A stretch of 64,000 bases of DNA. Source: a virus. Below, in pieces: positions 1 to 64,000 of the stretch (positions are counted from its first letter, which is position 1; every line of letters begins with the position of its first letter). A program made the position numbers and the translations under genes. Below the pieces are notes generated by a model. The model ran no database searches, was not told the origin of the DNA, and saw only the letters and a list, made by a program, of their open reading frames with translations. The stretch covers positions 32,001-96,000 of the IMG/VR virus record IMGVR_UViG_3300047089_000152; one strand, given 5' to 3'.

Positions 1-260
1 TGCCCGGAGGTAGCCCGGCAGGCTGACCCGGACCTGCGTCCCATCGACAAGATCGCTGGTGCCGCGTGTTACTGCGCGCACCAGCCCGGTTCGTGCCTGC
101 GCCCGGACCGGCAGGCAGACCCGAGGAGGGGAGCGTAGATGGCTAGGAAAATATGCCCGTACAAGTGGCCCAGCGCCGACGGGAAGCACACGCATTCCTG
201 CAAGTACCTAGAAGGTCACAAGCACGGGCATGAGTGCCTGTGCGGGGCGCTGCCCCGGTG

Positions 261-368
261 ATGGCCACTAAGGATAAATGCTGCCGTGGATGGTACCGGT
301 GCACGTGCGTCAAGACGTGTACCTGCCGGTGCGGGGCGTGCAGATGCTCCACGCGGAGACGCCGGTGA
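261..368 (+). CDS. small Cys-rich protein
   Basis: ATG261..TGA368, MATKDKCCRGWYRCTCVKTCTCRCGACRC; GTGA overlap with the next gene. Confidence 0.4.
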   Translation: MATKDKCCRGWYRCTCVKTCTCRCGACRCSTRRRR

Positions 369-1396
369 ATATCCCCTCGACCGCCGAACTTCTACTCCGC
401 GCCGACTGGGCGCGTCCCCGGTCTCGGCAGACAGCGCTGGGCATGTCCGACCTCGGTGGGTGTCGTCGCCGTGCCGGATATCAGCTGGCCGGTTACCAGC
501 CGGAGAAACCAAGCGGATCAATTCAAGCTGTCATTGGCACGGCAGTGCATGATGCCGTGGATGCCGCGCTGAAAAAGATGCGCGAAGACGGGATCATTCC
601 CGCCGACTCGGTCATCAACGAGGCCGTCTCGTTTGGTGGCGTCGTAGGGCACCCGGACCTTTATGTGGACGGGGTACTCAGGGATGTTAAAACTCTCGGG
701 TATGGGGCGCAGCTGGCGAACGCGAAGCTGTACGGTCCGAAGCGGCAGCATCTGTGGCAAGTCATGACGTACGCCGCAGCCTGTATCCTCGCGGACCGGC
801 CGGTGCGCACTGTCCAGATTGATTACCTTGTCAGGGATTCCGGTGAAAGCTGGATATGGGAAGGGCCGTTCGATTTCGGGCAGGTCCGCGAGGCGATGCA
901 GTGGCTGGAATCGGTGCGGGAAACGCCGCTGGAATTCCTCGCCAGGGATTACGCTCCAGATTCGGCGACATGCAAAGGCTGCCCGTTCTTCAACGCCTGC
1001 TGGGACGGCCACGTGGTCGACCGTGACGAACGATCCGTCCTGCTAGTCACCGATGACGACGCGGTGCAGTGGGCGCTGCGACTGGAAGTAGCCCGGGAAC
1101 GGATCAAGACGGCGAAAGAAGAAGAAGCCCTGTCGAAAGGCGCGCTCGACGGGCTACGCCCTAACGACAAGGGAAAGGCGGAAATAAAATTGACTGGCTA
1201 CCCGAAGACTCTGCGCTGGACAGTCACTACGCGGAAGAATCTGGACACCGAAGTAATAAAGCAAGATTATGCGAGGGGCGGCATTATGCCGCCCCTCGCA
1301 TCGAGCGAAAGCGTCCGGTTGGAGTTGCTCGCGCCGCGGGATGAGGATTTATCCTGCCTATCCAATCCCGGCCGCTCCATGCCAAGCCATGCCTAG
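365..1396 (+). CDS. Cas4-like / RecB-family PD-(D/E)XK exonuclease
   Basis: GTxxH, GHPD..DVKT, QxxxY motifs; Fe-S cysteines (GGCRR ... CKGCPFFNAC); GTG365 start. Confidence 0.85.
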   Translation: MNIPSTAELLLRADWARPRSRQTALGMSDLGGCRRRAGYQLAGYQPEKPSGSIQAVIGTAVHDAVDAALKKMREDGIIPADSVINEAVSFGGVVGHPDLYVDGVLRDVKTLGYGAQLANAKLYGPKRQHLWQVMTYAAACILADRPVRTVQIDYLVRDSGESWIWEGPFDFGQVREAMQWLESVRETPLEFLARDYAPDSATCKGCPFFNACWDGHVVDRDERSVLLVTDDDAVQWALRLEVARERIKTAKEEEALSKGALDGLRPNDKGKAEIKLTGYPKTLRWTVTTRKNLDTEVIKQDYARGGIMPPLASSESVRLELLAPRDEDLSCLSNPGRSMPSHA

Positions 1397-1413
1397 CCGC
1401 GCCTATCCCTTGC
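1351..1413 (-). ncRNA. satellite pentamer guide array S1 (11 pentamers + GGCA)
   Basis: minus strand GCAAG GGATA GGCGC GGCTA GGCAT GGCTT GGCAT GGAGC GGCCG GGATT GGATA GGCA; TATGAT -10 at 1426-1431(-). Confidence 0.7.
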
Positions 1414-1462
1414 TACGTTCATGGTATCATATAGGACGGGGAACGCACAAAAGGAGGTCGCT

Positions 1463-1690
1463 GTGGACGAGAGGGATGACTGGCTGGACCTGCCGCTGTC
1501 GGCTGAAGCGAAGCGGTTCATCGAGGCCACCCGGCAGGCCAGCATGACAGAACGCGAAACGATGATGGAATTCGCGGCCATCCTGTGCCGCTGCACTCCG
1601 TGGTATGACTACAGGAATCCGCGGGCTCCGCAAGAATCTTGCGTCGTGCATACAACAGTCATGTTTGACATGAAAGGCGGCTGGACGTGA
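1463..1690 (+). CDS. hypothetical protein
   Basis: AAGGAGG RBS before GTG1463. Confidence 0.6.
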   Translation: MDERDDWLDLPLSAEAKRFIEATRQASMTERETMMEFAAILCRCTPWYDYRNPRAPQESCVVHTTVMFDMKGGWT

Positions 1691-1800
1691 AATGCAGGCA
1701 CGAGAAGTGCGGCATCTGCGGGAAATGCTTCATCCGCAGGTGCCCCGCCCGGGGCTGCACGTGCAACGTGCCGTGGCCCGGAGGTACGTAACCTGCTTTC

Positions 1801-2139
1801 TCACGCGGGATTACCCCCGATCTTCGCCATGAATTCCTTGATGCCCCGGGCGGCCTTGTCTCGTCCCGACTCCGTGTCGAGGTCAGCGACGATGACACCC
1901 GTGGCGATCTTCCATATCCCCGGGGGGACGGGCGTGCCGGGCTGGACCAGGGCGAGTATCGGCTTATCCAGCATGATCGCCATGCCCAGCTCGACCGCGA
2001 ACTTGATGTCGACCTTCCCGGCTTCGGGGATCAGGGACATGACGTACGCGGATTCCTGCATCGCCTTGACGGTGTGCTCACGCTGGTGGGCGACGAATCT
2101 GTCCCATTCTGGGCCCTGCGCCCAGTCGCCGTCGTTCAT
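1801..2139 (-). CDS. hypothetical protein (possible nucleoside deoxyribosyltransferase-like fold)
   Basis: VELGMAIMLDKPI motif; GGAGG RBS. Confidence 0.5.
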   Translation of the reverse strand: MNDGDWAQGPEWDRFVAHQREHTVKAMQESAYVMSLIPEAGKVDIKFAVELGMAIMLDKPILALVQPGTPVPPGIWKIATGVIVADLDTESGRDKAARGIKEFMAKIGGNPA

Positions 2140-2155
2140 TGTTCCTCCGCTTGTT

Positions 2156-2497
2156 TCACCGTGTCAGGATTGAGACGGCCAGCGCGACCAGTACCAGGGT
2201 TACCGCCAGGGCGATGATGATGACAGCGAACGTCAGTGCGCGTGTCAGCGGGGGGGTGTCCGCGCTGGACCTCTTCCCGAGGATGGGCAGCCCCGACGCT
2301 GGCGTGGCGTTGGTGGCGACGGTCACGAAATCTTGCATTTCCTGTTCGGTCGGCGGGTCGTTGTTGAGCCGTTCCAGCGTGCGGACCACGGTGGGCTGGG
2401 ACACGCCGACCTCACTGGCGACCCGCCGGCCGGGCCATCCCAGGACCTTCGACAGAAGCCAGATGCGCATATCCACGGGGGAGGGCATCGTAGTCAT
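2156..2497 (-). CDS. HTH protein with C-terminal transmembrane helix
   Basis: RRVASEVGVSQPTVVR HTH; hydrophobic C-terminus. Confidence 0.6.
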   Translation of the reverse strand: MTTMPSPVDMRIWLLSKVLGWPGRRVASEVGVSQPTVVRTLERLNNDPPTEQEMQDFVTVATNATPASGLPILGKRSSADTPPLTRALTFAVIIIALAVTLVLVALAVSILTR

Positions 2498-3072
2498 TCA
2501 CCCTCCTGCTTTCCGCCTTCGGTGGCGTAATAGATGTCGTTTGAAGCTTCCTGGTACGCGGCGATTGCCTCGGCTTCTTCGGCTTCGCGGGCGAGGATGT
2601 CCCGTACGGGTTCGCCGTCGCGTGCTTCGGGGATGAGGACTTCGCCGGGTACCTGGAGGTCTTCGATGTCCAGGTTTGGTTTACCGCGTTCGGTGCGGGC
2701 ATAGTTCAGCGCGTCGATCAGCTTCCGCAGCGTGGTGATCTTCGGTCGTTTACGACCGCCGGTTTCCAGCTTGGCGATTTCGTCGCGGGACACGCCGATA
2801 CGCAGGCCGGGTTTGCTGAGGTCGACACCGGCTGCGGTGAGCATGGTGCGGAGGGTCTGGACGGCCTGGCCGGGGTGTTCAAGTACCTGTACCTGGTCTC
2901 CAGGCTTCACGTCGTGGGCTGCGGCTAGCTTGGCCAGGTCCAGTGCCTGGGATAGGTGTGCTAGCTCGATACGTTCAAGCATGGCGCTTTTACGGGCGGC
3001 AGCCATCCGTTCCGGGTCTACCATGACACCGATGGCTGGCCGGGTCAGGCGGGGCGCGTCTGGCTGTGTCAT
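2494..3072 (-). CDS. XRE-like HTH DNA-binding protein
   Basis: GVSRDEIAKLETGGRKRPKITTLRKLIDAL. Confidence 0.65.
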   Translation of the reverse strand: MTQPDAPRLTRPAIGVMVDPERMAAARKSAMLERIELAHLSQALDLAKLAAAHDVKPGDQVQVLEHPGQAVQTLRTMLTAAGVDLSKPGLRIGVSRDEIAKLETGGRKRPKITTLRKLIDALNYARTERGKPNLDIEDLQVPGEVLIPEARDGEPVRDILAREAEEAEAIAAYQEASNDIYYATEGGKQEGE

Positions 3073-3190
3073 CCTTAAATGGTACCAGGTTGGACGGGGA
3101 CGGTACACGGCACGGTTTCCCTACCCTAGGACAGCGTGATACAGTAGAGGTACAAGACGGTATCCGCTACCGAGGAAGAAACCAACCCAC

Positions 3191-3565
3191 ATGGCACTCA
3201 CAAACGCCGCGTCCGGTGCAGACCACCTCGTCTCCCTAGACGACGAACGGCTGTCCTGCAAAGGCGACCGGCACAACTTCCCCAAACTCCGCGTCGGCAC
3301 CCTCCCCGCAGGGATGACCGCGCGAACCGTCCGCAGCGGCGTCTACCAGCTCACCTACATCTGCCCCGACTGCGGGACGGTACGACAGAAAACCACGCAG
3401 CGCGGCGGCCTCGTCGGCAACGCCAAGTACACCTACCAGCACCCCCCAGGCTACCTCGCCCCGAAAGGCGCGGGCCTCACCAAAAGCGACTACACCGCGG
3501 AACTCGCCCGCCGCGCAGCCCCCTACATCCGCGAAGCCGGGCGGCGTGAACAGGTGACAGCATGA
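3191..3565 (+). CDS. hypothetical Zn-ribbon protein
   Basis: CxGxRH and CPDCG motifs; upstream TGA-TACAGT promoter-like site. Confidence 0.6.
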   Translation: MALTNAASGADHLVSLDDERLSCKGDRHNFPKLRVGTLPAGMTARTVRSGVYQLTYICPDCGTVRQKTTQRGGLVGNAKYTYQHPPGYLAPKGAGLTKSDYTAELARRAAPYIREAGRREQVTA

Positions 3566-3969
3566 GAGAACTACAGCTCATCCTGTCCGACGACCTCACC
3601 TACGCGCAAACCGGTGAGCGGGTCCCCGCCGACGAAACCGTCGTGCTCGCTTTCGACGGGAAAACACGTGAACTGGACCTCACCAGCGAACACGCGAAAG
3701 AACTCCGCGACCTCATCGGCCCGTACCTCGAAGCCGGGCACCACCCCACCCCGCAGGCTTCCAAACCCCCGCCCGGCGTCGAAAGAGAAGAAAGTTCCAT
3801 CACCGTGGCCCGCGCCCGGCAGCAGCTCATCCGCGACTGGGCCGACGCCCGCGGGATGCGATCCCCCGACGGGAAACGACCCGTCTACCGGACTGAAAGC
3901 GGTGGATATTATTATTCGTATCGGCTGATGCGGCAATACGAAGCGCACCTGGCATCGCAAGGCGAATAG
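3562..3969 (+). CDS. lsr2: Lsr2-like nucleoid-associated protein
   Basis: DDL..ADETVVLAFDG..ELDLTSEHAKELRDLIGPYLEAG dimerisation domain; IRDWA..G. Confidence 0.8.
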   Translation: MRELQLILSDDLTYAQTGERVPADETVVLAFDGKTRELDLTSEHAKELRDLIGPYLEAGHHPTPQASKPPPGVEREESSITVARARQQLIRDWADARGMRSPDGKRPVYRTESGGYYYSYRLMRQYEAHLASQGE

Positions 3970-3971
3970 CG

Positions 3972-4184
3972 TCAGCCGAACACGGCTGAGCGGGCGCGGA
4001 GAAACTTGCGGGCGCAGAGTACGGGGTCTTTACCGATGCGGGCGAAGCCGATCGCAAGGTCGGCGGCTTTCTGCGGTGCGACTCCTCCCGCAACGAGCAC
4101 ATCGTATGCTTCTTCGACGCCCGGGGCCGGGGTGAGTATTGTGATGCCGCTCACCCCGGCCACGAATATCCGCATCCCGTCCAT
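3972..4184 (-). CDS. hypothetical protein
   Basis: compact ORF in a minus-strand run. Confidence 0.45.
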   Translation of the reverse strand: MDGMRIFVAGVSGITILTPAPGVEEAYDVLVAGGVAPQKAADLAIGFARIGKDPVLCARKFLRARSAVFG

Positions 4185-4363
4185 CAGAACAGTGGCGTCT
4201 CTTCGTACCCTGGCATGACAGAGTTGACCCGCACCAGGTCCCAGCCGCCACCGGCGTCTATCTCAGCCTGGGCGGCCTCGTCGGTGACCGGTATCCACAC
4301 GTGGCCGGCGACACGGTACCAGCCGTCTTCCCGGGGAGCCTCGGGGATAGTCATGGGCCGATA

Positions 4364-4789
4364 CTACTCCGTCACCACGATCTGAATACCCGCACACTCG
4401 TCAGTCAACAGGACTGGCCCGGCAGGCCACAAGGTGTGCGCTACGGGTATCTCGGCTGGGTCCTGGTAGCGGCCGGTCAGCCACCCTTGCTCCAGCGCCT
4501 CGGCGGGATGACCATGAACCCACCTGTGACACGCCGCGCACAACGTGACACGGTTGCAGGCGCGTTCGTCGCTGCCCGCCGACCTGAGCATTCTGTGGTG
4601 CACGTGCAGGTCGCGTGTGCTCCCGTCACGTGCGCACCGGTTCCCGTCGCGTTGGCGAATCTCCGCGTCGGGCACGTTCACCACAGCGTAACCACCCCGT
4701 CGCAGGTTATCTGTATAATGGTATGTATGAGTACCAAAGAAATCTGTGTGCGGAAGGCACGCTATTCTTCCGTGCTCAGCTGCAAGCAC
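4364..4789 (-). CDS. HNH endonuclease (start may be downstream, ~4684)
   Basis: RDGNRC...HVHHR...N.VTLCAACHRWVH. Confidence 0.8.
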   Translation of the reverse strand: MLAAEHGRIACLPHTDFFGTHTYHYTDNLRRGGYAVVNVPDAEIRQRDGNRCARDGSTRDLHVHHRMLRSAGSDERACNRVTLCAACHRWVHGHPAEALEQGWLTGRYQDPAEIPVAHTLWPAGPVLLTDECAGIQIVVTE

Positions 4790-4795
4790 TACGTT

Positions 4796-5158
4796 CTAGT
4801 CGGCCAGCCTATCTTCCGTGTCGAGGGACGGTGGATCTGCAAGGAATGCTTCTGGGTGTAACCGGCCCACAGCCCGGTGCCGGGCGTCATCTGACGCCCG
4901 GTCAACGATGACCGCCAGCTGGTCTACGACTTTTTGCTGCGCGATCCTGGCCCGTTTGGCTTTACGCCGCTTACCGATCTCCACCCACCGTTCCCGTTCC
5001 TGTTCACGTGACCTGTCCATCGAAAGGGTCGACCGGCACTGCCCGGTGTGACCGGCGGGCCGCCCGCACGCGGGCGGGTCCAGGAGTGCACCCCAGATTT
5101 TTTCGTAACGGATCATTTCCCGGCCGCACCGTGGTGTCACGCCGTGCTGGTTGGGCAT
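4796..5158 (-). CDS. hypothetical protein
   Basis: CGRPAGHTGQC motif; ATG5158. Confidence 0.5.
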   Translation of the reverse strand: MPNQHGVTPRCGREMIRYEKIWGALLDPPACGRPAGHTGQCRSTLSMDRSREQERERWVEIGKRRKAKRARIAQQKVVDQLAVIVDRASDDARHRAVGRLHPEAFLADPPSLDTEDRLAD

Positions 5159-5589
5159 GCGCACCCCGCGACGTGAACCATGCCACCCAGCGGAGACCGG
5201 TAACACAACCGGTGCGGCTCCAACCGGGTCCAGTCCGGGCGGCCCGAAACCGCGGGGCGGGGAAGCGGAATACCCGGCCTGGCGTGCCGGTCACACTCCG
5301 CGAAATCCCACTCGTACACGGTGGCATGACACAACGGGCATTTGCGGTTCTGCCGCAGCTGCTGGTACCGCAGCGGGTGGCATTGCGGGCAGCGGGACAC
5401 CGTGTGCCCCATGTCGATCAGCCTGGTGGCCTCGTCACAGTACGAACACCAAGTTTCGGGTGCGCCGCGCGGGGTAGCCGGTGGTCGCGGTGCCTCGCGT
5501 GGCCTGGTGACCTCCTGCTGTTTCGCCTGCAACCGGGGGCAGTTCTTCCCCATGTGGTCGTCTTCGCCGCAGTAGAAACAGTTCGTCAC
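5137..5589 (-). CDS. zinc-knuckle / Cys-rich protein
   Basis: CFYCGEDDHMGKNC (CCHC) plus several CxxC; GTGA overlap with upstream gene. Confidence 0.65.
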   Translation of the reverse strand: MTNCFYCGEDDHMGKNCPRLQAKQQEVTRPREAPRPPATPRGAPETWCSYCDEATRLIDMGHTVSRCPQCHPLRYQQLRQNRKCPLCHATVYEWDFAECDRHARPGIPLPRPAVSGRPDWTRLEPHRLCYRSPLGGMVHVAGCACPTSTA

Positions 5590-6233
5590 AGGCTGGTCCC
5601 TCCGGGCTCCGGGTGGTACGGCGTCACGTGCCTGGGGCATTTGCACACGCCGGGCCGGATACCCTCCATGATCTGCCGGACCCGTTCCCTGGTCACGTCG
5701 AAGACCCCGCCGATCTCGTCCAGGGTACACCCCGCGGCGCGCAGCTCCCTGATCACCCGTTCCCGCACGCACACCGGCGTGGTAGCCGGTTCATATTCCA
5801 CGTAAGCCTGCGTGATCAGCAACTTCTGACCCCGCCGTTTCTCCCGCAGCTCCGCGTTCCGCTGGGCCACCTCCGCGTCCCGGGCTGCCCGCAGCCCCTC
5901 GGCCATACCCGACGCCAGGTACCCGACACCCTCCTCGGTGATGAACCACCGGTAGGTGGGAACGTTGTTGTAGTACGGGGACGGTTCCTTACCCCCCCGA
6001 CGGGTGCGGCCACGGCCGGTCTGCCGTTCCAGGATCTGATTCGTCCACGTCAACCGGCGTTGCAGGTTCGACATCGACGGGGTCGTGACCTTCCCCTTGA
6101 CCGGTTTGAACGGCGGGTCGGGGATGGTGAACTGCCGGGCCATGTCACCAGCGAGAAGACCCTGTTCGCCTGCTTCCTTCAACAGTTCCAGGACGCGGCG
6201 GGGGTTGGGTGGGTTGTGCGTTGACTCTGACAT
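5586..6233 (-). CDS. DNA-binding protein with sigma-70 region 4-like HTH
   Basis: TLDEIGGVFDVTRERVRQI. Confidence 0.7.
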   Translation of the reverse strand: MSESTHNPPNPRRVLELLKEAGEQGLLAGDMARQFTIPDPPFKPVKGKVTTPSMSNLQRRLTWTNQILERQTGRGRTRRGGKEPSPYYNNVPTYRWFITEEGVGYLASGMAEGLRAARDAEVAQRNAELREKRRGQKLLITQAYVEYEPATTPVCVRERVIRELRAAGCTLDEIGGVFDVTRERVRQIMEGIRPGVCKCPRHVTPYHPEPGGTSL

Positions 6234-6485
6234 ACCGTTGACCGTAACCTCACCATGCTGGTCGTGTCAACCGGACGGGAACCGTAGCAGCGAAGAGAGG
6301 TAGCAGTGAGTACGAGAGAGTGTCTCAGCAAGAGCGGACAGTGCCTGAAATCCGTCTCCGCGAACGTCAGGGATCACCCTGCCTGCGTGGACGGGTGCGA
6401 GATGTTCCGGCATGTCCACGACGAGAACCTGAACTGCCTGGCCTGCTATTACGGTGAGCCGCCCCAGTTCTCGGACGACCCCCAG

Positions 6486-6635
6486 TTACTTGTCCTTGGG
6501 TTTCTTCTCCTGCGCAGGTTTGGCATGCGGGCCCTTCGGGCTGTCCGCGTCACGACGCCGCTGGAGGTAGCTGCCGCGCGTTTTCCGCGTGGACGCGCCT
6601 CCCTTGGTCTGCTTCCCCTTCTTTTTCTTACCCAT
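6486..6635 (-). CDS. small basic protein (49 aa)
   Basis: MGKKKKGKQTKGGASTRKTRGSYLQRRRD...KKPKDK; AAGGGAG RBS. Confidence 0.5.
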   Translation of the reverse strand: MGKKKKGKQTKGGASTRKTRGSYLQRRRDADSPKGPHAKPAQEKKPKDK

Positions 6636-7082
6636 GAGACCGCGCTCCCTTCCTGCGGCGGTGACGGATGACGACCCGGGCGTGCCAGCGGTTCATCTTC
6701 CTCCGCAGCCTGCGTTTCTCCGCTTTCACCCTGACTTGCCGAGCGTAGACGTAGCCTTGCATCACAACCTCCATGTACGTTGGTCCCCTGGTCCAGGTGT
6801 CCACCGTAACCCGAATCCTACGTTGACCTGGGTTTTCGCAAGTAAGCAACGCTCTTTGTTGCGCTGCTCTTAGGACCTTGACCTTGATGGTCAGCGGAGC
6901 TGACCGTTAGGGCAGAGCCGCGGCCCGCTGTTCAGTTGTCCAGGCATGGTGATCTGAGACACGGTGGCCGTCTCTTGTCCGTTCCGTGTCCTACGTGATA
7001 CTATGGGCATGCCGAAGTGCCAGCCCCATCTTCGCACGGTCCGGGGGCGCCCCGCAAGGGGTTCGGGCCGTGCTTCAACTTT

Positions 7083-7119
7083 TGGCAGGATCTCACGGTC
7101 GTGGCAGGATCTCACGGTC
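7083..7119 (+). repeat. tandem direct repeat TGGCAGGATCTCACGGTC x2 upstream of a promoter
   Basis: copies at 7083-7100 and 7102-7119, just before TGG-TACACT. Confidence 0.6.
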
Positions 7120-7143
7120 AGACGCCAGTGGTACACTAAAGGT

Positions 7144-7740
7144 ATGGCCGACGACTATGAGTTCTACAGGCGGGAAGGTCGACTCGATCACGCACAGCAG
7201 GTACTGCTTGGTGACCTAGAAGCGCGGCGAGAACTTCAGGAGTCGATCAACGATCTCCGCCGTGAGCATTGGGAGCTAAAAAAGCAAGTCACCGAAGCTG
7301 CCGAACAGCTGAGGCTGACACAACTCAAGTATCACACCGTCAGCACCGAACTTGCGATACGCATGCAGCTTGCTGACGAGCTACCACGCTACGAGCACTG
7401 GGCCATCGACCTGATCAGGTCGATGGCAACATTCGACCGGCGTCACCAGAAGTGGGAAAATTGCCCGGAGATCGAAGGTGTCTACGTCCTATACCAGGAC
7501 GAAGAACTACTCTACGTCGGCGAAGCCGCTAACATCCGCAAGCGACTGCGGAACCACCCGCAGCGCGGGTTCACGACAGTAAGGTACTGCGAAGTGCTCG
7601 GCGGCAAAGACGCTCGCTGCGCGACCGAAACCAAGCTTGTCAGAGCGCTGAACCCTGCTGGCAACGGTCGGGAGACCAGAGGCACTGTGATAGTTAAGCC
7701 CCTGGATGTTACGAGCGGTATGCGTATCCCAGTTCGCTGA
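7144..7740 (+). CDS. coiled-coil + GIY-YIG nuclease domain protein
   Basis: GVYVLY...LLYVGEAANIRKRLRNH...E.KLVRALNP.GN; ATG right after a -10 box. Confidence 0.75.
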   Translation: MADDYEFYRREGRLDHAQQVLLGDLEARRELQESINDLRREHWELKKQVTEAAEQLRLTQLKYHTVSTELAIRMQLADELPRYEHWAIDLIRSMATFDRRHQKWENCPEIEGVYVLYQDEELLYVGEAANIRKRLRNHPQRGFTTVRYCEVLGGKDARCATETKLVRALNPAGNGRETRGTVIVKPLDVTSGMRIPVR

Positions 7741-7768
7741 GTTTCTTGTCCCGCGTAGGCTGACCCGC

Positions 7769-8149
7769 ATGAAAACCTTGCTTCTCGCCGTCATGGTCAC
7801 GGTGTCGGCCGCTGCATGCTCCAGTAGCAGCACGACAAGCACCCCGCCACCAGCACCGACGTCCGCGACACCAAGCCTGTCGTCAGCGGCACCGTCGCAC
7901 ACCAAGACGCCCACACCGGCACCAACGCATACCCGCGCGGCAACTCCACCACCGACACGGACACGTGCCGCAGCGCCGCCTCCGGCCCCAGCTCCAGTGT
8001 CCTGCCACCCCACCAGCAGCACCGGGCACTGCTACAAGCCCGGCCAGTTCTGCCCGCAGGCTGACCACGGACTGACAGGAAATACCGCGTCCGGTGAGTC
8101 CATCACCTGCCGGTACGTCAGCGGCCGGTGGCACTGGGAACCATCCTGA
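7769..8149 (+). CDS. lipoprotein, Pro/Thr-rich
   Basis: signal peptide with SAAAC lipobox; C-terminal CY.PGQFC domain. Confidence 0.75.
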   Translation: MKTLLLAVMVTVSAAACSSSSTTSTPPPAPTSATPSLSSAAPSHTKTPTPAPTHTRAATPPPTRTRAAAPPPAPAPVSCHPTSSTGHCYKPGQFCPQADHGLTGNTASGESITCRYVSGRWHWEPS

Positions 8150-8236
8150 GACAATGATGGTACACTGTAGGTACGACAAGGGGTAAGTAGGTCGCCGCAG
8201 GGTGGCCGCATGCCCCCGGATCTGGAGGAAAAAAAG

Positions 8237-8656
8237 ATGGTGCGTGTATGGCAAGTTCGTCACACCTTCACATCCAGTAATGGTGAGACATACCGTAATG
8301 AAAAGGGAGGCGAGGTCGGTATAGAAACAAAGCCCGGAAGTCCGATCTGGGTCAAACCAGATGACCTCGATGAATTGATCGAGTCGCTCCTGGAAGTAAA
8401 AAACCATCCTGTGGAGCCATACAAGGCACCGGGATTCAGAGAAAGAACCAGCAGTGACGAGCAGATCGTGCGAGTGGATGGTGGTTACGCCTACACATGG
8501 CCAGGCGAGCCGCTCGCGATCGGTGACCGTGTACTGCTTCCCGAGAACTGGCTCAGTGCCGTGAAACACGGTCACGGACCGTTCCAGGGAACGGTAACAG
8601 GCTTCGGCACCGACTACGACGGTGTAATGTCAGCCGTTATCAAAAAGATCGACTGA
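8237..8656 (+). CDS. hypothetical protein
   Basis: GGAGG RBS; upstream TGG-TACACT-GTAGGTAC promoter. Confidence 0.6.
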   Translation: MVRVWQVRHTFTSSNGETYRNEKGGEVGIETKPGSPIWVKPDDLDELIESLLEVKNHPVEPYKAPGFRERTSSDEQIVRVDGGYAYTWPGEPLAIGDRVLLPENWLSAVKHGHGPFQGTVTGFGTDYDGVMSAVIKKID

Positions 8657-8682
8657 CGGGGGCGGCGGGGGGCCTTACTTGC

Positions 8683-8730
8683 CTTGTGCGAAGCAACTAC
8701 CTGACCTGGGACGCTAAGCGTACACCTGTG
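8683..8730 (+). repeat. 48-bp direct repeat, copy 1
   Basis: 45/48 identical to 9818-9865. Confidence 0.85.
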
Positions 8731-8748
8731 AAGGGGTATGCTGGTGAC

Positions 8749-9078
8749 ATGGCCAAAGGAAACCTCCCGTTCGAGTCCCTCACCGCGGCGACAGCCGCAG
8801 GTCCCGGAGCTGTGAACGACCTGCAAGACACCCTCGCGCTGCATTCGCTGACAGCCCAGATAACCGACTTTGCCGGTACAGGAAACTGGACGATCAGGCT
8901 GGAAGCCTCACTTGACAACGTAAACTTCGTGGCATTGCAGAGCCAGACCCTCAACGAAGACGTCAACATTCACTTCGTCGGCGTGGTCACCTTCCCCGCC
9001 CGGTACGTCCGCGCTAACCTACTCCTAGACTCCGGGGTGACGAGCATCACGGTTACCGCCTGGGTGGCAAGCGCCTGA
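8749..9078 (+). CDS. hypothetical beta-rich protein
   Basis: LEASLDNVNF..PARYVRAN pattern. Confidence 0.55.
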   Translation: MAKGNLPFESLTAATAAGPGAVNDLQDTLALHSLTAQITDFAGTGNWTIRLEASLDNVNFVALQSQTLNEDVNIHFVGVVTFPARYVRANLLLDSGVTSITVTAWVASA

Positions 9079-9081
9079 GCT

Positions 9082-9795
9082 GTGATGATCGCCCACTTCT
9101 ACCACACGTGGGTCGACGGCGAATGGGAACGCCCCGCTGCCGCGCATGTGATGGCTATGGGTGCGGCCGGTTTGCGCCCGGACGTGTTCGCGGTCGGGGT
9201 TGTGGGTTCGGCGGAACGACGTAAGGCCGCGCGGGGCTGGTGGCGTAAGGCTGCCGTGGCTGATTCGGTTGAGTTCACCGAAGCCGACGCCGGGTACGAG
9301 CAGGTGACGTTGCGGCGGTTGCGGGAATGGGTGGCTACAGCGGATCCGGCCACCCCAGTGCTGTACGCGCATTCTAAGGGTGCATACAACCTGTCACCGA
9401 TCACGGCGGTACACCGGGACGCTATGACATCAGGTGTGGTACGGCGATGGCGTGGAGCCGTCGCCGCGCTGACGGACCACGACGTGGCAGGCTGTTTCTG
9501 GAGCCTGGGGACACAGCCGCATTTCACGGGGAATTTCTGGTGGGCGCGGGCGGGGTATCTGGCTGGCCTGCCGGTGGTCGCGGATACGGACCGGTTCGCG
9601 GCGGAGTTGTGGTTGGGTCAGGATGACCCGGCTTGGTGTGAGCTGGGGGAATTCACTTATGCGGAGATGTGTGAAGCGGTGCTGGGGCGGCCAGAGTTGG
9701 ACGCTCCGGGGTTGGTGATGCCTCCGGGCGTGTCCCTGCTGGGGTCTCCGGCACCTGCCGCAACGATTCCGTATGGCCGGGCCGAGCGTATGTGA
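9082..9795 (+). CDS. glycosyltransferase-like protein
   Basis: YEQVTL..LYAHSKG..HFTGNFWWAR..RF.AE.W pattern typical of viral GT-like proteins. Confidence 0.55.
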   Translation: MMIAHFYHTWVDGEWERPAAAHVMAMGAAGLRPDVFAVGVVGSAERRKAARGWWRKAAVADSVEFTEADAGYEQVTLRRLREWVATADPATPVLYAHSKGAYNLSPITAVHRDAMTSGVVRRWRGAVAALTDHDVAGCFWSLGTQPHFTGNFWWARAGYLAGLPVVADTDRFAAELWLGQDDPAWCELGEFTYAEMCEAVLGRPELDAPGLVMPPGVSLLGSPAPAATIPYGRAERM

Positions 9796-9817
9796 GGTGC
9801 CAATAGTATTTGCTTTG

Positions 9818-9865
9818 CTTGTGCGAAGCAATTAACCGACCTGGGACGCTAAGCGTACACCTGTG
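9818..9865 (+). repeat. 48-bp direct repeat, copy 2
   Basis: see copy 1; runs into TGG-TACAAT promoter. Confidence 0.85.
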
Positions 9866-9878
9866 GTACAATAGACCT

Positions 9879-10706
9879 ATGGCCACCTACAAGACGCTGC
9901 GCAGTGACGACCCGAAAGTCCAGCAAGCCCGGCAACGCGCCGGGAAAATCGTCGGGGCGATGAACGACCTCGCCGCCCTCGTCCAACAGTCGTGGGACGC
10001 GAAAGACTGGCGCGTCCTCGGCTATGACTCCTGGCAGAGTTACACGGTCGGGGAGTTCGGCCACGGCGACACCGCCATCAAAGCCCGGCAGGTCATCGTG
10101 TCCATGCTCCGAGGAACCGGACTGTCCCAACGCGCCATCGCCGCGGAGACCGGCGCGTCCGTCGCGACCGTCAACAACGACATTGCCGACCTGTCAACCG
10201 CACCCCCGGAGGGTGACCCTACGACGATCGACCGGCGACCCCGGCCGACTGTTCAGGAACCTGAACAGTCACTCAGAGTAACCGGGCTGGACGGTAGGAC
10301 ACAACCCGCCAGCAGAGGAGGCATGACAGGAGACCAGCGCAGAGAACGGGACCGGCTACTGCGGGCGCAAAGACGGCAAAGAGAAGCGGCCCTCCGCGAA
10401 ACCCACGCCGCCGACGCCGCCCGGCCGGTACCTGACATGATCCACGGTCACCCCGTGACCGTCACCTGCCCGATGTGCGTAGAACTGGCACGCCCAGCCC
10501 GCGAAGCACCCGTTGAACCACTAGCTGGACATTCCGTCGAAACCCGGCTTCGGCTGCTGTTCGCCGGGTTCCTCGACGGTCTCACCCCCGACCAGCTCAC
10601 CGCCCTGCACGACCACTGGGACGAGATCATGAACGAAACCGTCACAGACCGGATCACTAGCTGGGCCGCCGTCGGCCGTACCGTCGCGCAGGAAAGGGCA
10701 AGCTGA
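9879..10706 (+). CDS. HTH DNA-binding protein
   Basis: W..LGYDSW..Y...EFG and GLSQRAIAAETGASVATVNND. Confidence 0.7.
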   Translation: MATYKTLRSDDPKVQQARQRAGKIVGAMNDLAALVQQSWDAKDWRVLGYDSWQSYTVGEFGHGDTAIKARQVIVSMLRGTGLSQRAIAAETGASVATVNNDIADLSTAPPEGDPTTIDRRPRPTVQEPEQSLRVTGLDGRTQPASRGGMTGDQRRERDRLLRAQRRQREAALRETHAADAARPVPDMIHGHPVTVTCPMCVELARPAREAPVEPLAGHSVETRLRLLFAGFLDGLTPDQLTALHDHWDEIMNETVTDRITSWAAVGRTVAQERAS

Positions 10707-11125
10707 TGAACGGTCAGACTGTCCCCCGGCCCCGGCCGTGCGCGTCGTGTCCGTACCGTAGAGACGTGCCGTCCGGTGTGTGGGCCGCGGAAGAATATGA
10801 CAAGCTACCCCGCTACGACGGGGACACGGGTGAGCAGGCGATGGCCGGGGCGTTCGGCGTGTTCATGTGTCACCAGGCTGACGGGCACCTGTGTTCAGGT
10901 TGGGTAGCCGCCCACGACATGCAGCACAACCTGGCGATACGCATGGCCCGCGACGTGGACATGCCAGCGGTCCTGTCGTACACCACGGACGTGTCGGTGT
11001 TTGGTTCCGGTGCGGAAGCCGCGGCGCACGGCAAGGCCGACATCGAGACCCCGGGGCCGGAAGCTATGCGGACCGTGGAGAAGATCACCGTGGTACGCGG
11101 TAGGCGCGGGAAAGGGAAAGGATGA
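10706..11125 (+). CDS. DUF6283-like protein
   Basis: PCASCPYRRDVPSGVWA.EEY.KL..YD...F.CHQ....CSGW. Confidence 0.7.
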   Translation: MNGQTVPRPRPCASCPYRRDVPSGVWAAEEYDKLPRYDGDTGEQAMAGAFGVFMCHQADGHLCSGWVAAHDMQHNLAIRMARDVDMPAVLSYTTDVSVFGSGAEAAAHGKADIETPGPEAMRTVEKITVVRGRRGKGKG

Positions 11126-11319
11126 GGCGGCCTAGGACGGAGCTGGAAGCGTACCGGTGTCCTGATTGCGGGTACACGGCGTTGATACAGCGGCTGGCTA
11201 GCCGGAGGAAGCTGACGGGGCATTTGAAGTGGTTGTGGTGTGTGCGGTGTGAGGTGCCCACGAATCATGTACTGGTCCCCTAGCCTGGACGGTTGTGGTA
11301 CGCTGTGGGTACAGCAAAC

Positions 11320-11453
11320 GGACCGGAAGGGAAAGGCTGGGCGCGGCAGGCATCGCAGCGGCCGGGATAGCAGCGGATCGGAGCGGCAGGACAGGATTGG
11401 CAGGGCACGGCTGGGCTAGGTGTGGCTGGGCTGGGAACGGAATGGATTGGACA
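11320..11453 (+). ncRNA. satellite guide array S2 (13 pentamers, GGCA, 13 pentamers)
   Basis: 5-nt periodic GG(C/A)NN; TGG-TACGCT -10 at 11296-11304. Confidence 0.75.
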
Positions 11454-11520
11454 CTAGCCGCACCGCATGCTACAGTAGAGGTATAGTCAACGGACGAGGG
11501 CATGAAAGGAACAACGCACC

Positions 11521-12186
11521 ATGCCACCACGCAAGACCACCACAGGCGGACCAGTCCAGCTCACCAGGCTGGCAGAAGAAGTCGCCCAAATCCACATCGC
11601 CGGGGCTACGCCACTTATTATTCATAAATGGTCGGAAAAGGCGCTCAACCAGATGCGGATCGCCCAGTCCGGGGCAATTAAGCCGCCCCGCGAACCCAAG
11701 AACGCCGAAGAAAACGCCCACGCGGCAACATACTGGGTCGACGTCGCCGAGACGATCCCCGGCATCCCCAGCGTCTCATTCAAGGCCGCCATGGTCGGAG
11801 CCTGCCGGTTCTTCGACGGCCTCCCCATGACGACAGCAAAATTGCTGTTCTTCGTCGACGGGGTCGTCAGCGAAGCCAAGGGCGACGCGCCAGCACGCGA
11901 CCTGCTCGTCCCGATTATCTCCGGCCCTGGGGAAATGCGGGAAGACACCCCGCGCAACGACAACGGAAACCCGGACCTCCGGTACAGGAATCAGTTCTTC
12001 CCGTGGAAAGCCGTACTCAACGTGCGGTTCATGCCCGCGAAGATCGCCCCCGAATCCGTCATCGCGCTAGCTGACGCCGCCGGTCGTGGCGGTGTCGGAG
12101 AATGGCGTCCATCCGCACCGAAAAGCGCGACTGGCACATACGGCCAGTTTCGTGTCATCACCCGGAAGGAATGGGAGTCGGCCTAA
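11521..12186 (+). CDS. stand-alone Cas7/RAMP-like RNA-binding protein (Vipr-like effector)
   Basis: I.G.TPLIIH start, PGIPSVSFKAAM..AC, C-terminal Gly-rich loop GRGGVGEWRP...GTYGQFRV; flanked by guide arrays. Confidence 0.8.
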   Translation: MPPRKTTTGGPVQLTRLAEEVAQIHIAGATPLIIHKWSEKALNQMRIAQSGAIKPPREPKNAEENAHAATYWVDVAETIPGIPSVSFKAAMVGACRFFDGLPMTTAKLLFFVDGVVSEAKGDAPARDLLVPIISGPGEMREDTPRNDNGNPDLRYRNQFFPWKAVLNVRFMPAKIAPESVIALADAAGRGGVGEWRPSAPKSATGTYGQFRVITRKEWESA

Positions 12187-12187
12187 A

Positions 12188-12745
12188 ATGGCGACCATCA
12201 CCGTCGAACAGCAGTGGGCGTTCAAATCGGGTGCGCGTGTCCCGGGTGGCGTCCACGCCGAGGATGTGGTGCGTGAGAAGGAACAGATGGAAGACCACCT
12301 GGGCCGCCTCGCCACCACGGAGGAAGCCGCGGAAATGGTCCTCCGCTGGCCTACCAAGTACAAGGCGCACCGGGCGTTCGCACCGGCAACCGAGAAAGAA
12401 GCACTCCACGAAGCAGTGGTACGCGGTGTTCGGAGCGCCTGGAGTTCCGTGATTCAGGTCGACGTCGAAATCACCGAGGTCACCAACCGGATTTCCGGTG
12501 ATATCGAGATCGCAACCAGGCGTGTCGACGCACCCGAAGTGAGATGGTTTCACGCCGTGCCAGCACGCGTCGGCGACACGCAACGAGTTTATGACTCGTT
12601 GCCGAATATCGCAGCCGATGCTGACAAGGAAGCGGCGCTGTCCGAAGATCTCGCCACGCAAGCACGCAACTTCTCCGCAAAAGTAGCCAGCGTCACTGGC
12701 GAGCTGGCGCGGTTGCACAAGTTGCGCAGCACCGCCGGAAATTAG
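12188..12745 (+). CDS. accessory protein of the RAMP/array locus, function unknown
   Basis: starts 2 nt after the RAMP stop, ends immediately before the array leader hairpin. Confidence 0.7.
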   Translation: MATITVEQQWAFKSGARVPGGVHAEDVVREKEQMEDHLGRLATTEEAAEMVLRWPTKYKAHRAFAPATEKEALHEAVVRGVRSAWSSVIQVDVEITEVTNRISGDIEIATRRVDAPEVRWFHAVPARVGDTQRVYDSLPNIAADADKEAALSEDLATQARNFSAKVASVTGELARLHKLRSTAGN

Positions 12746-12790
12746 ACCACCAGGTTCCGGCCGGGGAAACTCGGCCGGAACCTGGTCGGT
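12746..12790 (+). other. array leader hairpin with GAAA tetraloop
   Basis: ACCAGGTTCCGGCCG-GG-GAAA-CT-CGGCCGGAACCTGGT: 15 perfect pairs plus G.U and G-C. Confidence 0.85.
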
Positions 12791-12794
12791 AAGG

Positions 12795-14073
12795 GGAGTG
12801 GAGGGGCAGGGACTGTCGTGGCAAGGAACGGCAGGGCACGGAGTGGATTGGCAGGATAGGCTCGGCGCGGCCAGGCGGGGAGCGTTTCGGAGTGGCATGG
12901 ATTGGCTGGGACTGGCAGTATCGGATCGCAGTGGTCAGGGTAGGCAAGGCCCGGCCAGGCGGGGCTCGGTATGGCCTGCACTGGCGGGGAACGCAATGGA
13001 GTGGCAGGACCGGTGTGGAATGGCTGGGACGGGAACGGCGCGGTAGGGAATGGAGTGGCAGGAACGGTGGGGCCGGGCGCGGCGCGGCTAGGCTCGGCGC
13101 GGACGGGCATGGATTGGCTGGGCAGGACAGGATCGGAGAGCAGGGGGCTGGCGCGGCATGGCACGGAGAGGCAGGAGAGGAACGGTCGGGACAGGAGCGG
13201 CAAGGAGCGCACCGGCAGGCAGCGGCAGGGAATGGCATGGAACGGACTGGATTGGCAGGACAGGACCGGCATGGCCAGGAGGGGCATGTCCTGGAATGGA
13301 ATGGCAGGAATGGCTGGGTACGGCGGGGCCGGGCGAGCATTGGACAGGACCGGCAGTCGCGGAAGGGCTCGGCAGGGACCGGATTGCAGCGGCGAGGATG
13401 GGCTAGGCAGGAGCGGAACGGCAGGGCATGGCCTGGATCGGAGCGGCTGGGCAGGATAGGCATGGATCGGCCTGGGTAGGCAAGGAGGGGCTGGGACGGG
13501 ACCGGATTGGCAGGGCAGCAGTGGAGAGGCAAGCCGTGCAATGGCGGGGCGGGGCGTGGCATGGACTGGACCGGCAGGACTGGACTGGACTGGATTGGAG
13601 AGCAGGGCAGTGGCAGGGATCGTAGGGGTTCGGACGGGCAGGTTAGGCTTGGACGGGCTAGGCGTGGCATGGGCCGGCAAGGAACGGCTCGGAGCGGCAG
13701 GGATTGGCACGGCTCGGAGTGGCAGGACCGGACGGGTACGACGTGGCGTGGCTGGCATTGGCAAGGACTGGCAGGAGTGGATTGGCAGGGCCGGGCTTGG
13801 CATGGCGTGGCTGGGAATGGCGTGGCAGGACAGGTGGGGCTTGGCGGGCCGGGGATCGGCACGGATGGGCATGGCATGGCCCGGTAGGGCATGGCAGCAT
13901 TGGACTGGACCGGACCGGCAAGGCTTGGCTTGGCTGGGATCGGATGGGAACGGCAGGAGCGGAGCGGACTGTCGTGGCATGGCATGGCCTGGCGTGGCGC
14001 GGATCGGACGGGCAGGATAGGTCGGGCGTGGAATGGAACGGACGGGCTGGGCATGGAACGGCAGGATAGGAGT
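12795..14073 (+). ncRNA. main guide array: 237 GG(C/A)-NN pentamers in 21 GGCA-delimited segments
   Basis: 237x5 + 21x4 = 1269 nt accounts exactly for 12795-14063, then GGATA GGAGT; segments of 8-17 pentamers. Confidence 0.85.
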
Positions 14074-14279
14074 GACCCGCAGGGCTACTGTCGGGGTGGG
14101 CCGCGTGCCCCGGCAGAAGTTCGGCGGTGGATGATCTTGTGCTCGTGCGGCCATCCTGCGGTCGAGCATGACCTGAACCGTTCGGAGACTAAGCGAACAG
14201 TTTGCCTGACCACCGAACGGACTACGAAATGTCCGTGCGTGCTATATTCACCAGACCTTCGTGATACACTAGAGGTACA

Positions 14280-15149
14280 ATGAACGAGACCATAGAACGA
14301 GAAGACCGCAGGGCCGTCACCGCGCTCACCTCCGGGGAAAACGCCACGAAGGTCACCGTCAAAACAAGCGACGGCAACTACGAAGAACGACAGCTAACCG
14401 TCCACGGGCTCGCACGGCTGATTCCCGTGATCGCACTGGGCGACATGGACCGGCTGATAGACGACGTGCGCGAACACGGCGTCCTCGAACCCCTGATCAT
14501 GTTCCAGGGACAAGTCCTTGACGGACGCAACCGGCTCGCCGTAGCTTCGGTCGTCGGCGTACCCGTGCAGCTCACCGAATTCGACGGAGACGAAGCCGCA
14601 GCCAGAAACTTCGTCTGGTCCGCGAACGCTGCGAGGCGGCACCTGTCCGTCCCCCAGATCGCGCTGGCCGCTGAACGGTTCGGTTTCGTCGACGCCGCCA
14701 AAGCCGAAGCAGGCCCCGACGACCCCAACCTGGATATCCGCTCGACGGTCGCACCATGGGCGCGAATCGCCGCGCGAAAGGTCGGTGCGATCACCCCGGC
14801 TACACTGGAACGGTTCCAGCAAGCCAGGATCCCCGAGGCACCCGACACGATGCGCCGGGTCGATTCCGGTGAGATCCGCCGGGTCGACGTCGCGGTCAAG
14901 GAAGCGGTCGCGGAGCGGACCGTGCTCACCGGCCGTCTCATCCAGGTTCCACCCCCGGTTGCGCGTACCGCGTGGGACCGGCTGGGCTGCGCGCGGGGTG
15001 ACGTTCTCGCCGCGGAACGCGCCATCCTGGCAGGGGACTGGGGTGGGATGGAAAGGGACCAGTTCGCTGTCCGCGCCCGTGAAATCCAGGGAGCCCTGAT
15101 CAGGATTCAGAATTTGTATCGTTATGGATCGGGCGGCAGGACCGGTTAG
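14280..15149 (+). CDS. ParB N-terminal domain protein
   Basis: L..DVREHGVLEPL...GQVLDGRNRL...SANAARRHLS. Confidence 0.8.
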   Translation: MNETIEREDRRAVTALTSGENATKVTVKTSDGNYEERQLTVHGLARLIPVIALGDMDRLIDDVREHGVLEPLIMFQGQVLDGRNRLAVASVVGVPVQLTEFDGDEAAARNFVWSANAARRHLSVPQIALAAERFGFVDAAKAEAGPDDPNLDIRSTVAPWARIAARKVGAITPATLERFQQARIPEAPDTMRRVDSGEIRRVDVAVKEAVAERTVLTGRLIQVPPPVARTAWDRLGCARGDVLAAERAILAGDWGGMERDQFAVRAREIQGALIRIQNLYRYGSGGRTG

Positions 15150-15207
15150 GACGGGCTAGGAATGGCTGGGCTGGGCATGGACTGGAATGGCAGGAATGGA
15201 ATGGCTA
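15135..15207 (+). ncRNA. satellite guide array S3
   Basis: GGCA + 10 pentamers (15139-15188) + GGCA + 3 pentamers; overlaps the ParB stop and the next ATG. Confidence 0.8.
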
Positions 15208-15473
15208 AGCCGGATTTCGCCCACGGCGTGCAAGGCTACAACTGGCACAAGTGCCGGTGCGAACAGTGCCGGGCGGCTAACTCCGCCCGGTCCCGTACCT
15301 CCCGCGCTGCCCGCAAAGCACGCACCGCGGCGGGTGACCCCGCCGTCCCGCACGGGACCAGGGGCGGGTACACCAACTGGGCGTGCCGGTGCCTGCCATG
15401 CTCCCAGGCCAACAGCGAGGCGTGCCTGGAATACCGGAACGCCCACAGTAACCGTCAGGACATCGTGACCTGA
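15201..15473 (+). CDS. small Zn-binding protein
   Basis: two HG..GY...CRC..C..AN repeats. Confidence 0.7.
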   Translation: MAKPDFAHGVQGYNWHKCRCEQCRAANSARSRTSRAARKARTAAGDPAVPHGTRGGYTNWACRCLPCSQANSEACLEYRNAHSNRQDIVT

Positions 15474-15549
15474 CACCGTGGCCAGCCCCGTACCACTGGT
15501 GTAGTGTGACCGGGGTACGTTCAATGCTGGCGGAAACAGAAGGGCATAC

Positions 15550-16194
15550 ATGTTTACTTCTCTACGGCGCGGCCTCCTGGTCGCTGCTGCTACCGCTGTC
15601 GCGCTGGGTGGTTACGCCCTGAGTGCCAGCGCTGCTACACCTGGCTGTACCGCAGTGGCGGGGAACGCCTGCGGGTCCTGGAACACTGAGGTGCCGGGAC
15701 TGCCCGACCTCGACGTGCAAGGCGGCGCAGCGGTCAGCGGCAACAGCCTGATCGTCTTCACCCGCAGCAACCATGACAAGGCCGAGGATTTCATGGTCCA
15801 GATCGTCGCACCGGGAGCGACCTCTAAGTACACGGTTGGCGGCTTCACGGCCGGGGTCACCACTCCTCCCGCTGGCAGCGTGGCTATCCGCTACGCGCCC
15901 AATGGCGTGGACTCCGGGCTTTGCGTCTCGACGGTCAACCCGAACGGGCACGCTGCCGCGCAGCTTCGCGTGTGCAGCAATAACACCACCCAGTTCAACC
16001 CGTTCCAGACTTTCACCTCGCCTGTGGCGTCTGGTGACTTCACGGCGGTTCAGTTCACCGAGGTGATCCACGGCTACGTGATGACCGACCCCGCCAACAA
16101 CGGCTCGATTGGCGTCAAGGGCGCTCGCGTCCAGGTGATCTTCGCCAACAACCTTCATCACACCGGCCAGTTCTGGGGACAGAACGGCGCATGA
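15550..16194 (+). CDS. secreted protein
   Basis: signal peptide ending SASA; Cys pairs, beta-trefoil-like. Confidence 0.6.
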   Translation: MFTSLRRGLLVAAATAVALGGYALSASAATPGCTAVAGNACGSWNTEVPGLPDLDVQGGAAVSGNSLIVFTRSNHDKAEDFMVQIVAPGATSKYTVGGFTAGVTTPPAGSVAIRYAPNGVDSGLCVSTVNPNGHAAAQLRVCSNNTTQFNPFQTFTSPVASGDFTAVQFTEVIHGYVMTDPANNGSIGVKGARVQVIFANNLHHTGQFWGQNGA

Positions 16195-16320
16195 CGAAAC
16201 GGCAGGCGGCAGCCGGCGTGGCCTACGTGCTCTGCGCGTTCCTCGCCATCGCCGGCTTCTGCCTGCTCATCGCCGCGCTGATCATCGCCATGCCCGGCAT
16301 CGACTAGGAAAGGTTCACGC

Positions 16321-16935
16321 ATGAGATTCAGGAAACGTATTCTGGTAACCGCGGCGGCCCTGGTAGCGTTCGCCGGCCTGGCGCTGTCCAGCCCAGCTGC
16401 CCACGCCTCGACACCGTCGATCTGCGGGAACGGCGGCACCGGGTACTGCCTCAACGCCTGGGGTGGCGGCGGCACCGACCTGCCAGTCAAGATGTACAAC
16501 GGCGGGGTAGCCAACGACGCCTACAACTTCCAGCAGATCGTGTTCATGTGCCACGACGGGCACGTCCACGCAGCCGCCCCGTACGGCCCGTGCCCGTTCA
16601 ACAACAGCAGCCTGGACTCGCAGATGAACGGCGCGGTGATCTTCGAGATCGCCTCTGGCAGGGACGGCCTGTGCGTCGGTTCAACGTCCTCAACTGTCGG
16701 CTCGACGGAGGAAGCCTGCCCCGATAGTTTCGGTAACTTCGGCGGCTGGGGCACGATCTACGCGCAGGCGGGTAACTCCAGCTGTCAGAGCCCGAAGTTC
16801 TTCGCGGAAAGCCGGTACTGGTCAGACGCCTACGGCGGGCTGTCCAGCCTCGCGTCCGGAGGGAACGTAGGCAAGCAGGCGTTCACCTCCCCGAACACCT
16901 CGGGGGCGACCTGCTGGGGATGGGTCAACACCTAG
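16321..16935 (+). CDS. secreted Cys-rich protein
   Basis: signal peptide ending AHA; many Cys. Confidence 0.6.
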   Translation: MRFRKRILVTAAALVAFAGLALSSPAAHASTPSICGNGGTGYCLNAWGGGGTDLPVKMYNGGVANDAYNFQQIVFMCHDGHVHAAAPYGPCPFNNSSLDSQMNGAVIFEIASGRDGLCVGSTSSTVGSTEEACPDSFGNFGGWGTIYAQAGNSSCQSPKFFAESRYWSDAYGGLSSLASGGNVGKQAFTSPNTSGATCWGWVNT

Positions 16936-16948
16936 CCCACGACACAAC

Positions 16949-16982
16949 GAAGCCCCGCCGGTGGGAACACCGGCGGGGCTTC
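16949..16982. terminator. hairpin terminator between convergent units
   Basis: GAAGCCCCGCCGGTG-GGAA-CACCGGCGGGGCTTC. Confidence 0.8.
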
Positions 16983-17016
16983 ACTGTGTCAGAGGTCGCG
17001 CTGTACAGGGTTCACC

Positions 17017-17490
17017 CTACCAGACGCGGAAGAACATGGTGGGCCCTCCACCCCACCAGCCTATCCACCCGATCTGCTGCCCGGTGGAGTGCGCACCGAA
17101 AGTCTGATGCCACCACGCGGTCACCAGCTCCACGTGACCCGACCCGTAGAACGCCAAATCTCCACGCTGCGGGGCATACACGCGGTGCAGGTGCCCGGAC
17201 GCCAGCATCGAATACGTCGAATGCGGCAGGGAGATCCCCGCGTGGGCGAACGCGACCATCACCAGGCCGGAACAGTCGTAAGACGGCCCGGTGCCACCCC
17301 ACGCATACCAGTGGCCGTAAGCGTTGGCCGTGGCCCAGTTCAACGCCACGTTCCCCGCATGCGAACCGCCCAGCACCATCGCATGCGACGTGGCCGCGTG
17401 GGCTGGCGGGGCCAGTGCCGGGGTGGCGAACAGCAGCCCACCCAGTATCGCCGCGACAGCCAGCAGCCGGCGCGTCACTTGCACACCCAC
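17017..17490 (-). CDS. NlpC/P60 peptidoglycan endopeptidase
   Basis: Y.WGGTGPSYDCSGLV..AF...GISLP...GDLAFY...HV. Confidence 0.9.
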   Translation of the reverse strand: MGVQVTRRLLAVAAILGGLLFATPALAPPAHAATSHAMVLGGSHAGNVALNWATANAYGHWYAWGGTGPSYDCSGLVMVAFAHAGISLPHSTYSMLASGHLHRVYAPQRGDLAFYGSGHVELVTAWWHQTFGAHSTGQQIGWIGWWGGGPTMFFRVW

Positions 17491-18296
17491 TGGGCGAAGG
17501 TGTCACCGGACGCCTTGAACTTCGCGACGGCGTTGAGGGCGTTGACGTACGGGTTGTAGAGGTTGCCCGGCACCACCTGGCCCAAAATTTGCCAAAGCGA
17601 GGTCGCCCCGGAGGGGTTGTATGCGTAGACGTTCCCGCCTGATTCGCATTCGGCGATCTCCGCGGCGTGCGCCGCCGCCCATGCGGGGCCGCCAGCGCTG
17701 ATCCACAGGGCTTCCAGCCCCGCGTAGGAGTAGTGCAGCGAACCGGTCACCGCGGACCGGCGGACACTGGACTGTCGGGCTACCGCGTGGGCAGCGGCGT
17801 GGCACGGCACGTCCCAGCCGTCCCTGTCGTTGTCACCGCACTCGTTGGGGTAGCCGTACGTGATACCCCACACCTTCCCGTTGCGGGTCACAGCGTGCCG
17901 TACAGCGGCATGCGGGGCATGGTAGGTGGACCCGAGGTGGAGCAGCTTCGGGGGGTCGGTGCACCGGGTCAGGTTCAGGACCTGGCCGGGGAAGATCAGG
18001 TTCGGGTTGCGCCCGATGGTCTTCTCGTTCTGGTGGTAGAACCCGGTCCAGTCGTTCGCGACCCCATGGCAGTACTGTACGGCCAGGCCAGCGAGGGTGT
18101 CCCCCGCCCGGACGGTGTGCTGTACGGGGAGTCCCGCGTGGACGGGCAGCGCAGCGACTGCCAGCCGCAAGCCGACAGTGTCCGGTGCAGGTCGCACAGC
18201 TACCGCCGCGGGCGACGCATACGCGGCCGGGATCAGGGTAAACGTGCTAACAGTGGTGAAAGCGAGGGCGAGTGCACCCGCCAGCATACGTTTCAT
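17475..18296 (-). CDS. LysM + lytic transglycosylase-like protein
   Basis: HTVRAGDTL...NPNLIFPGQVL; IAECESGGN..AYNPSGATSLWQI. Confidence 0.85.
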   Translation of the reverse strand: MKRMLAGALALAFTTVSTFTLIPAAYASPAAVAVRPAPDTVGLRLAVAALPVHAGLPVQHTVRAGDTLAGLAVQYCHGVANDWTGFYHQNEKTIGRNPNLIFPGQVLNLTRCTDPPKLLHLGSTYHAPHAAVRHAVTRNGKVWGITYGYPNECGDNDRDGWDVPCHAAAHAVARQSSVRRSAVTGSLHYSYAGLEALWISAGGPAWAAAHAAEIAECESGGNVYAYNPSGATSLWQILGQVVPGNLYNPYVNALNAVAKFKASGDTFAQWVCK

Positions 18297-18458
18297 CGGT
18301 GAGGTTTTCCTTTCGGGAAAGGTACCTCGCTGAAACGTAGACCAGCGCTCCCCTCGCTGTCACCGTTTCGTGATGAGTCTTCCTGATTCACCCGATAGTC
18401 CACGATTCACGCAGGTCAGCCGTCTGGGTGAATCGCCGCGGTTCGGTTACAAGACGAG

Positions 18459-18493
18459 AAAATACCCCGCAGCGCAACGCTGCGGGGTATTTT
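18459..18493. terminator. bidirectional intrinsic terminator
   Basis: AAAATACCCCGCAGCG-CAA-CGCTGCGGGGTATTTT. Confidence 0.85.
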
Positions 18494-18526
18494 CAGGGAG
18501 CCCAGGGGCAGCCCTTTTTTCGAGTA

Positions 18527-18790
18527 CTAACGCAACCCGCTGAGTGGTCCGCCGGTCACCCCTGTCACGTCCGGGGTGTTGACACGAGGTCTCAGTCCCG
18601 GACGGGAAGTGTGCGGGGCCATGTATGCGGCCACGGTGTGACCGATCCAGGCGAGCGCGAACGGAAGCACGTCCAGGACCGGCTGCGGGACCCCGTTATG
18701 GAACGCCGGGATGTACGATACAAGCGCCCACACGACCAGCCCCGTCACGCCCCCTGCAACAGCCCCCGCCTTGACCTTGGTCTCTACCAT
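18527..18790 (-). CDS. holin-like membrane protein
   Basis: VETKVKA...two TM segments...AYMAPHT.RP. Confidence 0.7.
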   Translation of the reverse strand: MVETKVKAGAVAGGVTGLVVWALVSYIPAFHNGVPQPVLDVLPFALAWIGHTVAAYMAPHTSRPGLRPRVNTPDVTGVTGGPLSGLR

Positions 18791-18797
18791 GGGCGCA

Positions 18798-19583
18798 TCA
18801 TAACCCGTGCACGAGGGTAATGATAGAGACAATCACCCCGGTAGCGACGATAAGCGCTACGACGATCGACACGACCGCGTTCTGAGACAGCCGCTGGTCG
18901 GTGCGCGCCTCCGTGTGTCCCCTGTCTGAGCCCTCACCCCGGTCGATGCGTTCTTTCAGTTCACTGATCCGGTCGGTGAGACTCTTATCCAGCGCGGTGA
19001 TCTGCGTCCCCACCAGGTCGATCTGCTTGGTGAAGTTCGTCTCCGTCTTCGTCGCGGCGGTGGTGTTCGCGTCGTTCTGCTGGGACACGGATTCTTTCTG
19101 GGCGAGGAGCGCAGCGTCCAGAGCCTCCTTGCTGGACTTCTTGTCTTGCTCGCCTCGCGTGTCCCGTTCGGTGAACTGCTGCTGGATCGCGTTGAACCGC
19201 TCCTCGTGGAGCTGACGCAGCCCTTCGACGGCGATCTTGATGTCTGTCTGGAGCCGTTCCCGCAGCGCGTCGGACTGCTCAGGGCCCTGGTTGATCACGC
19301 CATCCAGGATCTTCATGATCTTCTCAAGCCCGGCGATCCGCTGGGTCAGTAGCGCTTCCAGGGAGTTGACTGAGTTCGCGATGTCGATCTGCCGCTGGGT
19401 GGCACCTTCGCGGATGGTGACCTCGTTGCGGCCGATCCGGGCTTCCAGGATTTCTTTGACGGAAACCAGTTCGCGGCGCAGGTCATCCTTGGCCTGGGAG
19501 ACTGCGTTGTTGGTCAGCTCGGTGGGGTCCTGCGTCACCCACCAGCCTTGCCCCGGCGGTGGGCTTTGTCCCGGGTCGGTCAT
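18798..19583 (-). CDS. coiled-coil membrane protein (lysis region)
   Basis: heptad-rich, C-terminal TM. Confidence 0.65.
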   Translation of the reverse strand: MTDPGQSPPPGQGWWVTQDPTELTNNAVSQAKDDLRRELVSVKEILEARIGRNEVTIREGATQRQIDIANSVNSLEALLTQRIAGLEKIMKILDGVINQGPEQSDALRERLQTDIKIAVEGLRQLHEERFNAIQQQFTERDTRGEQDKKSSKEALDAALLAQKESVSQQNDANTTAATKTETNFTKQIDLVGTQITALDKSLTDRISELKERIDRGEGSDRGHTEARTDQRLSQNAVVSIVVALIVATGVIVSIITLVHGL

Positions 19584-19628
19584 GCTTTTATTATCAGGGA
19601 CCAGCAGTCACGGCGGTGTAACGAAATT

Positions 19629-19934
19629 TTAGGCGGGGCCGCGGACACCAGCCAGCGCGGAATCGAAGTTGAACGTCGCGGGCTGCGTACCCACCCCGTA
19701 GTACACCTGAGCGACCGCGAACAGGTTGTTCGACTTCGTCCAGAACGTCGCCGCGTCAGCGGAGGAGAACCCGAGCGTTACCAGCGCCGCGGTCTGCGCC
19801 GCCTGGTCCGCGCCGAGCGTAGCGATCCAGTTCCACAGCTTCACGACAGCCGACATGTCGGCCTGCATCCCCTTCGCGACGCTGGTGAGGATGTTGTTGG
19901 CCTGGTCGCTGCTCGTAGTGACACCTACGGTCAT
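19629..19934 (-). CDS. hypothetical tail-region protein
   Basis: abuts the minor tail gene. Confidence 0.6.
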   Translation of the reverse strand: MTVGVTTSSDQANNILTSVAKGMQADMSAVVKLWNWIATLGADQAAQTAALVTLGFSSADAATFWTKSNNLFAVAQVYYGVGTQPATFNFDSALAGVRGPA

Positions 19935-22900
19935 TCAGTTCCTCCTCGTTTTCCTCGTACGGTACACGATCGCGGAGTGTCCGGTACCGACAGTGCTGGA
20001 CCAGTTGCAGTACATCGCGATGGAGTGGCTGGCGGTCGTGTCGAACGCGCAGTTGACGGCCACGTTGTTGATGGTCGCGAACTGGTTGGCGATACCGCCG
20101 ATGTTGACGCCTTTCCGTGTGACCCCGCCGTCTAGCGCGCAGTTTACGGTCCCACCGGCCCCGGTCGTCTGGACGGTGGCGCGGAGCCGCAGGCAGAACG
20201 CGTAGGTCAGTCCCGTCTGGTTGATGACCGTCCCGACCGTGACAGAAGACGTACCGCTGAACGCCACACCGTCAAGGAAAAGGTCCAGTGTGAAGGTGGC
20301 CGACGTTCCAGCCGGGGTCGTATACGTCCCGTCGCATTCAAGCTCAAACTCGGACCCGGCGATGGCCTCATTCGCCACGTAGTTCAGGGTGCTCGACAGG
20401 ATGTGCGGGATCGTCTGCGTGTTCATCGTGAAGTTCGTCAGGTCGACCACGCACCGGTCGATGATCAGGTCGTTCCCGGCGCTGGACAGGTACCGGAGCC
20501 TACCCTGCGAGCTGGTATACAGCTGGCTGGCCCCGGACAGCGCCGCGGGTGCGCCGGACTGGCTGACCAGGGTGAGCTGCTGACCCATGATCCCGACCGG
20601 GTAATTGTTCCCGACCGTGTCCGTGCCCGCGACCGGGGCGATCGACGTAATCAGGTTCCCCGCCCCGACCGAACCGGTGTAGGCCAGGTAGTCGGGGAGC
20701 GTGTCGGTGCTGACCGACAGGAATTCCGCCGCCTGGATGATCGTCGCGTCGACGAACCCGGCGTAGACCTGCCCGGCGGCGATCAGCGACGCGGTGAGCG
20801 TGCCAGTGGCGATGTTGGACGCGACGATGGTGCCCGCCGCGATCAGCGAAGATATGATCGTCCCCGCCTGGATCGTGTTCGTCGCGTTGAACGTGATCGG
20901 GTTCCACGCCGACCCGTTCCACTGGGAGATCAGGCCGGTGGCCGAGTTGATCCAGATGTCGTTCAAGTTCGGGTTGGCGGGGGCGTTCACGGAGATCGTA
21001 ACGGCGTTCCCGCCCAGGGTGTGGATGGTGATCCCCTGGTTCAGCATCGACGGGGTGATCGACCCGTTCGCGATCAGCCCGGCCAGGCCCAGCGAGCCCT
21101 GCGCCTGGGAGGAGACGGGGCTCCCACCGGGGATCTGCGCGGTCTGGATGGTCCCCGGGTTGAAACCGGTCTCCCACGGGGTTTCGGGGACTGCGTTGAA
21201 CGCGAACGTCCACTCCTTCGCGTTCAACGTCTCGTTGTAACCCCACACCAGCTGCTTGATGACCGTGCTGGTCAGGAACGACGGGGGGTTCGTGATCTGG
21301 AAGTAGTCACCCAGGTCAAGGTTCGGGAGGGTGGAGAACAGGGTCGCTGACGTCGACCTGATCATCTTGACGGACACGACCGGGAACCGGACCTCGTCGA
21401 CAGCCCCGACGTTCAGGAGGAAATTAGCTATGCCAGGGCATTGCGTGTCAACCGCCGCGTTGACGCTGCGCGTGTACCCGTAACCGTTCCCGATACCGTT
21501 TGGCGGGTTCAATATCGACATCGCACCGGCCGTCAAAATAGCCTGCTGCGTGTACCCCGTCCAGTTCGTGATCGTGATATTGTTCCGGGTCATCTGGTCG
21601 TCATACGCCGGGGCGAGGGACGCGTCGATGACCGCCGCGGTGTAGTTGAACGTGACCGACACGACCTGGTTCGCCATCGACGCGTTCGTCCGGTACCCCA
21701 GGCCGAACTGGTCTTTCGTCTCATACAGCAGCCCGCAGTCGGTGTCCTCAATCGACTGGAGCACGTTGGAGATCGTGTCGTCCAGCTGGGGCCCCAGCGA
21801 AGCTGACGCGGAACTGGTCCCGATCGTCTCCGTTGCTATGCCCTGCTCGGCGCAGACGCGGGTGAACCTGTCCAGCGCCTTCTCACCCACATACCCGTTC
21901 AGGGCTGTAGCAGCCGCGACCATCGACGTGGGGGCACCGTAGTTGACGTGGAGATGCCCGAACGCCGTGTCCATCAGCGCGAACGCACGCGAAACCTGAA
22001 TCCGGGTGACCGCGGCGATCGTCGCGGTGGTCAGCGTGCCCGTCACCGACTCGGTGATACCGGAGGCTCCCTGCTGGATAATCCTGAGCGCGAAGTTGAT
22101 GTTACCACCGGAAGGGACAAGTTCCATGGACACCAGGTACGATGCGCCTTTGACGTTCGTCGTGGTCGTCCCGGAGAACACCACCGCCCCACCGGAGTTC
22201 ACCCCCTGCATTTGCAGGGTCCCGGCCGCGTTCAGGTACAGCTCGAACTTCCGCACCGTCCCCGACGGGGAGTCGATCTCGACCAGGTTCCAGTTCGTGG
22301 TCCCAGAACCTGAATCACCCGCAGGGGGCACGGTAAGCAGGAACCGGGTCACGTTATTCGTCGGTGTCCCACCGGCAGGGACAGTCGCGATGATAGAAGC
22401 CCCGTTAAGGACCGGGATCGCGTCGCTGCCGTGGAACGACTCACTCGACGCCAGCGACAGTCCCGCCTGCCCCCCCACGAACTGCTGCAACGCGTTTGCT
22501 GTGCCAGCCGGTGACCCGAACGGTACCAGCTGCCCCGACCCTGTCCCGTCCTCGCACGGCCAGTACGCCTGCACCGCAGGGCCCGTCAGGTTGTCCACGT
22601 ACCGGCGGAACGCAGAACCTATCGTGGTCAGCTGCTGGGAGATGCGCCGCCAGATCCCCGACGCGACCACGTCCACGGACACGTCCCGGCCGGACGGGTC
22701 CCACCGGGGTGGCCACTCTGACACTTCACCCCAGAACCGGAAACCGGCATAGTTCTGACCCGCCGTCGACGTGGCCGACAGGAATACCCTGATCTGCGTG
22801 TTCCTAGTGATGTTCGGGAAATACGCCCCGGCGCTGTTTTTCGGGGTGAACCGGCCGTCCCGGTCGTTCAGGGTCAAAGTCAGCTGCGCGGGCTGGATTG

Positions 22901-23177
22901 TCGACGTCCAGTCCGCCCGTCCCATCCCCGTGATCTGCACCGGGTTCCGCTGGTACACGTACTGGGTGACGTCCGTCCACACACCGCCCAGCAGCAGGTC
23001 AACCCGCAGCCCAAGCCGCTGCGCGGGGAACGTCGACGCTGTGACAGTAGTACCCGGGATCCCCGCCAGCCCCGACGCGGTAGCCAGCTGAGCCAGCACA
23101 GCCGTGGTCGACACCGTCGACTGGAGGGCGGTACCCGCACCGGAAGCGAGCTGCGCGGGGGCATTGGTGGCTGGCAT
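19935..23177 (-). CDS. minor tail protein
   Basis: follows tape measure; WTDVT.YV..R..V.I..GR pattern. Confidence 0.8.
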   Translation of the reverse strand: MPATNAPAQLASGAGTALQSTVSTTAVLAQLATASGLAGIPGTTVTASTFPAQRLGLRVDLLLGGVWTDVTQYVYQRNPVQITGMGRADWTSTIQPAQLTLTLNDRDGRFTPKNSAGAYFPNITRNTQIRVFLSATSTAGQNYAGFRFWGEVSEWPPRWDPSGRDVSVDVVASGIWRRISQQLTTIGSAFRRYVDNLTGPAVQAYWPCEDGTGSGQLVPFGSPAGTANALQQFVGGQAGLSLASSESFHGSDAIPVLNGASIIATVPAGGTPTNNVTRFLLTVPPAGDSGSGTTNWNLVEIDSPSGTVRKFELYLNAAGTLQMQGVNSGGAVVFSGTTTTNVKGASYLVSMELVPSGGNINFALRIIQQGASGITESVTGTLTTATIAAVTRIQVSRAFALMDTAFGHLHVNYGAPTSMVAAATALNGYVGEKALDRFTRVCAEQGIATETIGTSSASASLGPQLDDTISNVLQSIEDTDCGLLYETKDQFGLGYRTNASMANQVVSVTFNYTAAVIDASLAPAYDDQMTRNNITITNWTGYTQQAILTAGAMSILNPPNGIGNGYGYTRSVNAAVDTQCPGIANFLLNVGAVDEVRFPVVSVKMIRSTSATLFSTLPNLDLGDYFQITNPPSFLTSTVIKQLVWGYNETLNAKEWTFAFNAVPETPWETGFNPGTIQTAQIPGGSPVSSQAQGSLGLAGLIANGSITPSMLNQGITIHTLGGNAVTISVNAPANPNLNDIWINSATGLISQWNGSAWNPITFNATNTIQAGTIISSLIAAGTIVASNIATGTLTASLIAAGQVYAGFVDATIIQAAEFLSVSTDTLPDYLAYTGSVGAGNLITSIAPVAGTDTVGNNYPVGIMGQQLTLVSQSGAPAALSGASQLYTSSQGRLRYLSSAGNDLIIDRCVVDLTNFTMNTQTIPHILSSTLNYVANEAIAGSEFELECDGTYTTPAGTSATFTLDLFLDGVAFSGTSSVTVGTVINQTGLTYAFCLRLRATVQTTGAGGTVNCALDGGVTRKGVNIGGIANQFATINNVAVNCAFDTTASHSIAMYCNWSSTVGTGHSAIVYRTRKTRRN

Positions 23178-23185
23178 CTAACGGC

Positions 23186-26100
23186 TCACCTTTCCTGTAA
23201 GTGACTGCCCCAGGCGCGCTGGACCGATCCGCCGCCCTTGACCTTGACGTTTTTCTTCAGCCACGAGATCAGGAACGCGTCGAACGCGTTCCCCGACGGG
23301 GTGATCTCGAACGTGACGGTGGGGCCACCTGAAGCGCTGACCGCCTCATTCCGCCCGGTCCCGTTGTACGCCATCGTCAAACCGGGTTTCAGCCATCCGC
23401 CCCGGTCATAATTGACCATCCCGCCCAGCATGAACGGTGCCACCGAGGAGATGAAAGCCCCCAGGTTCCCGGCGACGTCACCACCGTACGTGTGGGTCAC
23501 CGGGGGTAGCACCGGGCCGGGGGGCGGGGGAGTCACCCCGGGGTGCGCCGCGATGAACGCGTTCGAGTAGCCGAGCATCTTGGAGATAGCGTTGACGGTT
23601 GCCTTGTCCCTGCCTAGTTGCGCTTTCCAGCCCTTCACCGGCCCGGCCAGGGATTTCAGGCTGCCAGCCGCGCGGATCTCCTTGTCCAGGCCGAGTTCGT
23701 TCACGCCCAGCTGGCCGCGCCACGCACGTTCAACGGTCAGCTCGCTGCCCAGCACACCCAGACGGCGGGTCTCATCCGCGGCTGTCGCGGCCCAGAACTT
23801 GTGCTGCCCGGAGGATAGTCCCTTAGCCCCGGCCAGCGCCTTGGCCCGGCTGACCGCTGCTTGCATCGCTGCTATCTGCTGGTTCACCACGACCGGACCC
23901 CACGCGGCGCCGAACCCGCCCCCACGCTTAGACTGCCATGCCCTCAGATACGCGGACCCGCGTGACGCGACCGACCCGCCGGCAGCGTACCCGGGGACCA
24001 TGCCACCCGAACCGTAATATCCGACACCGCCAGGGTGCGCGTAATACTGGTTCCACGCGTTCACCGGGTTGCCGTACCGCTGCGCGATGTACGCGTACAT
24101 CCAGGACAGCTGCGGGCCTGCGTGCGACCCTCCAGCAGCCTGCGCGGCGAACGGCATCTTCGTCGGGGGCAGCGCCTGCGGGATGCCGTACGCACCCGAG
24201 GAGGGGTTCCGCGCGAACCGGTTGTATCCGGCCTCGTGCATTTCCAGGGTGTTGAACGACGGCCACATCGACGAAGGCCACGGGAACATGCTCCTGGCTA
24301 TGGCCAGGTTGGCTGCCGCATCCCCGCCGGTAGGCCCAGCACCGGACACACCCCCTGAAGCAGCCGCGGCAGCCGCGGCCTTCACCGCGGCGGCCTCGGC
24401 GGCTTTCAGCGCGGCCCGCATCATCGACACCATCGACGCTTGCATCGTGGTGCTGAACTGGTGGTACTTATTCACCGCGTACTGGCCGGAAAGCACGGTC
24501 CGGTCACCGGCCTGGACCAGGCCACCACCTGAGAACCCGGGTAGCATCCCCCGCAGGTGATCAACCGCACCGGCGTTGACCATCTTCGTCGGGACGACCA
24601 CCTCACCGGGCATCAGCATCGCCGCGACACTATCCTTACCGGGCGTACCCCCGGTGACATACCAGCCCGCCGCGGCCTGCTTCTGCTTCCCTGTCGCCGC
24701 GTTGATCTCCGACAGGGAAAACGAACCCTTACCCGTCATGAGCAGCTCGAACGCCGCGGACTTAGGTATCCCCAGCACCTTCGCGATCATCCCGGCGATC
24801 TTTCCGGTGCTGTCATTCGCGGCGCGGCCAGCGGTGACAATCTTGTTCGCCGTGTCCACCAGCGCCTGCGACCCGCTATGCGCGGCTGCGGGCAGCTTAG
24901 AACCAAGCCTCTGATCCATAGCGTCCAGGACCGCTGTCGCCTGCGGCCCCTTGATACCCAGGTCTGCGAGGTCTTTCAGCAGGGTCTGGCGGGCCCCGTG
25001 CCCGGCCGCTGTTGCTTGCGTCCCGTGAATGACAGATTTCGCGTACGCGTTCATCGCGCCCTGCAACCCGACCGCGTTCTCCACCGCGACCGCCATGTCC
25101 TTCGACAGGTCCTGAGCCAGCGTCGCACCCAGCTTCTGCGCGTCCAGGGACATGTTCGAGAACGAGATCGCCGCTGCCGCGGCGGCCTTCTGAGCCGCAC
25201 CCAGCGGGTCCTTCGTTTTACCCGCCCATTTAGATAGCAGCTGAAGGTTCGTGGTGGCCGGACCCCCCGCTTCCTGCGCCAGAGCAGAGATCTCCGCCGC
25301 GGCCACCTTCGATGTCCCGGCCATCGGGATCATCACCTGCACGACTTCCTTGATCGCCGCGATCTGCTGAGACGAAGCAGTCCCGGTCAGCCGGAACGCG
25401 TCAGCCATCTGCGTCGCAGCGTTGAACGTGTCCTGGAAGTCGGTTTGCAGCTGCAACGACGCGTCCGTGACCCTGCGGGACACACCCGTCAGGCCGGTGC
25501 CCAGCCCGGAAATCGCCGCGCCCGCCACACCCGCGTCGTTGCTGAACCGTTTCAGCGTGTTCGCGAACGTCAAGAACCCGGATACGGGGCCCGCCACGAT
25601 CTTGTCGAAGGTGTCAAACGCCGTGTTCAGCGACTGGACGTTCTTCAGCTGGTCGGACTGCGCGATAGTCAGCACGTTGATCGCGCTGCCCAGCTGGGTC
25701 GCGCCCACCCCCATGTTCGCGTAACCCTGAACGACACCGTTGATCTGAGTAAGTGCCTGCGTCCACTGCTTGCTGTTCCCCAGGAAATCGGAGACCTTCA
25801 CCCCGGCCAGCGCCGCCAGGGCCATCGCCCCGGACAGCCCGTCAGTCCCGAACGCGTGCGTGATACCAGCTAGCCGGCCCGTCACCAGGGTCAGCTGGCC
25901 CGCCAGCTTGTTATGCTCCTCAGCTAGCCGCTGCACGTCCTGCGCCGCGTTGGATATGCCGCTAGCCTGCAACGCGATCTGCAACGCGGCCAGGTTACCC
26001 CCGGACGTTTTCAGCGCGCCGCTGAGCTTGCCCGTCTCATTCGACAGTTTCGCTGTCGTCTGCGACAGGGCGTTACTGAGCGTGTTGATGAGATTCAGGG

Positions 26101-27928
26101 GGGTCGCGTGGGCGACCAGCCGGTCCATTGACTCGTTGAACCTGTCAACCGCCGACTTGCCCCGGCCCAGCCACAGGTACAGAGCCGTCAGCGCCGCGAC
26201 CGCGACCACCCCGATCGCGATCCACGGGTTAGCGGCGATCAGCCCCCCGAAAGACTTCGCCAAAGCAACCACCCGGCCCGGGAGAGCCTTAAGGTTGTTA
26301 CCCAAGTCGCGGAACGTCGCCCCGAGGACAGCGAATTTCGTCCCCCCGCCCGCCGCTGCCAGGTCCTTCACAGCGGTCCCGGCCAGTCTCGTCCCCACCG
26401 CCGTCGCGGCGAGCTGTTCCAGCGGTCGCAGCAACCCGATCAGCGCGGTTGTTGCCAGCCCTGACCACAACCAGATCCCGTGGACAGCCACGACCACCGC
26501 GAGTATCGGCAACGGCAGTTTCGTGAAAATGTCGAAGAGTCTCGCGGCGGCACCGACGATGCTCAGCAGAGCCTCAGCGATACCGGTCTGCTGGGTGACC
26601 CGGATCAGTCTCCCGAACGCGTCACCCAGCGACACGGCGATACGGCCGAACTCTTGCAGGTCACGCTTACCCGCGGCCAGGAAGTTCGACAGGCCGGAAC
26701 CGCTAGTCGTAGCCAGGACGGTGATCTTAGCGGCCAGCCGGTCGATGAAAGCGCCCGTATCGACGGCGAGCTTGTTGAAAAGCCCGGTCTTGGTCCCTAC
26801 GATCGCGATCGCGTCACCGTACAGCTGCCACACCTGCGGCCGGACCGTGTTGTGAAGCTTCTCCAGGTTCCCCGTCATCGGCGGGATCGTCGCGTTCAAA
26901 GCGTCGGAGACCGTGTGAATGTTCTGGAGCCTGTTGAACACTGCGCGGGCCGCGTCAGCCCCCGCGATACCGAACGCTGCCAGCCCCGCAGCTGCGGTGA
27001 CCAGCGCCGGGATGATCACGGCGAGGGTTTCTATAACGGTATCCAGGGCGATATGCCACCCCGACACGGCGGACAGCCCCCCGAACAGCGCCACCCGGGC
27101 GGTCAGCGCCCCGATACCGAACCGGCCGAACGCCCCAGCCCCCTGTATCAGCCTGTTGTTCGTCGCCGCGACCACAGGGTTGAGCCGTTTAAACGCCTCC
27201 TCCAGCCCGAGGAGCTGCCCCTCAGCCGCGGCTAGCCCCGCCAGGTCGACCTTCCCGCCCAGCTTCAGGTCAGCGGCCTCACGTTTAAGCTGATCTATCG
27301 CCCCTTCAGACACCGCGATAGCCGTTATCAGCGCCTTGGCGTCGGCGCCCACCACGATTTTCCTCGCGTAACCCTTCAGCAGCGCGATCTGCGCGAGGAC
27401 AGCGTCGAGTTCCTTCTCAGCCTTGTTCCTGTCGACGTCCAGGGGCAGACCTTCAGGGTCACCCAGCGAAGCGCGCAGGTGGAACGCTTTTTGTTCCAGC
27501 CTCGCGATCTGCAACAGGGCCTGCTTCGCGTCCGCGTCGATCTTCAGACCCGAAGCGTCCTCCCGCAGCTGCGCCAGGTTCGCGCGTTCCTTCGCGATCG
27601 CAGCGTCTATCTTCCTGGTGTCCGCGTCCATCGCGATTTTCGCGACCGTATCCGCTAGCCCCTTAAGTTGCAGCTGCAACTTGCGGATAGTAGCCTCTGC
27701 GGGTTTCCCGTTCGCCCCGATCTTAACCTCGGCGAGCTGCCTGTTCAGGTCAGTCATCCGCGCTTTCAACGCGGCTATCTGCCCGCGGGCCTGCGTGGTG
27801 TCCGCGGTGACAGGGATTTTCCCCTCAAGCCCCGCCAGGGCCTTCGTCACACCGGCGATCGCCTGGCTGCGGAACATCTTCGTGTCCGCCTCAATCGAGA
27901 CGAACACCTCACCGATACGGCTAGCCAC
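23186..27928 (-). CDS. tape measure protein with C-terminal transglycosylase domain
   Basis: 1580 aa, Ala-rich; HEAGYN..ARNPSSGAYGIPQALP; YDRGGWL.PG...AYNGTG. Confidence 0.9.
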   Translation of the reverse strand: MASRIGEVFVSIEADTKMFRSQAIAGVTKALAGLEGKIPVTADTTQARGQIAALKARMTDLNRQLAEVKIGANGKPAEATIRKLQLQLKGLADTVAKIAMDADTRKIDAAIAKERANLAQLREDASGLKIDADAKQALLQIARLEQKAFHLRASLGDPEGLPLDVDRNKAEKELDAVLAQIALLKGYARKIVVGADAKALITAIAVSEGAIDQLKREAADLKLGGKVDLAGLAAAEGQLLGLEEAFKRLNPVVAATNNRLIQGAGAFGRFGIGALTARVALFGGLSAVSGWHIALDTVIETLAVIIPALVTAAAGLAAFGIAGADAARAVFNRLQNIHTVSDALNATIPPMTGNLEKLHNTVRPQVWQLYGDAIAIVGTKTGLFNKLAVDTGAFIDRLAAKITVLATTSGSGLSNFLAAGKRDLQEFGRIAVSLGDAFGRLIRVTQQTGIAEALLSIVGAAARLFDIFTKLPLPILAVVVAVHGIWLWSGLATTALIGLLRPLEQLAATAVGTRLAGTAVKDLAAAGGGTKFAVLGATFRDLGNNLKALPGRVVALAKSFGGLIAANPWIAIGVVAVAALTALYLWLGRGKSAVDRFNESMDRLVAHATPLNLINTLSNALSQTTAKLSNETGKLSGALKTSGGNLAALQIALQASGISNAAQDVQRLAEEHNKLAGQLTLVTGRLAGITHAFGTDGLSGAMALAALAGVKVSDFLGNSKQWTQALTQINGVVQGYANMGVGATQLGSAINVLTIAQSDQLKNVQSLNTAFDTFDKIVAGPVSGFLTFANTLKRFSNDAGVAGAAISGLGTGLTGVSRRVTDASLQLQTDFQDTFNAATQMADAFRLTGTASSQQIAAIKEVVQVMIPMAGTSKVAAAEISALAQEAGGPATTNLQLLSKWAGKTKDPLGAAQKAAAAAAISFSNMSLDAQKLGATLAQDLSKDMAVAVENAVGLQGAMNAYAKSVIHGTQATAAGHGARQTLLKDLADLGIKGPQATAVLDAMDQRLGSKLPAAAHSGSQALVDTANKIVTAGRAANDSTGKIAGMIAKVLGIPKSAAFELLMTGKGSFSLSEINAATGKQKQAAAGWYVTGGTPGKDSVAAMLMPGEVVVPTKMVNAGAVDHLRGMLPGFSGGGLVQAGDRTVLSGQYAVNKYHQFSTTMQASMVSMMRAALKAAEAAAVKAAAAAAASGGVSGAGPTGGDAAANLAIARSMFPWPSSMWPSFNTLEMHEAGYNRFARNPSSGAYGIPQALPPTKMPFAAQAAGGSHAGPQLSWMYAYIAQRYGNPVNAWNQYYAHPGGVGYYGSGGMVPGYAAGGSVASRGSAYLRAWQSKRGGGFGAAWGPVVVNQQIAAMQAAVSRAKALAGAKGLSSGQHKFWAATAADETRRLGVLGSELTVERAWRGQLGVNELGLDKEIRAAGSLKSLAGPVKGWKAQLGRDKATVNAISKMLGYSNAFIAAHPGVTPPPPGPVLPPVTHTYGGDVAGNLGAFISSVAPFMLGGMVNYDRGGWLKPGLTMAYNGTGRNEAVSASGGPTVTFEITPSGNAFDAFLISWLKKNVKVKGGGSVQRAWGSHLQER

Positions 27929-27931
27929 AGG

Positions 27932-28369
27932 TCACACCTGACCCTGGAGAGCCCACAAGGACTCCATCAAGAACGGGTACGGCCTCGCACCAGGATGATG
28001 CACGAGCGGCCCGAAATACCCCGTCGCGTAATTCGACAGCGACCAGGCCCCAGACGATTCGATGACGTGCGGTTTCGTGCCCCTCTCCAGGAACTGCGCC
28101 GCACCCGACGCGGACACCTCAGACCACGGCGTATCCGAACCGATCGCATGCAGATACGAATGGATCGAAGCGGCCGTCCCACCCGGTGGGGTCGACGTCC
28201 CCGGCCGCCCGCTCTTACCCGGCGACCCCACCACCCGCTTACGGACCTTCGCCCGGGCATACACCGCCGCCCGGCCACCCAGCTCCTGCATCAGATGCGC
28301 GACAGGGCCAAGAGGGTCATTCAGGAAAGCGCGGATCTCAGCCTCGCTGAACTTCACGCGTACACCCAT
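27932..28369 (-). CDS. HK97 gp10-like tail/neck protein
   Basis: FLE.GTKPH.I...V.HPG.RPYPFL. Confidence 0.75.
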   Translation of the reverse strand: MGVRVKFSEAEIRAFLNDPLGPVAHLMQELGGRAAVYARAKVRKRVVGSPGKSGRPGTSTPPGGTAASIHSYLHAIGSDTPWSEVSASGAAQFLERGTKPHVIESSGAWSLSNYATGYFGPLVHHPGARPYPFLMESLWALQGQV

Positions 28370-28647
28370 CAGACCTCCCCGTCCCATTCGACACCCAGCG
28401 AAGCCATATGCTCGCGGAGCTGATCCTTCGCCGTCGATTCCGCACCCTGATCTGCGTACAGCTCGTCCATGAACTGCTTCTTCTGCTCCTCATCCAGCGG
28501 GTTAGTGATACACGCCAGGGCTAGGTTGCACGCTTGCCGCGGGGTGAGCGACGTGATACCGCGGCCTGTCTTGTAGATCTGACCGCCGTCGATTTCCGCG
28601 AAGTGCTCTGCCGCCCAGCCGAGGAGCTGGAAGGCGACTCGGTAGGG
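28369..28647 (-). CDS. -1 frameshift extension of tail assembly chaperone
   Basis: start-less 92-codon frame PYRVAFQLLGW...GEV* beginning at CGC CCT A; TGATG overlap with the next gene. Confidence 0.75.
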   Translation of the reverse strand, partial: PYRVAFQLLGWAAEHFAEIDGGQIYKTGRGITSLTPRQACNLALACITNPLDEEQKKQFMDELYADQGAESTAKDQLREHMASLGVEWDGEV

Positions 28648-29084
28648 CGCGCCGCGATCAGCTTGATCGCCTGGGCCACCACATCCATCAGTTCCTCAGC
28701 ATCAGCCTTGCACCGCACCGCATGATCCTGGAACCTGTCCCAGTCACCTTCACCTGCGAACGCGCAGTCCCGGGCAGCGGCACTTTTCCCCGCTTCCTTA
28801 CAGCCAGGGCAGTTACCGCACGGATCCTCATCTTCCAGGATCACGTCCCGCAGGATCTCATACATCGCCGCGTACGCCCGGTCATCATCGGTCCGCAGGT
28901 TCGCCGCGTGGCTGAACTTCAGCAGCGGCATCAACCCGACCTTCTCCGAAACGCGGAAAGACTCCCCGGCCAGCGTGATAACCCTGGCCGGGGAGATGAC
29001 TTCCCCGGACAGCTCCGGGTCTGTTGCCTGCTGTAGCTCGATCGCGCCGCGTTCCGCAGCGTCGTCCATCTCTTCGTAGTCCAC
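28521..29084 (-). CDS. tail assembly chaperone
   Basis: position after major tail gene; ARPT + Ser-rich tail. Confidence 0.75.
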   Translation of the reverse strand: MDYEEMDDAAERGAIELQQATDPELSGEVISPARVITLAGESFRVSEKVGLMPLLKFSHAANLRTDDDRAYAAMYEILRDVILEDEDPCGNCPGCKEAGKSAAARDCAFAGEGDWDRFQDHAVRCKADAEELMDVVAQAIKLIAARPTESPSSSSAGRQSTSRKSTAVRSTRQAAVSRRSPRGKRAT

Positions 29085-29175
29085 CGGGACAGAACCTCCT
29101 TGCCTGAGTAGCATGAATGGTGCCGTTCCCCAGCGGCGTGGCAGCGCCCCTTACCGGGGCGCTGCCACTTACGGA

Positions 29176-29634
29176 TCAGGTACCAGCGATACCGGAAGAC
29201 GGGTAGCGGATGATCGGCGTTGCAGCATTCCACGTCGACTTCAGGCTGACCGCAGCGGAGACACCACCAGCAACCGAGTAGTCCGGCAGGACCGCGCCGA
29301 AGAAGTACTGGCCGGGGGCGGTGCCCTGCGCACCGATAGTCGACGGGTACAGGTACATGTTCCGCGAAAGACCATCCGTCGCAGCCACATACGTCTGCGC
29401 CGTGGCCGTGTCATAGAACCCCGAGAAGTCACCCGACGCGTCGGGCAGGCCAGCGACCCAGATCAGGTTCGGGTCACCCATCGCGGTCACGTCAACCTTG
29501 TTCACCACGAAGTTGATAGACCAGTCAGTCAGAAACGCCATCGGCGACGCGATAGCCGTACCGGTAGCGAGACCACCACCGGGACCGGTGACCCCGACGT
29601 AAACGATCCCGTTACGACCGTGGATACGTGACAT
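29176..29634 (-). CDS. major tail protein
   Basis: RIHG.NG...WSIN...VDVTAMGD...AGLPDASG.FSGFYD. Confidence 0.8.
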   Translation of the reverse strand: MSRIHGRNGIVYVGVTGPGGGLATGTAIASPMAFLTDWSINFVVNKVDVTAMGDPNLIWVAGLPDASGDFSGFYDTATAQTYVAATDGLSRNMYLYPSTIGAQGTAPGQYFFGAVLPDYSVAGGVSAAVSLKSTWNAATPIIRYPSSGIAGT

Positions 29635-29652
29635 TTGCTGTGCTCCTTCTAC

Positions 29653-30708
29653 TCAGTGTTCCAGGAGTTCCAGCAGGCGTTTCGCGTTGCTGGTGAACGT
29701 GCGGTCAGCGATAGCCTCACGCGCTTTGTATGCCGCCTGTTCCCGTTCACTATCGTGGGCGAGCCACCAGCGGATCTGATCCCCTGCCTCTTCCGGGCTG
29801 GAGAACGTAGGGAGCATGTCCAGCACCGAATCCCCCTCCGCGCGGGGATCGCGGAGGTAGAAAAGCCCGCACGCCGCTTGTTCCACCTCACGGGGCCCCA
29901 TCGCCCACGGGACGGCGGTGCTGTCAGCGTCCGCGTCGTCGTATTCGCGGCGGTAAAAGTTGATGCCGCACTTCGCGTTGCGGTACACCTCGGCCACTTC
30001 GCTGTTGTCGACACAGTCGTCAATGTCATGGCCCATGAACCTGCGCAGCGGAGACTTCGACGCCCCCGGCCAGCAGCCCCCCAGCAGCACGTCCAGGCCG
30101 TCCAGGTTCATCCGCTCGAAAAAGTCGATGCGGGACTGGAACCCCGTCCCGATGAACGCCAGGTCCGCCGCGAGGTCCACGTTGACAGGGCCCGTGCGAG
30201 GGTAATGCACGGAAGGCCGGTACGCGTGCGGCGCATACTCCGCGACGGCACCTAGCTCCCGGTACTGCTCAATGTTCACCGGGTCGTTCAGCAAGACGAT
30301 GTCGCTGCATTCCGCGCGTTCCAGCTGCATCTTTTCCTGGTACGGCGACTCGGTGGCGAGCAGGACAACTTTCATCCGCCGCTGCTGAAGCAGGGCCATC
30401 AGCCCCGGGGTGACGAAGAAACCGGAAACGAAAATAACCGCGTCTGGCCAGAACGTGAAAGCCGCATGAGAGATGCCCTGCATCGCCATGCGCAGCGCGT
30501 CCTCGTCGTTCATCGCCCGGCGTACCAGCGGGTGCCCCGACTCGTCCACGTCCCCCGTGGAAATCAAAGCATGACCGTAAAATTGTATACGATCATCAGA
30601 ATTAAAACTGGCAACTTCACACCCAAGCTCCCGCAGCGCCTCACACCAACCGTCATGCACATCAGCCACAGAAAAATTTGGGCCTGGATGTACCACTAGT
30701 ATGCGCAC
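29653..30708 (-). CDS. glycosyltransferase (CgeB-like, GT-B)
   Basis: FIGTGF.SR...VYRNAKCGIN...R.VE.AACG...RT; GTG30708. Confidence 0.75.
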   Translation of the reverse strand: MRILVVHPGPNFSVADVHDGWCEALRELGCEVASFNSDDRIQFYGHALISTGDVDESGHPLVRRAMNDEDALRMAMQGISHAAFTFWPDAVIFVSGFFVTPGLMALLQQRRMKVVLLATESPYQEKMQLERAECSDIVLLNDPVNIEQYRELGAVAEYAPHAYRPSVHYPRTGPVNVDLAADLAFIGTGFQSRIDFFERMNLDGLDVLLGGCWPGASKSPLRRFMGHDIDDCVDNSEVAEVYRNAKCGINFYRREYDDADADSTAVPWAMGPREVEQAACGLFYLRDPRAEGDSVLDMLPTFSSPEEAGDQIRWWLAHDSEREQAAYKAREAIADRTFTSNAKRLLELLEH

Positions 30709-30748
30709 GGAAGCATCATCCTGTCCTAAGTGTGGTAGGATAGTAATT

Positions 30749-30864
30749 GCATTGGAGGGGCATGGCATGGCACGGCCCGGAGTGCTGGGGTGGGGAACGG
30801 AATGGATGGGCAGGATAGATCCAGGTTGGTGCGCATCTTTTACAGGTGCGCACCAACCTGGATC
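30749..30864 (+). ncRNA. satellite guide array S4 plus 18-bp hairpin
   Basis: 12 pentamers 30749-30808, GGCA, GGATA; TGG-TAGGAT -10 at 30733-30741; inverted repeat 30818-30835/30847-30864. Confidence 0.8.
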
Positions 30865-31250
30865 AGAAATGAGCATCCCATGTATTGCTGGCCGGCGTAT
30901 TCGGTGAGTCCGTAGGTCATCACCTGCAATACGACCGTGAACTCCACCGCCCCGCCCAGGGTCGGGTCAGCCTGCACCGCCGCGTTGATGCTTTTAGTAC
31001 CGGACGTGGACACGTAGTCGTCGATTACGTCCTGGCCGGAAGCGTCGTTCGCGGCGGATACCAGCACGACGGCGAGGAGATTGACCTGGGTTTCGCCGTC
31101 CATCGTGATGCCGTAATTGACCGCTGGCCGGTTCGGGATTATGACCGCGCATGGCGGTATGACCTGCCCGGGTGCGATCGCGTGTACGTTCAGCCCGGTG
31201 GTGGATAGCCGGGTTGCGAGCGCGACCCTGATCGCTTTGACGTTAGCCAT
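30840..31250 (-). CDS. tail terminator / completion protein
   Basis: SI.AA..ADPTLGG motif; position. Confidence 0.7.
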   Translation of the reverse strand: MANVKAIRVALATRLSTTGLNVHAIAPGQVIPPCAVIIPNRPAVNYGITMDGETQVNLLAVVLVSAANDASGQDVIDDYVSTSGTKSINAAVQADPTLGGAVEFTVVLQVMTYGLTEYAGQQYMGCSFLIQVGAHL

Positions 31251-31331
31251 CTACGGGCGGTCCTTGCATGTATGGCCCTTCTTGGTCCAGTAGACCTTCC
31301 CGCATATGCCGCACGCTTTCGTCATCCCCAT

Positions 31332-32267
31332 CTATACGCCGACTTTCCCGCGGCCTCTGATGTAGCAGCGGAGCTGCTCCGCGATCCACGGGTTAGGATT
31401 CAACCGGACAATGCCGAGGTCAGCCATACCCATGACACCCCAGGGGGCGTCTTTCAGCTTGAACCAGTCCGAGGCGATCAGCAGCGCCGCCTGGGTAACC
31501 ACGGGCGGGACCTGCGGCCAGCCGAACACGCCGGTGATCTGGACCCGGTCGAGGTGGACGAACGGCCAGATGAACGGGAACCAGTTCGACTGCCCGATCA
31601 CCTGAACCTGCGTGTACGGTTTCGGTTCACCGGAGGCGAGCTGGTTGAACTGGCCGTCGCCGACGCGGAGCATGTAGTTGGTGTTCTGCGTCCATGTCGT
31701 CTCGTACACCCCGTCCCCGTCACTGTCGATTTTCAGGGACGTGACGGACACCAGGTCATCGACGGGGAGCAGCCAGATGTCCTGCGGCTGGTATGTGCGC
31801 GTGTCGGTGAACCGGAAGAAATGCCTCCCGCAGTACGTGTCAATCCACCGTGACGTCGCCAGGCAAACCGAAGCGATCACCGAATCGGTGGCAGGGTCGG
31901 TTTGCCCGAGTCGGTCTTTCAGCTCCTCGGGTCCCACGTACCAGCGTGGCTGGTCCAGCGCCAGTACCCGCCACGTTCCGGGCTGCACATCTGATGCGGT
32001 ACCAGTGCCGATGAAGGCGTAAGACCAGAGGCCGTCGATGTTTGCGACCGCGGGGGAGCACGGCACGATCAGCTGGTACACGCCCGTGCTGGTCTTGGTG
32101 ATGTCAGCCGGGGCAGTGCCAGCGAAGGTGTGGATTGTCTGGGTTGCGGCCGGGTCGGTGATTACGCACGACACGGCGGTCGGGTCGGTGGGGGTGCCGG
32201 ACACGGTGAATGTCGCGACGATCGTGGCAAGCTCGTTCACATTGTCGTAAAACACCGTCGCAGTCAA
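31332..32267 (-). CDS. head-tail connector (gp6/gp15-like) with extra N-terminal domain
   Basis: YV..EELK.RL...SRWID.YCGR.F...GWP.VP..V.QA. Confidence 0.8.
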   Translation of the reverse strand: MTATVFYDNVNELATIVATFTVSGTPTDPTAVSCVITDPAATQTIHTFAGTAPADITKTSTGVYQLIVPCSPAVANIDGLWSYAFIGTGTASDVQPGTWRVLALDQPRWYVGPEELKDRLGQTDPATDSVIASVCLATSRWIDTYCGRHFFRFTDTRTYQPQDIWLLPVDDLVSVTSLKIDSDGDGVYETTWTQNTNYMLRVGDGQFNQLASGEPKPYTQVQVIGQSNWFPFIWPFVHLDRVQITGVFGWPQVPPVVTQAALLIASDWFKLKDAPWGVMGMADLGIVRLNPNPWIAEQLRCYIRGRGKVGV

Positions 32268-32279
32268 ACGTGCCTCCTG

Positions 32280-33989
32280 TCAGGTCACTGATCCTGTTCC
32301 GGTATTCCCGGTCACCTTCGTCGTGCCATCTCTCGGGTCGCTGACCCCGCTGACGCCCGCCTTTCCGGTGACACTGCCCGCACCAGAATTACCGGTGACG
32401 GTGCCCGCACCGGTCTGACCGGTCACCGTTACTGTCACCTCGGCGCTTACCAGCAGCGGAGGCGGTATGAAAACGTACGTCCCGGCTCGCCATTCCGCCC
32501 GCCCTGTGAGGACCGGTTTCTGCGGCTGCGCGCGGAGCGCGTGACCGAGTGGCCTGACGGGTGGCCCGGTCTGCGCGTACGGGCCACGCTGCGAACCGAC
32601 ACGACCCCGGGTGGGTGGCGGCGGCTGCCTGCGGTAGATCCCCACAGGACCGGACTGCGGTTTGACCGGTGGCCCGGCTTGCGCATAGGTTCCTGCGGCG
32701 CGGATTACCCGTCCGCCTGCTGTCGGGAACCTGCGGGCTACGACCGGATGCCCAAGCGGGTATATCGGGGGCCCGGCTTGTGCTGAGATCGCGGTGAACG
32801 TCCCGGCCCGGCTGGATACCCGACCGTGCGGTAGTAGCGGCTGCCTGGCCTGGACCGGACCCGTAGCGGGCTTGACCGGTGGCCCGGCCTGCGCGAAGGT
32901 TCCGCGCCGTGTGGAGGTGACACCGCCACGGGTCGGGAACCGTCGTGCCTGAACCGGGTGACCCAGCGGGTAGACGGGTGGCCCGGCACCGATGATGACC
33001 AGGGTGAACGTGCCTGCACGGCTGGTGGTGCTGCCACCGCGTCGTGCTGCTGGCTGCGCCCGCACCGGACCCGTAGCCGGTTTGACGGGTGGGCCGAGCT
33101 GAGCGTATGTTCCGTGCTGGGATGCGACCCTGCCCCGGACGGGCAGCGGTGGCTGCCTGCGTCCCAGGCCGACAGGCCCAGATGCGGGTTTTACCGGTGC
33201 ACCCAGCTGCGCGTAGACGCCAGCCCGGGTGCTGGTACTACCACCACGTACCGGGAACCTGCGCGCCGCAACAGGATGACCCAGCGGATAGACCGGAGGG
33301 CCGAAACCGGTGACGACCGTGGTGAACGTGCCGGCCCGGTTAGCTACCCGGCCGACACGCTGTGCCGCTGGTTGCGCGCGGACTGGCCCGGTAGCGGGTT
33401 TAATCTGCGCACCTAGCTGCGCGTAAACACCAGCGCGGCTGCTGGTGCGGCCACGTGGCGGAAGCCCGCGTAGCTGTGTTGCGACCGGGGCAACCAGTCG
33501 CCGTACAGGTGCGCCGAGTTGGGCGTAGACCCCGGCGCGGTTCTTGACGCGGCCGGTCAGGAACGGGACAGCGGGTTGCGCCTTGACGGGGCCGCGTAGC
33601 TGCCTTACTGGGGCACCCAGCTGGGCGTAAACCCCGGCCCGGCTGGTGGTGCTGCCACCGCGGGCCGGGAGCCTGCGTGCCTGTACCGGCCTCCCGGTCG
33701 GATAGACCGGTGGGCCCGCCTGCGCTGCTGTAGCGGTGAACGTCCCGTCGCGGGACAGTACCCTGCCACCGGCCTGCGCGCCCGGCTGAGCCTTTACTGG
33801 TGCGCGCAGGACCCGTACTGGTGCGCCCAGCTGGGCGTAGACACCGGCACGGTTCGCGACCCTGCCGCCACGGGCGGGTAGCTGTACTGGTGCGCGGACC
33901 GGCTTATGGAGAGCGCTTGCGGGTGCGCCGGGTGGCTGCGCCCGGATCAGTACCGGCTGGATTGGCTGGCCGCGCCCGAGGATAGCCAT
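32280..33989 (-). CDS. repeat-rich putative virion protein
   Basis: recurring RAG(V/T)YAQLG(A/P)PV and GPPVYPLGHPV units. Confidence 0.65.
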   Translation of the reverse strand: MAILGRGQPIQPVLIRAQPPGAPASALHKPVRAPVQLPARGGRVANRAGVYAQLGAPVRVLRAPVKAQPGAQAGGRVLSRDGTFTATAAQAGPPVYPTGRPVQARRLPARGGSTTSRAGVYAQLGAPVRQLRGPVKAQPAVPFLTGRVKNRAGVYAQLGAPVRRLVAPVATQLRGLPPRGRTSSRAGVYAQLGAQIKPATGPVRAQPAAQRVGRVANRAGTFTTVVTGFGPPVYPLGHPVAARRFPVRGGSTSTRAGVYAQLGAPVKPASGPVGLGRRQPPLPVRGRVASQHGTYAQLGPPVKPATGPVRAQPAARRGGSTTSRAGTFTLVIIGAGPPVYPLGHPVQARRFPTRGGVTSTRRGTFAQAGPPVKPATGPVQARQPLLPHGRVSSRAGTFTAISAQAGPPIYPLGHPVVARRFPTAGGRVIRAAGTYAQAGPPVKPQSGPVGIYRRQPPPPTRGRVGSQRGPYAQTGPPVRPLGHALRAQPQKPVLTGRAEWRAGTYVFIPPPLLVSAEVTVTVTGQTGAGTVTGNSGAGSVTGKAGVSGVSDPRDGTTKVTGNTGTGSVT

Positions 33990-33992
33990 GGC

Positions 33993-34850
33993 TTACCAGA
34001 CCGACCCGTCCATGCCAGCGGTCGTCGGCGTGGACAGAAGTTTGGGTATCGCGGTTGTGGCCGGAGGTATCGTAGCCGGCCAGGGTTCCTGCCTGCGGCT
34101 ACGGCGGCTACGGCGGCTACGTCGGCTCACCACGAATGGCTGCGGCGAGTTCGGTGCGGACTCTGTGACGCGGACAATAAAGTCCATCGCGTCGATGGCG
34201 ACGCTCGATGTTCCACCACCGGGCGCTGACTGATTCGTGCCCCAGCCCATGCCGATTACGCCGCCATTACCGCTAAGCGTGTTACACGTAGCTGGGAAGT
34301 TAGATAGGGCGCTGGGCCCCGTACCCGTGATGTTCTCCGTGCCAGACAGGGCCGCGTTCTGCCCGCCGTAACCCCACACAGTCAGGTCGGTTGCGTTCCC
34401 GGCCAGCGAGGCGTCAGGGAGTGCCGTGGTGTAGGTCGCCTGGGTGTGGACATTGCTGCTTACTACACCGGCCCCCACCGTGGACCGCAAGGCCATGATG
34501 TCGAATTCAGCCCACGTGGTCGCGCCGAACGTGACAGTGAACGTACTGTCCGAGGTGGCCGAGCCGACCGCACCCGCCGCTACCCGGTAGCCAAGCCAGA
34601 ACGCGTCGTTGGTGCTGGCCCCGCCGACGATCTGGTTTTGCAACGCGGTGAACCCGGCCACTGTGCAGGTTGAGTGCCCGGAGCCGGTGGTGTTCGGGAT
34701 GGCGATGACGATGAAGTCGCCGCCGTTGACGGCGCTGCCGGTCCAGGTGACCACCGTGCTGCTGGTGATGATTCCTGCGGTGCCCGTTAGGCCGCCGTTG
34801 ATAGTCCAGCCGGTGCCGGCGGTCTGCCTGCCGATAAAGGACCAGCTCAC
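33993..34850 (-). CDS. putative virion protein, Thr/Gly-rich
   Basis: in late operon; beta-rich composition. Confidence 0.55.
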   Translation of the reverse strand: MSWSFIGRQTAGTGWTINGGLTGTAGIITSSTVVTWTGSAVNGGDFIVIAIPNTTGSGHSTCTVAGFTALQNQIVGGASTNDAFWLGYRVAAGAVGSATSDSTFTVTFGATTWAEFDIMALRSTVGAGVVSSNVHTQATYTTALPDASLAGNATDLTVWGYGGQNAALSGTENITGTGPSALSNFPATCNTLSGNGGVIGMGWGTNQSAPGGGTSSVAIDAMDFIVRVTESAPNSPQPFVVSRRSRRSRRSRRQEPWPATIPPATTAIPKLLSTPTTAGMDGSVW

Positions 34851-34916
34851 GTGGGCTCACCCCCTCCGATCAGGCGGGTGGCCCGCGACGGCTGGCTTTC
34901 TTCACCTAACTGCTAG

Positions 34917-35402
34917 TTACGGGGCGTCAGGAGGTAGCGCATAGGCGTCGAACGGGAACCCTACGGTACCCGGAAGGCTCCCAGGCTCCCAGGCTGCCAG
35001 CATCCCCCAGAACCCGAGAGGCAGAGAGTGGCTTAGCCCGGAAGTGGCCAGCCGGGCCCTGGCGAGGATACCGGAACCAGTATCTGCGATAGTCACTCCT
35101 GTGACGTCCGTCGATATGAAGGCCACGATGCCGCCTGCTGGTGACAGCTGAATACCTCCTGAGAAGGTATTCCCTGCTGTGGCCGGTGTCCAGGTGCTGC
35201 CGCTATCGTTGGAAAGGTCGATGCCCAAAACCACGTGCACCGAGGCGTCCTGGTAGTTAATCCCGTTGACTACGTTCTTGTCTATGAGTATTGCGATCAA
35301 TCCGGTGGTAGCGGAGATTGTTAGTGCATCAGAATCAAAGGTAGGAGAATGTGCGGTTACCTGATTGTACTGGATAGTAAGACGGTAGTCAGCGGTACCC
35401 AT
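34917..35402 (-). CDS. putative virion protein
   Basis: in late operon; lower GC. Confidence 0.55.
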   Translation of the reverse strand: MGTADYRLTIQYNQVTAHSPTFDSDALTISATTGLIAILIDKNVVNGINYQDASVHVVLGIDLSNDSGSTWTPATAGNTFSGGIQLSPAGGIVAFISTDVTGVTIADTGSGILARARLATSGLSHSLPLGFWGMLAAWEPGSLPGTVGFPFDAYALPPDAP

Positions 35403-35405
35403 TTC

Positions 35406-36014
35406 TTAGCTCTCTCCGTAGAGTTTCGCATAGTTCGTAATGACCGTGTTACCCGCTGTCGCTGCACCGAGAGACAGGGCGGGCCACAGCGTGTACGACT
35501 GGCTGGTGTCGTAGGTGGCAAATGTGGACGTGCCCGCAGGACCCGGCATCAGGACCGTGTTGGTTGCTACGACGTTGTACGCGGCGGTGACGAACGCATT
35601 GGAGATGTACCGGCCGAACGTCACCAGGGTACTGCCCGTACCGAGCGCCAGGGTTCGTATCCCGATGTTGATAATGGCATCCCACGCCACGGTGGTCGCG
35701 GCCTGCCCGGGGGTGAAAATTGCTGTGCTACCCAGCGTGCTCGTCGTGGCGAACGCAGGGTTAGCGACCAGCGGTGTGGTGTATAGGAAAAACTGCCACG
35801 TCGGAATTGTCGCTGTCGCTGTCGCTGTCCCGCCCATTTCGAGTTTCAGCGACGATGACCAGCTGCCCACCTTGTCGAAGTACCCGGCGGGGATGATGAT
35901 CGGCGGGTATGTCAGGATCATGGATGAGCCCGGCGTGGTCGTCGGTGAGGACACCGTGGCCGCTCCGAAGAAAGCGTACAGCAGCTCGACGCCGACAGGC
36001 TTGTAACCGGACAT
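35406..36014 (-). CDS. putative virion protein
   Basis: in late operon. Confidence 0.6.
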   Translation of the reverse strand: MSGYKPVGVELLYAFFGAATVSSPTTTPGSSMILTYPPIIIPAGYFDKVGSWSSSLKLEMGGTATATATIPTWQFFLYTTPLVANPAFATTSTLGSTAIFTPGQAATTVAWDAIINIGIRTLALGTGSTLVTFGRYISNAFVTAAYNVVATNTVLMPGPAGTSTFATYDTSQSYTLWPALSLGAATAGNTVITNYAKLYGES

Positions 36015-36027
36015 TCAGTGTCCCTTC

Positions 36028-36498
36028 TTACTCGTGCCAGCTCAGGTTGAACGCCAGGTTCGGGGACACCCCGGCCGTGGTCGAAGCCCGCACACCAGTC
36101 CACACGTTCGCCCCGGACACAAGGTAATCCTCACGGGACAGCGGCCACTGTATCAGCACCCCCCCGGTCGGGGGCAGATACCACGTCTTCGTGACGACCG
36201 GGCCAGTATTAGCCCCGGGCGTGATAGGCGGCACCCACGCGATCATGGTGGCCGCGACCGCCTGCGCAGCCGCGGACAACCTGTTCGGTGTGTACGTCGT
36301 GTTGGTCGGGGGACCAGCCGTGTACCGGACCAGGTCGATCTTCACGCCCTGCGCCGGGGTGGACGCGTCCATCGTGACATCCAGCCACGTGATAATCGCG
36401 TCGCTAGTAGAACCGGCGGACACCACGGCGCAGACAAGCTGGTTCGCGGTGTTCGCAGTCAGCGCCAGCGACCCCGTGATCCCGTAGATGGCACCCAT
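36028..36498 (-). CDS. putative virion protein
   Basis: in late operon; TGATG coupling. Confidence 0.6.
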   Translation of the reverse strand: MGAIYGITGSLALTANTANQLVCAVVSAGSTSDAIITWLDVTMDASTPAQGVKIDLVRYTAGPPTNTTYTPNRLSAAAQAVAATMIAWVPPITPGANTGPVVTKTWYLPPTGGVLIQWPLSREDYLVSGANVWTGVRASTTAGVSPNLAFNLSWHE

Positions 36499-36764
36499 CA
36501 GGCGCTCGCACCCCACACAAGGAGCCAGCCAGCATCAGCAGCCAGCCCCGCCGGGATCGTCAGGACCGTCCCGGTGATCGTGATGAACGCAGCCGTGCCG
36601 ATCACCGTCGCACCCATGATGAACGCCTGCTTCGGGGAAGAAAAATCAGCCGACAAGTCGACAGTGTCAGCGCTAGTGACCTTCCGCAGCGCATACAGGC
36701 AGCACCGGTCCGCTTCCCCGCTGGAGAACGCCTTGACGACCTGCGAGCCAGTCAGAACAGCCAT
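36498..36764 (-). CDS. putative virion protein
   Basis: in late operon. Confidence 0.55.
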   Translation of the reverse strand: MAVLTGSQVVKAFSSGEADRCCLYALRKVTSADTVDLSADFSSPKQAFIMGATVIGTAAFITITGTVLTIPAGLAADAGWLLVWGASA

Positions 36765-36803
36765 CGCGTACCCCTCTCGTTTCTCGGAACCGCGCGGAAA
36801 GGG

Positions 36804-37319
36804 TTACTCGGTGAACTCGATTTCCCCGGTGAACGTCGTAGCCGTGCCCGCCGAGGACGCGGTGACGAAAATCCCGAACTGGGTCGAGATCGGGATGTTG
36901 ATCTCAAAGCTGGGCGTCACCCATTCACCCCAGTTGGAGCCCGCGGTGAACGGCACCGGCTGCGACCACCATTCCGTGGTCGCAGTCAGGCCAGTGATCG
37001 CCGCGGCTGACGTGCCACCAGCAGTGAAAAACGTCGTAGCCGCGGCACGTGCGACACCGGACAGCTGCTTAGCGACGGCTGCCTGACCACCCGCCTGCGC
37101 GCCGGTGTTCGTGTTGATGGAGAACACGACGGAGGCGTTCGCAGGGAACGAAGCAGCACCCATCACGCCACAGCGGATCGCGGAAATGTTACAGTCAACA
37201 GTCGCCGTGGTCACCCCGTACAAGATCGGGATCGGGGTCGCCACCGTGGAGGTAGCACCGGTAGGAAGCCACGTCGACGTGTCGAAAACGCCGATCTTGT
37301 AAGCGCGCGCAACAGCCAT
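36804..37319 (-). CDS. putative virion protein
   Basis: in late operon; GGAG RBS. Confidence 0.6.
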   Translation of the reverse strand: MAVARAYKIGVFDTSTWLPTGATSTVATPIPILYGVTTATVDCNISAIRCGVMGAASFPANASVVFSINTNTGAQAGGQAAVAKQLSGVARAAATTFFTAGGTSAAAITGLTATTEWWSQPVPFTAGSNWGEWVTPSFEINIPISTQFGIFVTASSAGTATTFTGEIEFTE

Positions 37320-37378
37320 CTTGTTCTCCTACTAGGTGGTTCCGAGCAGATGGCAACCGCCATGCCGCCGTTTTAGTG

Positions 37379-37897
37379 TCAGACCGTGACGTTGAACACG
37401 GCTGTGACAGCCCCGCCAGCTGGCGTAGGCCAAAGGATCGTGAAAGTCCCCGCGGTGACACCCTGAGCCCCGCCGAAGTAGTTGAAGCACAAACCCTGCT
37501 TCGCGACCGTGCCCGCGGTGATCGTGGAGTCGTACACGAAACACCCGAACACGTTCGCGAGGGTGACGTTACCGCCACCGGCGAGGTTCGCCCCGCTGAA
37601 ACAGACCGACGAGGAGCCCGTGTCAATCGCGAACGTCTTCGTGCCCAGCGCCCGGCCGCCGGAAACCCAGTTGGTTACGTCGGTGACCTCGTTGGTGGTC
37701 GTCCAAGTCCCGGTGTTGAAACCGGTCGAGCCGACCGCGGCTGTCTTGTCCGGGGCTGTCGTGTTGTTGAACAGGGCCACGTTGATCGTGTCAGCGCTCA
37801 GGTTCGCGAATGTGGTCGGCGCGGCGGTCGTCCACAACCTGCCGAGCATCGGGTTGAGCATCGCCTGCTGGAAGATGCCGCTCACGGTCCAGGCCAC
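37379..37897 (-). CDS. putative virion structural protein
   Basis: DTINVALF...NEV..NW.SGG..L...F.I.W pattern; GAGGAG RBS, GTG37897. Confidence 0.65.
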   Translation of the reverse strand: MAWTVSGIFQQAMLNPMLGRLWTTAAPTTFANLSADTINVALFNNTTAPDKTAAVGSTGFNTGTWTTTNEVTDVTNWVSGGRALGTKTFAIDTGSSSVCFSGANLAGGGNVTLANVFGCFVYDSTITAGTVAKQGLCFNYFGGAQGVTAGTFTILWPTPAGGAVTAVFNVTV

Positions 37898-38035
37898 GTC
37901 ACTCCTCGTCTTCCTGTTCGGGGGGTGGTGGCACGCCGCCGGTCGCTGTGGCGAGCTGAGCCTGAACCATGACACCCGGCGTGTGCGTTTCCCCGGTGTC
38001 CCCGCCGTATTCGTGGGTGACTTCGGGTAGTTCAC

Positions 38036-38368
38036 TCACCGGGCGTCTCCTAGCCGGGCCTGCGCGAGCCCTGCGTTGACCGCCACGTCCGTTCCGTCGC
38101 GTCTGGTGGTCCGGACCGCCATGTACGGTTTCCCGTCGTCTCCGCGCGACTGGACCTCACAGGCGAGGTAGTCGGCGCGTTCAACCGCCTCAACCTTGCA
38201 GTCGGTGCCCACCCGGACCAGGGGGGCTGTCAGCGCGTGCAGACCCGGGCAGGTGTGGAACCGGGACCCGTTCGGTGGCAGCGCCGGGGTCCGCTCAGTC
38301 AGGTCACAGTTCGGGCAGAACCAGTCATCGAACGTGCGGAGCAGCGGGACGGTCACAACCGCAGCCAC
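38036..38368 (-). CDS. hypothetical Zn-ribbon protein
   Basis: W.CPNC...RFH.CPGL..LTAPLV. Confidence 0.6.
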   Translation of the reverse strand: MAAVVTVPLLRTFDDWFCPNCDLTERTPALPPNGSRFHTCPGLHALTAPLVRVGTDCKVEAVERADYLACEVQSRGDDGKPYMAVRTTRRDGTDVAVNAGLAQARLGDAR

Positions 38369-38883
38369 ACACCCCGCCGCGACTCCCAGTCATCCGTGAC
38401 AACCAGGTACTTCTCCGCTGGCGGCTGGGTTTCCAGGTTCATGCAGATGATCACCGCGCCACGGCGCACCTTGGAATACACCAGCCGTTCCAGGTCACGT
38501 TGCACCTCACGGTCCCGGAACGGCCGGTTGAAAAACACGATGTCGAACTTGCCGTAAGCCTGGAAATCAAACGCGTCACACTCCGCCACGTTCAAGCCCT
38601 GCCCCTTAGCGGCCTGCACGAACTCCGCGACCCGGTCGAACCCCGTCACATCCAAGCCGAACAGGTCCCGGGCCAGCATCATCTTCGTACCCGGGCCGCA
38701 CCCGACCTCAAGGAACCCCGCACCCGGAGCCTCCGCGATCGCCTCGATCAGCAGCACCAGGTACTGCGCCACATCCGAAGGCATCCACCCGGCGAACATT
38801 TTCTCGTCGCCGATATCAACCTTCTTCTGCCATTCCCGTTCGATCTGCCGGACGCTGGTCAGCAGGCCACGAACGTCGCTCAT
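38353..38883 (-). CDS. class I SAM-dependent methyltransferase
   Basis: FLEVGCGPG. Confidence 0.85.
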   Translation of the reverse strand: MSDVRGLLTSVRQIEREWQKKVDIGDEKMFAGWMPSDVAQYLVLLIEAIAEAPGAGFLEVGCGPGTKMMLARDLFGLDVTGFDRVAEFVQAAKGQGLNVAECDAFDFQAYGKFDIVFFNRPFRDREVQRDLERLVYSKVRRGAVIICMNLETQPPAEKYLVVTDDWESRRGVWLRL

Positions 38884-39013
38884 TCCGCGTTACCCTCCGG
38901 GGTGCCGTACCTGTCCTTGATGTACGCGATCATCACCGCGATCTGCGCTGACCTAGCCGCCGCTTCACCCGACACGTGCCATTCCCCTGGCTGTTCCCCG
39001 CCACGGGTCTCGG

Positions 39014-40027
39014 TCACCGGAACAGGTTCTGGTACGTGGTCTCCCACAGCTTCCAGCCCTCCTCTATGGTGTACTGCCGGGCCTGTTCACGGGCCGCCGC
39101 GCCCATCTTCTCCCGCAGCGAATCATCGGAGGCCAGCTCCGACATGTAACCCAGCCATTCGTGGTCCCGTTTCACCAGGAACCCCGTCTCGCCGTGCTTC
39201 ACGAAATCACGGTACGGATGCCAGTCCGACGCGATCACCGGGATACCCAGCGCCCCGTACTCCAGCGCTTTCAGGTACGACTTGGACGCGTTAAACCGGG
39301 TAGGCGCGACCGGGGCCAGGCCGATGTCCCAGTCCGGGGACGTGTAAAACCCCCGCGGGTTATCAGTGACATGCACCCACGGGGTGAACACCACCCGGCC
39401 CCCAGCCTTGAACGTCGGCCGGTAATCAGTGCCGCCCAACCGCAGGTCCCAACCGGGGAACCGTTTCAGGAAACGGCGGACCGCGGGTGACACCAGTCCC
39501 ACATCCGCGCCGTGAGAAGCACCACCAGCCCACCCGACCGCAGGACGTTCCCGCCGTTTCCGCGGATAGTCACACACCCATGCGGGGATGTGGTTCGGCA
39601 AGACCACGACGTTACTGTTGTACTCCGACAGGACCTCCGCCAGCGGCTCCGTGGAACACGTCACCACATCAGAAACTTCCACCGCGTGGATGGCCGCGTC
39701 CAGAATGTCCGGGCGCTGCCACATGTGGTATGCGACGAAATTCTCCGGGGTGACATGGAACACGTCGTCGTCCAGCTCATACACCAGCCGGGTAGCGGGC
39801 GTGCGGGCGTCCCGGAAAATATGCACCCCACCCGGCTTGTTGAACCTCTGCCCCACGATCACGTCATGCCCGGCCATCGACGTGGCGTTGATTCCCACCC
39901 CGCCGTCGTCGACGCTCCCAGACGTTGTCGTCACGTCGTAGCCGTGCGCTGCGAACTGCTCCATCGGCAGGATCATCCGGTACCAGGCACACCCAGAACC
40001 ACCGTCGTGACCCGCGAAGATCCTCAC
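39014..40027 (-). CDS. glycosyltransferase (GT-B)
   Basis: DIGLAP...FN..KS.LK.LEY.ALGIPVIAS. Confidence 0.85.
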   Translation of the reverse strand: MRIFAGHDGGSGCAWYRMILPMEQFAAHGYDVTTTSGSVDDGGVGINATSMAGHDVIVGQRFNKPGGVHIFRDARTPATRLVYELDDDVFHVTPENFVAYHMWQRPDILDAAIHAVEVSDVVTCSTEPLAEVLSEYNSNVVVLPNHIPAWVCDYPRKRRERPAVGWAGGASHGADVGLVSPAVRRFLKRFPGWDLRLGGTDYRPTFKAGGRVVFTPWVHVTDNPRGFYTSPDWDIGLAPVAPTRFNASKSYLKALEYGALGIPVIASDWHPYRDFVKHGETGFLVKRDHEWLGYMSELASDDSLREKMGAAAREQARQYTIEEGWKLWETTYQNLFR

Positions 40028-40193
40028 TCCCCGTCAGTGTCCTTCCACCAGTGGTTATTCTCGCATTCATAGTAAGGCTGCTCGGTATTGTCGTCCTGGC
40101 TCGTCGCTGTCGGGGGAAGACCGCACGACGGGCACACAGACACGACGCTAGTCCTTCGGCTTCTTAGGCTTAGGCTTCTTCTTCAAGATCTGC

Positions 40194-40418
40194 TTACCCA
40201 CGCTGCCCCTCCTGCGCCTCGGCTATGGTGTACCTCACGTAGGACTCGTCCAAGCCCACGTCAATACCAGCCTGGGCGACCTTCGCCACCTCAGCCGGTG
40301 GCAGCCCAGACTCAGCCGCGGTCGAAGCAGCCCAGAAAAACCCCTTATGCCGCTCCCCCACGGGCAGCCCCGCCACGAACGCGGCGAGACCATCCGCGTT
40401 ACGCGCCGGCGTCGTCAT
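40194..40418 (-). CDS. hypothetical protein (primase C-terminal-like fragment)
   Basis: GERH..FFWAA...E...A...GL. Confidence 0.45.
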   Translation of the reverse strand: MTTPARNADGLAAFVAGLPVGERHKGFFWAASTAAESGLPPAEVAKVAQAGIDVGLDESYVRYTIAEAQEGQRG

Positions 40419-41019
40419 CCGGTACCAGACCCCAGGCCAGGCAGCCGATCACGTCGGTGACCCCGAACTCATCCGCGACACCCGTGATCTCAAACCCCGG
40501 GTGTCCCGTGCTACCCGACCGGCCATAGTCGTGGAACGCTATCCACCCGCCCGGCTTCACCAGCATCAAAGCCAGCCCCAGATCGCGGGTCACGGACTCC
40601 GCGGAATGGTGACCGTCCAGGAAAGCACCGTCGACCCGGACGCCGTTAGCGGCCAGCTTCGGGACCTCTTCCTCGAACCGGCCCCGGATCGCGACAACCC
40701 TGTCGTCAACCTTGTAACCGATCAGGTTCGCGATGAAACCGTCCCACGTTTCGTACGGCCCGGCATGGTCATCGCCCATGTGCCAGTCGACGGAGTAGAC
40801 CTTCTCAGCGACGCTGGCCATAACGATCGTGGAGTAGCCGTAAAACGAACCCAGCTCCAGGACCGTGCACCCCGCGGCGAGGCGGGCCAGCTCCGCAGCC
40901 TCCGTGATAGTGACCGCGGACTGGAGGCCCCCGGCGGGGAAGATCGGGGTCCGGTCAGATTCCCCACGTGCTGCGGCCCGCCACCGTCCAGTACGAGATA
41001 CCCGGTTCGGCGTGCTCAT
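40399..41019 (-). CDS. class I methyltransferase (Methyltransf_24-like); start uncertain
   Basis: VLELGSFYGYST...FLDGHH...D...LVKPGG.IAFHDY. Confidence 0.75.
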   Translation of the reverse strand: MSTPNRVSRTGRWRAAARGESDRTPIFPAGGLQSAVTITEAAELARLAAGCTVLELGSFYGYSTIVMASVAEKVYSVDWHMGDDHAGPYETWDGFIANLIGYKVDDRVVAIRGRFEEEVPKLAANGVRVDGAFLDGHHSAESVTRDLGLALMLVKPGGWIAFHDYGRSGSTGHPGFEITGVADEFGVTDVIGCLAWGLVPDDDAGA

Positions 41020-41626
41020 GGTACCAGCGTAGCTCCTCATCCAAGTCGGAGTAATCCTCGTACCAGGCGACGTGATCCGCGACGTACGGGTGCCCCGTGC
41101 GGATCGCGGACAGCGTGATGTCGAATCCTTCTTGCAACGGCCGGTACATCGCCAGGGTCGTGTCGACCGGGGCCTTGTACACACCGTCATCCAGGGGGGT
41201 GTCCCAGAATTGCTGTTCCCACTTCAGCACGTGGTCCTTGCGCTGGTACGTATCAGGGATGCGGTCCAGTCGCAATCCCATCCCAGCTTTGCCGTACTCC
41301 GGGTAGGCGTCCAGCAGCCGGTACAGCCTGTCGGGCCAGTCCAGCGGGCAGTCATCAGACGGGATCACGTCACAGTCGGTGACCACGTACAGGTCGTCGC
41401 TGCACAACTGGCGGAACGGCTCCCAGCCCCACAGGCTCCTCGGGTGGCCGCCACCGTGGAGCAGTATCTCCACCCCCGCAGCGTTCATCGCTTTCAGCCA
41501 GTCCCCCGCGAGGGGCCAGCTGGATCCCATGTCGATGATGACAGGTTTCAGTCCGGCTTCGGTCATCGCGGTCAGGCACAGGTGGGCGTATGTCACACGG
41601 TCCCGGCAGATAATGAAGGCGCGCAT
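40955..41626 (-). CDS. glycosyltransferase family 2-like
   Basis: IIDMGS, VVTDCD, APVDTTLA. Confidence 0.75.
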   Translation of the reverse strand: MRAFIICRDRVTYAHLCLTAMTEAGLKPVIIDMGSSWPLAGDWLKAMNAAGVEILLHGGGHPRSLWGWEPFRQLCSDDLYVVTDCDVIPSDDCPLDWPDRLYRLLDAYPEYGKAGMGLRLDRIPDTYQRKDHVLKWEQQFWDTPLDDGVYKAPVDTTLAMYRPLQEGFDITLSAIRTGHPYVADHVAWYEDYSDLDEELRWYHEHAEPGISYWTVAGRSTWGI

Positions 41627-42251
41627 ACCGGCATTGTAAGCGGAACACGGACGGATAGACATCGCTGGTTTCCGCGTCGACGTTCGCGTACTTCACTCCA
41701 GCGTCAAGCCACTTCTCCACCAGGTTCCAGTCTTCAATCCAGCTTGGCGGTCCCCACGTCCCGTATTCCAGCGTCGACCTGCGGTGCATGATCATCGGTG
41801 AACCAAGATTCCCGCAGGCCAGCGGGCCCCAGCCGAGCACGGTCTGATGGGCGTGGTGGGATACCATCCTGGATACCGCGAATCCCGCTTCCGGGTCCGC
41901 TTCCAACGCGGCGACCAGCAGCGAGCAGTGTTCCGGGCGCAAAGCGTCGTCATCGTCGCAGTAGGTGATGTACTCGCCTGCTGCGGCTTCGACCCCGTGG
42001 ACCCGCGCCCAGTGGCCGTAGTTTTCTTGTTCGTTGGTGACGTGGTAGTCCATCTGGTAGTACGCAAGGTTCCGCCACCCGGCCAGCCACGGCTTGCGGA
42101 GCTGCCCGCCGAGTATCTCGTCGGGCCCGTCGGAGACCACGATGTGTTCCACAGCCGGGTATGTCTGGGCTTGCACAGCGGGGACGCACCGGCCGAGGAG
42201 CAGTTCATGCCTGCGCCACGTCGGGGTGATCACTGAGACCAGAGGGATCAT
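41370..42251 (-). CDS. glycosyltransferase family 2
   Basis: VSVITPT..R...QTY..EHIVVSDG...YCDDDD; 3' end overlaps the next gene by ~250 nt. Confidence 0.8.
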   Translation of the reverse strand: MIPLVSVITPTWRRHELLLGRCVPAVQAQTYPAVEHIVVSDGPDEILGGQLRKPWLAGWRNLAYYQMDYHVTNEQENYGHWARVHGVEAAAGEYITYCDDDDALRPEHCSLLVAALEADPEAGFAVSRMVSHHAHQTVLGWGPLACGNLGSPMIMHRRSTLEYGTWGPPSWIEDWNLVEKWLDAGVKYANVDAETSDVYPSVFRLQCRYARLHYLPGPCDIRPPVPDRDDRSRTETCHHRHGIQLAPRGGLAESDERCGGGDTAPRWRPPEEPVGLGAVPPVVQRRPVRGHRL

Positions 42252-42910
42252 GCCAGGGATGCTAGCAGCCGTGGCAGGTCTGCGGGCCACTGATTGTTCA
42301 GGAACTGGGAGTAGGCGATCTCATCCCGTGAGTACGCTTCGATGCAGTTGGCCTTCTCGTATCCCAGGTCCCATGCGCCTTTACCGGCGGAGGGGTGCAT
42401 GTGTTCCATGATCACCCCGGGGCAGTATGCGAGGTGGGTTGCCTGCCCGAGGACCTTCCAGAAACAATCCTGGTACAGGTGCTCAACATTAGGCGGGACC
42501 ATGTAACCCAGTCCGAGGATCAGGTTGGATGTCATGACGCACGCGGTCGGGACTTTCGCGGACTGGAACAGGTCATCCCCGTACGACACGCCCGGCCACC
42601 CGCCCAGCGCCGCGGTCAGGATCACATCCCACTTAGGTGTCCTGGGACGGTGGTCGTCGCCGAGGAAACCGATGAACTCGTACTTCGGGGCGTATTCCAC
42701 GGCGAGCACGTTGATGATCCGGCCCAGGCCGCGGGGTTCGGAAAGAACCCGCACGTCACCTGCTTCAAGATAGCCGGGTAGTTCCGGGTCGTCGTCGTCG
42801 ACAGCGACCAGCAGCTCAGCGTCGACGGTCACATCCCCCCACGTTTCGCGGAGCTGCTTGATGTTACCGGGCCGGCCCCGGGAAGGGCACAGCATCAAGG
42901 TGCTAGCCAC
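42248..42910 (-). CDS. glycosyltransferase family 2-like
   Basis: PSRGRP...VDDDD...FLGDDH. Confidence 0.75.
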   Translation of the reverse strand: MASTLMLCPSRGRPGNIKQLRETWGDVTVDAELLVAVDDDDPELPGYLEAGDVRVLSEPRGLGRIINVLAVEYAPKYEFIGFLGDDHRPRTPKWDVILTAALGGWPGVSYGDDLFQSAKVPTACVMTSNLILGLGYMVPPNVEHLYQDCFWKVLGQATHLAYCPGVIMEHMHPSAGKGAWDLGYEKANCIEAYSRDEIAYSQFLNNQWPADLPRLLASLA

Positions 42911-44246
42911 GGATACCCTCGGGGACGCGGATTGTACCCAGCCCGTAGAACGGCCGTCCTTCAGCGGGTGCGGGGCGTTCCGTCTGCCGTTCCCACGCAA
43001 GTCCCGTCTCGGCGCAGTAGTCGTCCAGCGCCGCGGCTACAGGGAAGTCGGGGCCGCCCGCTACCTGCGCGACCCACGGGGCACCCATCACGTAGTCGCC
43101 CTTGGACAGCTCCGGGTCGTGACACAGGATCGTGCCGCCCGGTTTGACGCGGGGCGCGTACCGTCGCAGCTCAGCCATCGTATGGTCGTAGGTGTGGGAC
43201 GTGTCGATGAAAAGCACGTCCAGCACGCCGGGGATGAAATCGGCTGCTTCTTCGCTCATGTCGTCGCCCGGCAAGAACGACCATAGCTCAGTGTCAGCCC
43301 ACCAGGGCGGCACCATCACCGGGCCGATGTCCATGCTGTACACGTGCCCGCCGGTGGCGCTAGCACCGGCTAGGAGAGCGGAGGTTGACTGTCCCGTCCG
43401 GGTTCCCAGCTCCGCTACGACCGGCTTGTCATACTGGCGGACCGCTTCGCGGATCAGGGGCATCTGCTCTACGATGTCGGACCATTCGACCATACGAGCC
43501 TGGTATTCCGCTTCGAGTTCTTTATGCCACTTCAGGGCCATGGTGTCCTCTCGACGCCACCCGGTGTACGGCTCCCGGTGAAAAGCCTGGTCGTTCAGGT
43601 TCATGCTGGCGCGCCACCCGCCGCCACCTTCAACGTAAGTCTGGTCGGGCGGGAACCCGTTGATGTCCGGGCGGTCCTGGTGCACGTAAATACCGGGGTA
43701 GACCAGGACTCGCGCTTCCCGCCCCGCATACTCGAACCAGGTATCCAACGCTGGCAGCGGTGTCAGCCTCCCGACCGCACCCAGCGCGTCGGCGTGGACG
43801 GCAGGGAAACACGTCAGCCCCGGGTAGTTCCCGTCCAGGTAGGCGATGCTCCCCGGGGGCTGGGCGCGGAGCAGGTCATCCCACCCTTGCGTCTGCATGG
43901 TCGCGTCGTCGGACCACGTCGGGAGAAACCATTCCCCGGTCGCGCGTTCACACAGAGCCGCCCAGTAATGCGCCGACCTCGCATACCCGTACCGTTCGGG
44001 CGACTCCCAGACAAGGTCGGCTTTCAGCTGGAACGCAGCCGCCGCGGTCGGGAGGTCGTCGGGGTCGCGGGCAACCAGGATTTCCAGCAGGTCCGGTCGT
44101 TTCGCTGCTTCCCGCAGCGACAGTATCGAAGCGGTCAGCCTGTCCGGGCGGCCCCGGGACGGTACCGTCACCGAGATCACCCCCGGCCGCCGCCGCGCCG
44201 GGGGGCACAGCCGCAGCGGGATCATCGGCTCGTCAGTCACGGACAA
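42903..44246 (-). CDS. glycosyltransferase-methyltransferase fusion
   Basis: N-terminal PSRGRP..WSDD; C-terminal ELGTRTG.ST..FIDTSHTY..KPGG.ILCHD. Confidence 0.8.
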   Translation of the reverse strand: MSVTDEPMIPLRLCPPARRRPGVISVTVPSRGRPDRLTASILSLREAAKRPDLLEILVARDPDDLPTAAAAFQLKADLVWESPERYGYARSAHYWAALCERATGEWFLPTWSDDATMQTQGWDDLLRAQPPGSIAYLDGNYPGLTCFPAVHADALGAVGRLTPLPALDTWFEYAGREARVLVYPGIYVHQDRPDINGFPPDQTYVEGGGGWRASMNLNDQAFHREPYTGWRREDTMALKWHKELEAEYQARMVEWSDIVEQMPLIREAVRQYDKPVVAELGTRTGQSTSALLAGASATGGHVYSMDIGPVMVPPWWADTELWSFLPGDDMSEEAADFIPGVLDVLFIDTSHTYDHTMAELRRYAPRVKPGGTILCHDPELSKGDYVMGAPWVAQVAGGPDFPVAAALDDYCAETGLAWERQTERPAPAEGRPFYGLGTIRVPEGIRG

Positions 44247-45387
44247 TCCTCGGTTCGGGTAGCGGCACGATGAACGTGCCCGTGTACCCGCGTTTACGCA
44301 GCACCGGTATCAGGCCGCCCGCGATGTCCCACGCCAGGATCAGCGCGTGGGGTGGCTGATCGGTGAACAGCCGTTCCTCATCCACGATCGGCACGTCCGT
44401 GCCGGGGATGACAGCCCCGATCTTCTCACTACCGGCAATCTCACACGCGCACGTCAGGTACCTGGCTATGTTCGCGTAGTTGATTAGCGGGGTGGCGCGG
44501 GTCGGGGCGGTGACGGCGTAGACCGGGCCGTCTTCCGCGGCCCGCTCCAGTATTTTGTTCAACGCCAAAGCCAAATAGCCTGCGCGTTCTTCAAGGTCTG
44601 CTTTTTCCCACCGGGCAACCACGCGGAACGAACCACCGTGCATCCCGATCCGGTTCCAGGACACCACCAGCAGCCCATGCTGTGCCAGCAGCCACGACAG
44701 GGAAGCCGGCGAGAAATACCGCAGGTGCTCATGGTAGATCGTGTCGATCTGAAGGTCCTGGACGACGTTGTGCCAGTCCTGGTTGTCGATGATCAGCGTC
44801 CCGTCAGGGGCGAGTAGTTCTTCCACCCCGTCCAGGAAATCGTGCGGGTCACCGACGTGCCCGAACACGTTCGACGCGGTGATCACCTTCGCGACCCCGT
44901 GCTCCTCGGCTATCTCCGCGGCCAGCCTGTCAGTGAAATATGCCTGGACCACTTTGATTGACGTGTCGTCGCACCGTTTCGCCTGGTCCGTCGGTTCGAT
45001 TAGCATCAGCCGCGGTTCGGGGTCGATCTTACGCAACGCCCGTAGCATCGTCCCGTCGTTACCGCCGATGTCGATGACAAGATCACCCGGCATCACCAGA
45101 TCCGAAACCGCGCGGGCCTGTTCAGCGAAATGGTCCCGCAGCGCCCCCGTGTTCCCCGTGATGTACGGGTAGTCGGCGGGGAAACGTTCTTTCTCCAGCA
45201 CGATGTAGTCCAGCTGGACCAGGGTGCACCGCCCGCAGCGGACCAGCCGCAGCGGGTACCGGCGGGACGTGTCCTTGCCGGGCATCGCCTGTGGTAGCGG
45301 CTGCTCCCCCATGTCCAGGACCGGGCCCAGGTAAGGGCTGCCACACGACCCGCACTCGGTGACCGGTCCCTCATGCACGGTCCGCAC
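44233..45387 (-). CDS. NDP-sugar C-methyltransferase
   Basis: CxxC..LDMGEQP..YPL.L..CxxC.LVQL; DIGGNDG; DTIYHEH.RYFS; HGGS. Confidence 0.85.
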   Translation of the reverse strand: MRTVHEGPVTECGSCGSPYLGPVLDMGEQPLPQAMPGKDTSRRYPLRLVRCGRCTLVQLDYIVLEKERFPADYPYITGNTGALRDHFAEQARAVSDLVMPGDLVIDIGGNDGTMLRALRKIDPEPRLMLIEPTDQAKRCDDTSIKVVQAYFTDRLAAEIAEEHGVAKVITASNVFGHVGDPHDFLDGVEELLAPDGTLIIDNQDWHNVVQDLQIDTIYHEHLRYFSPASLSWLLAQHGLLVVSWNRIGMHGGSFRVVARWEKADLEERAGYLALALNKILERAAEDGPVYAVTAPTRATPLINYANIARYLTCACEIAGSEKIGAVIPGTDVPIVDEERLFTDQPPHALILAWDIAGGLIPVLRKRGYTGTFIVPLPEPRIVRD

Positions 45388-45506
45388 CCCGCAAATCTGC
45401 CAGCATCTCCGCGATCTCGCGCCGCTCCACGCCGGTATCTGTTGCGTAACTCAGCTGCGACAGAGCCAGCCTGGCTATCGTAACCTGTCGACAATCCCAG
45501 ATCAGG

Positions 45507-46469
45507 TTAACCATCGGGGTGCTCCCGGTACCAGTCAGACGTCAATGCCAGCCCAGCTTCAAAGCTGACCTGGGGTCCGTCGTAGCCCAGTGCCATGATC
45601 TTCCCGATGTCCGGTAGCCGCCGCGAAGGACTGCCCTGCGGGAGGATACCAGTCTCGATTTTGATCCGCCGGAAATACCGTTGCGCCACGGCGTAGGCCA
45701 CATCCGCGACAGTCCGCTCATCCATCGTGCCCAGGTGGTAGATCTCCGCGCCACGCGGCGACTTGTCCAGCAGCGTCACGAACTGTTCCACGCAGTCACT
45801 GATGTAGCAGAACGACCGGGTTTCCTCACCGCTACCCTGGATCAGGAACGGGACCGGGTCCAGGGTGGAATTCGCCAGGCCGTTCATGCGCTGGCAGAAC
45901 TCCGGTATCACATGCCGGGTGCCCATGTCCGGCCCGTAAATGTTGTGGGGCCGGACGATGATCAGCCGGTCCAGGATCCCGGTCCGCTGCCACGCCAGCG
46001 CGGCCAGCTCGGAAGCGATCTTCCCGCCCCCGTAGGAGTAGCGGGGGTTCAGCGGGTCAGGGACTACCAGCGGCACGGTCTCCGGGGTCGGCCACACCGG
46101 GGGTGTCTCGTACGCCTCGGAAGAGGAGACCAGCAGAAGTTCCCGGCAGCCCGTCACCCGGCACGCTTCCAGGACGTTCACGATGCCGCGCAACGCCACG
46201 TCCAGAACCTGCCGGGGTTCAGAATAGAAAGTCTGGGTGCCTTGCAGATACGCCAGGTGCAGGACCCGTTCACAGCCGTGCATCGCCCGGGTCACCACGT
46301 CAGGGTCGCGGACATCACCGTTGACGATCTCGCAGGCTACCCCCGCCAGGCGGTCCGGCCGGCCGCGGCTCATGTCATCCAGCACCACAACGTCGTGGCC
46401 GTCACCGGCAAGCCGCCGGGTCAAAGCCGAGCCGATGAAACCGGCACCGCCGGTAATCAGGTATCTCAT
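45507..46469 (-). CDS. NAD-dependent sugar epimerase/dehydratase
   Basis: TGGAGFIGS, SSSEAY, YGGGK, NIYGP. Confidence 0.9.
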   Translation of the reverse strand: MRYLITGGAGFIGSALTRRLAGDGHDVVVLDDMSRGRPDRLAGVACEIVNGDVRDPDVVTRAMHGCERVLHLAYLQGTQTFYSEPRQVLDVALRGIVNVLEACRVTGCRELLLVSSSEAYETPPVWPTPETVPLVVPDPLNPRYSYGGGKIASELAALAWQRTGILDRLIIVRPHNIYGPDMGTRHVIPEFCQRMNGLANSTLDPVPFLIQGSGEETRSFCYISDCVEQFVTLLDKSPRGAEIYHLGTMDERTVADVAYAVAQRYFRRIKIETGILPQGSPSRRLPDIGKIMALGYDGPQVSFEAGLALTSDWYREHPDG

Positions 46470-47257
46470 CCGGTCATGCTATCCGCACGGGGACGGAACC
46501 AGCCAGCCGGGCAACGTCTTTCATGGACCCACCGGGGCCACGTATCGTCCACGTCCACCGGGATCATGCCGCCCTGATACCCGAACCGGCCGAACGGGTT
46601 CGCACCGTCATGGTAGAACCGGTCATCTTCGTACCCAGCCGCCAAGTCGGGGTTGCATTCGACATGACAGTGCGCGTCCATCTTCGCGGCGATACTATCC
46701 CGGCCGCCCAGCCACGTCAGGTGGTGACCAGCATCGGGGATCACCGGGCCGCGGCTCCACGTGTCCCGACGCACCGACGACAAAGGCCCCGTAATACCGG
46801 CAGGGCACAGCGTGGACGTGCGCAGCGGCGCACCCCACAGCCAGTCGACCGCGAACATGCAGCAAGCCATTTCCAGGACACCCGTCCTGTGTTCTCCCAC
46901 CGCGCGCATCGCCGCGTAGTTCGGTATCTCATCGACGTCAGCCAGGATCAGCCAGTCATCAGCAGACGCCCCGTCCAGCCCAGCCCGGATAGCGTCACGC
47001 TGCGCAGCCTCACGGTCCATCGGGGCGGCCCCTGCCATCCCCGGGAGGCTGTCAGCGACCACGTGGACGATGCGGTCTTTCCACGGCGCGAACCGCTCCT
47101 TATTCGCCGCGTAAACGAGAGGTTTCGGGTGTCCCTGATGGTCGACCCTGGCCTCAACCAGGACGTGCCGGTAGATAGGCCAGTCTTCCATCTGCACCAG
47201 CCGGCATTCCAGCACGTCCAGCTCGTCGCGGAACAGGAACGTGTCCCAGATTTTCAC
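46466..47257 (-). CDS. glycosyltransferase family 17-like
   Basis: KIWDTF.F.DELD.LE.RL...G.PKP...RE..QR...DVDEIP. Confidence 0.75.
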   Translation of the reverse strand: MKIWDTFLFRDELDVLECRLVQMEDWPIYRHVLVEARVDHQGHPKPLVYAANKERFAPWKDRIVHVVADSLPGMAGAAPMDREAAQRDAIRAGLDGASADDWLILADVDEIPNYAAMRAVGEHRTGVLEMACCMFAVDWLWGAPLRTSTLCPAGITGPLSSVRRDTWSRGPVIPDAGHHLTWLGGRDSIAAKMDAHCHVECNPDLAAGYEDDRFYHDGANPFGRFGYQGGMIPVDVDDTWPRWVHERRCPAGWFRPRADSMTG

Positions 47258-47501
47258 GCCGCCCATGACCTCCGGTCGTGCCGGGCTACAGCGGGACCGC
47301 GCCCACCGGGACACGCACCGCGTGCACATGACGGTCGGGTCGTACGGGTCCAGTCGCGTCCATGCGCCACACCAGAAACAGTACCCCACGGCATAAGCCC
47401 TCCACGGACAGGCTGCCGGGGTCTAGGACAGCGGTTATGTATAACCCTGACCGTCGTTAGCATCATAGCGTCCCATGTGGTACGCTTAGAGTCCGAGCCG
47501 A

Positions 47502-47610
47502 GGCAGGATGGGATTGGCATGGCGCGGCAAGGTAGGGCTCGGATCGGCAAGGAATGGATAGGAACGGCAGGAGTGGCAGGGTGCGGTCCTCTCGTATCGG
47601 GAGGACCGCA
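47502..47610 (+). ncRNA. satellite guide array S5 plus hairpin
   Basis: GGCA, 12 pentamers 47506-47565, GGCA, 2 pentamers; TGG-TACGCT -10 at 47478-47486; hairpin 47582-47610. Confidence 0.85.
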
Positions 47611-47627
47611 TCTCCATTTTCCAACCG

Positions 47628-48911
47628 TCATCCTGCCGCCATATGTGAGTCGAAGAAATTATCCTTCGGGCCGATATGGGAACGGAACTTGTACTTACGG
47701 ATCAATTCCTCGCGGATTCCCACGAGGTCTTCTGAACTGAGTTCCGCCGTGCGGACCACGGAATCGGTACCCATGTTCTTTTGCCCGTAGGCGCCAAGTC
47801 CTTCTCCAGTAAATATCAGGTCGGTAGCTATTCCCTCGTCCATTTCCCGCCTGAATTCTGTGCCGCGATAAGGATAATAGATAGCAATCTGCGCATCATC
47901 TATCCCTGACGTGCAGATGAACCGTTCAGTCTCCGCGATCGTAGCGCGTGTCTCGCCGGGTAGCCCGATCATCACGAATGCTTTCACGGTGATGCCCGCA
48001 TCCTTGCAGTACCGGACACAATCGTAATTCTGCGTGGCGGTTGTCTTCTTATCCATCCGGTCTAGCATCTGCTGCGACCCGGATTCCGCACCAAACGCCA
48101 CCTCGACACACCCCGCATCGGCTAGCGCCGCGGCGAACTCCGCGGTCATGAATTTCGCGTGCACATTGCAGCGAAATCTTAGCCCGGAGCGCTTGAGTAG
48201 GTCCAGGTACGGCTGGCACTTCCCCAAATTAATTGCAAAAAGATCATCATACAAATACACGCCCTCATACCCGAGCGTCACGATGTCGTCCAGTTCGGCC
48301 TCGGCGTTGCCCAGCGAAGTCCACCTGGTCAGCGTCCGCGCGTCTTCACAGAACTTGCACGCCATCGGACAGCCCCGGCCGAGCATCATCGTGGTCGAGT
48401 TCAGCCCGGCCAGGGTGTACGAGTAGTTTTTCAGGAACCCAGGCTCACCCAGCCGGTCCGGGCGGGGCATCGCCGCTAGTTCCTGCCGGGGGATCTGGTC
48501 GTTGCTCATGACAGGAACCGTTTTGTTCTGCACGATGCCTGGCAGTGCCCGCTCCCCGTCGCCTGCCACCAGGTAGTCCCACAGCCCGGCCTGGTCGTCT
48601 GCGTTCATCTCCCGGCCGTAATGCCGGACGTGCGGGCCGCCTGCCACCAGAACTTTGGACGGCCAGCGGCTCCTGATCGCGCGGGCTATCCGGTTAGCCT
48701 CGGCGCGCTGCGGTGTCATCACCGAGACGCCTACTATGTCAGCGTCCGCGAACTGGTCCAGATCCTCGACGTCGTATTCGTCTACGACGCTGATCTTAGT
48801 ACCGGGGGCCTGCGCGGCCACCGCGGATTTCAGGTACAGCAGGCCGAGGGGCGGGTAGATACGGTCGTCGTCCAGGAACGGGGACCGGCAGGAAACCAGG
48901 GACAGTTTCAT
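47628..48911 (-). CDS. B12-binding radical SAM enzyme
   Basis: PPLGLLYL..GGPH; RGCPMACKFC; GAESGSQ; IGLPGET. Confidence 0.9.
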   Translation of the reverse strand: MKLSLVSCRSPFLDDDRIYPPLGLLYLKSAVAAQAPGTKISVVDEYDVEDLDQFADADIVGVSVMTPQRAEANRIARAIRSRWPSKVLVAGGPHVRHYGREMNADDQAGLWDYLVAGDGERALPGIVQNKTVPVMSNDQIPRQELAAMPRPDRLGEPGFLKNYSYTLAGLNSTTMMLGRGCPMACKFCEDARTLTRWTSLGNAEAELDDIVTLGYEGVYLYDDLFAINLGKCQPYLDLLKRSGLRFRCNVHAKFMTAEFAAALADAGCVEVAFGAESGSQQMLDRMDKKTTATQNYDCVRYCKDAGITVKAFVMIGLPGETRATIAETERFICTSGIDDAQIAIYYPYRGTEFRREMDEGIATDLIFTGEGLGAYGQKNMGTDSVVRTAELSSEDLVGIREELIRKYKFRSHIGPKDNFFDSHMAAG

Positions 48912-48923
48912 GCACGCAGACTA

Positions 48924-49103
48924 CTATGTCTGCTTCCACACGCCAGGGCCGGACTCGAAATCGGACGTGGCGTGACCTGACATGTCACACGGGCCACCCT
49001 CGATCGCGTCGTCCCATCCTGCCACGGAACCCTCCGCGGTAGCGTCGTAAGGCTGGCCGGGCACGTTAGGCGGTGACGTGATCGGGTCCGGTGCTTTAGC
49101 CAT
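48924..49103 (-). CDS. small acidic protein
   Basis: MAKAPDPITSP...WKQT. Confidence 0.5.
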   Translation of the reverse strand: MAKAPDPITSPPNVPGQPYDATAEGSVAGWDDAIEGGPCDMSGHATSDFESGPGVWKQT

Positions 49104-49107
49104 AGTT

Positions 49108-49380
49108 TCAGACTCCCTTCCATCGGGAAGCGTCAGAGGTTCCGTCTGGCGCCCACCCGGCGCCTGTCGGCTGGCCGCTGTCCATGTTAGCGGCCCCGCC
49201 GTCGATTGTTTTACGCCACCGGTCCCACGTGTAATTACTTCCCGGTGTCGCGTCGTAGGCATGTTCAGGTTCGGACTGCTCGGCGGGGTCCTGCTGACCT
49301 TCCGCCGTAGGGTCGTAGCCTTCCTCATCCTGGTACGGCTGAATGTTCGTGTCAACAACCGGGAACTGGACGTACGGCAT
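49108..49380 (-). CDS. small acidic protein
   Basis: ORF in late operon. Confidence 0.5.
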   Translation of the reverse strand: MPYVQFPVVDTNIQPYQDEEGYDPTAEGQQDPAEQSEPEHAYDATPGSNYTWDRWRKTIDGGAANMDSGQPTGAGWAPDGTSDASRWKGV

Positions 49381-49386
49381 GGCGTA

Positions 49387-49713
49387 TCACTTCTCCCGTA
49401 CAACTTCAGGTACGGTCGTGGGTTTCCACGAAGGGGCACCCGGGGGTGTCCAGTTCTCACCCTTGGCTTGCGGTTTGCCGTCCTCACCGGGCTGGACTGA
49501 CTGCTGCGTCTCCACTACCGGGGCTTTCGACACGACCGGGGCACCCACGTTCCAGCCCAGGTCACCCGACGCGCCACCCGGGGCGGTCATCGCGTTGTTC
49601 TCGAAGATCTGATCCCCGGCATGCTGAGACGTGGGCACCAGCACCGACACCGGGTCTGGTTTCAGCGCCCCTGACAGGTCAGCGTAGCTGCCCTTGTTCA
49701 CCCAGTCAGCCAT
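49387..49713 (-). CDS. hypothetical protein
   Basis: GGAGG RBS. Confidence 0.55.
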   Translation of the reverse strand: MADWVNKGSYADLSGALKPDPVSVLVPTSQHAGDQIFENNAMTAPGGASGDLGWNVGAPVVSKAPVVETQQSVQPGEDGKPQAKGENWTPPGAPSWKPTTVPEVVREK

Positions 49714-49735
49714 ACGGCCCTCCTGTGGTCCCTTT

Positions 49736-50014
49736 TCACCCGCGGCCCGGCTTGTCCCCGGTATACAAGTGGTAGTGCTCGCGTATGCTGTCGCGTTCCG
49801 GGGGGTCCGGGTGGTGCCGGTGACAAGCCACCCACGCGGTGCCCTCCACCGGGAACCGTCCTATCCGCAGGCACCGGGGTTCGTGGCAGTTGTTCTTCCG
49901 CACATGCACGTACACGTTCGTCACGATACCCACCGTGAACACTGTCACCGCGAAAAAACCCGACCAGAACAAATACCACGGGCTGTTCGCGCTGTCCAGG
50001 CCCATCCAGTGCAT
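49736..50014 (-). CDS. small membrane protein
   Basis: WY.FWSGF TM segment, then NCH...C.RIG. Confidence 0.6.
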   Translation of the reverse strand: MHWMGLDSANSPWYLFWSGFFAVTVFTVGIVTNVYVHVRKNNCHEPRCLRIGRFPVEGTAWVACHRHHPDPPERDSIREHYHLYTGDKPGRG

Positions 50015-50183
50015 GACTACTTGGTCCGGTCATCCTTGTAATCATGACACTTGTCGCCGTTAGCGACAGTGGCCAGTTCCTTACCTGCCTGCGCCACCAG
50101 CCCCGCCCCGGCCGTGTTCGACGCTGCCGTCCCGGAAATCAGGCCCGGCGCGCTAGCCGGGGGGTAGACACGCGCCAGGTCAC

Positions 50184-50732
50184 TCACCCGTGATACCTGC
50201 CACCGCGCAGCACCCGGCCCGAACCCGGCTGGAACTTCCCGCCAGGAACCGGTTCGTTACCCGCGATGCCGGGCAGCTGCGGGCCACCCGTCCCGTACCC
50301 CTGGTCGTTGGCCTGGGTGGAATCGTGCGGGCCTTCCAGGTCATCGGAGACCATGTCGGACTTGTACGTCCCCGAAAACGGGGAACCCGGCCTGGTGTAA
50401 CTCACCGAAGATGCACCACCCGCATTATTCGGGGTCGTGCCGGTACCCGGAGCACCCGTCTGCGTGATCTCCGCGTCGGTGATACCAGTCAGCCCGTCAA
50501 CCAGCTGACCCGGTTCGACCGTCGGGTCGGTGTCACCGGCCCCGCCAGTCGTCCCCGGCGCGCCCGTCCCAGTAGGCAGCGGCCCACCGAAAATCGCTGC
50601 GCCCCAGTCACCAACCGGGTACTGTCCCGGCTCGTTCGTCGGGTCATTCGACGCCGACGTCCCCGACTGCCTGTTTCCCTTACCGGAAACCTGGCCGCCA
50701 CCGTCAGGAGTCTGACTCGGCTCAATAGGCAT
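50184..50732 (-). CDS. Gly/Pro/Thr-rich protein
   Basis: GGAGG RBS; low complexity. Confidence 0.6.
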   Translation of the reverse strand: MPIEPSQTPDGGGQVSGKGNRQSGTSASNDPTNEPGQYPVGDWGAAIFGGPLPTGTGAPGTTGGAGDTDPTVEPGQLVDGLTGITDAEITQTGAPGTGTTPNNAGGASSVSYTRPGSPFSGTYKSDMVSDDLEGPHDSTQANDQGYGTGGPQLPGIAGNEPVPGGKFQPGSGRVLRGGRYHG

Positions 50733-50780
50733 AACTGCCTCCTTCTGCCCCCCGAAGGGAGCGACCCTTTTGATCTGCTT

Positions 50781-51077
50781 TCACCCCTGGCGGGGCAGCC
50801 CGAACTTCGCGTTACCGAACTGCACCGCAACCGGCGAGCACGCCACGCACTGCTTCGTACTGTGATCGTCGCTGTCCGTGCTGACCAGCTGCCCGGGCAG
50901 CGCGTAATGCCCGCACGCCAGCCGCGGTATCTCACCGAACTGGCGGCACTTCGGGCAGATCACCTGACCGGTCCGCAACCTCAAAGCGTCAGCCGTAGCG
51001 CCGATGCGCCGCCCGCAGGAAGTACAGCGTTCCGCGGGCGTCGTATCTGCGCCCTTCAGCTTCCGCTTGTTACTCAC
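50781..51077 (-). CDS. Zn-finger protein
   Basis: multiple CxxC. Confidence 0.55.
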   Translation of the reverse strand: MSNKRKLKGADTTPAERCTSCGRRIGATADALRLRTGQVICPKCRQFGEIPRLACGHYALPGQLVSTDSDDHSTKQCVACSPVAVQFGNAKFGLPRQG

Positions 51078-51457
51078 GGACGCTGACCGTATGTCTCCAT
51101 CAGCTGCTGCTTCGTCGACCCGGCCGCCTCATCCGGGTCCGCTCCCTGAGTAACCGCATGGTCGACCCAGTCCTGCTTCGGTGCCGCAGGGCGTGGCGGT
51201 CCGTCCGCCGGTGCAGGCTCAGGTTCCTCTTCTTCAGTATCCACGGGGCCCGCACCAGTATTCGCCGGTTCCGAAACGGGCACCTGCGGGGGAACGTATG
51301 CAGGCGGGTCATCTGAATCCGACACCCACACTGCCAGGCCACCCCGGATCAGGTCCGCGCCCTCAGCCGCCGAAACTTCCAGCTGCCCGTACGGGGGCTG
51401 CGGCCACGCCGCGTCGTTACGGCTCCCCGAAATCCCGACAATCATCCGCACAATCAC
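51074..51457 (-). CDS. capsid-adjacent small protein
   Basis: directly after capsid; P...APK.DWV..A...TK..L motif. Confidence 0.6.
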   Translation of the reverse strand: MIVRMIVGISGSRNDAAWPQPPYGQLEVSAAEGADLIRGGLAVWVSDSDDPPAYVPPQVPVSEPANTGAGPVDTEEEEPEPAPADGPPRPAAPKQDWVDHAVTQGADPDEAAGSTKQQLMETYGQRP

Positions 51458-51529
51458 GATAAGACTCCCTCAGCGACGGCCCCGTTGAAGCCAGGGGAGC
51501 GGGCTGCTGCCCGCCCCCCTGGACGTATA

Positions 51530-52771
51530 CTACGTGGCCGCGCCAGCGAAGTACTTCAGAGCACCGGTCTGGTCCACGAGGACCCCGTCACCACGCAGGA
51601 TGGCGCGGAAGGTCACCAGGTCGGTGGAGAACGCGAAGTCGTCGGACCGCTCGAACCGGACCCCGCCGACCAGACGCACGAAGTACTGCGAGAAGTCACC
51701 GAAAACAATGGACTTCGCGGACAGCGCCTGCGCGGGCATGAACGGGTCAGCGACCAGCGGCTTACCCAGCAGAAGGTCCGGGGACCCGAGCACCGCGGAA
51801 GGCTCCCAGATGGGGCGGCCGACAGTGTCGGTGATCTTCCTGAACCCGCCGATCGTCTTGTCAGCCGCCAGCCAGTAGCAGCTGCGGGACTGACGGTACG
51901 GGGCGATCACGGAGTATTCCAGGTCGACCAGGTTCGCATAGCTGGGCGCACCGGAAACACCGGTCGTGGTGCCGGTAACGCCGAGGGTCGCACCGGTGAT
52001 GACACCACCGGATACACCGTTGATGCCGTTGACCAGAGACGTGCCGAACACGTTACCGATCGCCCGCCCGGCCTGCATCGCGAGATAACCCAGCAGGTCA
52101 ACCGCGGTGTCGTCGATCAGTTCACGCGCCGCCTGGATCATGATGCCGAACTTCACCGCACCGAGGGTCTGCATCGAGAACGCAGGGTCGGACAGGGGAA
52201 GCGCGGAAGCCTGCGAAGCGGTCAGCGCCGTCGAATGCGCAGTCGTCTTCGGAACCTGGAGCGTTTCACCACCACCAGTGTTCAAAACGGTCGGCCCGCA
52301 CTGCATGACACCCGAAACCTCAATGAGGTGGGAAATCAGCTGGTCGTAGAAGTCCGTCGGGATAATACCCGAAACGGCTCCCTGCGTGGACTGCAAAACA
52401 CGGTAGTTGATCGGACCCGGCGCCTGCCGGCGGATCTCCAGCGCCCGCGGGGCACCTTCCTCACCACGCGCCCACTTGCGGATCTCATCGTTCATGTTCC
52501 GCTGCGCCGGGCTACCAGCACCACCCTCACGCGGGCGGCCCTCAAGGTCGTTGAACGCGTCGTCGGCGGCCTTCGCGCGCTTCTCCGTCTCCAGAACCGC
52601 GCCGATGCGCGTGTCCAGCGTGCGCATCTCCTCCTGCATCGCGTCCCACTTACCCTGCTCCTCCGGGGTAAACGAGCGGTTCTCCGCAGCGGCGTCCTCG
52701 GCGATCTTCTTCGCCTCGTTCCACACGCCGAGCCTGCGGTCACGCAGCCTCTTCGCGACTTCACTAGCCAT
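51530..52771 (-). CDS. major capsid protein, HK97 fold
   Basis: N-terminal coiled-coil delta domain; ELIDD..DL; D..GRPIW..LLGKP; FGDFS.Y; R.DG. Confidence 0.95.
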   Translation of the reverse strand: MASEVAKRLRDRRLGVWNEAKKIAEDAAAENRSFTPEEQGKWDAMQEEMRTLDTRIGAVLETEKRAKAADDAFNDLEGRPREGGAGSPAQRNMNDEIRKWARGEEGAPRALEIRRQAPGPINYRVLQSTQGAVSGIIPTDFYDQLISHLIEVSGVMQCGPTVLNTGGGETLQVPKTTAHSTALTASQASALPLSDPAFSMQTLGAVKFGIMIQAARELIDDTAVDLLGYLAMQAGRAIGNVFGTSLVNGINGVSGGVITGATLGVTGTTTGVSGAPSYANLVDLEYSVIAPYRQSRSCYWLAADKTIGGFRKITDTVGRPIWEPSAVLGSPDLLLGKPLVADPFMPAQALSAKSIVFGDFSQYFVRLVGGVRFERSDDFAFSTDLVTFRAILRGDGVLVDQTGALKYFAGAAT

Positions 52772-52953
52772 GACTGGCCCTTTCCCTTGGTACGGACAGA
52801 TCTGTAAGAACCTGCTCCGTCCGCACCCGGGGAGGGTGGCTACGGCCGAGGTAACAATATTCAGTTGTACGTCATCTACCGCACATGGGGCATTTGCCCA
52901 CGGGCGGGTAACACTGGAGGTGCCCGCATTTACTGCATCTCCAGTGCCTCATG

Positions 52954-53166
52954 TCACACCGGGTTGGGTCGGCCCACGTCGGTGTGCGGGTCGCTGCCCG
53001 CGAACCCGGCGTCGGTGTGGTCGACGTGCTCCGCCCCGATCCCGGACGTTTCCGTTCCGAGGACGACACCCAGGTTCCCGGGCTCACCGATTTCCCCTTT
53101 CGGGTCGGTGCCGGTGAACACGTTCGTGTCCGACGTCGCCGGATGCGGTACCCCCACGTCAGGCAT
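52954..53166 (-). CDS. small acidic protein
   Basis: ORF between protease and capsid. Confidence 0.5.
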   Translation of the reverse strand: MPDVGVPHPATSDTNVFTGTDPKGEIGEPGNLGVVLGTETSGIGAEHVDHTDAGFAGSDPHTDVGRPNPV

Positions 53167-53172
53167 GGCCGG

Positions 53173-54168
53173 TCACTCGTCGTTGGCGTAGGGGTCTTCG
53201 GCGTTGTCCAGCAGGTCCAGCATGGCCAGCGCACCCGTCAGGGTCTTCTTCCGCTCCTGCTTGGCCTTCGCCTGCCGCGGGCCAGTATTGTCGGTCCGCT
53301 TGAAGAACTCCATCGCCCTGTTCTCGACCAGACGCTCCCGGACCTCTTCCGGTTCGGCCTGCGCCCACTGAGCCAGCGAGTACACGGCACCGTTGATAGC
53401 CCGCGCCGCCGCTGTCGCGTCCGGATAGGCAGGGTCCAGTACCGGGGCCACGTCGATCAGCTGCACCGCGTGCAACGTCCGCATCGGATACCCGAACTGG
53501 TCCGAAACCCCCCACTCATCCCCACCCGGGAACACCCGGAAAGCGAAAGACGAGTGGCAGATGTCGCCGCGCTGCACATATTCCAGCACGTCCCTGCGGG
53601 CCTGCGGGGGTTCCACGTCATACATCAGCCCGGTCGAGTCGATACCCAGCTTCAGCGTGTTCGCCCGGGTAGTACCCAGCAGCGCGTCGTCGCTGTGGTT
53701 GTACCGGCACACCACATCCGGCCACCCGTCCTGCTTGGATTCATCGAACGCGTTCCGGTTCACCTGCTCCACGAAACCGCCCAGCTTCCTGGACAGCTTA
53801 TCGAAACACGCCGCGTAACCCCAGATGTGCTGCGCCTTGTCCTGTTCCGTCCGCACTTCCAGCGGGAACCGGACGAACCGCCGCTCAGGGAACGAACCAG
53901 AATCCGGTTCCATCCCCCCGAACGCACGCGCCGCGCCCGTCACGTTCACGCCATGCTTACGCGCAGCACCGATGATCGCCGGCATCGCGTCCTTACCGAA
54001 CGGCGAATTAGGAGCCTGCGACAGCGATAGCCGCACCGCGGCGGCATCGTGTATCGGGAAGTGACGCTTGTCCCGCGGCGTTGTGCGCCCGCTCATGTCA
54101 CGCATCCCGCCAGGCTCAATCAAAGCGAACTGACTGTCAAGCAGGTTGTGGGTGTCCAGCTCAGCCAT
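53173..54168 (-). CDS. HK97-type prohead protease with N-terminal extra domain
   Basis: GYAA.F...LGGFVE...NH...LLG...RGD...SSFAF..DV.PV..PAY. Confidence 0.9.
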   Translation of the reverse strand: MAELDTHNLLDSQFALIEPGGMRDMSGRTTPRDKRHFPIHDAAAVRLSLSQAPNSPFGKDAMPAIIGAARKHGVNVTGAARAFGGMEPDSGSFPERRFVRFPLEVRTEQDKAQHIWGYAACFDKLSRKLGGFVEQVNRNAFDESKQDGWPDVVCRYNHSDDALLGTTRANTLKLGIDSTGLMYDVEPPQARRDVLEYVQRGDICHSSFAFRVFPGGDEWGVSDQFGYPMRTLHAVQLIDVAPVLDPAYPDATAAARAINGAVYSLAQWAQAEPEEVRERLVENRAMEFFKRTDNTGPRQAKAKQERKKTLTGALAMLDLLDNAEDPYANDE

Positions 54169-54199
54169 GTCTCCTGTCCTTCTCTTTGTACTACGCCGG

Positions 54200-54556
54200 T
54201 CAGGATTTCCTGGCGGGCCGGGCCTTATTCATAGATTTCGCGGGCTTTTTAGCCGCGGGCTTAGCCGCAGCAGGCTTCGCTTCGGCAGCAGGCTTCGCGG
54301 TCTTCGCGGCAGCTGAATCGCCCTTACCCTGCGAGGATGGCAACTCCGGGTATTTCCGACGGACCGCTGCCTGAACTTTTGCCTTCTCCGCAGGCGTCCC
54401 ATTCGCCGCAACTCGTGACAGGGCGTTAGCGCCCCGTGCCTTAGAGTTAATAGGGTATGCGTCAGCACCACCAGGACCACCACCAGGCAGCGCATACGAC
54501 CCAGCCGGCGCGGCAGTATTAGGCGCAGGCTTACCGGTCTTCTTCCTCGGTGGCAT
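54200..54556 (-). CDS. small basic head-region protein
   Basis: YPI..ARGANALSRV...V.RKYP plus Lys/Ala tail; GGGAG RBS. Confidence 0.7.
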   Translation of the reverse strand: MPPRKKTGKPAPNTAAPAGSYALPGGGPGGADAYPINSKARGANALSRVAANGTPAEKAKVQAAVRRKYPELPSSQGKGDSAAAKTAKPAAEAKPAAAKPAAKKPAKSMNKARPARKS

Positions 54557-54575
54557 ATAATCTCCCTTAGTGCCA

Positions 54576-54685
54576 GGTATGGAGGGGTGCGGCTTGGCGT
54601 GGCTTGGCGGGGCGCGGCGGGGATTGCATTGGATTGGATTGGCAGGAACGTCACTGACCTGCACCTACGCGGTGCAGGTCAGTGA
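54576..54685 (+). ncRNA. satellite guide array S6 plus 15-bp hairpin
   Basis: 13 pentamers 54576-54640, GGCA, GGAAC; TATAAT at 54556-54561; inverted repeat 54651-54665/54671-54685. Confidence 0.85.
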
Positions 54686-56314
54686 TTCCCGTTGTGTCCG
54701 TTTGAGCTGGCCTTCGGCGGAATCCACGGCCCGACGAACTCGGGGCCAAGCGCATCATCACGTTCCGCCTGGCGGACCGCTGCGACAATCTTCGCGAACA
54801 CTTCCGGGTGGACACTGGAACCATCGCCGCGCACGGACGTGATCTCCTTGACGATCTCCTGGAGAACATTCGGCGGGACGAACCCGCCCGCACCCGCAGC
54901 ACCAGCCGCACCCGCCACGGCAGGCCCGTTCGCGCCCAGAGCACCAGGCACGTTTATCCCAGGCGGGGCGTTCCCCGCACCAGGCCCCGACGGCTGACCC
55001 GTACCCGGCGGCAACCCCACCGGCTCCTGACCAGCCTGGAGTTCTTGCAGATACTCGACCAGCAGCCGCTGTTCCAGGGTGACCTGCGGGAGGAACGAAT
55101 TCGGGATCGCCCGCGTCGACCGGGCCATCGCGACAATCGCGTCCAGCGGGATCGTGTCCTTACCCATCTGCTGCGGCAACGGCTCCAGGTCCTCCGTGTC
55201 ACGCATCTCATCAATCGACTTGAACCCGATGTCCCGCCACGTCTTGTAAATGTTCGCCCGTTCAGCCAGGTCAGCTTTCAGCAGCGCGTCAGTAGCGAAC
55301 CGGGCGTAACGGTTCGCCGGTAGCAGCTTGAAGAACGCGGTCTCCAGCCGGACCAGCCACGGGCGCAGCGCCTCGATGATCTGCAACGCACCCTGCTGCA
55401 CCGTGGAATACGTCAGCGAGTCGCCACGCTTACCACCCACCCGGTCAGGAGGCAATCCATAAACAGCGGCGAGCTGCGTCGCGTTCATCTGCATCGCCTC
55501 AATAAACTGCGCCTCCGACGGCGGAACAGTCACCGGGTGATAATCCCAGTCACGACCGTATACCAAGGGGGTCCTGTTGCGAATCGACTGGTTCAGTGCG
55601 CTGCGGATCTCCGCAGCCTGCGACGGGTCGATCTCGATCTCGTTGTTCTTGAACGTACCCGGAGGGAACCCGCCGGCCTTGAACCAGTCCGTCCCGAACC
55701 GGGTAGCCTCCAGGCCATTCAGGATCGTCAACGCGAACGCGCGCAGCGGAGAGATACCCTCCGTGCGGCCAGCAAGACTGAATGCCTTGATGTGGAAATA
55801 TTCGTCGCGCTGCATCAACCGCCCGTAAAAATACACGCGGGACCGAAGCGGATTGTACGGCTGCGACTCGTCGTCAATGACCGTGATCATCTCCGGGGGC
55901 ATCCACTGGATCTGCGTCGGATACCCGTACCCGTCACGCCCCAGAATGTATCCCCACGCGTTACCGTGCAGCAAAAGCGCGGTCAAGCATTCATAAAGCC
56001 AATCCATAAGATTTGTTGACGGGGACGGGTCGTCGAATATCGACGGGCCATCCCACTTCTTCTGCCCCGCACCCGGCGTTTTAATGTAAACTTTCAGCGG
56101 CAACGACGCGATGTACTCAGCGATCATCCGCACGCACGCGTACAGCGGTGTCAGTCTTAGCGCCTCGTCGGCCCCGTAAAACGAACGGGACGGATGCGCA
56201 GGGCCACCAGCACTGAAGGGAAAGTAAATACGGCGAGTCCCACGGCCTCCAGGGCACGCCAGAAATAACACGACTCTCAGTTTTACTCGCCAGTACCCGC
56301 TCGACCAGACCCAC
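54679..56314 (-). CDS. HK97-type portal protein, with an apparent frame break near 56225
   Basis: ACV..IA..IASLPL, LLL.GNA, G.SPL, AQFIE...A..YG.PP; the RBS-supported N-terminus is in another frame. Confidence 0.9.
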
Positions 56315-56371
56315 CAGATCACCCCCCTTCTTTATCTTGCGTTCCCTGCTAGATACCCTTATTATTGATTC

Positions 56372-57067
56372 ATGTCACGAACAGCGATAGACCTCACTGG
56401 GCAACGCTTCGGGCGTCTGACCGTACTGATACGCGACCGCACACGCCGAGGAGCTACATACTGGCGCTGCCTCTGTGATTGCGGCAACGAAAAGACCGTC
56501 GCTAGTGCTTCGCTACGCCGTAGCGCCACGACAAGCTGCGGCTGCGCCCACCGCGAGATGCTGATAGCGCGCAACACCGGGCGCTGGCCCGAGCCGTTCT
56601 CAGTCCCTGGATCGCCATCCGCGCCGAAACCAGGATCAGGGCCGAAACCAAGCGTGCTGCATAAACCGACGTACCACTCCTGGTACGGCGCGGTCCGTCG
56701 ATGCACCAGACATGACGACCCTGGATGGCCACGATACGGAGGTCGCGGTATCACGGTCTGCGAACGCTGGCTCGATTACAAAAACTTCCTGGCCGATATG
56801 GGCGAGAGGCCCCCCGACAGGACACTCGACCGGATCAACAACGACGGGGACTACGAGCCAGGCAACTGCCGCTGGGCCACGATCCAGCAGCAGTCCCGCA
56901 ACACAAGCACCTTCAAGCTGACCCCTGCCAAGATCAGAGAGATACTGGACCTTAGCAAGGCAGGTCTGGGTCCGGGGCAGATCGCCATACAGACGGACAT
57001 CAGCTACAGGAATACGCGACTCGTCATCTCGATCGCGGAGGTTGTACGGGCGGCCTTGGTCGCGTAG
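56372..57067 (+). mobile_element. free-standing HNH homing-type endonuclease, antisense in the late operon
   Basis: DLTGQRFGRLTV..W.C.CDCG; YGGRGITVCERW..F.ADMGERP..TLDRINNDGDYEPGNCRWAT. Confidence 0.85.
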
Positions 57068-57270
57068 TATGTCCGTGCCGGGTTACCTCACGGAAGTCAC
57101 GGTAGCCCGGCTCAGGCCCCCGCCTGTATGGGTACACGCGTATCCCGAAGCTTTTAAACGGAGGGAACGGGCGTGGTCCGCCGTCACACGCGGAGGGGGC
57201 ACAAAGCTTTAACGCGGGTCCCAGTGCTCGTAGTATCCGCGTGACTGGTCGGCTAGCGTGCAGGTCATGG

Positions 57271-57510
57271 TCAGCCCCGTTCTGGTTGCGGTGCGGGTGT
57301 GACGGTCACGTGCGCGCCGACACGGTAGCCGTACCGGACGGCGAGGCAGCAGAACACTACGCTGCGCCACAGCGAACCCGTCAGCCAGCCGATCGCGAAG
57401 AAAAACGCCGTGACCAGCGTGATGATCATCACGCCCGCGCGGACCTGGCTGGCGTGTTCAGCTATCTGCTCGACGGGTACGGCTGATAGTGGCCGGGTCG
57501 CGGTTGCCAT
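57271..57510 (-). CDS. small membrane protein
   Basis: two hydrophobic segments; AVR.GY motif. Confidence 0.6.
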   Translation of the reverse strand: MATATRPLSAVPVEQIAEHASQVRAGVMIITLVTAFFFAIGWLTGSLWRSVVFCCLAVRYGYRVGAHVTVTPAPQPERG

Positions 57511-57517
57511 GTTCCTC

Positions 57518-58417
57518 CTACAATCCCTTGTCGGTCATCCACGTCTGCGCGGCCTTGGCTACCTTCGCGTTTCCGCCGATGTGGTGGAGCTGCACCCACG
57601 GGTGGAGCAGCGTGGCGAACGCGACGTCGTCGGTGTTGTGACCCGGGACAGGCACCGGGGGTACCGGGACAGGGACGGGTGCGGGGGCGGTCAACGGCAG
57701 GGACACGGTCGCGTCACCCTGTTCGGCTAGCAGCCGTTCCAGTGTCGCGTAGGAGTAGCAGAATGAGCCGTCGACACCGAACCCTGTGCCCCACGAATTG
57801 TCCAGGAACAGGATCTTCTTGTCGACGTCCTTGCCGCGGCACAGATATTCGTGGCCACCCCGGATCTGCGCGCCAGGGCTGACGGCTACGAGGCCGCTGC
57901 TATCGGGTCGGTCCATCGAGTCATACCAATTCGACCCGATGCCTACCGGGCCTGCTTCCAGCGCGTCGAGGACGTCTGCGAGGGAGAAGCAGTGCAGGTA
58001 CCCCGAAATCCAGCCCATGTTCTTCGCGACCTGCGCCGCCGACGGCCCCGACGAACCATTGTCGTTGGGAGGGTAGGGACCATCCCCGTCGATGGTCTCA
58101 GCCCCACTGTAGATCCGCAGCGCCAGCGGCTCATCCAGAGGGATGTGACCGGCTGGTAGCGCGTCGAACAGGGGTCCCGTGCCGAGCGCACCAACCTGCT
58201 CGTTTCCGGTGCAGGACCCGACGTTGCCCTGATCCAGGATGGGGATCTGCCGGGGCCACAGCTGGGTCGTTAGCCCCGCCGCGGTCCGCTGCCACGGATA
58301 TGCGCGGTTCCGCTCGTCATGATACAGATTCCGCCCCAAGGGCAGGGGGTTCTCGGCTGATGCAGCCTGCCAAGGGATGCGGGCACGCTGGGTGGACCAT
58401 GCGGTCACTACAACCAT
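57518..58417 (-). CDS. papain-like (C1) cysteine peptidase
   Basis: LDQGNVGSCTGN, GGHE, NSWG. Confidence 0.85.
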   Translation of the reverse strand: MVVVTAWSTQRARIPWQAASAENPLPLGRNLYHDERNRAYPWQRTAAGLTTQLWPRQIPILDQGNVGSCTGNEQVGALGTGPLFDALPAGHIPLDEPLALRIYSGAETIDGDGPYPPNDNGSSGPSAAQVAKNMGWISGYLHCFSLADVLDALEAGPVGIGSNWYDSMDRPDSSGLVAVSPGAQIRGGHEYLCRGKDVDKKILFLDNSWGTGFGVDGSFCYSYATLERLLAEQGDATVSLPLTAPAPVPVPVPPVPVPGHNTDDVAFATLLHPWVQLHHIGGNAKVAKAAQTWMTDKGL

Positions 58418-58453
58418 GAGTCTCCTACGTGGTACACTGTAGGTACAGAAAGG

Positions 58454-58509
58454 GGATAGGAGCGGCAGGGCTTGGCCTGGAGAGGATCGGCTGGGATTGG
58501 ATTGGCAGG
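58454..58509 (+). ncRNA. satellite guide array S7
   Basis: 10 pentamers 58454-58503, GGCA GG; TGG-TACACT-GTAGGTAC promoter 58430-58446. Confidence 0.8.
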
Positions 58510-58512
58510 CTT

Positions 58513-60084
58513 TTAGCCGATAGATCGCAACGGGTTATAGCCTCGCCTCAGTCTGTTATATGCCCAGTGGGCGATGGTCGCGGAGGTCAGCGCGGTGATG
58601 TTTGACGCGCTGTTCTTCCGCGACCATCCTCGCATCCCGTCGCCGATGTCCCTGGTCTCCGCGCGGGCCACAGCGGACCGCAGATAGGGTGCCTCGTCGG
58701 GTCCCAGCTGCCCGAGCTGTTTATCGCGGATCGCGGTGACCATCAGGGTGAACGCCTGCGCCTCCTCAGCGGAGGTCACCTTCATCAGCTCGATCCCGCG
58801 GTTTTCCGCGTCGTCCATCAACGCGGAGGCGGGTGCTGTCTTCGGGATCGCGATACCCAGAGGCCGCCACTTCTTCCGCAGCTCCATTAGTTTCGGGACG
58901 ACCCACGCGGTACCGGGCCGGAAGCAGTCCTGGGGTTGTTCCACGATGACGATCCCGTCGGAGGGACGCATCCACGCCACGGAGATACACGCGGCGGTCA
59001 GGTCTGGTGTCACGTCGACAGCGAAACATACCGGGGTCGCGGTCCCGCCGAGGATAGACGTTTCGCATGCGTTCCACTGGTCCTCGGAGACGGCCAGCCA
59101 TCCTTCTTCGTCGGTGGGCCAGTGTCCCGCGCCGAGACGTTCCACGTTGAACGCGTCCTCGGGCATGCTATTCAGTTCCCACGCCACATGCTCAGCGGTG
59201 ATCCGGTAGCCCAGAGCGGGGTTCGCTTTCGCCCAGGACAGCGGGTCGTCCCGGTCGTCATGCTCGGGGCAGACGATGAACTCGTTGGACCGGCGTCCGG
59301 TCCGCTCGTCGCGGGGGCATAGCTCGTTGTGCGGCCGGATCGACCACTCGAAGTAGGCGAGCCGTTCATCGTCGCCGCGGATACCGCGCCTGCGCACGGA
59401 TGCTAGCTGGGTGGAGTCAGGGTAGCCAGCCGAGGCAAGGTACCACAGTTGCGGGTTCGGGACCGCGGACATGGTAGGCATAGAAGCGCCGACCTGGTCG
59501 ACTGTCAAAATCATCGCCTCGTCCCAGACCAGGCAGTTACACGTAAACGAACGGCCTGAACCACGGGACCGGGCGAGGAACCGGAGCCGGGGCGCGACTG
59601 TCTTGCGGATCAGTTTCGCGCGGGACCCGAAGATCAGCGCGGGGGAGGGTCGTAGCAGGACCGCTTCCTCACCGTGTGAGGTGATCACCGATTTGATCCG
59701 GCGGGACAGTTCCTCGGAGTTACTGATCCGGTCTTTCAACCGGAGGAAATGCTCGTTGGACGCCTTGAATTCGTGGGCCGTGTGAATGATCAACGGCTCC
59801 GATAGCTCGAACAGGCCGAATAGTTCCCGGCCCTCCACGATGGCGTTTTTCCCGTTCTGCCGGGATAGTACCTCGGCGACTTCTTTCGCCGCCCATGTCC
59901 CGTTCGGTCGGGTGCCGAGCGCGTTTTCCAGTGACCAAGCCTGCCACGGGTCCCACTCGAAACCGACCGATTCGCAGAACTCGACGCACTCCAGCCCCGT
60001 CTGGTTCGAGGCGCTGACGGGCAGTGAGGAGATCCTTGGTTCCTGCACCCCGTACAGTTCGTCGGGTAGCGCGGGCATTGCCAC
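58513..60084 (-). CDS. terL: terminase large subunit
   Basis: RQNGK Walker A, GRS...LVWDEA Walker B, ANPALG, AVDV. Confidence 0.95.
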   Translation of the reverse strand: MAMPALPDELYGVQEPRISSLPVSASNQTGLECVEFCESVGFEWDPWQAWSLENALGTRPNGTWAAKEVAEVLSRQNGKNAIVEGRELFGLFELSEPLIIHTAHEFKASNEHFLRLKDRISNSEELSRRIKSVITSHGEEAVLLRPSPALIFGSRAKLIRKTVAPRLRFLARSRGSGRSFTCNCLVWDEAMILTVDQVGASMPTMSAVPNPQLWYLASAGYPDSTQLASVRRRGIRGDDERLAYFEWSIRPHNELCPRDERTGRRSNEFIVCPEHDDRDDPLSWAKANPALGYRITAEHVAWELNSMPEDAFNVERLGAGHWPTDEEGWLAVSEDQWNACETSILGGTATPVCFAVDVTPDLTAACISVAWMRPSDGIVIVEQPQDCFRPGTAWVVPKLMELRKKWRPLGIAIPKTAPASALMDDAENRGIELMKVTSAEEAQAFTLMVTAIRDKQLGQLGPDEAPYLRSAVARAETRDIGDGMRGWSRKNSASNITALTSATIAHWAYNRLRRGYNPLRSIG

Positions 60085-60086
60085 GG

Positions 60087-60380
60087 TCAGCCCTGACCGC
60101 CGTGTTCGCGGAGTAGCCGTTCCTCGCGCTTCTTGCGCAGCTCGTCGATTTTGTCTCCCTCAGCGCCGGGTGGTGCCATCTCGCGGAGCTGTACGGAGCA
60201 GAGCCGTAGTTCGCGGAGGATGACGGACAGGTCGCGGGGTTCGAGGTGCCGGGTGTCTGCTTCGGCGGCGAGGGTGAGCATGGCCTGTGCCACGGTGCCG
60301 CTGGCTACGGTTTCGGGGAAGGTGCGGAGGTCTCTGCGTACGGCTCGTTCGATCGCTCCGATTTTGCGTCTGGCTGGCAT
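60087..60380 (-). CDS. terS: terminase small subunit
   Basis: directly upstream of terL; IDELRKKRE.R tail; ATG60380. Confidence 0.75.
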   Translation of the reverse strand: MPARRKIGAIERAVRRDLRTFPETVASGTVAQAMLTLAAEADTRHLEPRDLSVILRELRLCSVQLREMAPPGAEGDKIDELRKKREERLLREHGGQG

Positions 60381-60531
60381 GCCCCTCCCCCGGTCTCCGG
60401 TGATACACTGTAGGTAACGGCGAGTGGTGCACGCCCCTACCAGGTGCACGAATGTGAGACTCATAGAAGGGCGCTGGCAACCCTGGACCTCGCCAGAAAC
60501 CAGCACTTATTCGCTGGTAAAGGAGTGTGCG

Positions 60532-60888
60532 GTGGCTAAGGAACACGAACAGTACCTGCGTGAGCTGCGACGACAAGGCTACATCACGGTCCGTAAGACA
60601 CGCAGCAACCACCTGCGTATCTTCTGCCCGTGCGGGTGCCTCGTCTCGACCCACTCCGTGAACGGCGGCACCGACCACCGTGGCCTGCTGAACTTGAAAT
60701 CAGAGGTCAAACGGCACGAGCTACGGCATCGCGACAGCGACAGCCAGGCACAGCAAACCGGTCGGGGGAACCCAGTCGGGGATAGTGAAACCGGACGCCA
60801 CGACCGAGATGAACCACAACGCGCCGAACACCAGCGCCGCGACGATCAGCACCCAGCGAAGCAGATTACGGTCGAAAGCCACTGGTAA
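60532..60888 (+). CDS. HicA-like protein
   Basis: L..LRRQGY.VRKT.SNH.RI..P.G...TD.RG..N. Confidence 0.55.
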   Translation: MAKEHEQYLRELRRQGYITVRKTRSNHLRIFCPCGCLVSTHSVNGGTDHRGLLNLKSEVKRHELRHRDSDSQAQQTGRGNPVGDSETGRHDRDEPQRAEHQRRDDQHPAKQITVESHW

Positions 60889-60912
60889 CCACCACCTATA
60901 GGAGAGAGCTAC

Positions 60913-61260
60913 ATGAGCGTCAACCTGAGCGGAGCACTCCCGTCCGGCGACGGGAACGGGCTGTCAGAGATCGTCTATGACCTGAACGACGCCGGGAAGA
61001 TTCACGTGTGTATCTGCCTGGTCTCCGGTAAGAAAGCCACCACGGACATCGAGTCGGGTGACACGGTGACGACGGCGCGTATCCGCCGGATTGAGGTGAT
61101 ACGCGACGAGGAAGACATGCGGCTAGCGGAGAACCTGATGCGGCGGGCGCTGGACCGTCGGACCGGTCGTGAGGCCCTGCCGTATGACCTGGAAGAGGAA
61201 ATCCGGGGGGCGTTCCCTGAGAATGTCGAGGATCTGTCGTCTGAAGACCCGGGTCAGTGA
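60913..61260 (+). CDS. hypothetical protein
   Basis: GGAG RBS; LP.GD.NGL. Confidence 0.6.
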   Translation: MSVNLSGALPSGDGNGLSEIVYDLNDAGKIHVCICLVSGKKATTDIESGDTVTTARIRRIEVIRDEEDMRLAENLMRRALDRRTGREALPYDLEEEIRGAFPENVEDLSSEDPGQ

Positions 61261-61326
61261 CCCTAAGACAGACTCCTCCAATGCCACAATAATCCACGGA
61301 AAAAAGAAATGCAAGAGGTGAGGCGC

Positions 61327-61623
61327 GTGAGTTCAGAAGATCCTGGGCAGATCTCTCTGCTTGACGCGATGTTCGGGTCGAATACCGTCCTGATCCACAA
61401 GTCCGGAGAGTCCGCGCCGGGTGATTACGCCCGGGCGCTGCTCGGCCAGCAGGTCCGGGTAGTGCTGGGCTACGAAGACAGCGAGGGTGACGTGGACCGC
61501 GGTATCCCCGTGATCACCGAGGGGCAGCTGCTCGGGTTCGGGCAGGGCGGCGATTTCGAGATCCTCGAAGATGACGGTTTTGTGCATTACTGCTGGCCGA
61601 TGCTGAAGGTCGAGCGGCGCTAG
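61327..61623 (+). CDS. hypothetical protein
   Basis: GAGGTG RBS, GTG61327. Confidence 0.55.
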   Translation: MSSEDPGQISLLDAMFGSNTVLIHKSGESAPGDYARALLGQQVRVVLGYEDSEGDVDRGIPVITEGQLLGFGQGGDFEILEDDGFVHYCWPMLKVERR

Positions 61624-61650
61624 ACTGTCGGTAGCCATTGGGGAGGCACC

Positions 61651-62238
61651 GTGAGACAGCCGAAGCATAAGCGGACAGTGGCGCAGGCAGCCGCGGCGCA
61701 TAAGTTCGCAGCGGCGGGCCGCGCGTCGCAGGCTAGGACACGGGCGGCTGCGATCGCGAAGACGGGTAAGCCGCCGCCCGTGTCGAAGAAACGGCATCAG
61801 GCCGCGTTGAAGTGGGCTGCTGCGGGACGCGCGTCGCAGGCCCGGGCGCGTGCACATCTCAAACCGCTGCCGAAGAAGCAGCCGACGCTGGGTGAGTTGC
61901 CGTGCGCACCGGCCGCTATCGCGGAGCACCTGTTCGCCGCTACCGGTGTGGCCGTGCCGGACGCGGATATACTGGCGTTGGGTGAGAACATGCCCGGTGG
62001 CTGTCTCTGGGAGTACCTGGAGGCAGCCGCCACAGCCGGGCTGGGCGGTGTGCGGCTGGCCGGTTTCTGGCAGTGTGACGAGGATCTTTTTATCCCTGGC
62101 CTGGTCTACGGGGTGGGGATGCTGGGCGGGTATCACGCTGTTCTGTCTCACCCGCGCGGGCTGGTTTCGTGGGGGCTGCTACTGCCCCGGCTGGGTGTCC
62201 CGCGTGAGGCGTGGCACCTGGAGTGGGCCACCGCATAG
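61651..62238 (+). CDS. hypothetical protein, basic N-terminal repeats
   Basis: two K(F/W)AAAGRASQAR repeats; GGAGG RBS. Confidence 0.55.
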   Translation: MRQPKHKRTVAQAAAAHKFAAAGRASQARTRAAAIAKTGKPPPVSKKRHQAALKWAAAGRASQARARAHLKPLPKKQPTLGELPCAPAAIAEHLFAATGVAVPDADILALGENMPGGCLWEYLEAAATAGLGGVRLAGFWQCDEDLFIPGLVYGVGMLGGYHAVLSHPRGLVSWGLLLPRLGVPREAWHLEWATA

Positions 62239-62265
62239 CTGCTACACTCGTGGTACGCTAAGCGT

Positions 62266-62511
62266 ATGACGAATCCTTCGTTGTTCACTGCGCGGCCAGC
62301 GAACCGGCCACCCCCACCCGGCCCCCGGCACGACCCCCTCCACATGGCCGAAGGGCTGAGATACTGCTGGTGCATATGCCCCCGCTGCTTCATCCGGTAC
62401 GGAGAAGGTCACGGGGGCATCTGCTGCTGCCGGGAATGCCCCTGCGCCGCATCCTACGAGGCCACCAAACCCATGTACGTCCCGCGTAAGACCGGAGAAT
62501 CCGATGGCTAA
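62266..62511 (+). CDS. small Cys-rich protein
   Basis: CWCICPRC..CCCRECPC; follows TGG-TACGCT. Confidence 0.5.
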   Translation: MTNPSLFTARPANRPPPPGPRHDPLHMAEGLRYCWCICPRCFIRYGEGHGGICCCRECPCAASYEATKPMYVPRKTGESDG

Positions 62512-62761
62512 CCCGAACTCAGTGCTGACCCGGGCCCGGTTCATTATCGCCCAGTGGCTTGACCCGTACCCGGACCGGGGTGAAGCATGGTGCATGGACT
62601 GTGAGCTGAACGGCGGCCGGACCCTGATCCTGAACGCCGCCGGGCACGTGAACCACGTCGAGAAGCACCGCGAAACCAGCGTCGACGGGACCGCCAGCAG
62701 CATCGGCATGCGCGTCAACTGGGGTAACGTAACCCCCACCGAAGATGAGGACCTTTTGTGA
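62504..62761 (+). CDS. hypothetical protein
   Basis: overlap-coupled to both neighbours. Confidence 0.5.
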   Translation: MANPNSVLTRARFIIAQWLDPYPDRGEAWCMDCELNGGRTLILNAAGHVNHVEKHRETSVDGTASSIGMRVNWGNVTPTEDEDLL

Positions 62762-64000
62762 GAGTCGCTGCTGTCGTCATCCGCGGTGACGCCCGGAACC
62801 TGCCCCTGCCCGATGGCAGCGTCGACCTGATCGTCACGTCCCCGCCGTACTTCTCGCTGCGTTCCTATATCGACGCCGACGGGATGCACTATGACGGGCA
62901 GATTGGGTCGGAGACGACACCCCGCCAGTTCATCGACGCGCTCCTTGCGTGCACGGTGGAGTGGCGGCGGGTGCTGAAACCGTCCGGGTCGATGTTCATC
63001 AACCTGGGCGACACGTACTCGTCGTGGCAGGGGGAACGCAAACACCACCCGCGTGACCTGACAGGGGAACGTGCCTCACGCGGGGAAGGTGGCGGGAACC
63101 TGCGCAGCGCCCCCGGGGTGTGGGGTGTCCCGGCGAAGTCGCTGATCGGGGTTCCGTGGCGGTACGCGCTGGGCTGCGTCGACGAACTCGGGTTGATCCT
63201 GCGGCGGGACATCATCTGGTCCAAGTCCAACGGCATCCCCGAATCAGTCAAAGACCGGGCCCGGACCGCGCACGAATACATCTTCCACCTGACCAAGCAG
63301 CAGCGCTACTTTTCGGCGGTAGATGAGATACGGGAGGACCACGCCCCGGAGTCGTTCGCGCGGTTCGCGCCCGGGCAGAAGCAAGCGGGGCTGTCCCGTC
63401 GCAGCAACTACGGGGGGCAGCCAGCTCACACGCTGAGCCTGGAAAATAGCCTGCACCCCCTAGGCCGGCTACCAGGGTCGGTGTGGGAGTTCCCGGTGCA
63501 GCCTCTTGTCGGCCCGGCCTGCCGGATAGTGTGGGACGGCCGGACGATCCGCTGGTTCGGGACGTGGGCTGAGGGTGAGAAGCACATGCGGATGCTCGCC
63601 CGGGAATGGTGGTCGTGGCCGCCCGGGTCGGGTCGTCCCAGCCTGCGCAGCGAGGCTGAGCATTTCGCTGCGTTCCCGATGGAGCTGCCCCGGCGTATCA
63701 TCCAGGGCTGGTCCCCGGACGGTATCTGCGTCGCGTGCGGGCAGGGCCGCCGCCCGGTCAGTGTTGTCACGGATAAGAAAGCCACCGGCTACGACACGCG
63801 CATCGTTCCCATGTCACGCGACACGGTCCACGGCCACGACGGCAGGGGCGGGAAGAAAATCCTCACCACCCGGGGTATTACCGGGTATGCGTGTGACTGC
63901 CCGGACACGTCCGCGCCGACCCGTCCCGCTGTGGTACTCGACCCGTTCGGTGGTACGGGGTGCACCGCGATGGTCGCCGCGGCGAACGGCCGCATCGGTA
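62758..64000 (+). CDS. DNA amino-methyltransferase, beta class (partial; runs off window)
   Basis: GTG62758, VDLIVTSPPY (N4-C type), IIWSK.N, HFAAFP.EL, VLDPFGGTG in the same frame. Confidence 0.9.
   Translation, partial: MRVAAVVIRGDARNLPLPDGSVDLIVTSPPYFSLRSYIDADGMHYDGQIGSETTPRQFIDALLACTVEWRRVLKPSGSMFINLGDTYSSWQGERKHHPRDLTGERASRGEGGGNLRSAPGVWGVPAKSLIGVPWRYALGCVDELGLILRRDIIWSKSNGIPESVKDRARTAHEYIFHLTKQQRYFSAVDEIREDHAPESFARFAPGQKQAGLSRRSNYGGQPAHTLSLENSLHPLGRLPGSVWEFPVQPLVGPACRIVWDGRTIRWFGTWAEGEKHMRMLAREWWSWPPGSGRPSLRSEAEHFAAFPMELPRRIIQGWSPDGICVACGQGRRPVSVVTDKKATGYDTRIVPMSRDTVHGHDGRGGKKILTTRGITGYACDCPDTSAPTRPAVVLDPFGGTGCTAMVAAANGRIG

What the first reader, a model, noticed from the sequence alone, without database searches (positions are those of the whole stretch)
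1351..58509. Dispersed self-contained guide cassettes sit beside the genes whose alleles they recognise: possible RNA-guided marker exclusion or gene drive
Seen: seven satellites at gene junctions. Six have an adjacent -10 box, three end in strong hairpins, and four lie antisense within the late operon. Five match a gene within about 0.01-0.7 kb, never perfectly. Knowledge: free-standing phage homing endonucleases likewise attack the neighbouring gene of relatives while their own allele is resistant. Inference: each guide plus its linked resistant allele forms a heritable unit that silences a co-infecting relative's copy, using one shared RAMP effector. The alternative is partial self-repression to time late genes. 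I do not know of this layout being described.
Basis: inference. Interest (0 to 1): 0.9.

Follow-up and report, generated by a model that had tools for sequence, protein, structure and literature searches.

The report
Solo VIPR guide RNAs beside near-targets
Seven small stand-alone guide-RNA genes of a phage RNA-guided gene-silencing system first described in 2026 (VIPR) are scattered through this phage genome. Four of them lie next to one of the phage's own genes that they almost match, which looks like a weapon against related phages kept beside the allele that escapes it.

Summary
The 104-kb phage contig carries a 21-unit array and seven dispersed tracts of GGNNN pentamers; order-1 Markov simulations give about zero.

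The system is already published as VIPR (three 2026 bioRxiv preprints). It has a Vipr RAMP protein (11521-12186), an accessory gene, and vrRNAs of GG[C/A]NN pentamers. The NN dinucleotides read double-stranded DNA while skipping every third (wobble) base.

The dispersed tracts are solo vrRNA genes:
- Six have their own extended -10 promoter.
- Four end in very strong hairpins.
- Four are antisense inside the structural-gene operon.

The best match in the whole genome under the skip rule lies within 1 kb, in frame, in the neighbouring gene:
- S3: 20/22 nt
- S5: 20/26 nt
- S4: 17/24 nt
- S6: 19/28 nt

For S3 and S5, natural homologues carry alleles that fit the guide better than the phage's own allele, up to 11/11 codons. 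The own allele differs by nonsynonymous changes in two adjacent codons.

That favours a linked "guide plus insensitive allele" arrangement aimed at relatives. It does not prove it. Self-regulation remains a serious rival, and no nuclease or gene-drive step is supported.

Verdict: a known system in a layout that the three VIPR papers I read do not describe.

The parts
11521..12186 (+). vipr gene: 221-aa RAMP (Cas7/Csm3-like) effector
   Evidence: A profile of 37 homologues hits PDB 36pp_D 'SUSP1 Vipr protein' at E=3.9e-6. The AF2 model (pLDDT 85.9) gives Foldseek hits to Csm3/Cmr/type VII Cas7 at E about 1e-5. It has 607 homologues, none with a Pfam domain. About 50 of 79 IMG/VR pentamer-tract loci encode a homologue within the same locus, in most cases within 1 kb of the tracts.
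12188..12745 (+). vipr-accessory (vap-like) gene, 185 aa, function unknown
   Evidence: Start codon follows the vipr stop after one base. No Pfam or PHROG family. 19 distant homologues. AF2 pLDDT 94, with a helical N-terminal part, a small beta domain and a long C-terminal helix. No fold match beyond generic coiled coils and no nuclease fold recognised.
12745..12787 (+). GAAA-loop hairpin between the accessory gene and the array
   Evidence: Perfect inverted repeat read directly in the sequence.
12795..14068 (+). main staggered vrRNA array: 21 units of 8-17 GG[A/C]NN pentamers, each closed by a GGCA tetramer (1-nt register shift)
   Evidence: Viterbi parse. Composition: G 100%, G 90%, A/C 92%, N, N. 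No unit matches the own genome except A19, 8/11 far away. Shares no guides with the array of the 93%-identical Vipr relative L091.
14088..14116 (+). hairpin closing the array
   Evidence: Fold of 14065-14140, z=-3.2; coordinates.
1354..1408 (-). S1 solo vrRNA (11 pentamers). Promoter-like box at 1414-1429(-), terminator hairpin at 1270-1300(-)
   Evidence: hairpin z=-5.1. No self match.
11320..11453 (+). S2, a two-unit mini-array upstream of vipr, with an exact phage promoter motif at 11296-11311
   Evidence: No self match. In relative L091 a much larger array occupies this position.
15139..15193 (+). S3 solo vrRNA (11 pentamers), no promoter of its own, GGCA on both sides, embedded between the ParB-like gene and the next gene
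   Evidence: L091 has only a 3-pentamer remnant at the same junction.
15096..15127 (+). S3 near-target: last conserved codons (LIRIQNLYRYG) of the ParB-like gene 14280-15149, 11 nt from S3
   Evidence: 9/11 dinucleotides, 20/22 nt, in frame; unique best hit in the genome. Homologues with LIRIQQIYRYG are 11/11 compatible.
30754..30813 (+). S4 solo vrRNA (12 pentamers). Extended -10 at 30731-30741, 21-bp hairpin at 30818-30864
   Evidence: z=-9.3.
31135..31169 (+). S4 weak near-target inside the tail terminator gene 30840-31250(-)
   Evidence: 7/12 dinucleotides, 17/24 nt, in frame, tied genome maximum, P=0.023. Gene is PHROG tail terminator. Relatives also score 7/12.
47506..47570 (+). S5 solo vrRNA (13 pentamers). 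Extended -10 at 47476-47486, hairpin plus T-run at 47579-47611. Sits in a 238-nt gap, where in relative L080 the homologous downstream gene overlaps the end of the radical SAM gene
   Evidence: z=-6.1.
48226..48263 (+). S5 near-target: motif VYLYDDLFAIN of the B12-binding radical SAM gene 47628-48911(-)
   Evidence: 9/13 dinucleotides (9/11 core; 20/26 nt), in frame, unique genome maximum. Six vipr-less relatives score 10/13. The own protein is the only one of 120 homologues with Y at motif position 4.
54576..54645 (+). S6 solo vrRNA (14 pentamers). TATAAT at 54556-54561 overlapping the start codon of the divergent gene, hairpin at 54649-54685
   Evidence: z=-4.8.
54504..54544 (+). S6 near-target: codons 5-18 of the small head-region gene 54229-54556(-). 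The site also covers the -35 region of S6's own promoter
   Evidence: 9/14 dinucleotides, 19/28 nt, in frame, P=0.023. Part of the match comes from the recurrent 3' GGATT pentamers.
58454..58508 (+). S7 solo vrRNA (11 pentamers) between the peptidase and terminase genes, with an exact phage promoter motif at 58430-58445 and no hairpin
   Evidence: No self match.

Best explanation
The seven satellites are solo vrRNA genes of a VIPR system. Each is transcribed on its own; S3 is instead processed from the operon transcript. Each yields a 55-70-nt RNA of GG[A/C]NN pentamers. By analogy with the solved SUSP1 system, Vipr protomers encoded at 11521-12186 polymerise along the RNA, hide each GGN triplet and present the NN pairs. 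The filament binds double-stranded DNA that carries the complementary dinucleotides with one base skipped between them, and it blocks transcription.

Four satellites (S3, S4, S5, S6) are tuned to conserved codon blocks of the gene next door. The most likely purpose is to silence the homologous genes of related phages sharing the host. These genes are a ParB-like protein, the tail terminator, a radical SAM enzyme and a head-region protein. The carrier's own allele is changed at amino-acid-determining positions in two adjacent codons. Guide and insensitive allele lie within 1 kb, so recombination between relatives rarely separates them.

Shown here: the identity of the system, the cassette anatomy, the in-frame near-matches and the allele distributions. 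Inferred: RNA expression, DNA binding, that the own-allele mismatches spare self, and the competitive benefit.
For: System identity:
- Vipr profile hit to PDB 36pp_D.
- RAMP fold.
- Pentamer grammar and 1-nt-overlapping staggered array, as in fig. S18 of bioRxiv 10.64898/2026.04.26.720920.
- A Vipr homologue lies in about 50 of 79 IMG/VR pentamer-tract loci, mostly within 1 kb of the tracts.

Cassette anatomy:
- Promoter motif shared with vipr.
- Terminator hairpins.
- S5 sits in a 238-nt gap; in relative L080 the homologous flanking genes overlap with no gap.

Code and proximity:
- Only target period 3 gives hits.
- The best hit in the genome lies within 1 kb for 4 of 8 units.
- All four hits are in frame with the wobble base skipped.

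Allele direction:
- S5 reads V-Y-[I/M]-[F/L]-D-D-L-F-A-[I/M]-[N/K].
- At motif position 4, 108 of 120 homologues have F and only the own protein has Y.
- 73 of 120 homologues are 10/11 compatible and one is 11/11.
- Six IMG/VR relatives are 10/13 at DNA level, against 9/13 for the own gene. They carry no tract within 4 kb, and no vipr was found in the five records searched (G002 is 97% complete).
- S3 reads L-I-[S/R]-I-Q-[Q/H]-[I/M]-Y-R-Y-G.
- Five of 72 homologues carry LIRIQQIYRYG (11/11) and ten are 10/11; the own allele is 9/11.
- At all four own mismatches the guide specifies a residue that occurs naturally at that position in homologues. In both genes the two mismatches fall in adjacent codons.

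Literature: solo vrRNAs that match non-self better than self are reported for VIPR-null phages (10.64898/2026.10.15.759431).
Against: - Self identity is still high: S3 is 0.91 and the S5 core is 0.91. Both exceed the 0.8 threshold that the VIPR papers use to call targets.
- None of the three papers reports mismatch tolerance, so self may well be bound.
- The self versus non-self margin for S5 is a single nucleotide (21/22 against 20/22).
- L091, the closest relative, has a decayed S3 and an allele that matches worse (7/11) than the carrier's.
- S4 matches relatives no better than self.
- S6 owes part of its score to recurrent 3' GGATT pentamers.
- No perfect DNA target was found in IMG/VR for S5, S3, S7 or S1.
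- The protein-level '11/11' is an upper bound, because the Leu and Arg codon families are ambiguous.
- The layout rests on one genome. Ten other VIPR genomes mostly keep their vrRNAs at the vipr locus.
Confidence: 0.45

Rival explanations
1. Self-regulation. The near-matches are the real targets. The solo vrRNAs guide Vipr to the phage's own genes to delay or dampen expression, and the imperfect pairing sets the strength. S3 and S6 would also repress their own synthesis, because their sites overlap their own expression signals.
For: S3 is 20/22 to self, above the published 0.8 calling threshold. The S3 site lies 11 nt upstream of S3 on the transcript that must carry it. The S6 site covers the -35 region of S6's own promoter and the first codons of a head-operon gene. 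The satellites use the same promoter class as vipr and early + strand genes, so they would be made before late genes. The S3 and S5 self sites have unusually AT-rich wobble bases, the 4th lowest of 279 windows and the 11th lowest of 415, which would ease DNA opening.
Against: A regulator would be expected to match its target fully. At every mismatch the guide instead agrees with alleles seen in relatives, and the own gene is the derived state (F to Y, unique among 120). Published surveys found no self-targeting vrRNAs at >=80% match. S4 and S6 match weakly (0.68-0.71).
Confidence: 0.25
2. Evolutionary residue. The guides once matched this lineage's ancestral alleles, or were carried in by recombination together with the neighbouring gene segment. 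The present near-matches have no function of their own, and the satellites now serve other, unknown targets or are decaying.
For: S3 is older than the split from L091 and has decayed there to three pentamers. S4 and S6 are weak matches. S1, S2 and S7 have no self match and no known target. Array content turns over completely between close relatives.
Against: Intact promoters and very strong terminators are kept at S1 and S4-S6. Register and GG scaffold are intact in all seven. Four of eight units having their genome-wide best hit within 1 kb needs an explanation beyond drift.
Confidence: 0.15
3. True RNA-guided homing or gene drive. The Vipr complex recruits a nuclease that cuts the sensitive allele of a co-infecting relative, and repair copies the satellite plus resistant allele into it.
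For: The element sits next to its target, as with free-standing homing endonucleases (established knowledge). Some VIPR types carry nuclease accessory genes. S5 sits in a gap that is absent in relative L080, where the homologous flanking genes overlap, so it looks like an insertion.
Against: The accessory protein here shows no nuclease fold or motif. Characterised phage-borne VIPRs silence rather than cut. No relative carrying a freshly converted junction was found.
Confidence: 0.05

Closest known systems
VIPR systems (Viral Interference Programmable Repeat), e.g. Escherichia phage SUSP1 type II (bioRxiv 10.64898/2026.04.26.720920 and 10.64898/2026.04.26.720927)
   Same: A Vipr RAMP protein plus one accessory gene, flanked by vrRNAs of 8-17 GGNNN pentamers. 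NN reads DNA with one base skipped, and the skipped base falls on the wobble position. The system is phage-borne. A staggered array with 1-nt overlaps is mentioned in fig. S18.
   Different: Position 3 is A or C (48% / 44%) rather than a pyrimidine. There is no conserved pseudoknot tail; units are closed by GGCA and the solo genes by plain hairpins. The accessory protein has no recognisable WH, HTH or nuclease fold. The host is probably an actinobacterium, judged from 64% GC and from Vipr homologues in Mycobacterium and Gordonia phages; the host was not identified. None of the three papers mentions such phages in the text I could search.
Solo / orphan vrRNAs of F5 satellites and VIPR-null SUSP1-like phages (bioRxiv 10.64898/2026.10.15.759431)
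   Same: Stand-alone vrRNA genes away from a full array. Self-match scores are lower than non-self scores, which was interpreted as avoiding autoimmunity. Wobble-aligned footprints in conserved coding sequence.
   Different: Those solos sit in the former vipr locus of phages that lost vipr, or in satellites, and they target vipr, other vrRNAs, satellites or host REP elements. Here a vipr-positive phage carries seven solos spread over 57 kb. Four lie inside the structural operon, and four of the seven have their best match in the gene next door.
Free-standing phage homing endonucleases and marker exclusion (T-even phage seg/mob genes; from established knowledge, not tested here)
   Same: A selfish element sits next to a gene whose allele in relatives is sensitive while the carrier's allele is not. 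Linkage of weapon and immunity.
   Different: No nuclease and no evidence of cleavage or gene conversion. Recognition is by RNA guide, and the expected effect is transcriptional silencing.
Class 1 CRISPR-Cas (Cas7 backbone with crRNA) and phage-borne mini-arrays
   Same: A RAMP filament on a guide RNA with periodic flipped bases. Hypervariable guide content. Use in conflicts between mobile elements.
   Different: No repeat-spacer structure and no cas1/cas2. The guide has a 5-nt period with only 2 informative bases per unit, against a 3-nt period on the target.

Membership tests
VIPR system | Vipr protein: minimal RAMP with RRM core, G-loop and thumb, homologous to SUSP1 Vipr | tested here: met
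   The profile of 37 homologues hits PDB 36pp_D 'SUSP1 Vipr protein' at E=3.9e-6, covering only the C-terminal G-loop region (GVGDWRP). The AF2 model gives Foldseek hits to Csm3/Cmr4/type VII Cas7 at E 8e-6 to 1e-4.
VIPR system | vrRNAs of about 9-16 tandem pentamers with an invariant GGY scaffold and hypervariable NN | tested here: met
   29 units of 8-17 pentamers. Position 1 is G in 100%, position 2 is G in 90%, positions 4-5 are near-uniform. Position 3 is A/C rather than C/T, one of the 'related consensus' variants allowed by the paper.
VIPR system | Minimal locus: vipr plus one accessory gene flanked by vrRNA-coding intergenic DNA | tested here: met
   S2, then vipr, then the 185-aa gene, then the 21-unit array. 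The same order is seen in most of the IMG/VR loci that hold a Vipr homologue.
VIPR system | Targets obey the 1-nt skip rule, with the skip base at the wobble position | tested here: met
   Only period 3 gives above-null matches. All four near-targets are in frame with the third codon base skipped.
VIPR system | vrRNAs are expressed, processed and bound by Vipr; the complex binds dsDNA and represses transcription | not testable with these tools
VIPR type II (SUSP1 clade) | Conserved 3' tail with pseudoknot after the repeat tract; vap1 DNA-binding accessory protein | tested here: not met
   Units end in GGCA with a 1-nt overlap and no shared tail. The sequences after the solos differ from one another: unrelated hairpins or none. 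The accessory protein has no WH or HTH match. This is therefore another VIPR type; which of types I-VII could not be determined.
Homing-endonuclease-like marker exclusion / gene drive | A nuclease that cuts the sensitive allele | tested here: inconclusive
   No nuclease family or fold was recognised in the 185-aa accessory protein. A missing fold match does not exclude one.
Homing-endonuclease-like marker exclusion / gene drive | Element adjacent to its target gene; carrier allele less sensitive than alleles of relatives | tested here: inconclusive
   Adjacency is met for four satellites. Allele direction is met for S5 and S3 at protein level. It is not met for S4 and is the opposite for S3 in L091.
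Homing-endonuclease-like marker exclusion / gene drive | Unidirectional gene conversion in mixed infection | not testable with these tools
   Needs crosses.
CRISPR array | Identical direct repeats separated by unique spacers; cas1/cas2 adaptation genes | tested here: not met
   No repeat-spacer structure; the only punctuation is GGCA. No cas1 or cas2 was found among the ORFs scanned.

The most novel reading that the evidence does not exclude
Solo vrRNA plus the insensitive allele next door form a selfish, recombination-proof 'guide-immunity' cassette. In mixed infection the cassette silences the relative's copy of an essential or late gene. Only genomes or recombinants that carry both parts produce progeny, so the cassette and its flanking markers spread. 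This would be RNA-guided marker exclusion without a nuclease. Wobble-blind recognition forces the immune allele to change amino acids, which would explain the unique F-to-Y and QI-to-NL changes.
Probability: 0.3. Interest if true: 0.8.

Novelty: new variant of a known kind. Interest (0 to 1): 0.6.

Why it matters
VIPR was described only in 2026, and its natural roles are known for one E. coli phage-satellite pair. This genome shows a vipr-positive phage, probably of actinobacteria, that has spread single guides through its own structural operon. Each sits beside a gene that it nearly recognises.

If the guides hit relatives and spare self, this would be a weapon-plus-immunity linkage for an RNA-guided silencer, which the three VIPR papers I read do not describe. 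It would also give a natural read-out of how many NN mismatches protect a target. If they act on self, it would be the first case of a phage using VIPR to regulate its own genes.

Either outcome is directly testable with the published GFP-repression assay. The result also shows that many well-studied Mycobacterium and Gordonia phages carry unannotated VIPR loci.

Tried and rejected
Early ideas, dropped once the VIPR match appeared:
- Binding sites for a TRAP-like 11-mer RNA-binding ring
- Two-tetrad G-quadruplexes
- C-rich rut sites on the antisense strand
- A protein-coding repeat, excluded because unit lengths differ by 5 nt, not 3

Searches for perfect targets:
- Exact gapped patterns for the S5 core (11 NN), S3, S7 and S1 (10 NN each) in IMG/VR gave 0 hits.
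- The S3 pattern in 596 Gb of prokaryote genomes gave one hit (L132). It contains a stop codon, is not a ParB homologue, and about one hit is expected by chance.

Guides against other DNA:
- All 29 guides against three vipr-less relatives (342 kb) gave only S5, plus A04 at 8/10, which is not robust.
- All 29 guides against 98 loci, mostly VIPR loci (774 kb), gave only S5.

Relatives:
- For S3, IMG/VR holds only distant ParB homologues.
- For S6, there is no homologue in the five related records.

Generality:
- Ten other VIPR genomes mostly keep their tracts at the vipr locus.
- G014 and G009 each show one weak in-frame adjacent match (9/17 and 7/13), too weak to count.

Accessory protein: Pfam, PHROGs, ESM Atlas, Foldseek-PDB and VIA-wide gave no informative match.

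Tools unavailable:
- Complex prediction was not used; Vipr-Vap binding is not claimed.

Full report
**What is in the sequence**

The window is bases 32001-96000 of a single 104,150-bp viral contig with 63.6% GC. It has no close relative among 50,697 deposited phages.

A scan for GG dinucleotides recurring every 5 nt found a 1.27-kb block at 12795-14068 and seven shorter tracts:
- S1 1354-1408 (- strand)
- S2 11320-11453 (two units)
- S3 15139-15193
- S4 30754-30813
- S5 47506-47570
- S6 54576-54645
- S7 58454-58508

Nothing else of this kind occurs in the genome. Twenty order-1 Markov simulations gave zero such tracts in 19 runs and one in the other.

A dynamic-programming parse shows the block is 21 units of 8-17 pentamers. 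Each unit is closed by a GGCA tetramer, so the register slips by one base per unit. Pentamer position 1 is always G, position 2 is G in 90%, position 3 is A or C in 92%, and positions 4-5 are close to random.

**What the system is**

The gene just upstream of the block (11521-12186, 221 aa) has no Pfam domain and belongs to PHROG 4652, of unknown function. It has 607 homologues in metagenomes. These include proteins annotated as hypothetical in 27 Mycobacterium phage and 5 Gordonia phage records.

A strict pentamer pattern pulled 79 loci from IMG/VR, spanning 38-70% GC. About 50 of them encode a homologue of this protein, in most cases within 1 kb of the tracts and on the same strand. Protein and tract therefore form one system.

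A profile of 37 homologues hits one PDB entry, 36pp chain D, named 'SUSP1 Vipr protein' (E=3.9e-6). The AlphaFold model (pLDDT 85.9) matches Csm3, Cmr and type VII Cas7 subunits.

The literature search then showed that this is VIPR, described in three 2026 preprints from one laboratory:
- 10.64898/2026.04.26.720920: discovery, GGY/NN vrRNAs, the 1-nt skip rule, silencing of rival elements
- 10.64898/2026.04.26.720927: cryo-EM structures showing a helical Vipr filament and a triplex R-loop
- 10.64898/2026.10.15.759431: solo vrRNAs in satellites and in phages that lost vipr

. The first paper also mentions 'staggered arrays' whose vrRNAs overlap by 1 nt. That is the grammar of the block here.

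**Anatomy of the satellites**

A 16-nt motif, TGNTACNNTNNRGGTA, occurs nine times exactly, always on the + strand; 14 matches are found with one mismatch allowed, against 0.6 expected. It precedes vipr, the ParB-like gene, other + strand genes, S2 and S7. S1 has it with one mismatch. S4 and S5 have TGTGGTAGGAT and TGTGGTACGCT, and S6 has TATAAT.

S3 has none. It is bounded by GGCA on both sides like an array unit, so it is probably cut out of the operon transcript.

RNA folds of the 67-84 nt after each tract give hairpins far stronger than shuffles for S1, S4, S5 and S6 (z -5.1, -9.3, -6.1, -4.8). That is four, not three.

S4-S7 lie on the + strand between - strand genes for the tail terminator, radical SAM enzyme, portal, peptidase and terminase. 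S5 occupies a 238-nt gap. In relative L080 the homologous downstream gene overlaps the end of the radical SAM gene, so S5 looks like an inserted cassette.

**Test of the near-self matches**

I took positions 4-5 of every pentamer in order and slid them along both strands of the whole genome with one base skipped between dinucleotides.

| Satellite | Best hit (window coordinates) | Dinucleotides | Nucleotides | Distance |
|---|---|---|---|---|
| S3 | 15096-15127 | 9/11 | 20/22 | 11 nt |
| S5 | 48226-48263 | 9/13 | 20/26 | 0.7 kb |
| S6 | 54504-54544 | 9/14 | 19/28 | 32 nt |
| S4 | 31135-31169 | 7/12 | 17/24 | 0.35 kb |

In each case this is the best hit in the genome. Shuffled guides never reached the S3 or S5 scores in 200 trials. 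No other 2-kb window of the genome reaches the S3 or S5 score (P<=0.0025 each). S4 and S6 tie with a few other windows (P=0.023 each). The Fisher combination is 7e-4.

Target periods 2, 4 and 6 give nothing. All four hits are in the reading frame of the neighbouring gene with the skipped base at the wobble position.

S1, S2 and S7 have no match above background. Among the 21 array units only A19 stands out, at 8/11 some 40 kb away. I can therefore confirm four near-matches, not five.

**Do relatives carry better-matching alleles?**

S5. Read as codon prefixes, S5 specifies V-Y-[I/M]-[F/L]-D-D-L-F-A-[I/M]-[N/K]. The phage's own radical SAM gene reads VYLYDDLFAIN.
- Among 120 homologues, motif position 4 is F in 108, P in 11 and Y only in this phage.
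- 73 homologues are compatible at 10 of 11 codons and one (P0201) at 11.
- Six IMG/VR relatives (75-78% protein identity) score 10/13 at DNA level, against 9/13 for the own gene, despite many wobble differences. None has a tract within 4 kb. In the five records searched, one of them 97% complete, I found no vipr.

S3. It specifies L-I-[S/R]-I-Q-[Q/H]-[I/M]-Y-R-Y-G. The own ParB-like gene ends LIRIQNLYRYG.
- Five of 72 homologues carry LIRIQQIYRYG, fully compatible.
- Ten are compatible at 10 of 11 codons.

In both genes the own mismatches are single-nucleotide, nonsynonymous changes in two adjacent codons. In all four cases the guide specifies a residue that exists at that position in relatives.

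**Counter-evidence**
- Self identity stays high, at 0.91 for S3 and for the S5 core. That is above the 0.8 the VIPR papers use to call a target. None of the three papers reports how many mismatches abolish binding.
- For S5 the self versus non-self difference is one nucleotide.
- The closest relative I could fetch is L091, with Vipr 93% identical. At the S3 junction it has only a three-pentamer remnant, and its allele (LIRIQSLYRFG) matches S3 at 7/11, worse than the carrier's.
- S4 matches the homologous site of four relatives no better than self.
- Part of the S6 score comes from the recurrent GGATT pentamers at vrRNA 3' ends.
- No perfect DNA target exists in IMG/VR for S5, S3, S7 or S1. The single hit in prokaryote genomes is a chance hit.

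**Silencing or cutting?**

The 185-aa gene after vipr has 19 distant homologues and a confident model (pLDDT 94). It has no family or fold match beyond a C-terminal coiled coil, and nothing resembling a nuclease. Characterised phage-borne VIPRs repress transcription, and nuclease accessory genes are reported only for defence-island types. 'Marker exclusion' by silencing is therefore plausible. 'Gene drive' by cleavage and repair has no support here.

**Rival reading**

The self sites may be the real targets.
- S3's site lies 11 nt upstream of S3 on the transcript that must carry it.
- S6's site covers the -35 region of its own promoter and the first codons of a head-operon gene.
- The S3 and S5 self sites have unusually AT-rich wobble positions.

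These features would fit negative feedback and timing of late genes. Against this, a regulator has no reason to disagree with its target exactly where relatives agree with the guide.

**How general is the layout?**

In ten other VIPR genomes the tracts cluster at the vipr locus. Two genomes have some dispersed units, and each shows one weak, in-frame, adjacent match (9/17 at 352 nt; 7/13 at 29 nt). These are suggestive only.

The array of L091 shares no guide with the array here, so guide content turns over quickly.

**Verdict**

The system is VIPR and already known, and solo vrRNAs that spare self are also known. The three VIPR papers I read do not describe a vipr-positive phage with solo guides dispersed through its genome, each beside an own gene it nearly recognises. 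The first paper reports no self hits at >=80% in its sets.

I rate it a new variant of a known kind. The linked weapon-and-immunity reading is the most likely (0.45), self-regulation comes second (0.25), and homing by cleavage is unlikely (0.05).

Noticed in passing
window 12795-14068: None of the 21 array guides matches the own genome, three vipr-less relatives or 98 loci (mostly VIPR loci) above background, so their targets are unknown. The array of the 93%-identical-Vipr relative L091 shares no guide with it, so turnover has been complete.
   Followed up: partly
phage records NC_023580 (Saal gp51), NC_051664 (Gorge gp54), MN586001 (Donkeykong), KU963251 (UmaThurman) and others; loci L016, L047, L059, L064: 27 Mycobacterium phage and 5 Gordonia phage records encode a Vipr homologue (38-47% identity) annotated as hypothetical. 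In the four Mycobacterium phage genomes present as IMG/VR loci, a pentamer array lies just upstream of it. The terms 'Mycobacter' and 'Actino' do not occur in the first VIPR paper. These cultivable phages and hosts would be convenient test systems.
   Followed up: partly
window 3137, 7129, 8158, 11296, 11468, 14262, 58430, 60401 (+ strand): A 16-nt promoter-like motif, TGNTACNNTNNRGGTA, occurs nine times exactly, all on the + strand. At 14262 it ends 3 nt before the ATG, which suggests a leaderless mRNA. It probably defines the early or middle promoter class of this phage.
   Followed up: partly
window 15096-15127 and 48226-48263: The S3 and S5 self sites have unusually AT-rich third codon positions (5/11 and 4/13 GC, against a gene-wide GC3 of 0.75), while relatives use GC-rich wobble bases at the same S5 codons. 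The meaning is unknown: easier DNA opening, or recent change.
   Followed up: partly
genome C1:2861-2893 (outside the window, 29 kb upstream): Array unit A19 (window 13897-13955) matches a 72-codon open frame at 8/11 dinucleotides, in frame. No shuffle of 100 reached this score. It may be a fifth self near-match, but it is not adjacent.
   Followed up: partly
L091:8440-8500 (Ga0307473_10000550): At the junction homologous to S3, the close relative has only GGACC GGCTA GGAAC GGCA. This is a three-pentamer remnant that keeps the first pentamer of the 11-pentamer S3 and one internal pentamer (GGCTA).
   Followed up: yes
window 1354-1396 and 15139-15149: The open frames of the upstream genes (the PD-(D/E)XK exonuclease and the ParB-like gene) run into the S1 and S3 tracts and stop inside them. 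The cassettes therefore replaced or extended the native 3' ends of these genes.
   Followed up: no
window 32280-33989 (-): A 569-aa ORF at 69% GC with internal direct repeats of 102, 108 and 210 nt (families D7-D9 and D12), lying between the head-tail adaptor and further head-side genes. It is probably a repeat-domain structural protein.
   Followed up: no
G014:C1:5657-5741 / 6092-6142 and G009:C1:128913-128977 / 128846-128884: In two unrelated VIPR genomes, one vrRNA unit each has its genome-wide best skip-rule match in frame in an open frame 352 nt and 29 nt away (9/17 and 7/13). This is a weak hint that adjacent near-self matches recur.
   Followed up: partly

What the first reader, a model, noticed from the sequence alone, without database searches (positions are those of the whole stretch)
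11320..14073. Stand-alone Cas7/RAMP-like gene with a 21-unit GG(C/A)-NN guide array: a non-CRISPR RNA-guided system
Seen: a RAMP-like ORF (PLIIH, IPSVSFKAAM, Gly-rich GGVGEWRP..GTYGQF), a coupled accessory ORF, a GAAA-loop hairpin, then 237 pentamers. Each pentamer has a near-constant 3-nt scaffold (mostly GGC or GGA) and a free NN, and 4-nt GGCA punctuation splits them into 21 segments. No cas1/2/3/5/6 and no CRISPR repeat-spacer array occur in the window. Knowledge: Cas7 family proteins polymerise on guide RNA with fixed periodicity, and this layout resembles VIPR systems (GGY/NN guides) as I recall them; that recollection needs checking. Inference: each segment is one guide, with one subunit bound per pentamer. 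The heavy use of GGA instead of GGY may mark a distinct subtype.
Basis: partly seen in the sequence, partly recalled or inferred. Interest (0 to 1): 0.95.

Follow-up and report, generated by a model that had tools for sequence, protein, structure and literature searches.

The report
Phage VIPR guide-RNA system, purine variant
A large soil-type phage carries a VIPR system, a CRISPR-like RNA-guided DNA-silencing system first described in 2026: a small Cas7-like protein, a partner gene and 21 guide RNAs built from five-letter repeats. It is a known kind with two unusual features: about half of its repeats have an A where the published rule expects C or T, and extra stand-alone guides spell variant versions of the genes next door.

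Summary
The stretch 12795-14063 contains 21 units of 8-17 GGxNN pentamers, each closed by a 4-nt GGCA. The ORF at 11521-12186 has a RAMP fold; its family profile hits only the SUSP1 Vipr protein in the PDB. Its relatives, in Mycobacterium and Gordonia phages and in metagenomes, sit beside the same GGCA-punctuated arrays. This matches the 'staggered array' architecture of the VIPR discovery preprint, so the kind is already known. This scan has also met it often: about 420 notes in at least 298 genomes.

Three things differ here.
1. Position 3 of the repeat is A in 48% of pentamers, concentrated at the unit ends. Relatives use C or T, and the SUSP1 structure excludes purines. A locus whose Vipr is 93% identical shares this trait.
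2. Six solo guide cassettes lie up to 46 kb from vipr.
3. Four of the six have their best genome-wide match, by the 1-nt-skip rule, in the adjacent gene. These matches are in codon register and imperfect. One of them matches VIPR-null relatives better than self.

The targets of the 21 array guides were not found. No expression data were available.

The parts
11293..11304 (+). Promoter-like box TGTGGTACGCT just upstream of the three leading vrRNA units
   Evidence: The motif TGGTACRCT occurs exactly at 11296, 47478 and 58430, each directly upstream of a vrRNA unit, and also at 7129, 8158 and 62251. That it is a promoter is inferred.
11320..11453 (+). Three upstream vrRNA-like units: U1 11320-11348, U2 11349-11388, U3 11389-11453
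   Evidence: Pentamer parse with GGCA boundaries. No target was found above shuffled controls.
11448..11476 (+). Sigma-70-like promoter (TGGACA, 17 nt, TACAGT, with TG) ahead of vipr
   Evidence: Consensus scan, 9 of 12 matches. Consensus match only.
11521..12186 (+). vipr: 221-aa RAMP (Cas7-like) protein
   Evidence: - phrog_4652, E 5.7e-23.
- PDB profile hit only to 36pp 'SUSP1 Vipr protein', E 3.4e-6, aligning the G-loop GVG(D/E)WRP and the thumb Arg.
- AlphaFold model pLDDT 85.5.
- Top Foldseek hits are Csm3, Cmr4 and type VII Cas7, E about 1e-5.
- At least 607 homologues.
12188..12745 (+). vap: 185-aa accessory protein of unknown fold, starting 1 nt after the vipr stop codon
   Evidence: - No Pfam or PHROG hit.
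- 75% identical in L066 at the same position.
- About 20 remote relatives of 150-190 aa.
- AlphaFold pLDDT 94 but no structural match: Foldseek E above 0.5, VIA Z below 5.
12749..12786 (+). Strong hairpin between vap and the array (GAAA loop, no U-tract on the + strand)
   Evidence: -41.5 kcal/mol, z -7.05. A hairpin occupies the same place in L066 with changed stem bases.
12795..14063 (+). Main vrRNA array: 21 different units of 8-17 GG(A/C)NN pentamers, each ending in a 4-nt GGCA
   Evidence: The same GGCA punctuation occurs in relatives' arrays. It matches the 'staggered arrays' described in the legend of fig. S18 of the discovery preprint.
14064..14117 (+). Two trailing pentamers (GGATA GGAGT), then a weak hairpin closing the array
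   Evidence: The hairpin z-score is only -0.79, so it is not significant.
15135..15193 (+). Solo cassette d1: 10 pentamers flanked on both sides by GGCAGGA. The ParB-like ORF reads into it.
15098..15127 (-). Near-cognate site of d1 in the last codons of the ParB-like gene (14280-15149): 18 of 20 bases, skipped base at the wobble position
   Evidence: Shuffled guides reach at most 15, with 0 of 200 reaching 18.
30754..30864 (+). Solo cassette d2 (11 pentamers + GGCAGGA) and its 3' hairpin
   Evidence: Hairpin -42.2 kcal/mol, z -8.3.
31135..31167 (+). Near-cognate site of d2 in ORF 30840-31250 (- strand): 17 of 22 bases, wobble-aligned
   Evidence: The homologous site in relatives G001 and G003 also scores 17 of 22 and is their genome-wide best hit.
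47502..47611 (+). Solo cassette d3 (12 pentamers, GGCAGGA on both sides), with its promoter box at 47478 and a 3' hairpin
   Evidence: Hairpin -36.6 kcal/mol, z -6.
48226..48261 (+). Near-cognate site of d3 inside the B12-binding radical SAM gene (47628-48911, - strand): 20 of 24 bases, wobble-aligned
   Evidence: 0 of 200 shuffles reach 20. The homologous site in six relatives scores 22 of 24. Pfam assignment.
54576..54685 (+). Solo cassette d4 (13 pentamers + GGCAGGA) and its 3' hairpin
   Evidence: Hairpin -35.8 kcal/mol, z -6.6.
54504..54542 (+). Near-cognate site of d4 in ORF 54200-54664 (- strand): 19 of 26 bases, wobble-aligned, 34 nt from the cassette
   Evidence: The score alone is borderline (16% of shuffles reach it). 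The evidence is the proximity.
58454..58508 (+). Solo cassette d5 (10 pentamers + GGCAG), with a promoter box at 58430, between two - strand genes next to the terminase gene
   Evidence: No near-self match.
1354..1408 (-). Solo cassette m1 (10 pentamers + GGCAGGA) on the - strand
   Evidence: No near-self match.

Best explanation
This is a phage-encoded VIPR system of the clade with 'staggered' arrays.

**Core mechanism.** The steps below are inferred by homology to the SUSP1 system; none is shown for this locus.
- Vipr (11521-12186) polymerises on each vrRNA, one protomer per pentamer.
- It buries the GG-plus-one scaffold bases and presents the two variable bases.
- These pair with double-stranded DNA while skipping every third target base, which silences the bound gene.
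- The operon reads: promoter, vipr, vap, hairpin, 21-unit array.
- Each unit ends in a 4-nt GGCA followed by GG(A). This shifts the 5-nt register by one and most likely delimits filaments or processing sites.

**How this locus differs.** The scaffold is GG(A/C). GGA marks the first one or two and the last two to four pentamers of each unit, and GGC dominates the core.

**Solo guide genes.** Six further single-guide genes, most with their own -10-like box and three with a strong 3' hairpin, are scattered through the genome.
- Four sit next to a gene that contains an imperfect, codon-registered copy of their target.
- My preferred reading, at about 40%, is that each pairs a guide against rival alleles of that gene with a linked, mismatched and therefore immune self allele.
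For: **Protein**
- The PDB sequence search returns only the SUSP1 Vipr protein (E 0.56 for the single sequence, 3.4e-6 for the profile). It aligns thumb R156 to R138, and G-loop E194, W195, R196 to D177, W178, R179.
- RAMP fold: Foldseek probability 1.0 to Csm3, Cmr4 and Cas7.
- Phage family phrog_4652.

**Array**
- Statistics.
- Positions 4 and 5 are near maximum entropy.
- Position 3 equals the skipped target base in only 9 of 46 cases, which is chance level. It is therefore scaffold, not guide.

**Co-occurrence**
- Relatives in Mycobacterium phage Saal, Gordonia phages UmaThurman and ODay, about 30 IMG/VR loci and L066 all carry same-strand pentamer arrays with GGCA punctuation.

**Context**
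- The record is a 104-kb tailed-phage record.
- No CRISPR array and no Rfam hit.

**The published code works here**
- Four solo guides match neighbouring genes under the 1-nt-skip rule, with the skipped base at codon position 3 in all four cases.
- d3 matches the homologous site of six VIPR-null relatives at 22 of 24 bases, against 20 of 24 for self.
- d2 hits the homologous site in relatives as their genome-wide best match.

**No self-targeting by the array.** The 21 array guides do not match their own genome above shuffled controls, as reported for published systems.
Against: - No RNA or protein expression data are available. Processing at GGCA, RNP formation and DNA binding are all inferred.
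- No target was found for any of the 21 array guides. Places searched: own genome, three related genomes, about 40 relatives' VIPR loci, four exact or core IMG/VR scans and one scan of 401 genomes.
- Purine at position 3 conflicts with the SUSP1 pocket, which 'sterically excludes purines'. Either this Vipr has a different pocket or the GGA pentamers are bound differently or not at all.
- vap matches nothing known, so its role is open.
- d1 matches its own genome at 18 of 20 bases. By the papers' threshold of at least 80% this would count as self-targeting.
- No perfectly matching rival allele was found for d1 or d3.
- d5 and m1 have no near-self match.
Confidence: 0.9

Rival explanations
1. 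The solo cassettes d1-d4 regulate the phage's own genes. Partial complementarity lets Vipr-vrRNA bind the phage's own ParB-like, radical SAM and two late-region genes, as a timing or dosage control. They are not weapons against rival alleles.
For: - d1 matches self at 18 of 20 bases, above the 80% threshold the papers use for targets.
- For d1 and d4 the self site is the best match found anywhere.
- All four guides are antisense to the adjacent gene.
Against: - d3 matches cassette-less, VIPR-null relatives better than self (22 against 20 of 24).
- The self allele carries a non-synonymous F-to-Y change exactly where the guide reads F/L.
- d2 decodes to a third allele, intermediate between self and the relatives.
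- Published solo vrRNAs show lower self-match than rival-match.
- A regulator would be expected to match its site perfectly.
Confidence: 0.25
2. The pentamer tract is not a guide array. It is a DNA-level element, for example centromere-like or iteron repeats for the ParB-like protein encoded just downstream, or a simple-sequence satellite. The RAMP protein is unrelated to it.
For: - The array abuts a ParB-like gene (14280-15149).
- L066 has the same order of genes.
- No transcription data are available.
Against: - In relatives the arrays travel with vipr, not with a ParB gene (Saal, UmaThurman, ODay).
- Arrays are always on the vipr strand.
- Two fully variable bases per 5 nt and 21 different units do not suit a protein-binding repeat.
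- Solo units have their own promoter-like boxes and hairpins.
- Solo units follow the published RNA-DNA code in codon register.
Confidence: 0.03
3. The tract encodes a repetitive protein. Long ORFs cross it on both strands, for example 12742-14169 on the - strand (475 aa).
For: Open frames of 453 and 475 aa cover the array.
Against: - A 5-nt period with 21 one-base register shifts is incompatible with a conserved reading frame.
- Several frames are open at once, as expected for stop-poor repeats.
- No Pfam hit for any of these ORFs.
- Relatives conserve the pentamer grammar but not the sequence.
Confidence: 0.01
4. It is a degenerate or minimal CRISPR-Cas remnant: a lone type III or type VII Cas7 that has lost its array and partners.
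For: The best structural matches are Csm3, Cmr4 and type VII Cas7.
Against: - Sequence identity to those is only 10-14%, while the family profile hits only the SUSP1 Vipr protein in the PDB.
- No repeat-spacer array and no other cas genes are present.
- A large, phage-borne family with more than 600 members has conserved pentamer arrays.
Confidence: 0.02

Closest known systems
VIPR systems with staggered vrRNA arrays (bioRxiv 10.64898/2026.04.26.720920, fig. S18). Natural examples examined here: Mycobacterium phage Saal gp51 locus, Gordonia phages UmaThurman and ODay, and IMG/VR loci L005-L040
   Same: - The Vipr proteins are homologous (37-59% identity).
- Arrays lie on the same strand as vipr.
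- Units of about 8-17 pentamers are closed by a 4-nt GGCA, equivalent to a 1-nt overlap GGCAG|GG.
- There is no 3' tail.
- The context is a phage genome.
   Different: - Relatives use GGC or GGT almost exclusively, with A at position 3 in at most about 10% of pentamers. Here A is 48% and marks the unit ends.
- Seven positions that are at least 80% conserved in 39 GGY-using relatives are substituted in this protein and in its 93%-identical relative: P34I, P62A, E65N, A84S, G116V, Q128L, D194E.
- vap shows no detectable similarity to Saal gp52.
- Saal has no dispersed solo units.
Type II VIPR of Escherichia phage SUSP1, the experimental and structural reference (bioRxiv .720920, .720927; PDB 36pp)
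   Same: - A lone RAMP protein with G-loop and thumb.
- GG-plus-one scaffold and NN guide pentamers.
- vrRNAs both upstream and downstream of vipr-vap.
- The 1-nt-skip, wobble-aligned code, seen here in four guide-site pairs.
   Different: - SUSP1 vrRNAs have an invariant 3' tail with a pseudoknot and are about 100 nt long. Here there is no tail, only GGCA punctuation.
- SUSP1 has 4 vrRNAs. This phage has 21 in the array, 3 upstream and 6 solo.
- SUSP1 excludes purines at position 3.
- The residue that contacts G1 in SUSP1, D177, is E194 here.
Solo (orphan) vrRNAs of F5 satellites and VIPR-null SUSP1-family phages (bioRxiv 10.64898/2026.10.15.759431)
   Same: - Stand-alone guide genes lie away from vipr.
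- Targets are wobble-aligned.
- The self-match is lower than the match to rivals (seen here for d3).
   Different: - The published solos sit in elements that lack vipr, at the former vipr locus or in satellites.
- Here six solos are dispersed over 57 kb of a genome that carries vipr.
- Each of four lies immediately beside the gene whose variant it spells.
Csm3 / Cmr4 / type VII Cas7 backbone subunits of class 1 CRISPR-Cas
   Same: - RRM core, thumb hairpin and glycine-rich loop.
- Polymerisation on a guide RNA with fixed periodicity.
   Different: - 5-nt rather than 6-nt periodicity.
- No repeat-spacer array, no Cas10, Cas11 or Cas5 partners, and no adaptation genes.
- Only 10-14% sequence identity.
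Free-standing homing endonucleases of phages (marker exclusion). This is an analogy only, recalled from general knowledge.
   Same: A selfish cassette is inserted next to a gene whose rival alleles it recognises, while the linked self allele is mismatched.
   Different: - Recognition here would be by RNA guide, not by protein.
- No nuclease has been identified.
- No evidence of DNA cleavage or of cassette spread.

Membership tests
VIPR system | Vipr protein: a minimal RAMP with RRM core, glycine-rich loop and thumb | tested here: met
   - AlphaFold model pLDDT 85.5.
- Foldseek probability 1.0 to Csm3, Cmr4 and Cas7.
- G-loop GRGGVGEWRP at residues 188-197.
- Thumb hairpin at residues 137-159, carrying R156.
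VIPR system | Sequence homology to an experimentally validated Vipr | tested here: met
   A family profile of 41 sequences hits only the PDB 36pp 'SUSP1 Vipr protein', E 3.4e-6, over thumb and G-loop. The single sequence gives E 0.56.
VIPR system | Flanking tandem pentamers with conserved GG and two hypervariable bases | tested here: met
   About 240 pentamers. G at position 1 in 99.6% and at position 2 in 90%. Positions 4 and 5 have entropy 1.99 and 1.94 bits.
VIPR system | Pyrimidine at repeat position 3 (GGY) | tested here: not met
   Position 3 is A 48%, C 42.5%, T 6%, G 4%. The discovery paper allows 'a related consensus' and NNNGG-type repeats, so this bars the strict GGY subtype but not the class.
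VIPR system | Minimal locus: vipr plus one accessory gene, with no cas genes and no CRISPR array | tested here: met
   vap starts 1 nt after the vipr stop codon. No CRISPR array and no cas1, cas2 or cas3 were seen.
VIPR system | vap belongs to one of the six described vap families | not testable with these tools
   The vap1-6 sequences are not at hand. vap has no Pfam, PHROG or structural match.
VIPR system | Viral or proviral context | tested here: met
   IMG/VR virus record of 104,150 bp with capsid, portal and terminase genes.
VIPR system | Guides match natural targets by the 1-nt-skip rule, with the skip at the codon wobble position | tested here: met
   Met for solo guides d1-d4, where 4 of 4 are wobble-aligned. 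d1 and d3 exceed every one of 200 shuffles. d3 scores 22 of 24 in six relatives. No target was found for the 21 array guides.
VIPR system | vrRNAs are transcribed, processed and bound by Vipr; the complex binds DNA | not testable with these tools
   No expression or biochemical data are available.
VIPR type II (SUSP1-like) | Invariant 3' tail with a pseudoknot after each repeat tract | tested here: not met
   Units abut one another with only a 4-nt GGCA between them. Solo units end in GGCAGGA and then, in three cases, a strong simple hairpin.
VIPR staggered-array architecture (fig. S18 of the discovery preprint) | Adjacent vrRNAs share one nucleotide, so the end of one is the start of the next | tested here: met
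   All 21 junctions read GGCA|GG, equivalent to GGCAG overlapping GGxNN by one G. The legend was read. The figure itself and the type number are not held.
CRISPR-Cas | Repeat-spacer array and adaptation or effector cas genes | tested here: not met
   None found in the window. Only a PD-(D/E)XK exonuclease at 278-1396.

The most novel reading that the evidence does not exclude
The dispersed solo cassettes may be RNA-guided marker-exclusion modules. Each would couple a guide against rival alleles of an adjacent gene to a linked, mismatched and therefore immune self allele. In mixed infections the VIPR-carrying phage would then silence that gene in cassette-less relatives, and any recombinant that gains the guide would also gain the immune allele. 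Under this reading the GGA-marked unit ends and the GGCAGGA flanks are the portable boundaries of such cassettes. A further possibility is that this Vipr sub-clade has a remodelled pocket that accepts A at position 3, which would widen the VIPR scaffold code.
Probability: 0.3. Interest if true: 0.8.

Novelty: new variant of a known kind. Interest (0 to 1): 0.5.

Why it matters
The VIPR class itself is already published, so the main value here lies in the detail.

1. **A natural exception to the GGY rule.** The SUSP1 structure explains GGY by a pocket that excludes purines. This sub-clade offers a natural test of that rule, with seven diagnostic substitutions to examine. It could also relax design constraints for engineered vrRNAs.
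2. **Possible boundary signals in tail-less arrays.** The GGA-marked ends and the GGCA register shift give a concrete hypothesis for how tail-less arrays are cut into guides. The preprint did not confirm this experimentally.
3. **Solo guides beside the genes they nearly match.** These occur in a genome that carries vipr, and relatives that lack both VIPR and the cassette match one guide better than self. This suggests guide and immune allele are inherited as a linked pair. If so, 'inter-phage warfare' would extend to allele-level competition among close relatives.

Tried and rejected
**Targets of the 21 array guides were not found.**
- Own 104-kb record: no hit above shuffled guides under skip rules 0, 1 or 2. 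The perfect score at skip 3 is the array matching itself.
- About 356 kb of relatives' VIPR loci.
- Three whole related phage records, G001-G003.
- Exact IMG/VR scans with full guides A04 and A17 found nothing.
- A 9-dinucleotide core of A15 gave one hit, which extended to only 20 of 32 bases and is therefore a chance match.
- A15 with up to 3 mismatches found nothing in 401 genomes sampled from the phylum of a Mycobacterium prophage carrier.
- Decoding the guides into degenerate peptides showed no motif I could recognise.

**Perfect rival alleles for d3 and d1.** None in IMG/VR.

**Guide sharing with the 93%-identical locus L066.** None convincing.

**vap function.**
- Pfam gave only a sub-threshold Sigma70_r3 hit. 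PHROGs, PDB Foldseek, BFVD, VIA-wide and the ESM Atlas were all uninformative.
- Profile comparison with Saal gp52 gave probability 0.4%.

**Position 3 as part of the guide.** Rejected: it equals the skipped target base in only 9 of 46 cases.

**Host.**
- Only hints: prophage relatives in Mycobacterium szulgai and in a Micromonosporaceae MAG.

**VIPR type number.** Types I-VII could not be assigned because the figures and supplementary tables are not held.

**Residue mapping onto SUSP1.**
- Mapping of the SUSP1 helix-1 pocket residues E71 and M72 was not possible, because only the C-terminal 47 residues align significantly.
- The alignment of H35 to SUSP1 H17 rests on a non-significant segment.


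Full report
**1. Observation**

The region was read directly and parsed by script.
- In 12780-14080 the base autocorrelation is 0.55 at lag 5, 0.51 at lag 10 and 0.49 at lag 15. At the lags in between it is 0.17-0.34.
- A dynamic-programming parse of 12795-14073 gives about 240 pentamers and 21 four-nt steps. Every step can be read as GGCA followed by GG.
- Position 1 is G in 99.6% of pentamers and position 2 is G in 90%.
- Position 3 is A 48%, C 42.5%, T 6%, G 4%.
- Positions 4 and 5 are near maximum entropy (1.99 and 1.94 bits).
- Units hold 8-17 pentamers plus GGCA (44-89 nt), and all 21 differ.

Around the array:
- The partner ORF runs from 12188 to 12745, starting 1 nt after the stop codon.
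- A very stable hairpin follows at 12749-12786 (-41.5 kcal/mol, z -7).
- Three more units lie upstream at 11320-11453.
- The window has no CRISPR array and no Rfam family.

**2. What the protein is**

- Pfam has nothing. PHROGs places it full-length in phrog_4652, of unknown function (E 5.7e-23).
- Against all PDB sequences the single protein hits one entry only, 36pp 'SUSP1 Vipr protein' (E 0.56).
- A profile of 41 homologues raises this to E 3.4e-6. It aligns the thumb arginine (R156 to SUSP1 R138) and the G-loop GVG(D/E)WRP (E194, W195, R196 to D177, W178, R179).
- An AlphaFold model (pLDDT 85.5) matches the Csm3, Cmr4 and type VII Cas7 backbone subunits with Foldseek probability 1.0 at 10-14% identity.
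- The family is large, with at least 607 proteins.
- In GenBank phages it occurs in 27 Mycobacterium records, 5 Gordonia records and 1 cyanophage record.

**3. Literature**

- The discovery preprint (bioRxiv 10.64898/2026.04.26.720920) describes the system: a lone ancestral RAMP (Vipr), an accessory gene (vap), and vrRNAs of 9-16 YNNGG repeats.
- It describes targeting of double-stranded DNA in which the NN bases pair and every third target base is skipped, usually the codon wobble.
- It defines seven types and includes 'staggered arrays with overlapping vrRNAs', in which neighbouring vrRNAs share one nucleotide.
- It also reports variant repeats (NNNGG and others).
- The structural preprint (.720927) shows one protomer per repeat. 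G1 is read by H17 and D177, and G2 by R138 and W178. Position 3 sits in a pocket that 'sterically excludes purines'.
- A third preprint (10.64898/2026.10.15.759431) describes solo vrRNAs in satellites and in phages that have lost vipr. Their self-match is lower than their match to rivals.

**4. Co-occurrence test**

- Saal, UmaThurman and ODay carry same-strand pentamer arrays next to the homologue.
- So do nearly all of about 30 IMG/VR loci whose protein is at least 42% identical.
- Parsed in the same way, these arrays show the same 4-nt GGCA punctuation between units of about 8-16 pentamers.
- The locus therefore belongs to the staggered-array clade of VIPR. The junction GGCA|GG is GGCAG and GGxNN sharing one G.
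- Some GenBank CDS calls overlap these arrays and are probably spurious. UmaThurman gp40 lies almost entirely over the array, and the 5' extension of Saal gp51 overlaps one.

**5. What differs: the scaffold base**

- In every relative examined, position 3 is C, less often T, and A reaches at most about 10%. Here A is 48%.
- The A is positioned. The first pentamer of a unit is GGA in 18 of 21 units, the second in 13 of 21, the last in 16 of 21 and the second-to-last in 14 of 21.
- The unit core is 59% C and 33% A.
- The solo units show the same pattern.
- The trait is inherited. The metagenomic locus L066 has a Vipr 93% identical, a vap 75% identical and the same gene order. Its two arrays, of about 17 and 12 units, have 36-39% A.
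- No guide is convincingly shared with L066.
- Against 39 GGY-using relatives, this protein and the L066 protein share seven substitutions at positions that are at least 80% conserved: P34I, P62A, E65N, A84S, G116V, Q128L, D194E.
- D194E falls on the residue that contacts G1 in SUSP1.
- P34I lies next to the probable H17 equivalent. That alignment segment is not significant, so this mapping is tentative.
- Whether these changes cause purine tolerance is inference.
- Position 3 is not part of the guide. In the four guide-site pairs it equals the skipped target base in 9 of 46 cases, which is chance level.

**6. What differs: dispersed solo guides**

A whole-record scan found six further single units.

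| Unit | Coordinates | Strand |
|---|---|---|
| d1 | 15135-15193 | + |
| d2 | 30754-30813 | + |
| d3 | 47502-47570 | + |
| d4 | 54576-54645 | + |
| d5 | 58454-58508 | + |
| m1 | 1354-1408 | - |

- Five of the six end in GGCAGGA; d5 ends in GGCAGGC. d1 and d3 also have GGCAGGA on their 5' side.
- Most have a -10-like box just upstream. The motif TGGTACRCT occurs exactly at 11296, 47478 and 58430.
- d2, d3 and d4 are followed by strong hairpins (-36 to -42 kcal/mol, z -6 to -8).
- The capsid, portal and terminase genes are on the - strand. So d2-d5 lie in the opposite orientation to the surrounding genes, at or near gene junctions of the late region.
- Saal has no such dispersed units.

**7. The solo guides spell the gene next door**

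First-stage notes on this genome suggested this. I tested it independently with the published 1-nt-skip rule against the whole 104-kb record, using 200 order-shuffled guides per guide.

| Guide | Best hit | Score | Shuffle control |
|---|---|---|---|
| d1 | 15098-15127, 11 nt away, last codons of the ParB-like gene | 18/20 | max 15; 0 of 200 reach 18 |
| d3 | 48226-48261, in the adjacent B12-binding radical SAM gene | 20/24 | max 19; 0 of 200 reach 20 |
| d2 | 31135-31167, in the adjacent ORF | 17/22 | 7% reach it |
| d4 | 54504-54542, 34 nt away | 19/26 | 16% reach it |

- For all four the genome-wide best hit lies within 750 bp. By my estimate the chance of that is about 2% per guide.
- In all four the skipped base is codon position 3 of the overlapped gene, and the guide is antisense to the gene.
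- d5 and m1 show nothing.
- None of the 21 array guides matches the phage's own genome above shuffled controls.

**8. Relatives**

- The radical SAM gene has homologues of 75-78% identity in six IMG/VR records.
- Five of those records, including the 97%-complete G001, have no Vipr.
- None of the six has a cassette within 1.5 kb of the gene.
- At the homologous site all six match d3 at 22 of 24 bases, better than self.
- The peptide there is VYLFDDLFAINL in the relatives and VYLYDDLFAINL in this phage. The guide decodes to F/L at the differing residue.
- For d2, the homologous site in G001 and G003 also scores 17 of 22 and is their genome-wide best hit. The guide decodes to an allele intermediate between self and these relatives.
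- For d1 no better allele was found. L066 has only a 3-pentamer stub between the same GGCAGGA flanks at that place.
- Exact scans of IMG/VR found no perfect allele for d1 or d3.

**9. Mechanism**

Shown here:
- homology and fold of Vipr;
- the grammar of the array;
- co-occurrence in relatives;
- code-conforming matches of four solo guides.

Inferred from SUSP1:
- one protomer per pentamer;
- GG-plus-one bases buried and NN presented;
- a gapped R-loop and silencing.

Inferred from anatomy:
- The promoter at 11448-11476 drives vipr-vap.
- The hairpin at 12749-12786 lacks a U-tract on the + strand. The array is probably read through from this promoter or stabilised by the hairpin.
- The 4-nt GGCA breaks the 5-nt register. 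That is a plausible stop for filament growth and a plausible site for trimming.
- The GGA-rich ends may play the role of the missing 3' tail.

For the solo cassettes I rank three readings:
- a guide against rival alleles linked to an immune self allele, about 40%;
- autoregulation of the phage's own genes, about 25%;
- other or decayed, the remainder.

**10. Limits**

- There are no expression data.
- The targets of the array guides are unknown.
- vap is confidently folded (pLDDT 94) but matches nothing.
- The host is only hinted at, as Actinomycetota.
- The VIPR type number cannot be assigned.

**11. Verdict**

This is a genuine VIPR system, a kind already in print and met many times in this scan: about 420 notes in at least 298 genomes.

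This locus is a variant with three features:
- a GG(A/C) scaffold with GGA-marked unit ends;
- a 21-unit main array plus three upstream units;
- six solo cassettes in a genome that carries vipr, four of them beside near-cognate genes.

Interest is moderate. It is not the discovery of a class, but it offers two concrete, testable extensions of it.

Noticed in passing
window 7129, 8158, 11296, 47478, 58430, 62251 (+ strand): An exact 9-mer TGGTACRCT recurs six times, always on the + strand. Three copies sit directly upstream of vrRNA units. It looks like a phage-specific extended -10 promoter. The longer shared context is GTGGTACRCTNNRGGTACA at 11295 and 58429.
   Followed up: partly
window 7083-7119: A 19-nt direct repeat (1.9 copies, 100% identical) contains GGCAGGA, the same heptamer that closes five of the six solo vrRNA units. 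Its role is unknown.
   Followed up: no
window 15098-15149 and L066 8430-8495: The ParB-like ORF reads into the d1 cassette, so its last residues are encoded by the cassette start. The 93%-related locus L066 has only three pentamers between the same GGCAGGA flanks. Units therefore seem to grow or shrink between fixed boundaries.
   Followed up: partly
L001 3833-4000 (Saal gp51 5' extension); L002 4625-4948 (UmaThurman gp40): Annotated GenBank CDSs overlap pentamer arrays. UmaThurman gp40 lies almost wholly inside the array, and the start of Saal gp51 is extended over one. They are probably mis-annotations of vrRNA arrays.
   Followed up: partly
window 47628-48911 (- strand): A B12-binding radical SAM enzyme gene lies in the phage late region. 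It is 75-78% conserved in six related large phage records. It is an unusual phage gene and is the target family of solo guide d3.
   Followed up: partly
window 278-1396 (+ strand): A PD-(D/E)XK exonuclease hits phrog_1706, which is named 'CRISPR/Cas system associated' (Cas4-like). The solo unit m1 overlaps its 3' end on the opposite strand. It is probably an ordinary phage recombination nuclease.
   Followed up: partly
window 10706-11125 and 11122-11283: A DUF6283 protein (E 2e-31) and a 53-aa zinc-ribbon protein lie just upstream of the VIPR locus. No link to VIPR is evident.
   Followed up: no
G001 (IMGVR_UViG_3300036771_000024, 119 kb), G002, G003: These close genome-level relatives of this phage have no Vipr and no pentamer tract of six or more units. 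VIPR and all cassettes therefore look like gains in this lineage, or losses in theirs.
   Followed up: partly

Follow-up and report, generated by a model that had tools for sequence, protein, structure and literature searches.

S3, a probable solo VIPR guide whose gapped match lies in the adjacent gene of its own phage genome

At the 3′ end of a 289-residue open reading frame in this virus genome lies S3, a short tract of GG-phased pentamers that raises two questions: which sequence do the variable positions of its pentamers specify, and on whose DNA would they act? The window analysed is a stretch of 64,000 nucleotides, corresponding to bases 32001–96000 of a single virus record of 104,150 bp; our scans for self matches covered both strands of the full genome. 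Within the window, a phased GGNNN pattern with six GGs occurs 123 times against an expectation of 0.16, and S3 is one of a series of such tracts, comprising a staggered array of 21 guides and seven dispersed ‘solo’ guides, which share the window with a homologue of the RAMP protein Vipr:

1354–1408, minus strand: solo guide RNA (vrRNA), with no significant self match genome-wide
11320–11453, plus strand: a pair of short tracts 5′ of vipr, of 6 and 13 pentamers, neither matching self significantly
12795–14068, plus strand: main staggered vrRNA array, 1.27 kb and non-coding; a dynamic-programming parse divides it into 21 units, made up of 237 pentamers and 21 GGCA tetramers, and needs no indel
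15139–15193, plus strand: solo vrRNA repeat tract S3, 11 pentamers of the form GG-(A/C/T)-NN, the last unit being GGCAG
30749–30808, plus strand: solo vrRNA S30754
47506–47570, plus strand: solo vrRNA S47506
54576–54640, plus strand: solo vrRNA S54576
58454–58508, plus strand: solo vrRNA whose self matches genome-wide are not significant

The third position of the S3 pentamers is A in five units, C in five and T in one, resembling the main array, and with 11 units that each start with GG the tract falls within the 9–16 pentamers expected of a guide. A generic scan for sigma-70 promoters and terminators around S3 returned nothing; the -10-like element listed here is putative. The immediate surroundings of the tract are as follows:

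14280–15149, plus strand: target gene of S3, 289 amino acids, labelled ParB-like in the initial annotation; phrog_21315, function unknown, with a DGRNR motif
15096–15127, plus strand: near-cognate S3 target, 11 codons (LIRIQNLYRYG) at the 3′ end of that reading frame
15117–15122, plus strand: putative S3 promoter, a -10-like TATCGT with TTG before it, inside the target and 16 nt 5′ of the first pentamer
15135–15138, plus strand: GGCA punctuation tetramer, immediately 5′ of the first S3 unit and forming the same GGCA/GG boundary as the main-array units
15193–15206, plus strand: three residual pentamer-like units in staggered register, overlapping the start of the gene that follows and its ribosome-binding site
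15192–15473: gene 3′ of S3, encoding a small Cys-rich protein

To decode the guide, the dinucleotides at pentamer positions 4 and 5 are taken in series, reverse-complemented and laid on DNA as NNx, such that every third base is skipped. Read in this way, S3 agrees with 15096–15127 at 20 of 22 first and second codon positions (0.91). The initial annotation had listed the dinucleotides of ten GG-x-NN pentamers at 15139–15188 and reported an 18/20 match to 15099–15127; the sequence reads as it described and the score is reproduced, with the eleventh unit (GGCAG, 15189–15193) fitting the grammar too and extending the match to the higher figure. Between the end of the match and the first pentamer there are 11 nt, and the match keeps the frame of ORF 14280–15149, so that the skip falls on the third base of each codon, both as previously claimed. 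Across the whole genome, on both strands, the runner-up scores for S3 are 14/20 and 16/22. Shuffled guides had been suggested as a control, and in 300 order-shuffled versions of S3 the genome-wide maxima averaged 14.8 +/- 0.7 with a top value of 17, none reaching 20. We also scored a panel of control schemes (five dinucleotide offsets combined with periods of 2, 3, 4 and 6), in which the sole outlier was offset 4–5 with period 3 (z 7.6); the same scheme was the sole outlier for S47506, and a period of 5 finds just the array itself. The gapped code in S3 is thus confirmed as a real feature, with chance excluded.

Decoded as codons, the guide specifies L, I/M, S/R, I/M, Q/H, Q/H, I/M, Y, R, Y, G; the contrast drawn earlier between a guide-encoded IRIQ(Q/H)(I/M)YRYG and the phage's own IRIQNLYRYG is therefore a correct decoding, the two differing at a pair of adjacent codons (N and L in the phage, not Q and I). 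Two other ways of reading the tract were tried and rejected: pairing of the third guide base with the wobble base, for which agreement is at chance level (3/11), and translation of the array complement as quintuplets, which meets two stops.

The rule is exactly the ‘1 nt skip rule’ published for VIPR, a phage-encoded DNA silencer akin to CRISPR whose first description came in 2026 preprints, and S3 is a further example of a known mechanism; the interpretation first put forward for the gapped code is supported as essentially right, the mechanism having already been published. As set out in the available text of the preprints, VIPR consists of a phage-encoded ancestral RAMP protein (Vipr), an accessory gene (vap) and vrRNAs of 9–16 GGYNN repeats, with ‘a related consensus’ allowed for the guide motif; the NN dinucleotides specify dsDNA by the skip rule, the skip usually falling on the codon wobble position; arrays are staggered with a 1-nt overlap, the outcome is transcriptional repression, and the natural targets are competing phages and satellites (bioRxiv 10.64898/2026.04.26.720920). 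The accompanying cryo-EM account has G1G2Y3 sequestered, N4N5 paired with target N1N2 and x3 flipped into a pocket (10.64898/2026.04.26.720927), dsDNA being recognised on either strand via an R-loop triplex (10.64898/2026.04.26.720920, 10.64898/2026.04.26.720927). Solo or ‘orphan’ vrRNAs are described as matching self less well than rivals (10.64898/2026.10.15.759431). The preprints count 664–667 loci. Targets are called in the VIPR preprints at a cutoff of 0.8 identity, and their available text reports no self matches at or above that value; it also describes EMSA and reporter tests of VIPR pairing as already done for phage SUSP1 (2026 VIPR preprints). We assign S3 as a solo vrRNA because Vipr homology, array grammar and the skip rule all agree with the published system.

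The protein side of this assignment comes from two genes that precede the main array:

11521–12186, plus strand: vipr, encoding a 221-aa RAMP (Cas7/Csm3-like) protein, phrog_4652, just upstream of the main array
12188–12745, plus strand: candidate vap (accessory) gene of 185 aa, following vipr, with no detectable family

The 221-aa protein has no Pfam match; its identity to Mycobacterium phage Quico gp57 is 48% and to Gordonia phage Ecliptus gp19 39%. Each of these two genes directly adjoins GGNNN tracts, and tblastn finds the 221-aa protein in 33 phage records. An AF2 model built with a 36-sequence alignment has a pLDDT of 84 (34 for the single-sequence model). Foldseek places Csm3 and type VII Cas7 as its best matches (E 6e-6), and an exhaustive VIA-align search gives Csm3 (Z 10.5) and Cmr4 (Z 10.1), with the top ~30 matches all CRISPR RAMPs. 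Comparison by hhalign of the window family with SUSP1 Vipr returns a probability of 95.8% (E 6.6e-9), the alignment covering the G-loop with its GVGDWRP motif. Vipr proteins are small (~20 kDa) RAMPs with a single RRM, a G-loop and a thumb; with both a predicted RAMP fold and a G-loop, the product of 11521–12186 is classed, on the strength of model and alignment, as a Vipr homologue. The candidate vap product is dissimilar both to phrog_15946, the partner in Quico, Ecliptus and UmaThurman, and to SUSP1 vap1. In 5 of 5 genomes checked (Quico, ByChance, Ecliptus, UmaThurman and Cy-LDV1), GGNNN arrays adjoin the Vipr gene on the same strand and carry GGCA punctuation; conversely, a relative of the present phage (G001; 119 kb, 97% complete) possesses neither vipr nor arrays, such that guides and vipr occur together and are missing together.

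Pentamers of the main array have G at position 1 in 100% and at position 2 in 90% of units, A or C at position 3 in 92% (A ~48%, C ~44%), and all 16 dinucleotides in near-uniform use at positions 4–5. Its guides gave no gapped match above shuffles against the phage's own genome, the relative G001 or the five other VIPR phages. With a 5-nt period, 4-nt punctuation and no longer direct repeats, the arrays do not form a repeat-spacer array as in CRISPR, where unique spacers separate identical repeats of 20–40 nt. GC-rich inverted repeats flank the main array: a GAAA-loop hairpin just before it (12760–12795) and a second stem after it (14068–14110).

Set beside published VIPR, the locus is alike in having a Vipr RAMP gene that adjoins tandem pentamer guides of 9–16 units with hypervariable NN, units that abut with a 1-nt overlap (GGCA/G), some guides free of the vipr locus (fig. 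S18 legend, 10.64898/2026.04.26.720920; 10.64898/2026.10.15.759431), a 1-nt skip on the wobble position, and guides whose fit to the alleles of rivals equals or exceeds their fit to self. It differs in that position 3 is here A or C (GGM) rather than a pyrimidine (GGY); in that solo guides, each with its own -10-like box and three with terminator hairpins, occur in a VIPR-positive, 104-kb actinophage-like genome, which also contains, at distances of 11 nt to 0.7 kb from them, near-cognate copies of what they target; and in that the self identity of S3 (0.91) exceeds the 0.8 cutoff, where the preprints, in their available text, found no self matches. Compared with the type II VIPR locus of Escherichia phage SUSP1 (KT454805: vipr 28474–29061, vap1 28031–28471 and four vrRNAs), we see the same Vipr C-terminal G-loop region, pentamer grammar on the strand of the gene and decoding rule; Vipr similarity is, however, detectable for just ~55 residues at the C-terminus, the two accessory genes are unlike, and the SUSP1 guides are separate ~100-nt genes with a conserved pseudoknot tail, whereas here they form a staggered array with no long conserved 3′ tail. 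Two of these differences, position 3 being A as often as C and the lack of a SUSP1-like pseudoknot tail, count against the VIPR assignment. With Csm3, Cmr4 and Cas7 of class 1 CRISPR systems there is a shared RAMP fold (Z 8–10.5), one protomer per RNA repeat period and a thumb that interrupts guide–target pairing at intervals; VIPR is distinguished by its period of 5 nt, two paired bases per subunit and asymmetric offset (three guide bases versus one target base), and by being phage-borne with no repeat-spacer array, an unsystematic look at the module having brought no other cas genes to notice.

S3 is not alone in matching a neighbour. The best genome-wide match of S47506 is 20/26 (0.77) at 48226–48263 (minus strand), in frame within the radical-SAM gene 47628–48911 (minus strand), a score reached by 0 of 300 shuffles; that of S30754 is 19/24 at 31132–31166 (minus strand), in frame in ORF 30840–31250 (minus strand); and that of S54576 is 19/26 at 54504–54541 (minus strand), separated from the guide by 35 nt and lying in the frame of ORF 54200–54664 (minus strand), the last being weaker alone in that 31/300 shuffles equal it. 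For 4 of the 7 solo guides the best match in the genome is thus no more than 0.7 kb away, in an adjacent gene of the phage itself (binomial P ~2.5e-5 by our own arithmetic, taking a 3-kb window in 104 kb). All four matches are in frame, with the wobble base skipped, and each of the four guides is complementary to the sense strand. Upstream of the other solo guides, by 7–19 nt, are -10-like boxes (TGGTAnnnT, TATAAT or TATGAT), and strong hairpins follow three. The S54576 target sits just upstream of that guide's own TATAAT box; the targets of S47506 and S30754 lie 0.3–0.7 kb off, past terminator hairpins, within genes and away from promoters.

What, then, is the gene matched by S3? The label ‘ParB’ given to it initially finds no backing: there is no Pfam match even at E 10, and no match among NCBIfam models or PDB sequences, leaving phrog_21315 as the only family hit; the DGRNR motif is visible, and is by itself no test of ParB membership. 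Scans of genome contigs for the ParB-like gene found nothing. Metagenomes supply about 78 clusters of homologues; among 73 clusters, five, namely P0124, P0131, P0137, P0146 and P0152, end in exactly LIRIQQIYRYG, the allele decoded from S3, and ten more fit at 10/11 positions, the phage's own LIRIQNLYRYG fitting at 9/11. This suggests, at the level of sequence comparison, that the guide is directed at rivals and sits beside a near-cognate self allele.

Relatives lacking the guide fill in this picture. G001, in which the ParB-like protein is 67% and the radical-SAM protein 77% identical, carries no S3 after the homologous gene; nor does contig L009 (5,956 bp; homologue 71% identical), on which there are no arrays, and two more distant relatives are likewise without S3. 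The L009 allele scores 20/22 against the S3 guide, fitting both codons at which self mismatches and mismatching at two others. S47506 matches the allele of the vipr-null G001 better (22/26, 0.85) than the self allele, and for S30754 and S54576, several units that mismatch in self are matched in G001. Such a mosaic is what would be expected if the guides are cognate to alleles circulating in related phages, the linked allele of the carrier differing at a few, often adjacent, codons; it parallels the published difference between self and rival scores.

Taking these observations together, we consider it highly probable that S3 is a solo guide-RNA gene of the phage's VIPR system, acting as in SUSP1 and aimed mainly at rival phages that carry the cognate allele. 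Its transcription would start at the -10-like element, inside the final codons of the preceding gene; one Vipr protomer would occupy each pentamer, 11 in all, with GG and the third base hidden and NN presented; the resulting Vipr–S3 filament would engage dsDNA at 11 successive triplets through two complementary bases each, the third target base being flipped out unread, and transcription would be blocked. The near-cognate allele of the carrier would meanwhile remain tightly linked to S3, 11 nt away. Several findings count against rival targeting: the self match is equal to that of the best rival DNA available (L009) and exceeds the 0.8 cutoff; the AG of the guide fits the phage's own rare AGG Arg codon, not the CGN found at that position in L009 and L003; and IMG/VR scans, which were for exact matches only, returned 0 for the S3 pattern, for S3 with the Arg relaxed and for the S47506 pattern.

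Whether the proximity of solo guides to a near-cognate target of their own is deliberate is a separate matter, on which we lean somewhat towards doubt. Two versions can be envisaged. As a poison-antidote arrangement, linkage could keep the guide and a tolerated allele together through frequent actinophage recombination and could drive both into rivals. Free-standing homing endonucleases of T-even phages, with their marker exclusion, offer a precedent of this kind, in which a selfish weapon sits beside a gene whose foreign alleles are attacked and the linked own allele is protected by its differences; the likeness is one of analogy only, no nuclease being evident here and resistance of the self allele being hypothetical, and published VIPR represses transcription rather than cutting. 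In the other version the linkage would be a self-regulatory circuit, for which the S3 site, in its high identity and its coverage of S3's own putative promoter, would be suited.

Taken on its own, self-regulation holds that S3 and the other solo guides serve the phage as regulators of itself, and that Vipr–S3 binds 15096–15127 of its own genome and represses the S3 promoter and/or read-through from the gene upstream into those downstream, giving a feedback or timing circuit and no weapon. The self site overlaps the putative promoter of S3, covering both the -10 element and the region upstream of it, so autoregulation fits this overlap equally well, and a similar placement is seen for S54576. 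Together with the self identity above the threshold of the preprints, the fit to an AGG codon that is unusual and replaced by CGN in relatives, and the lack of an exact IMG/VR match, this makes autoregulation a serious rival reading; the A/T-rich wobble positions of the self targets, as compared with relatives, would in addition ease DNA opening. We nevertheless judge it unlikely, since S3 decodes exactly to the allele of other phages and not to self, S47506 fits the vipr-null relative better than its own genome, the targets of S47506 and S30754 are in genes at a distance and not at promoters, and published VIPR guides, in the available accounts, lack self matches of 0.8 or more and act on competitors.

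The initial annotation described S3 as antisense to the coding strand, implicitly a model in which the RNA pairs with the upstream mRNA, possibly in cis, and blocks its translation or stability. The geometry would allow this, S3 being on the same strand as its target and 11 nt downstream, and complementarity to the sense strand in 4/4 matched cases points the same way, albeit with a likelihood of 1 in 16 by chance. ‘Antisense’ in this sense need not imply action on RNA, as by analogy with published VIPR either strand of dsDNA could be bound; the biochemistry and cryo-EM, as far as the available text describes them, show dsDNA recognition with an R-loop triplex, and two-base helices between 1x3 loops would be unstable without a protein filament. 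We regard RNA-level antisense as very improbable. That the match is numerology can be rejected as next to impossible: many degrees of freedom were available at the outset (pentamer positions, spacing, strand) and S54576 alone is not significant genome-wide, but the shuffles and control codes exclude it, 19 alternative schemes yielding nothing, one scheme placing the best genome-wide match beside 4/7 guides and always in frame, and the skip having been established independently in the literature.

Returning to S3 as a guide aimed mainly at rivals, the analysis re-derives the noncontiguous VIPR code independently from raw sequence and extends it to a large actinophage-like genome from soil or rhizosphere that carries 21 guides in a staggered array and seven solo ones. 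Beyond what the VIPR preprints present in their available text, it adds the best matches of 4/7 solo guides in an adjacent gene of the same phage and the S3 self match overlapping its own putative promoter; if true, a poison-antidote or self-regulatory linkage would be a use of VIPR absent from the available text of the three preprints. The useful lead is a genetic one, namely a guide beside the gene family that it decodes to, with the decoded allele in relatives and the phage's own allele a few codons apart. Linked guide and allele of this kind suit asking how many mismatches, and at which positions, are compatible with VIPR action, by what means carriers escape self-binding or turn it to use, and whether the linkage amounts to drive.

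Some further features of the own target sites deserve mention. Their wobble positions are A/T-rich, mostly T: 9/11 at the radical-SAM site (top 0.12% of coding windows) and 6/11 at the S3 site, the same codons in relatives (L009:2023–2055, L011) having C or G, and wobble T and A accounting genome-wide for 12% and 9%. Promoter content or easier opening of the DNA may lie behind this, as may some other cause. One -10-like word, TTGTAT followed by 3 nt, recurs in both of these self targets (15114–15122; 48244–48252, minus strand), and in both the mismatches land in this motif, the guide reading AT against TT in self; they include both of the S3 mismatches and, at the radical-SAM site, both of those in its 11 central units. 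The radical-SAM gene itself encodes a B12-binding, methyltransferase-like protein whose top NCBIfam match is PhpK (E 3.5e-28, far under the family cutoff). Elsewhere, the 5′ part (30559–30873) of ORF 29653–30876 (minus strand) has a very A/T-rich wobble and overlaps S30754 on the opposite strand; the true start of this ORF is probably further downstream.

Two DNA metagenome runs, from rhizosphere and soil (n=2), contain identical short contigs ending at 15134, at the array, with no variants. The closest VIPR-positive relative (P0002 and P0127; 8,671 bp, probably one contig) has a Vipr that is 93% identical but a ParB-like protein that is just 72% identical and differs at its C-terminus, which reads LIRIQSLYRFG; this points to mosaic exchange around the array.

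Our survey of other Vipr phages also flags mis-annotation, deposited ‘hypothetical protein’ CDSs lying over GGNNN vrRNA arrays in mycobacteriophage and Gordonia phage genomes: examples occur in UmaThurman (2125–2448 of our locus L005), ByChance (1133–1291 of L007), Florinda and Philus, and these are probably spurious ORFs. Cy-LDV1 (L006/W04, 30500–32104) has vipr, an excisionase and two arrays around a phrog_15946-like gene with an HPLHPAFEWDD motif; it is labelled a Cylindrospermopsis cyanophage, yet has a G+C content of 67%, and the host label may be doubtful. Finally, in the Gordonia phages Ecliptus (L002, 1064–3915) and ODay (L008) the module, which comprises vipr, the array, phrog_15946 and two HTH genes, is flanked by the genes for the tail assembly chaperone and the tape measure protein, and looks like a mobile insertion into a structural operon.
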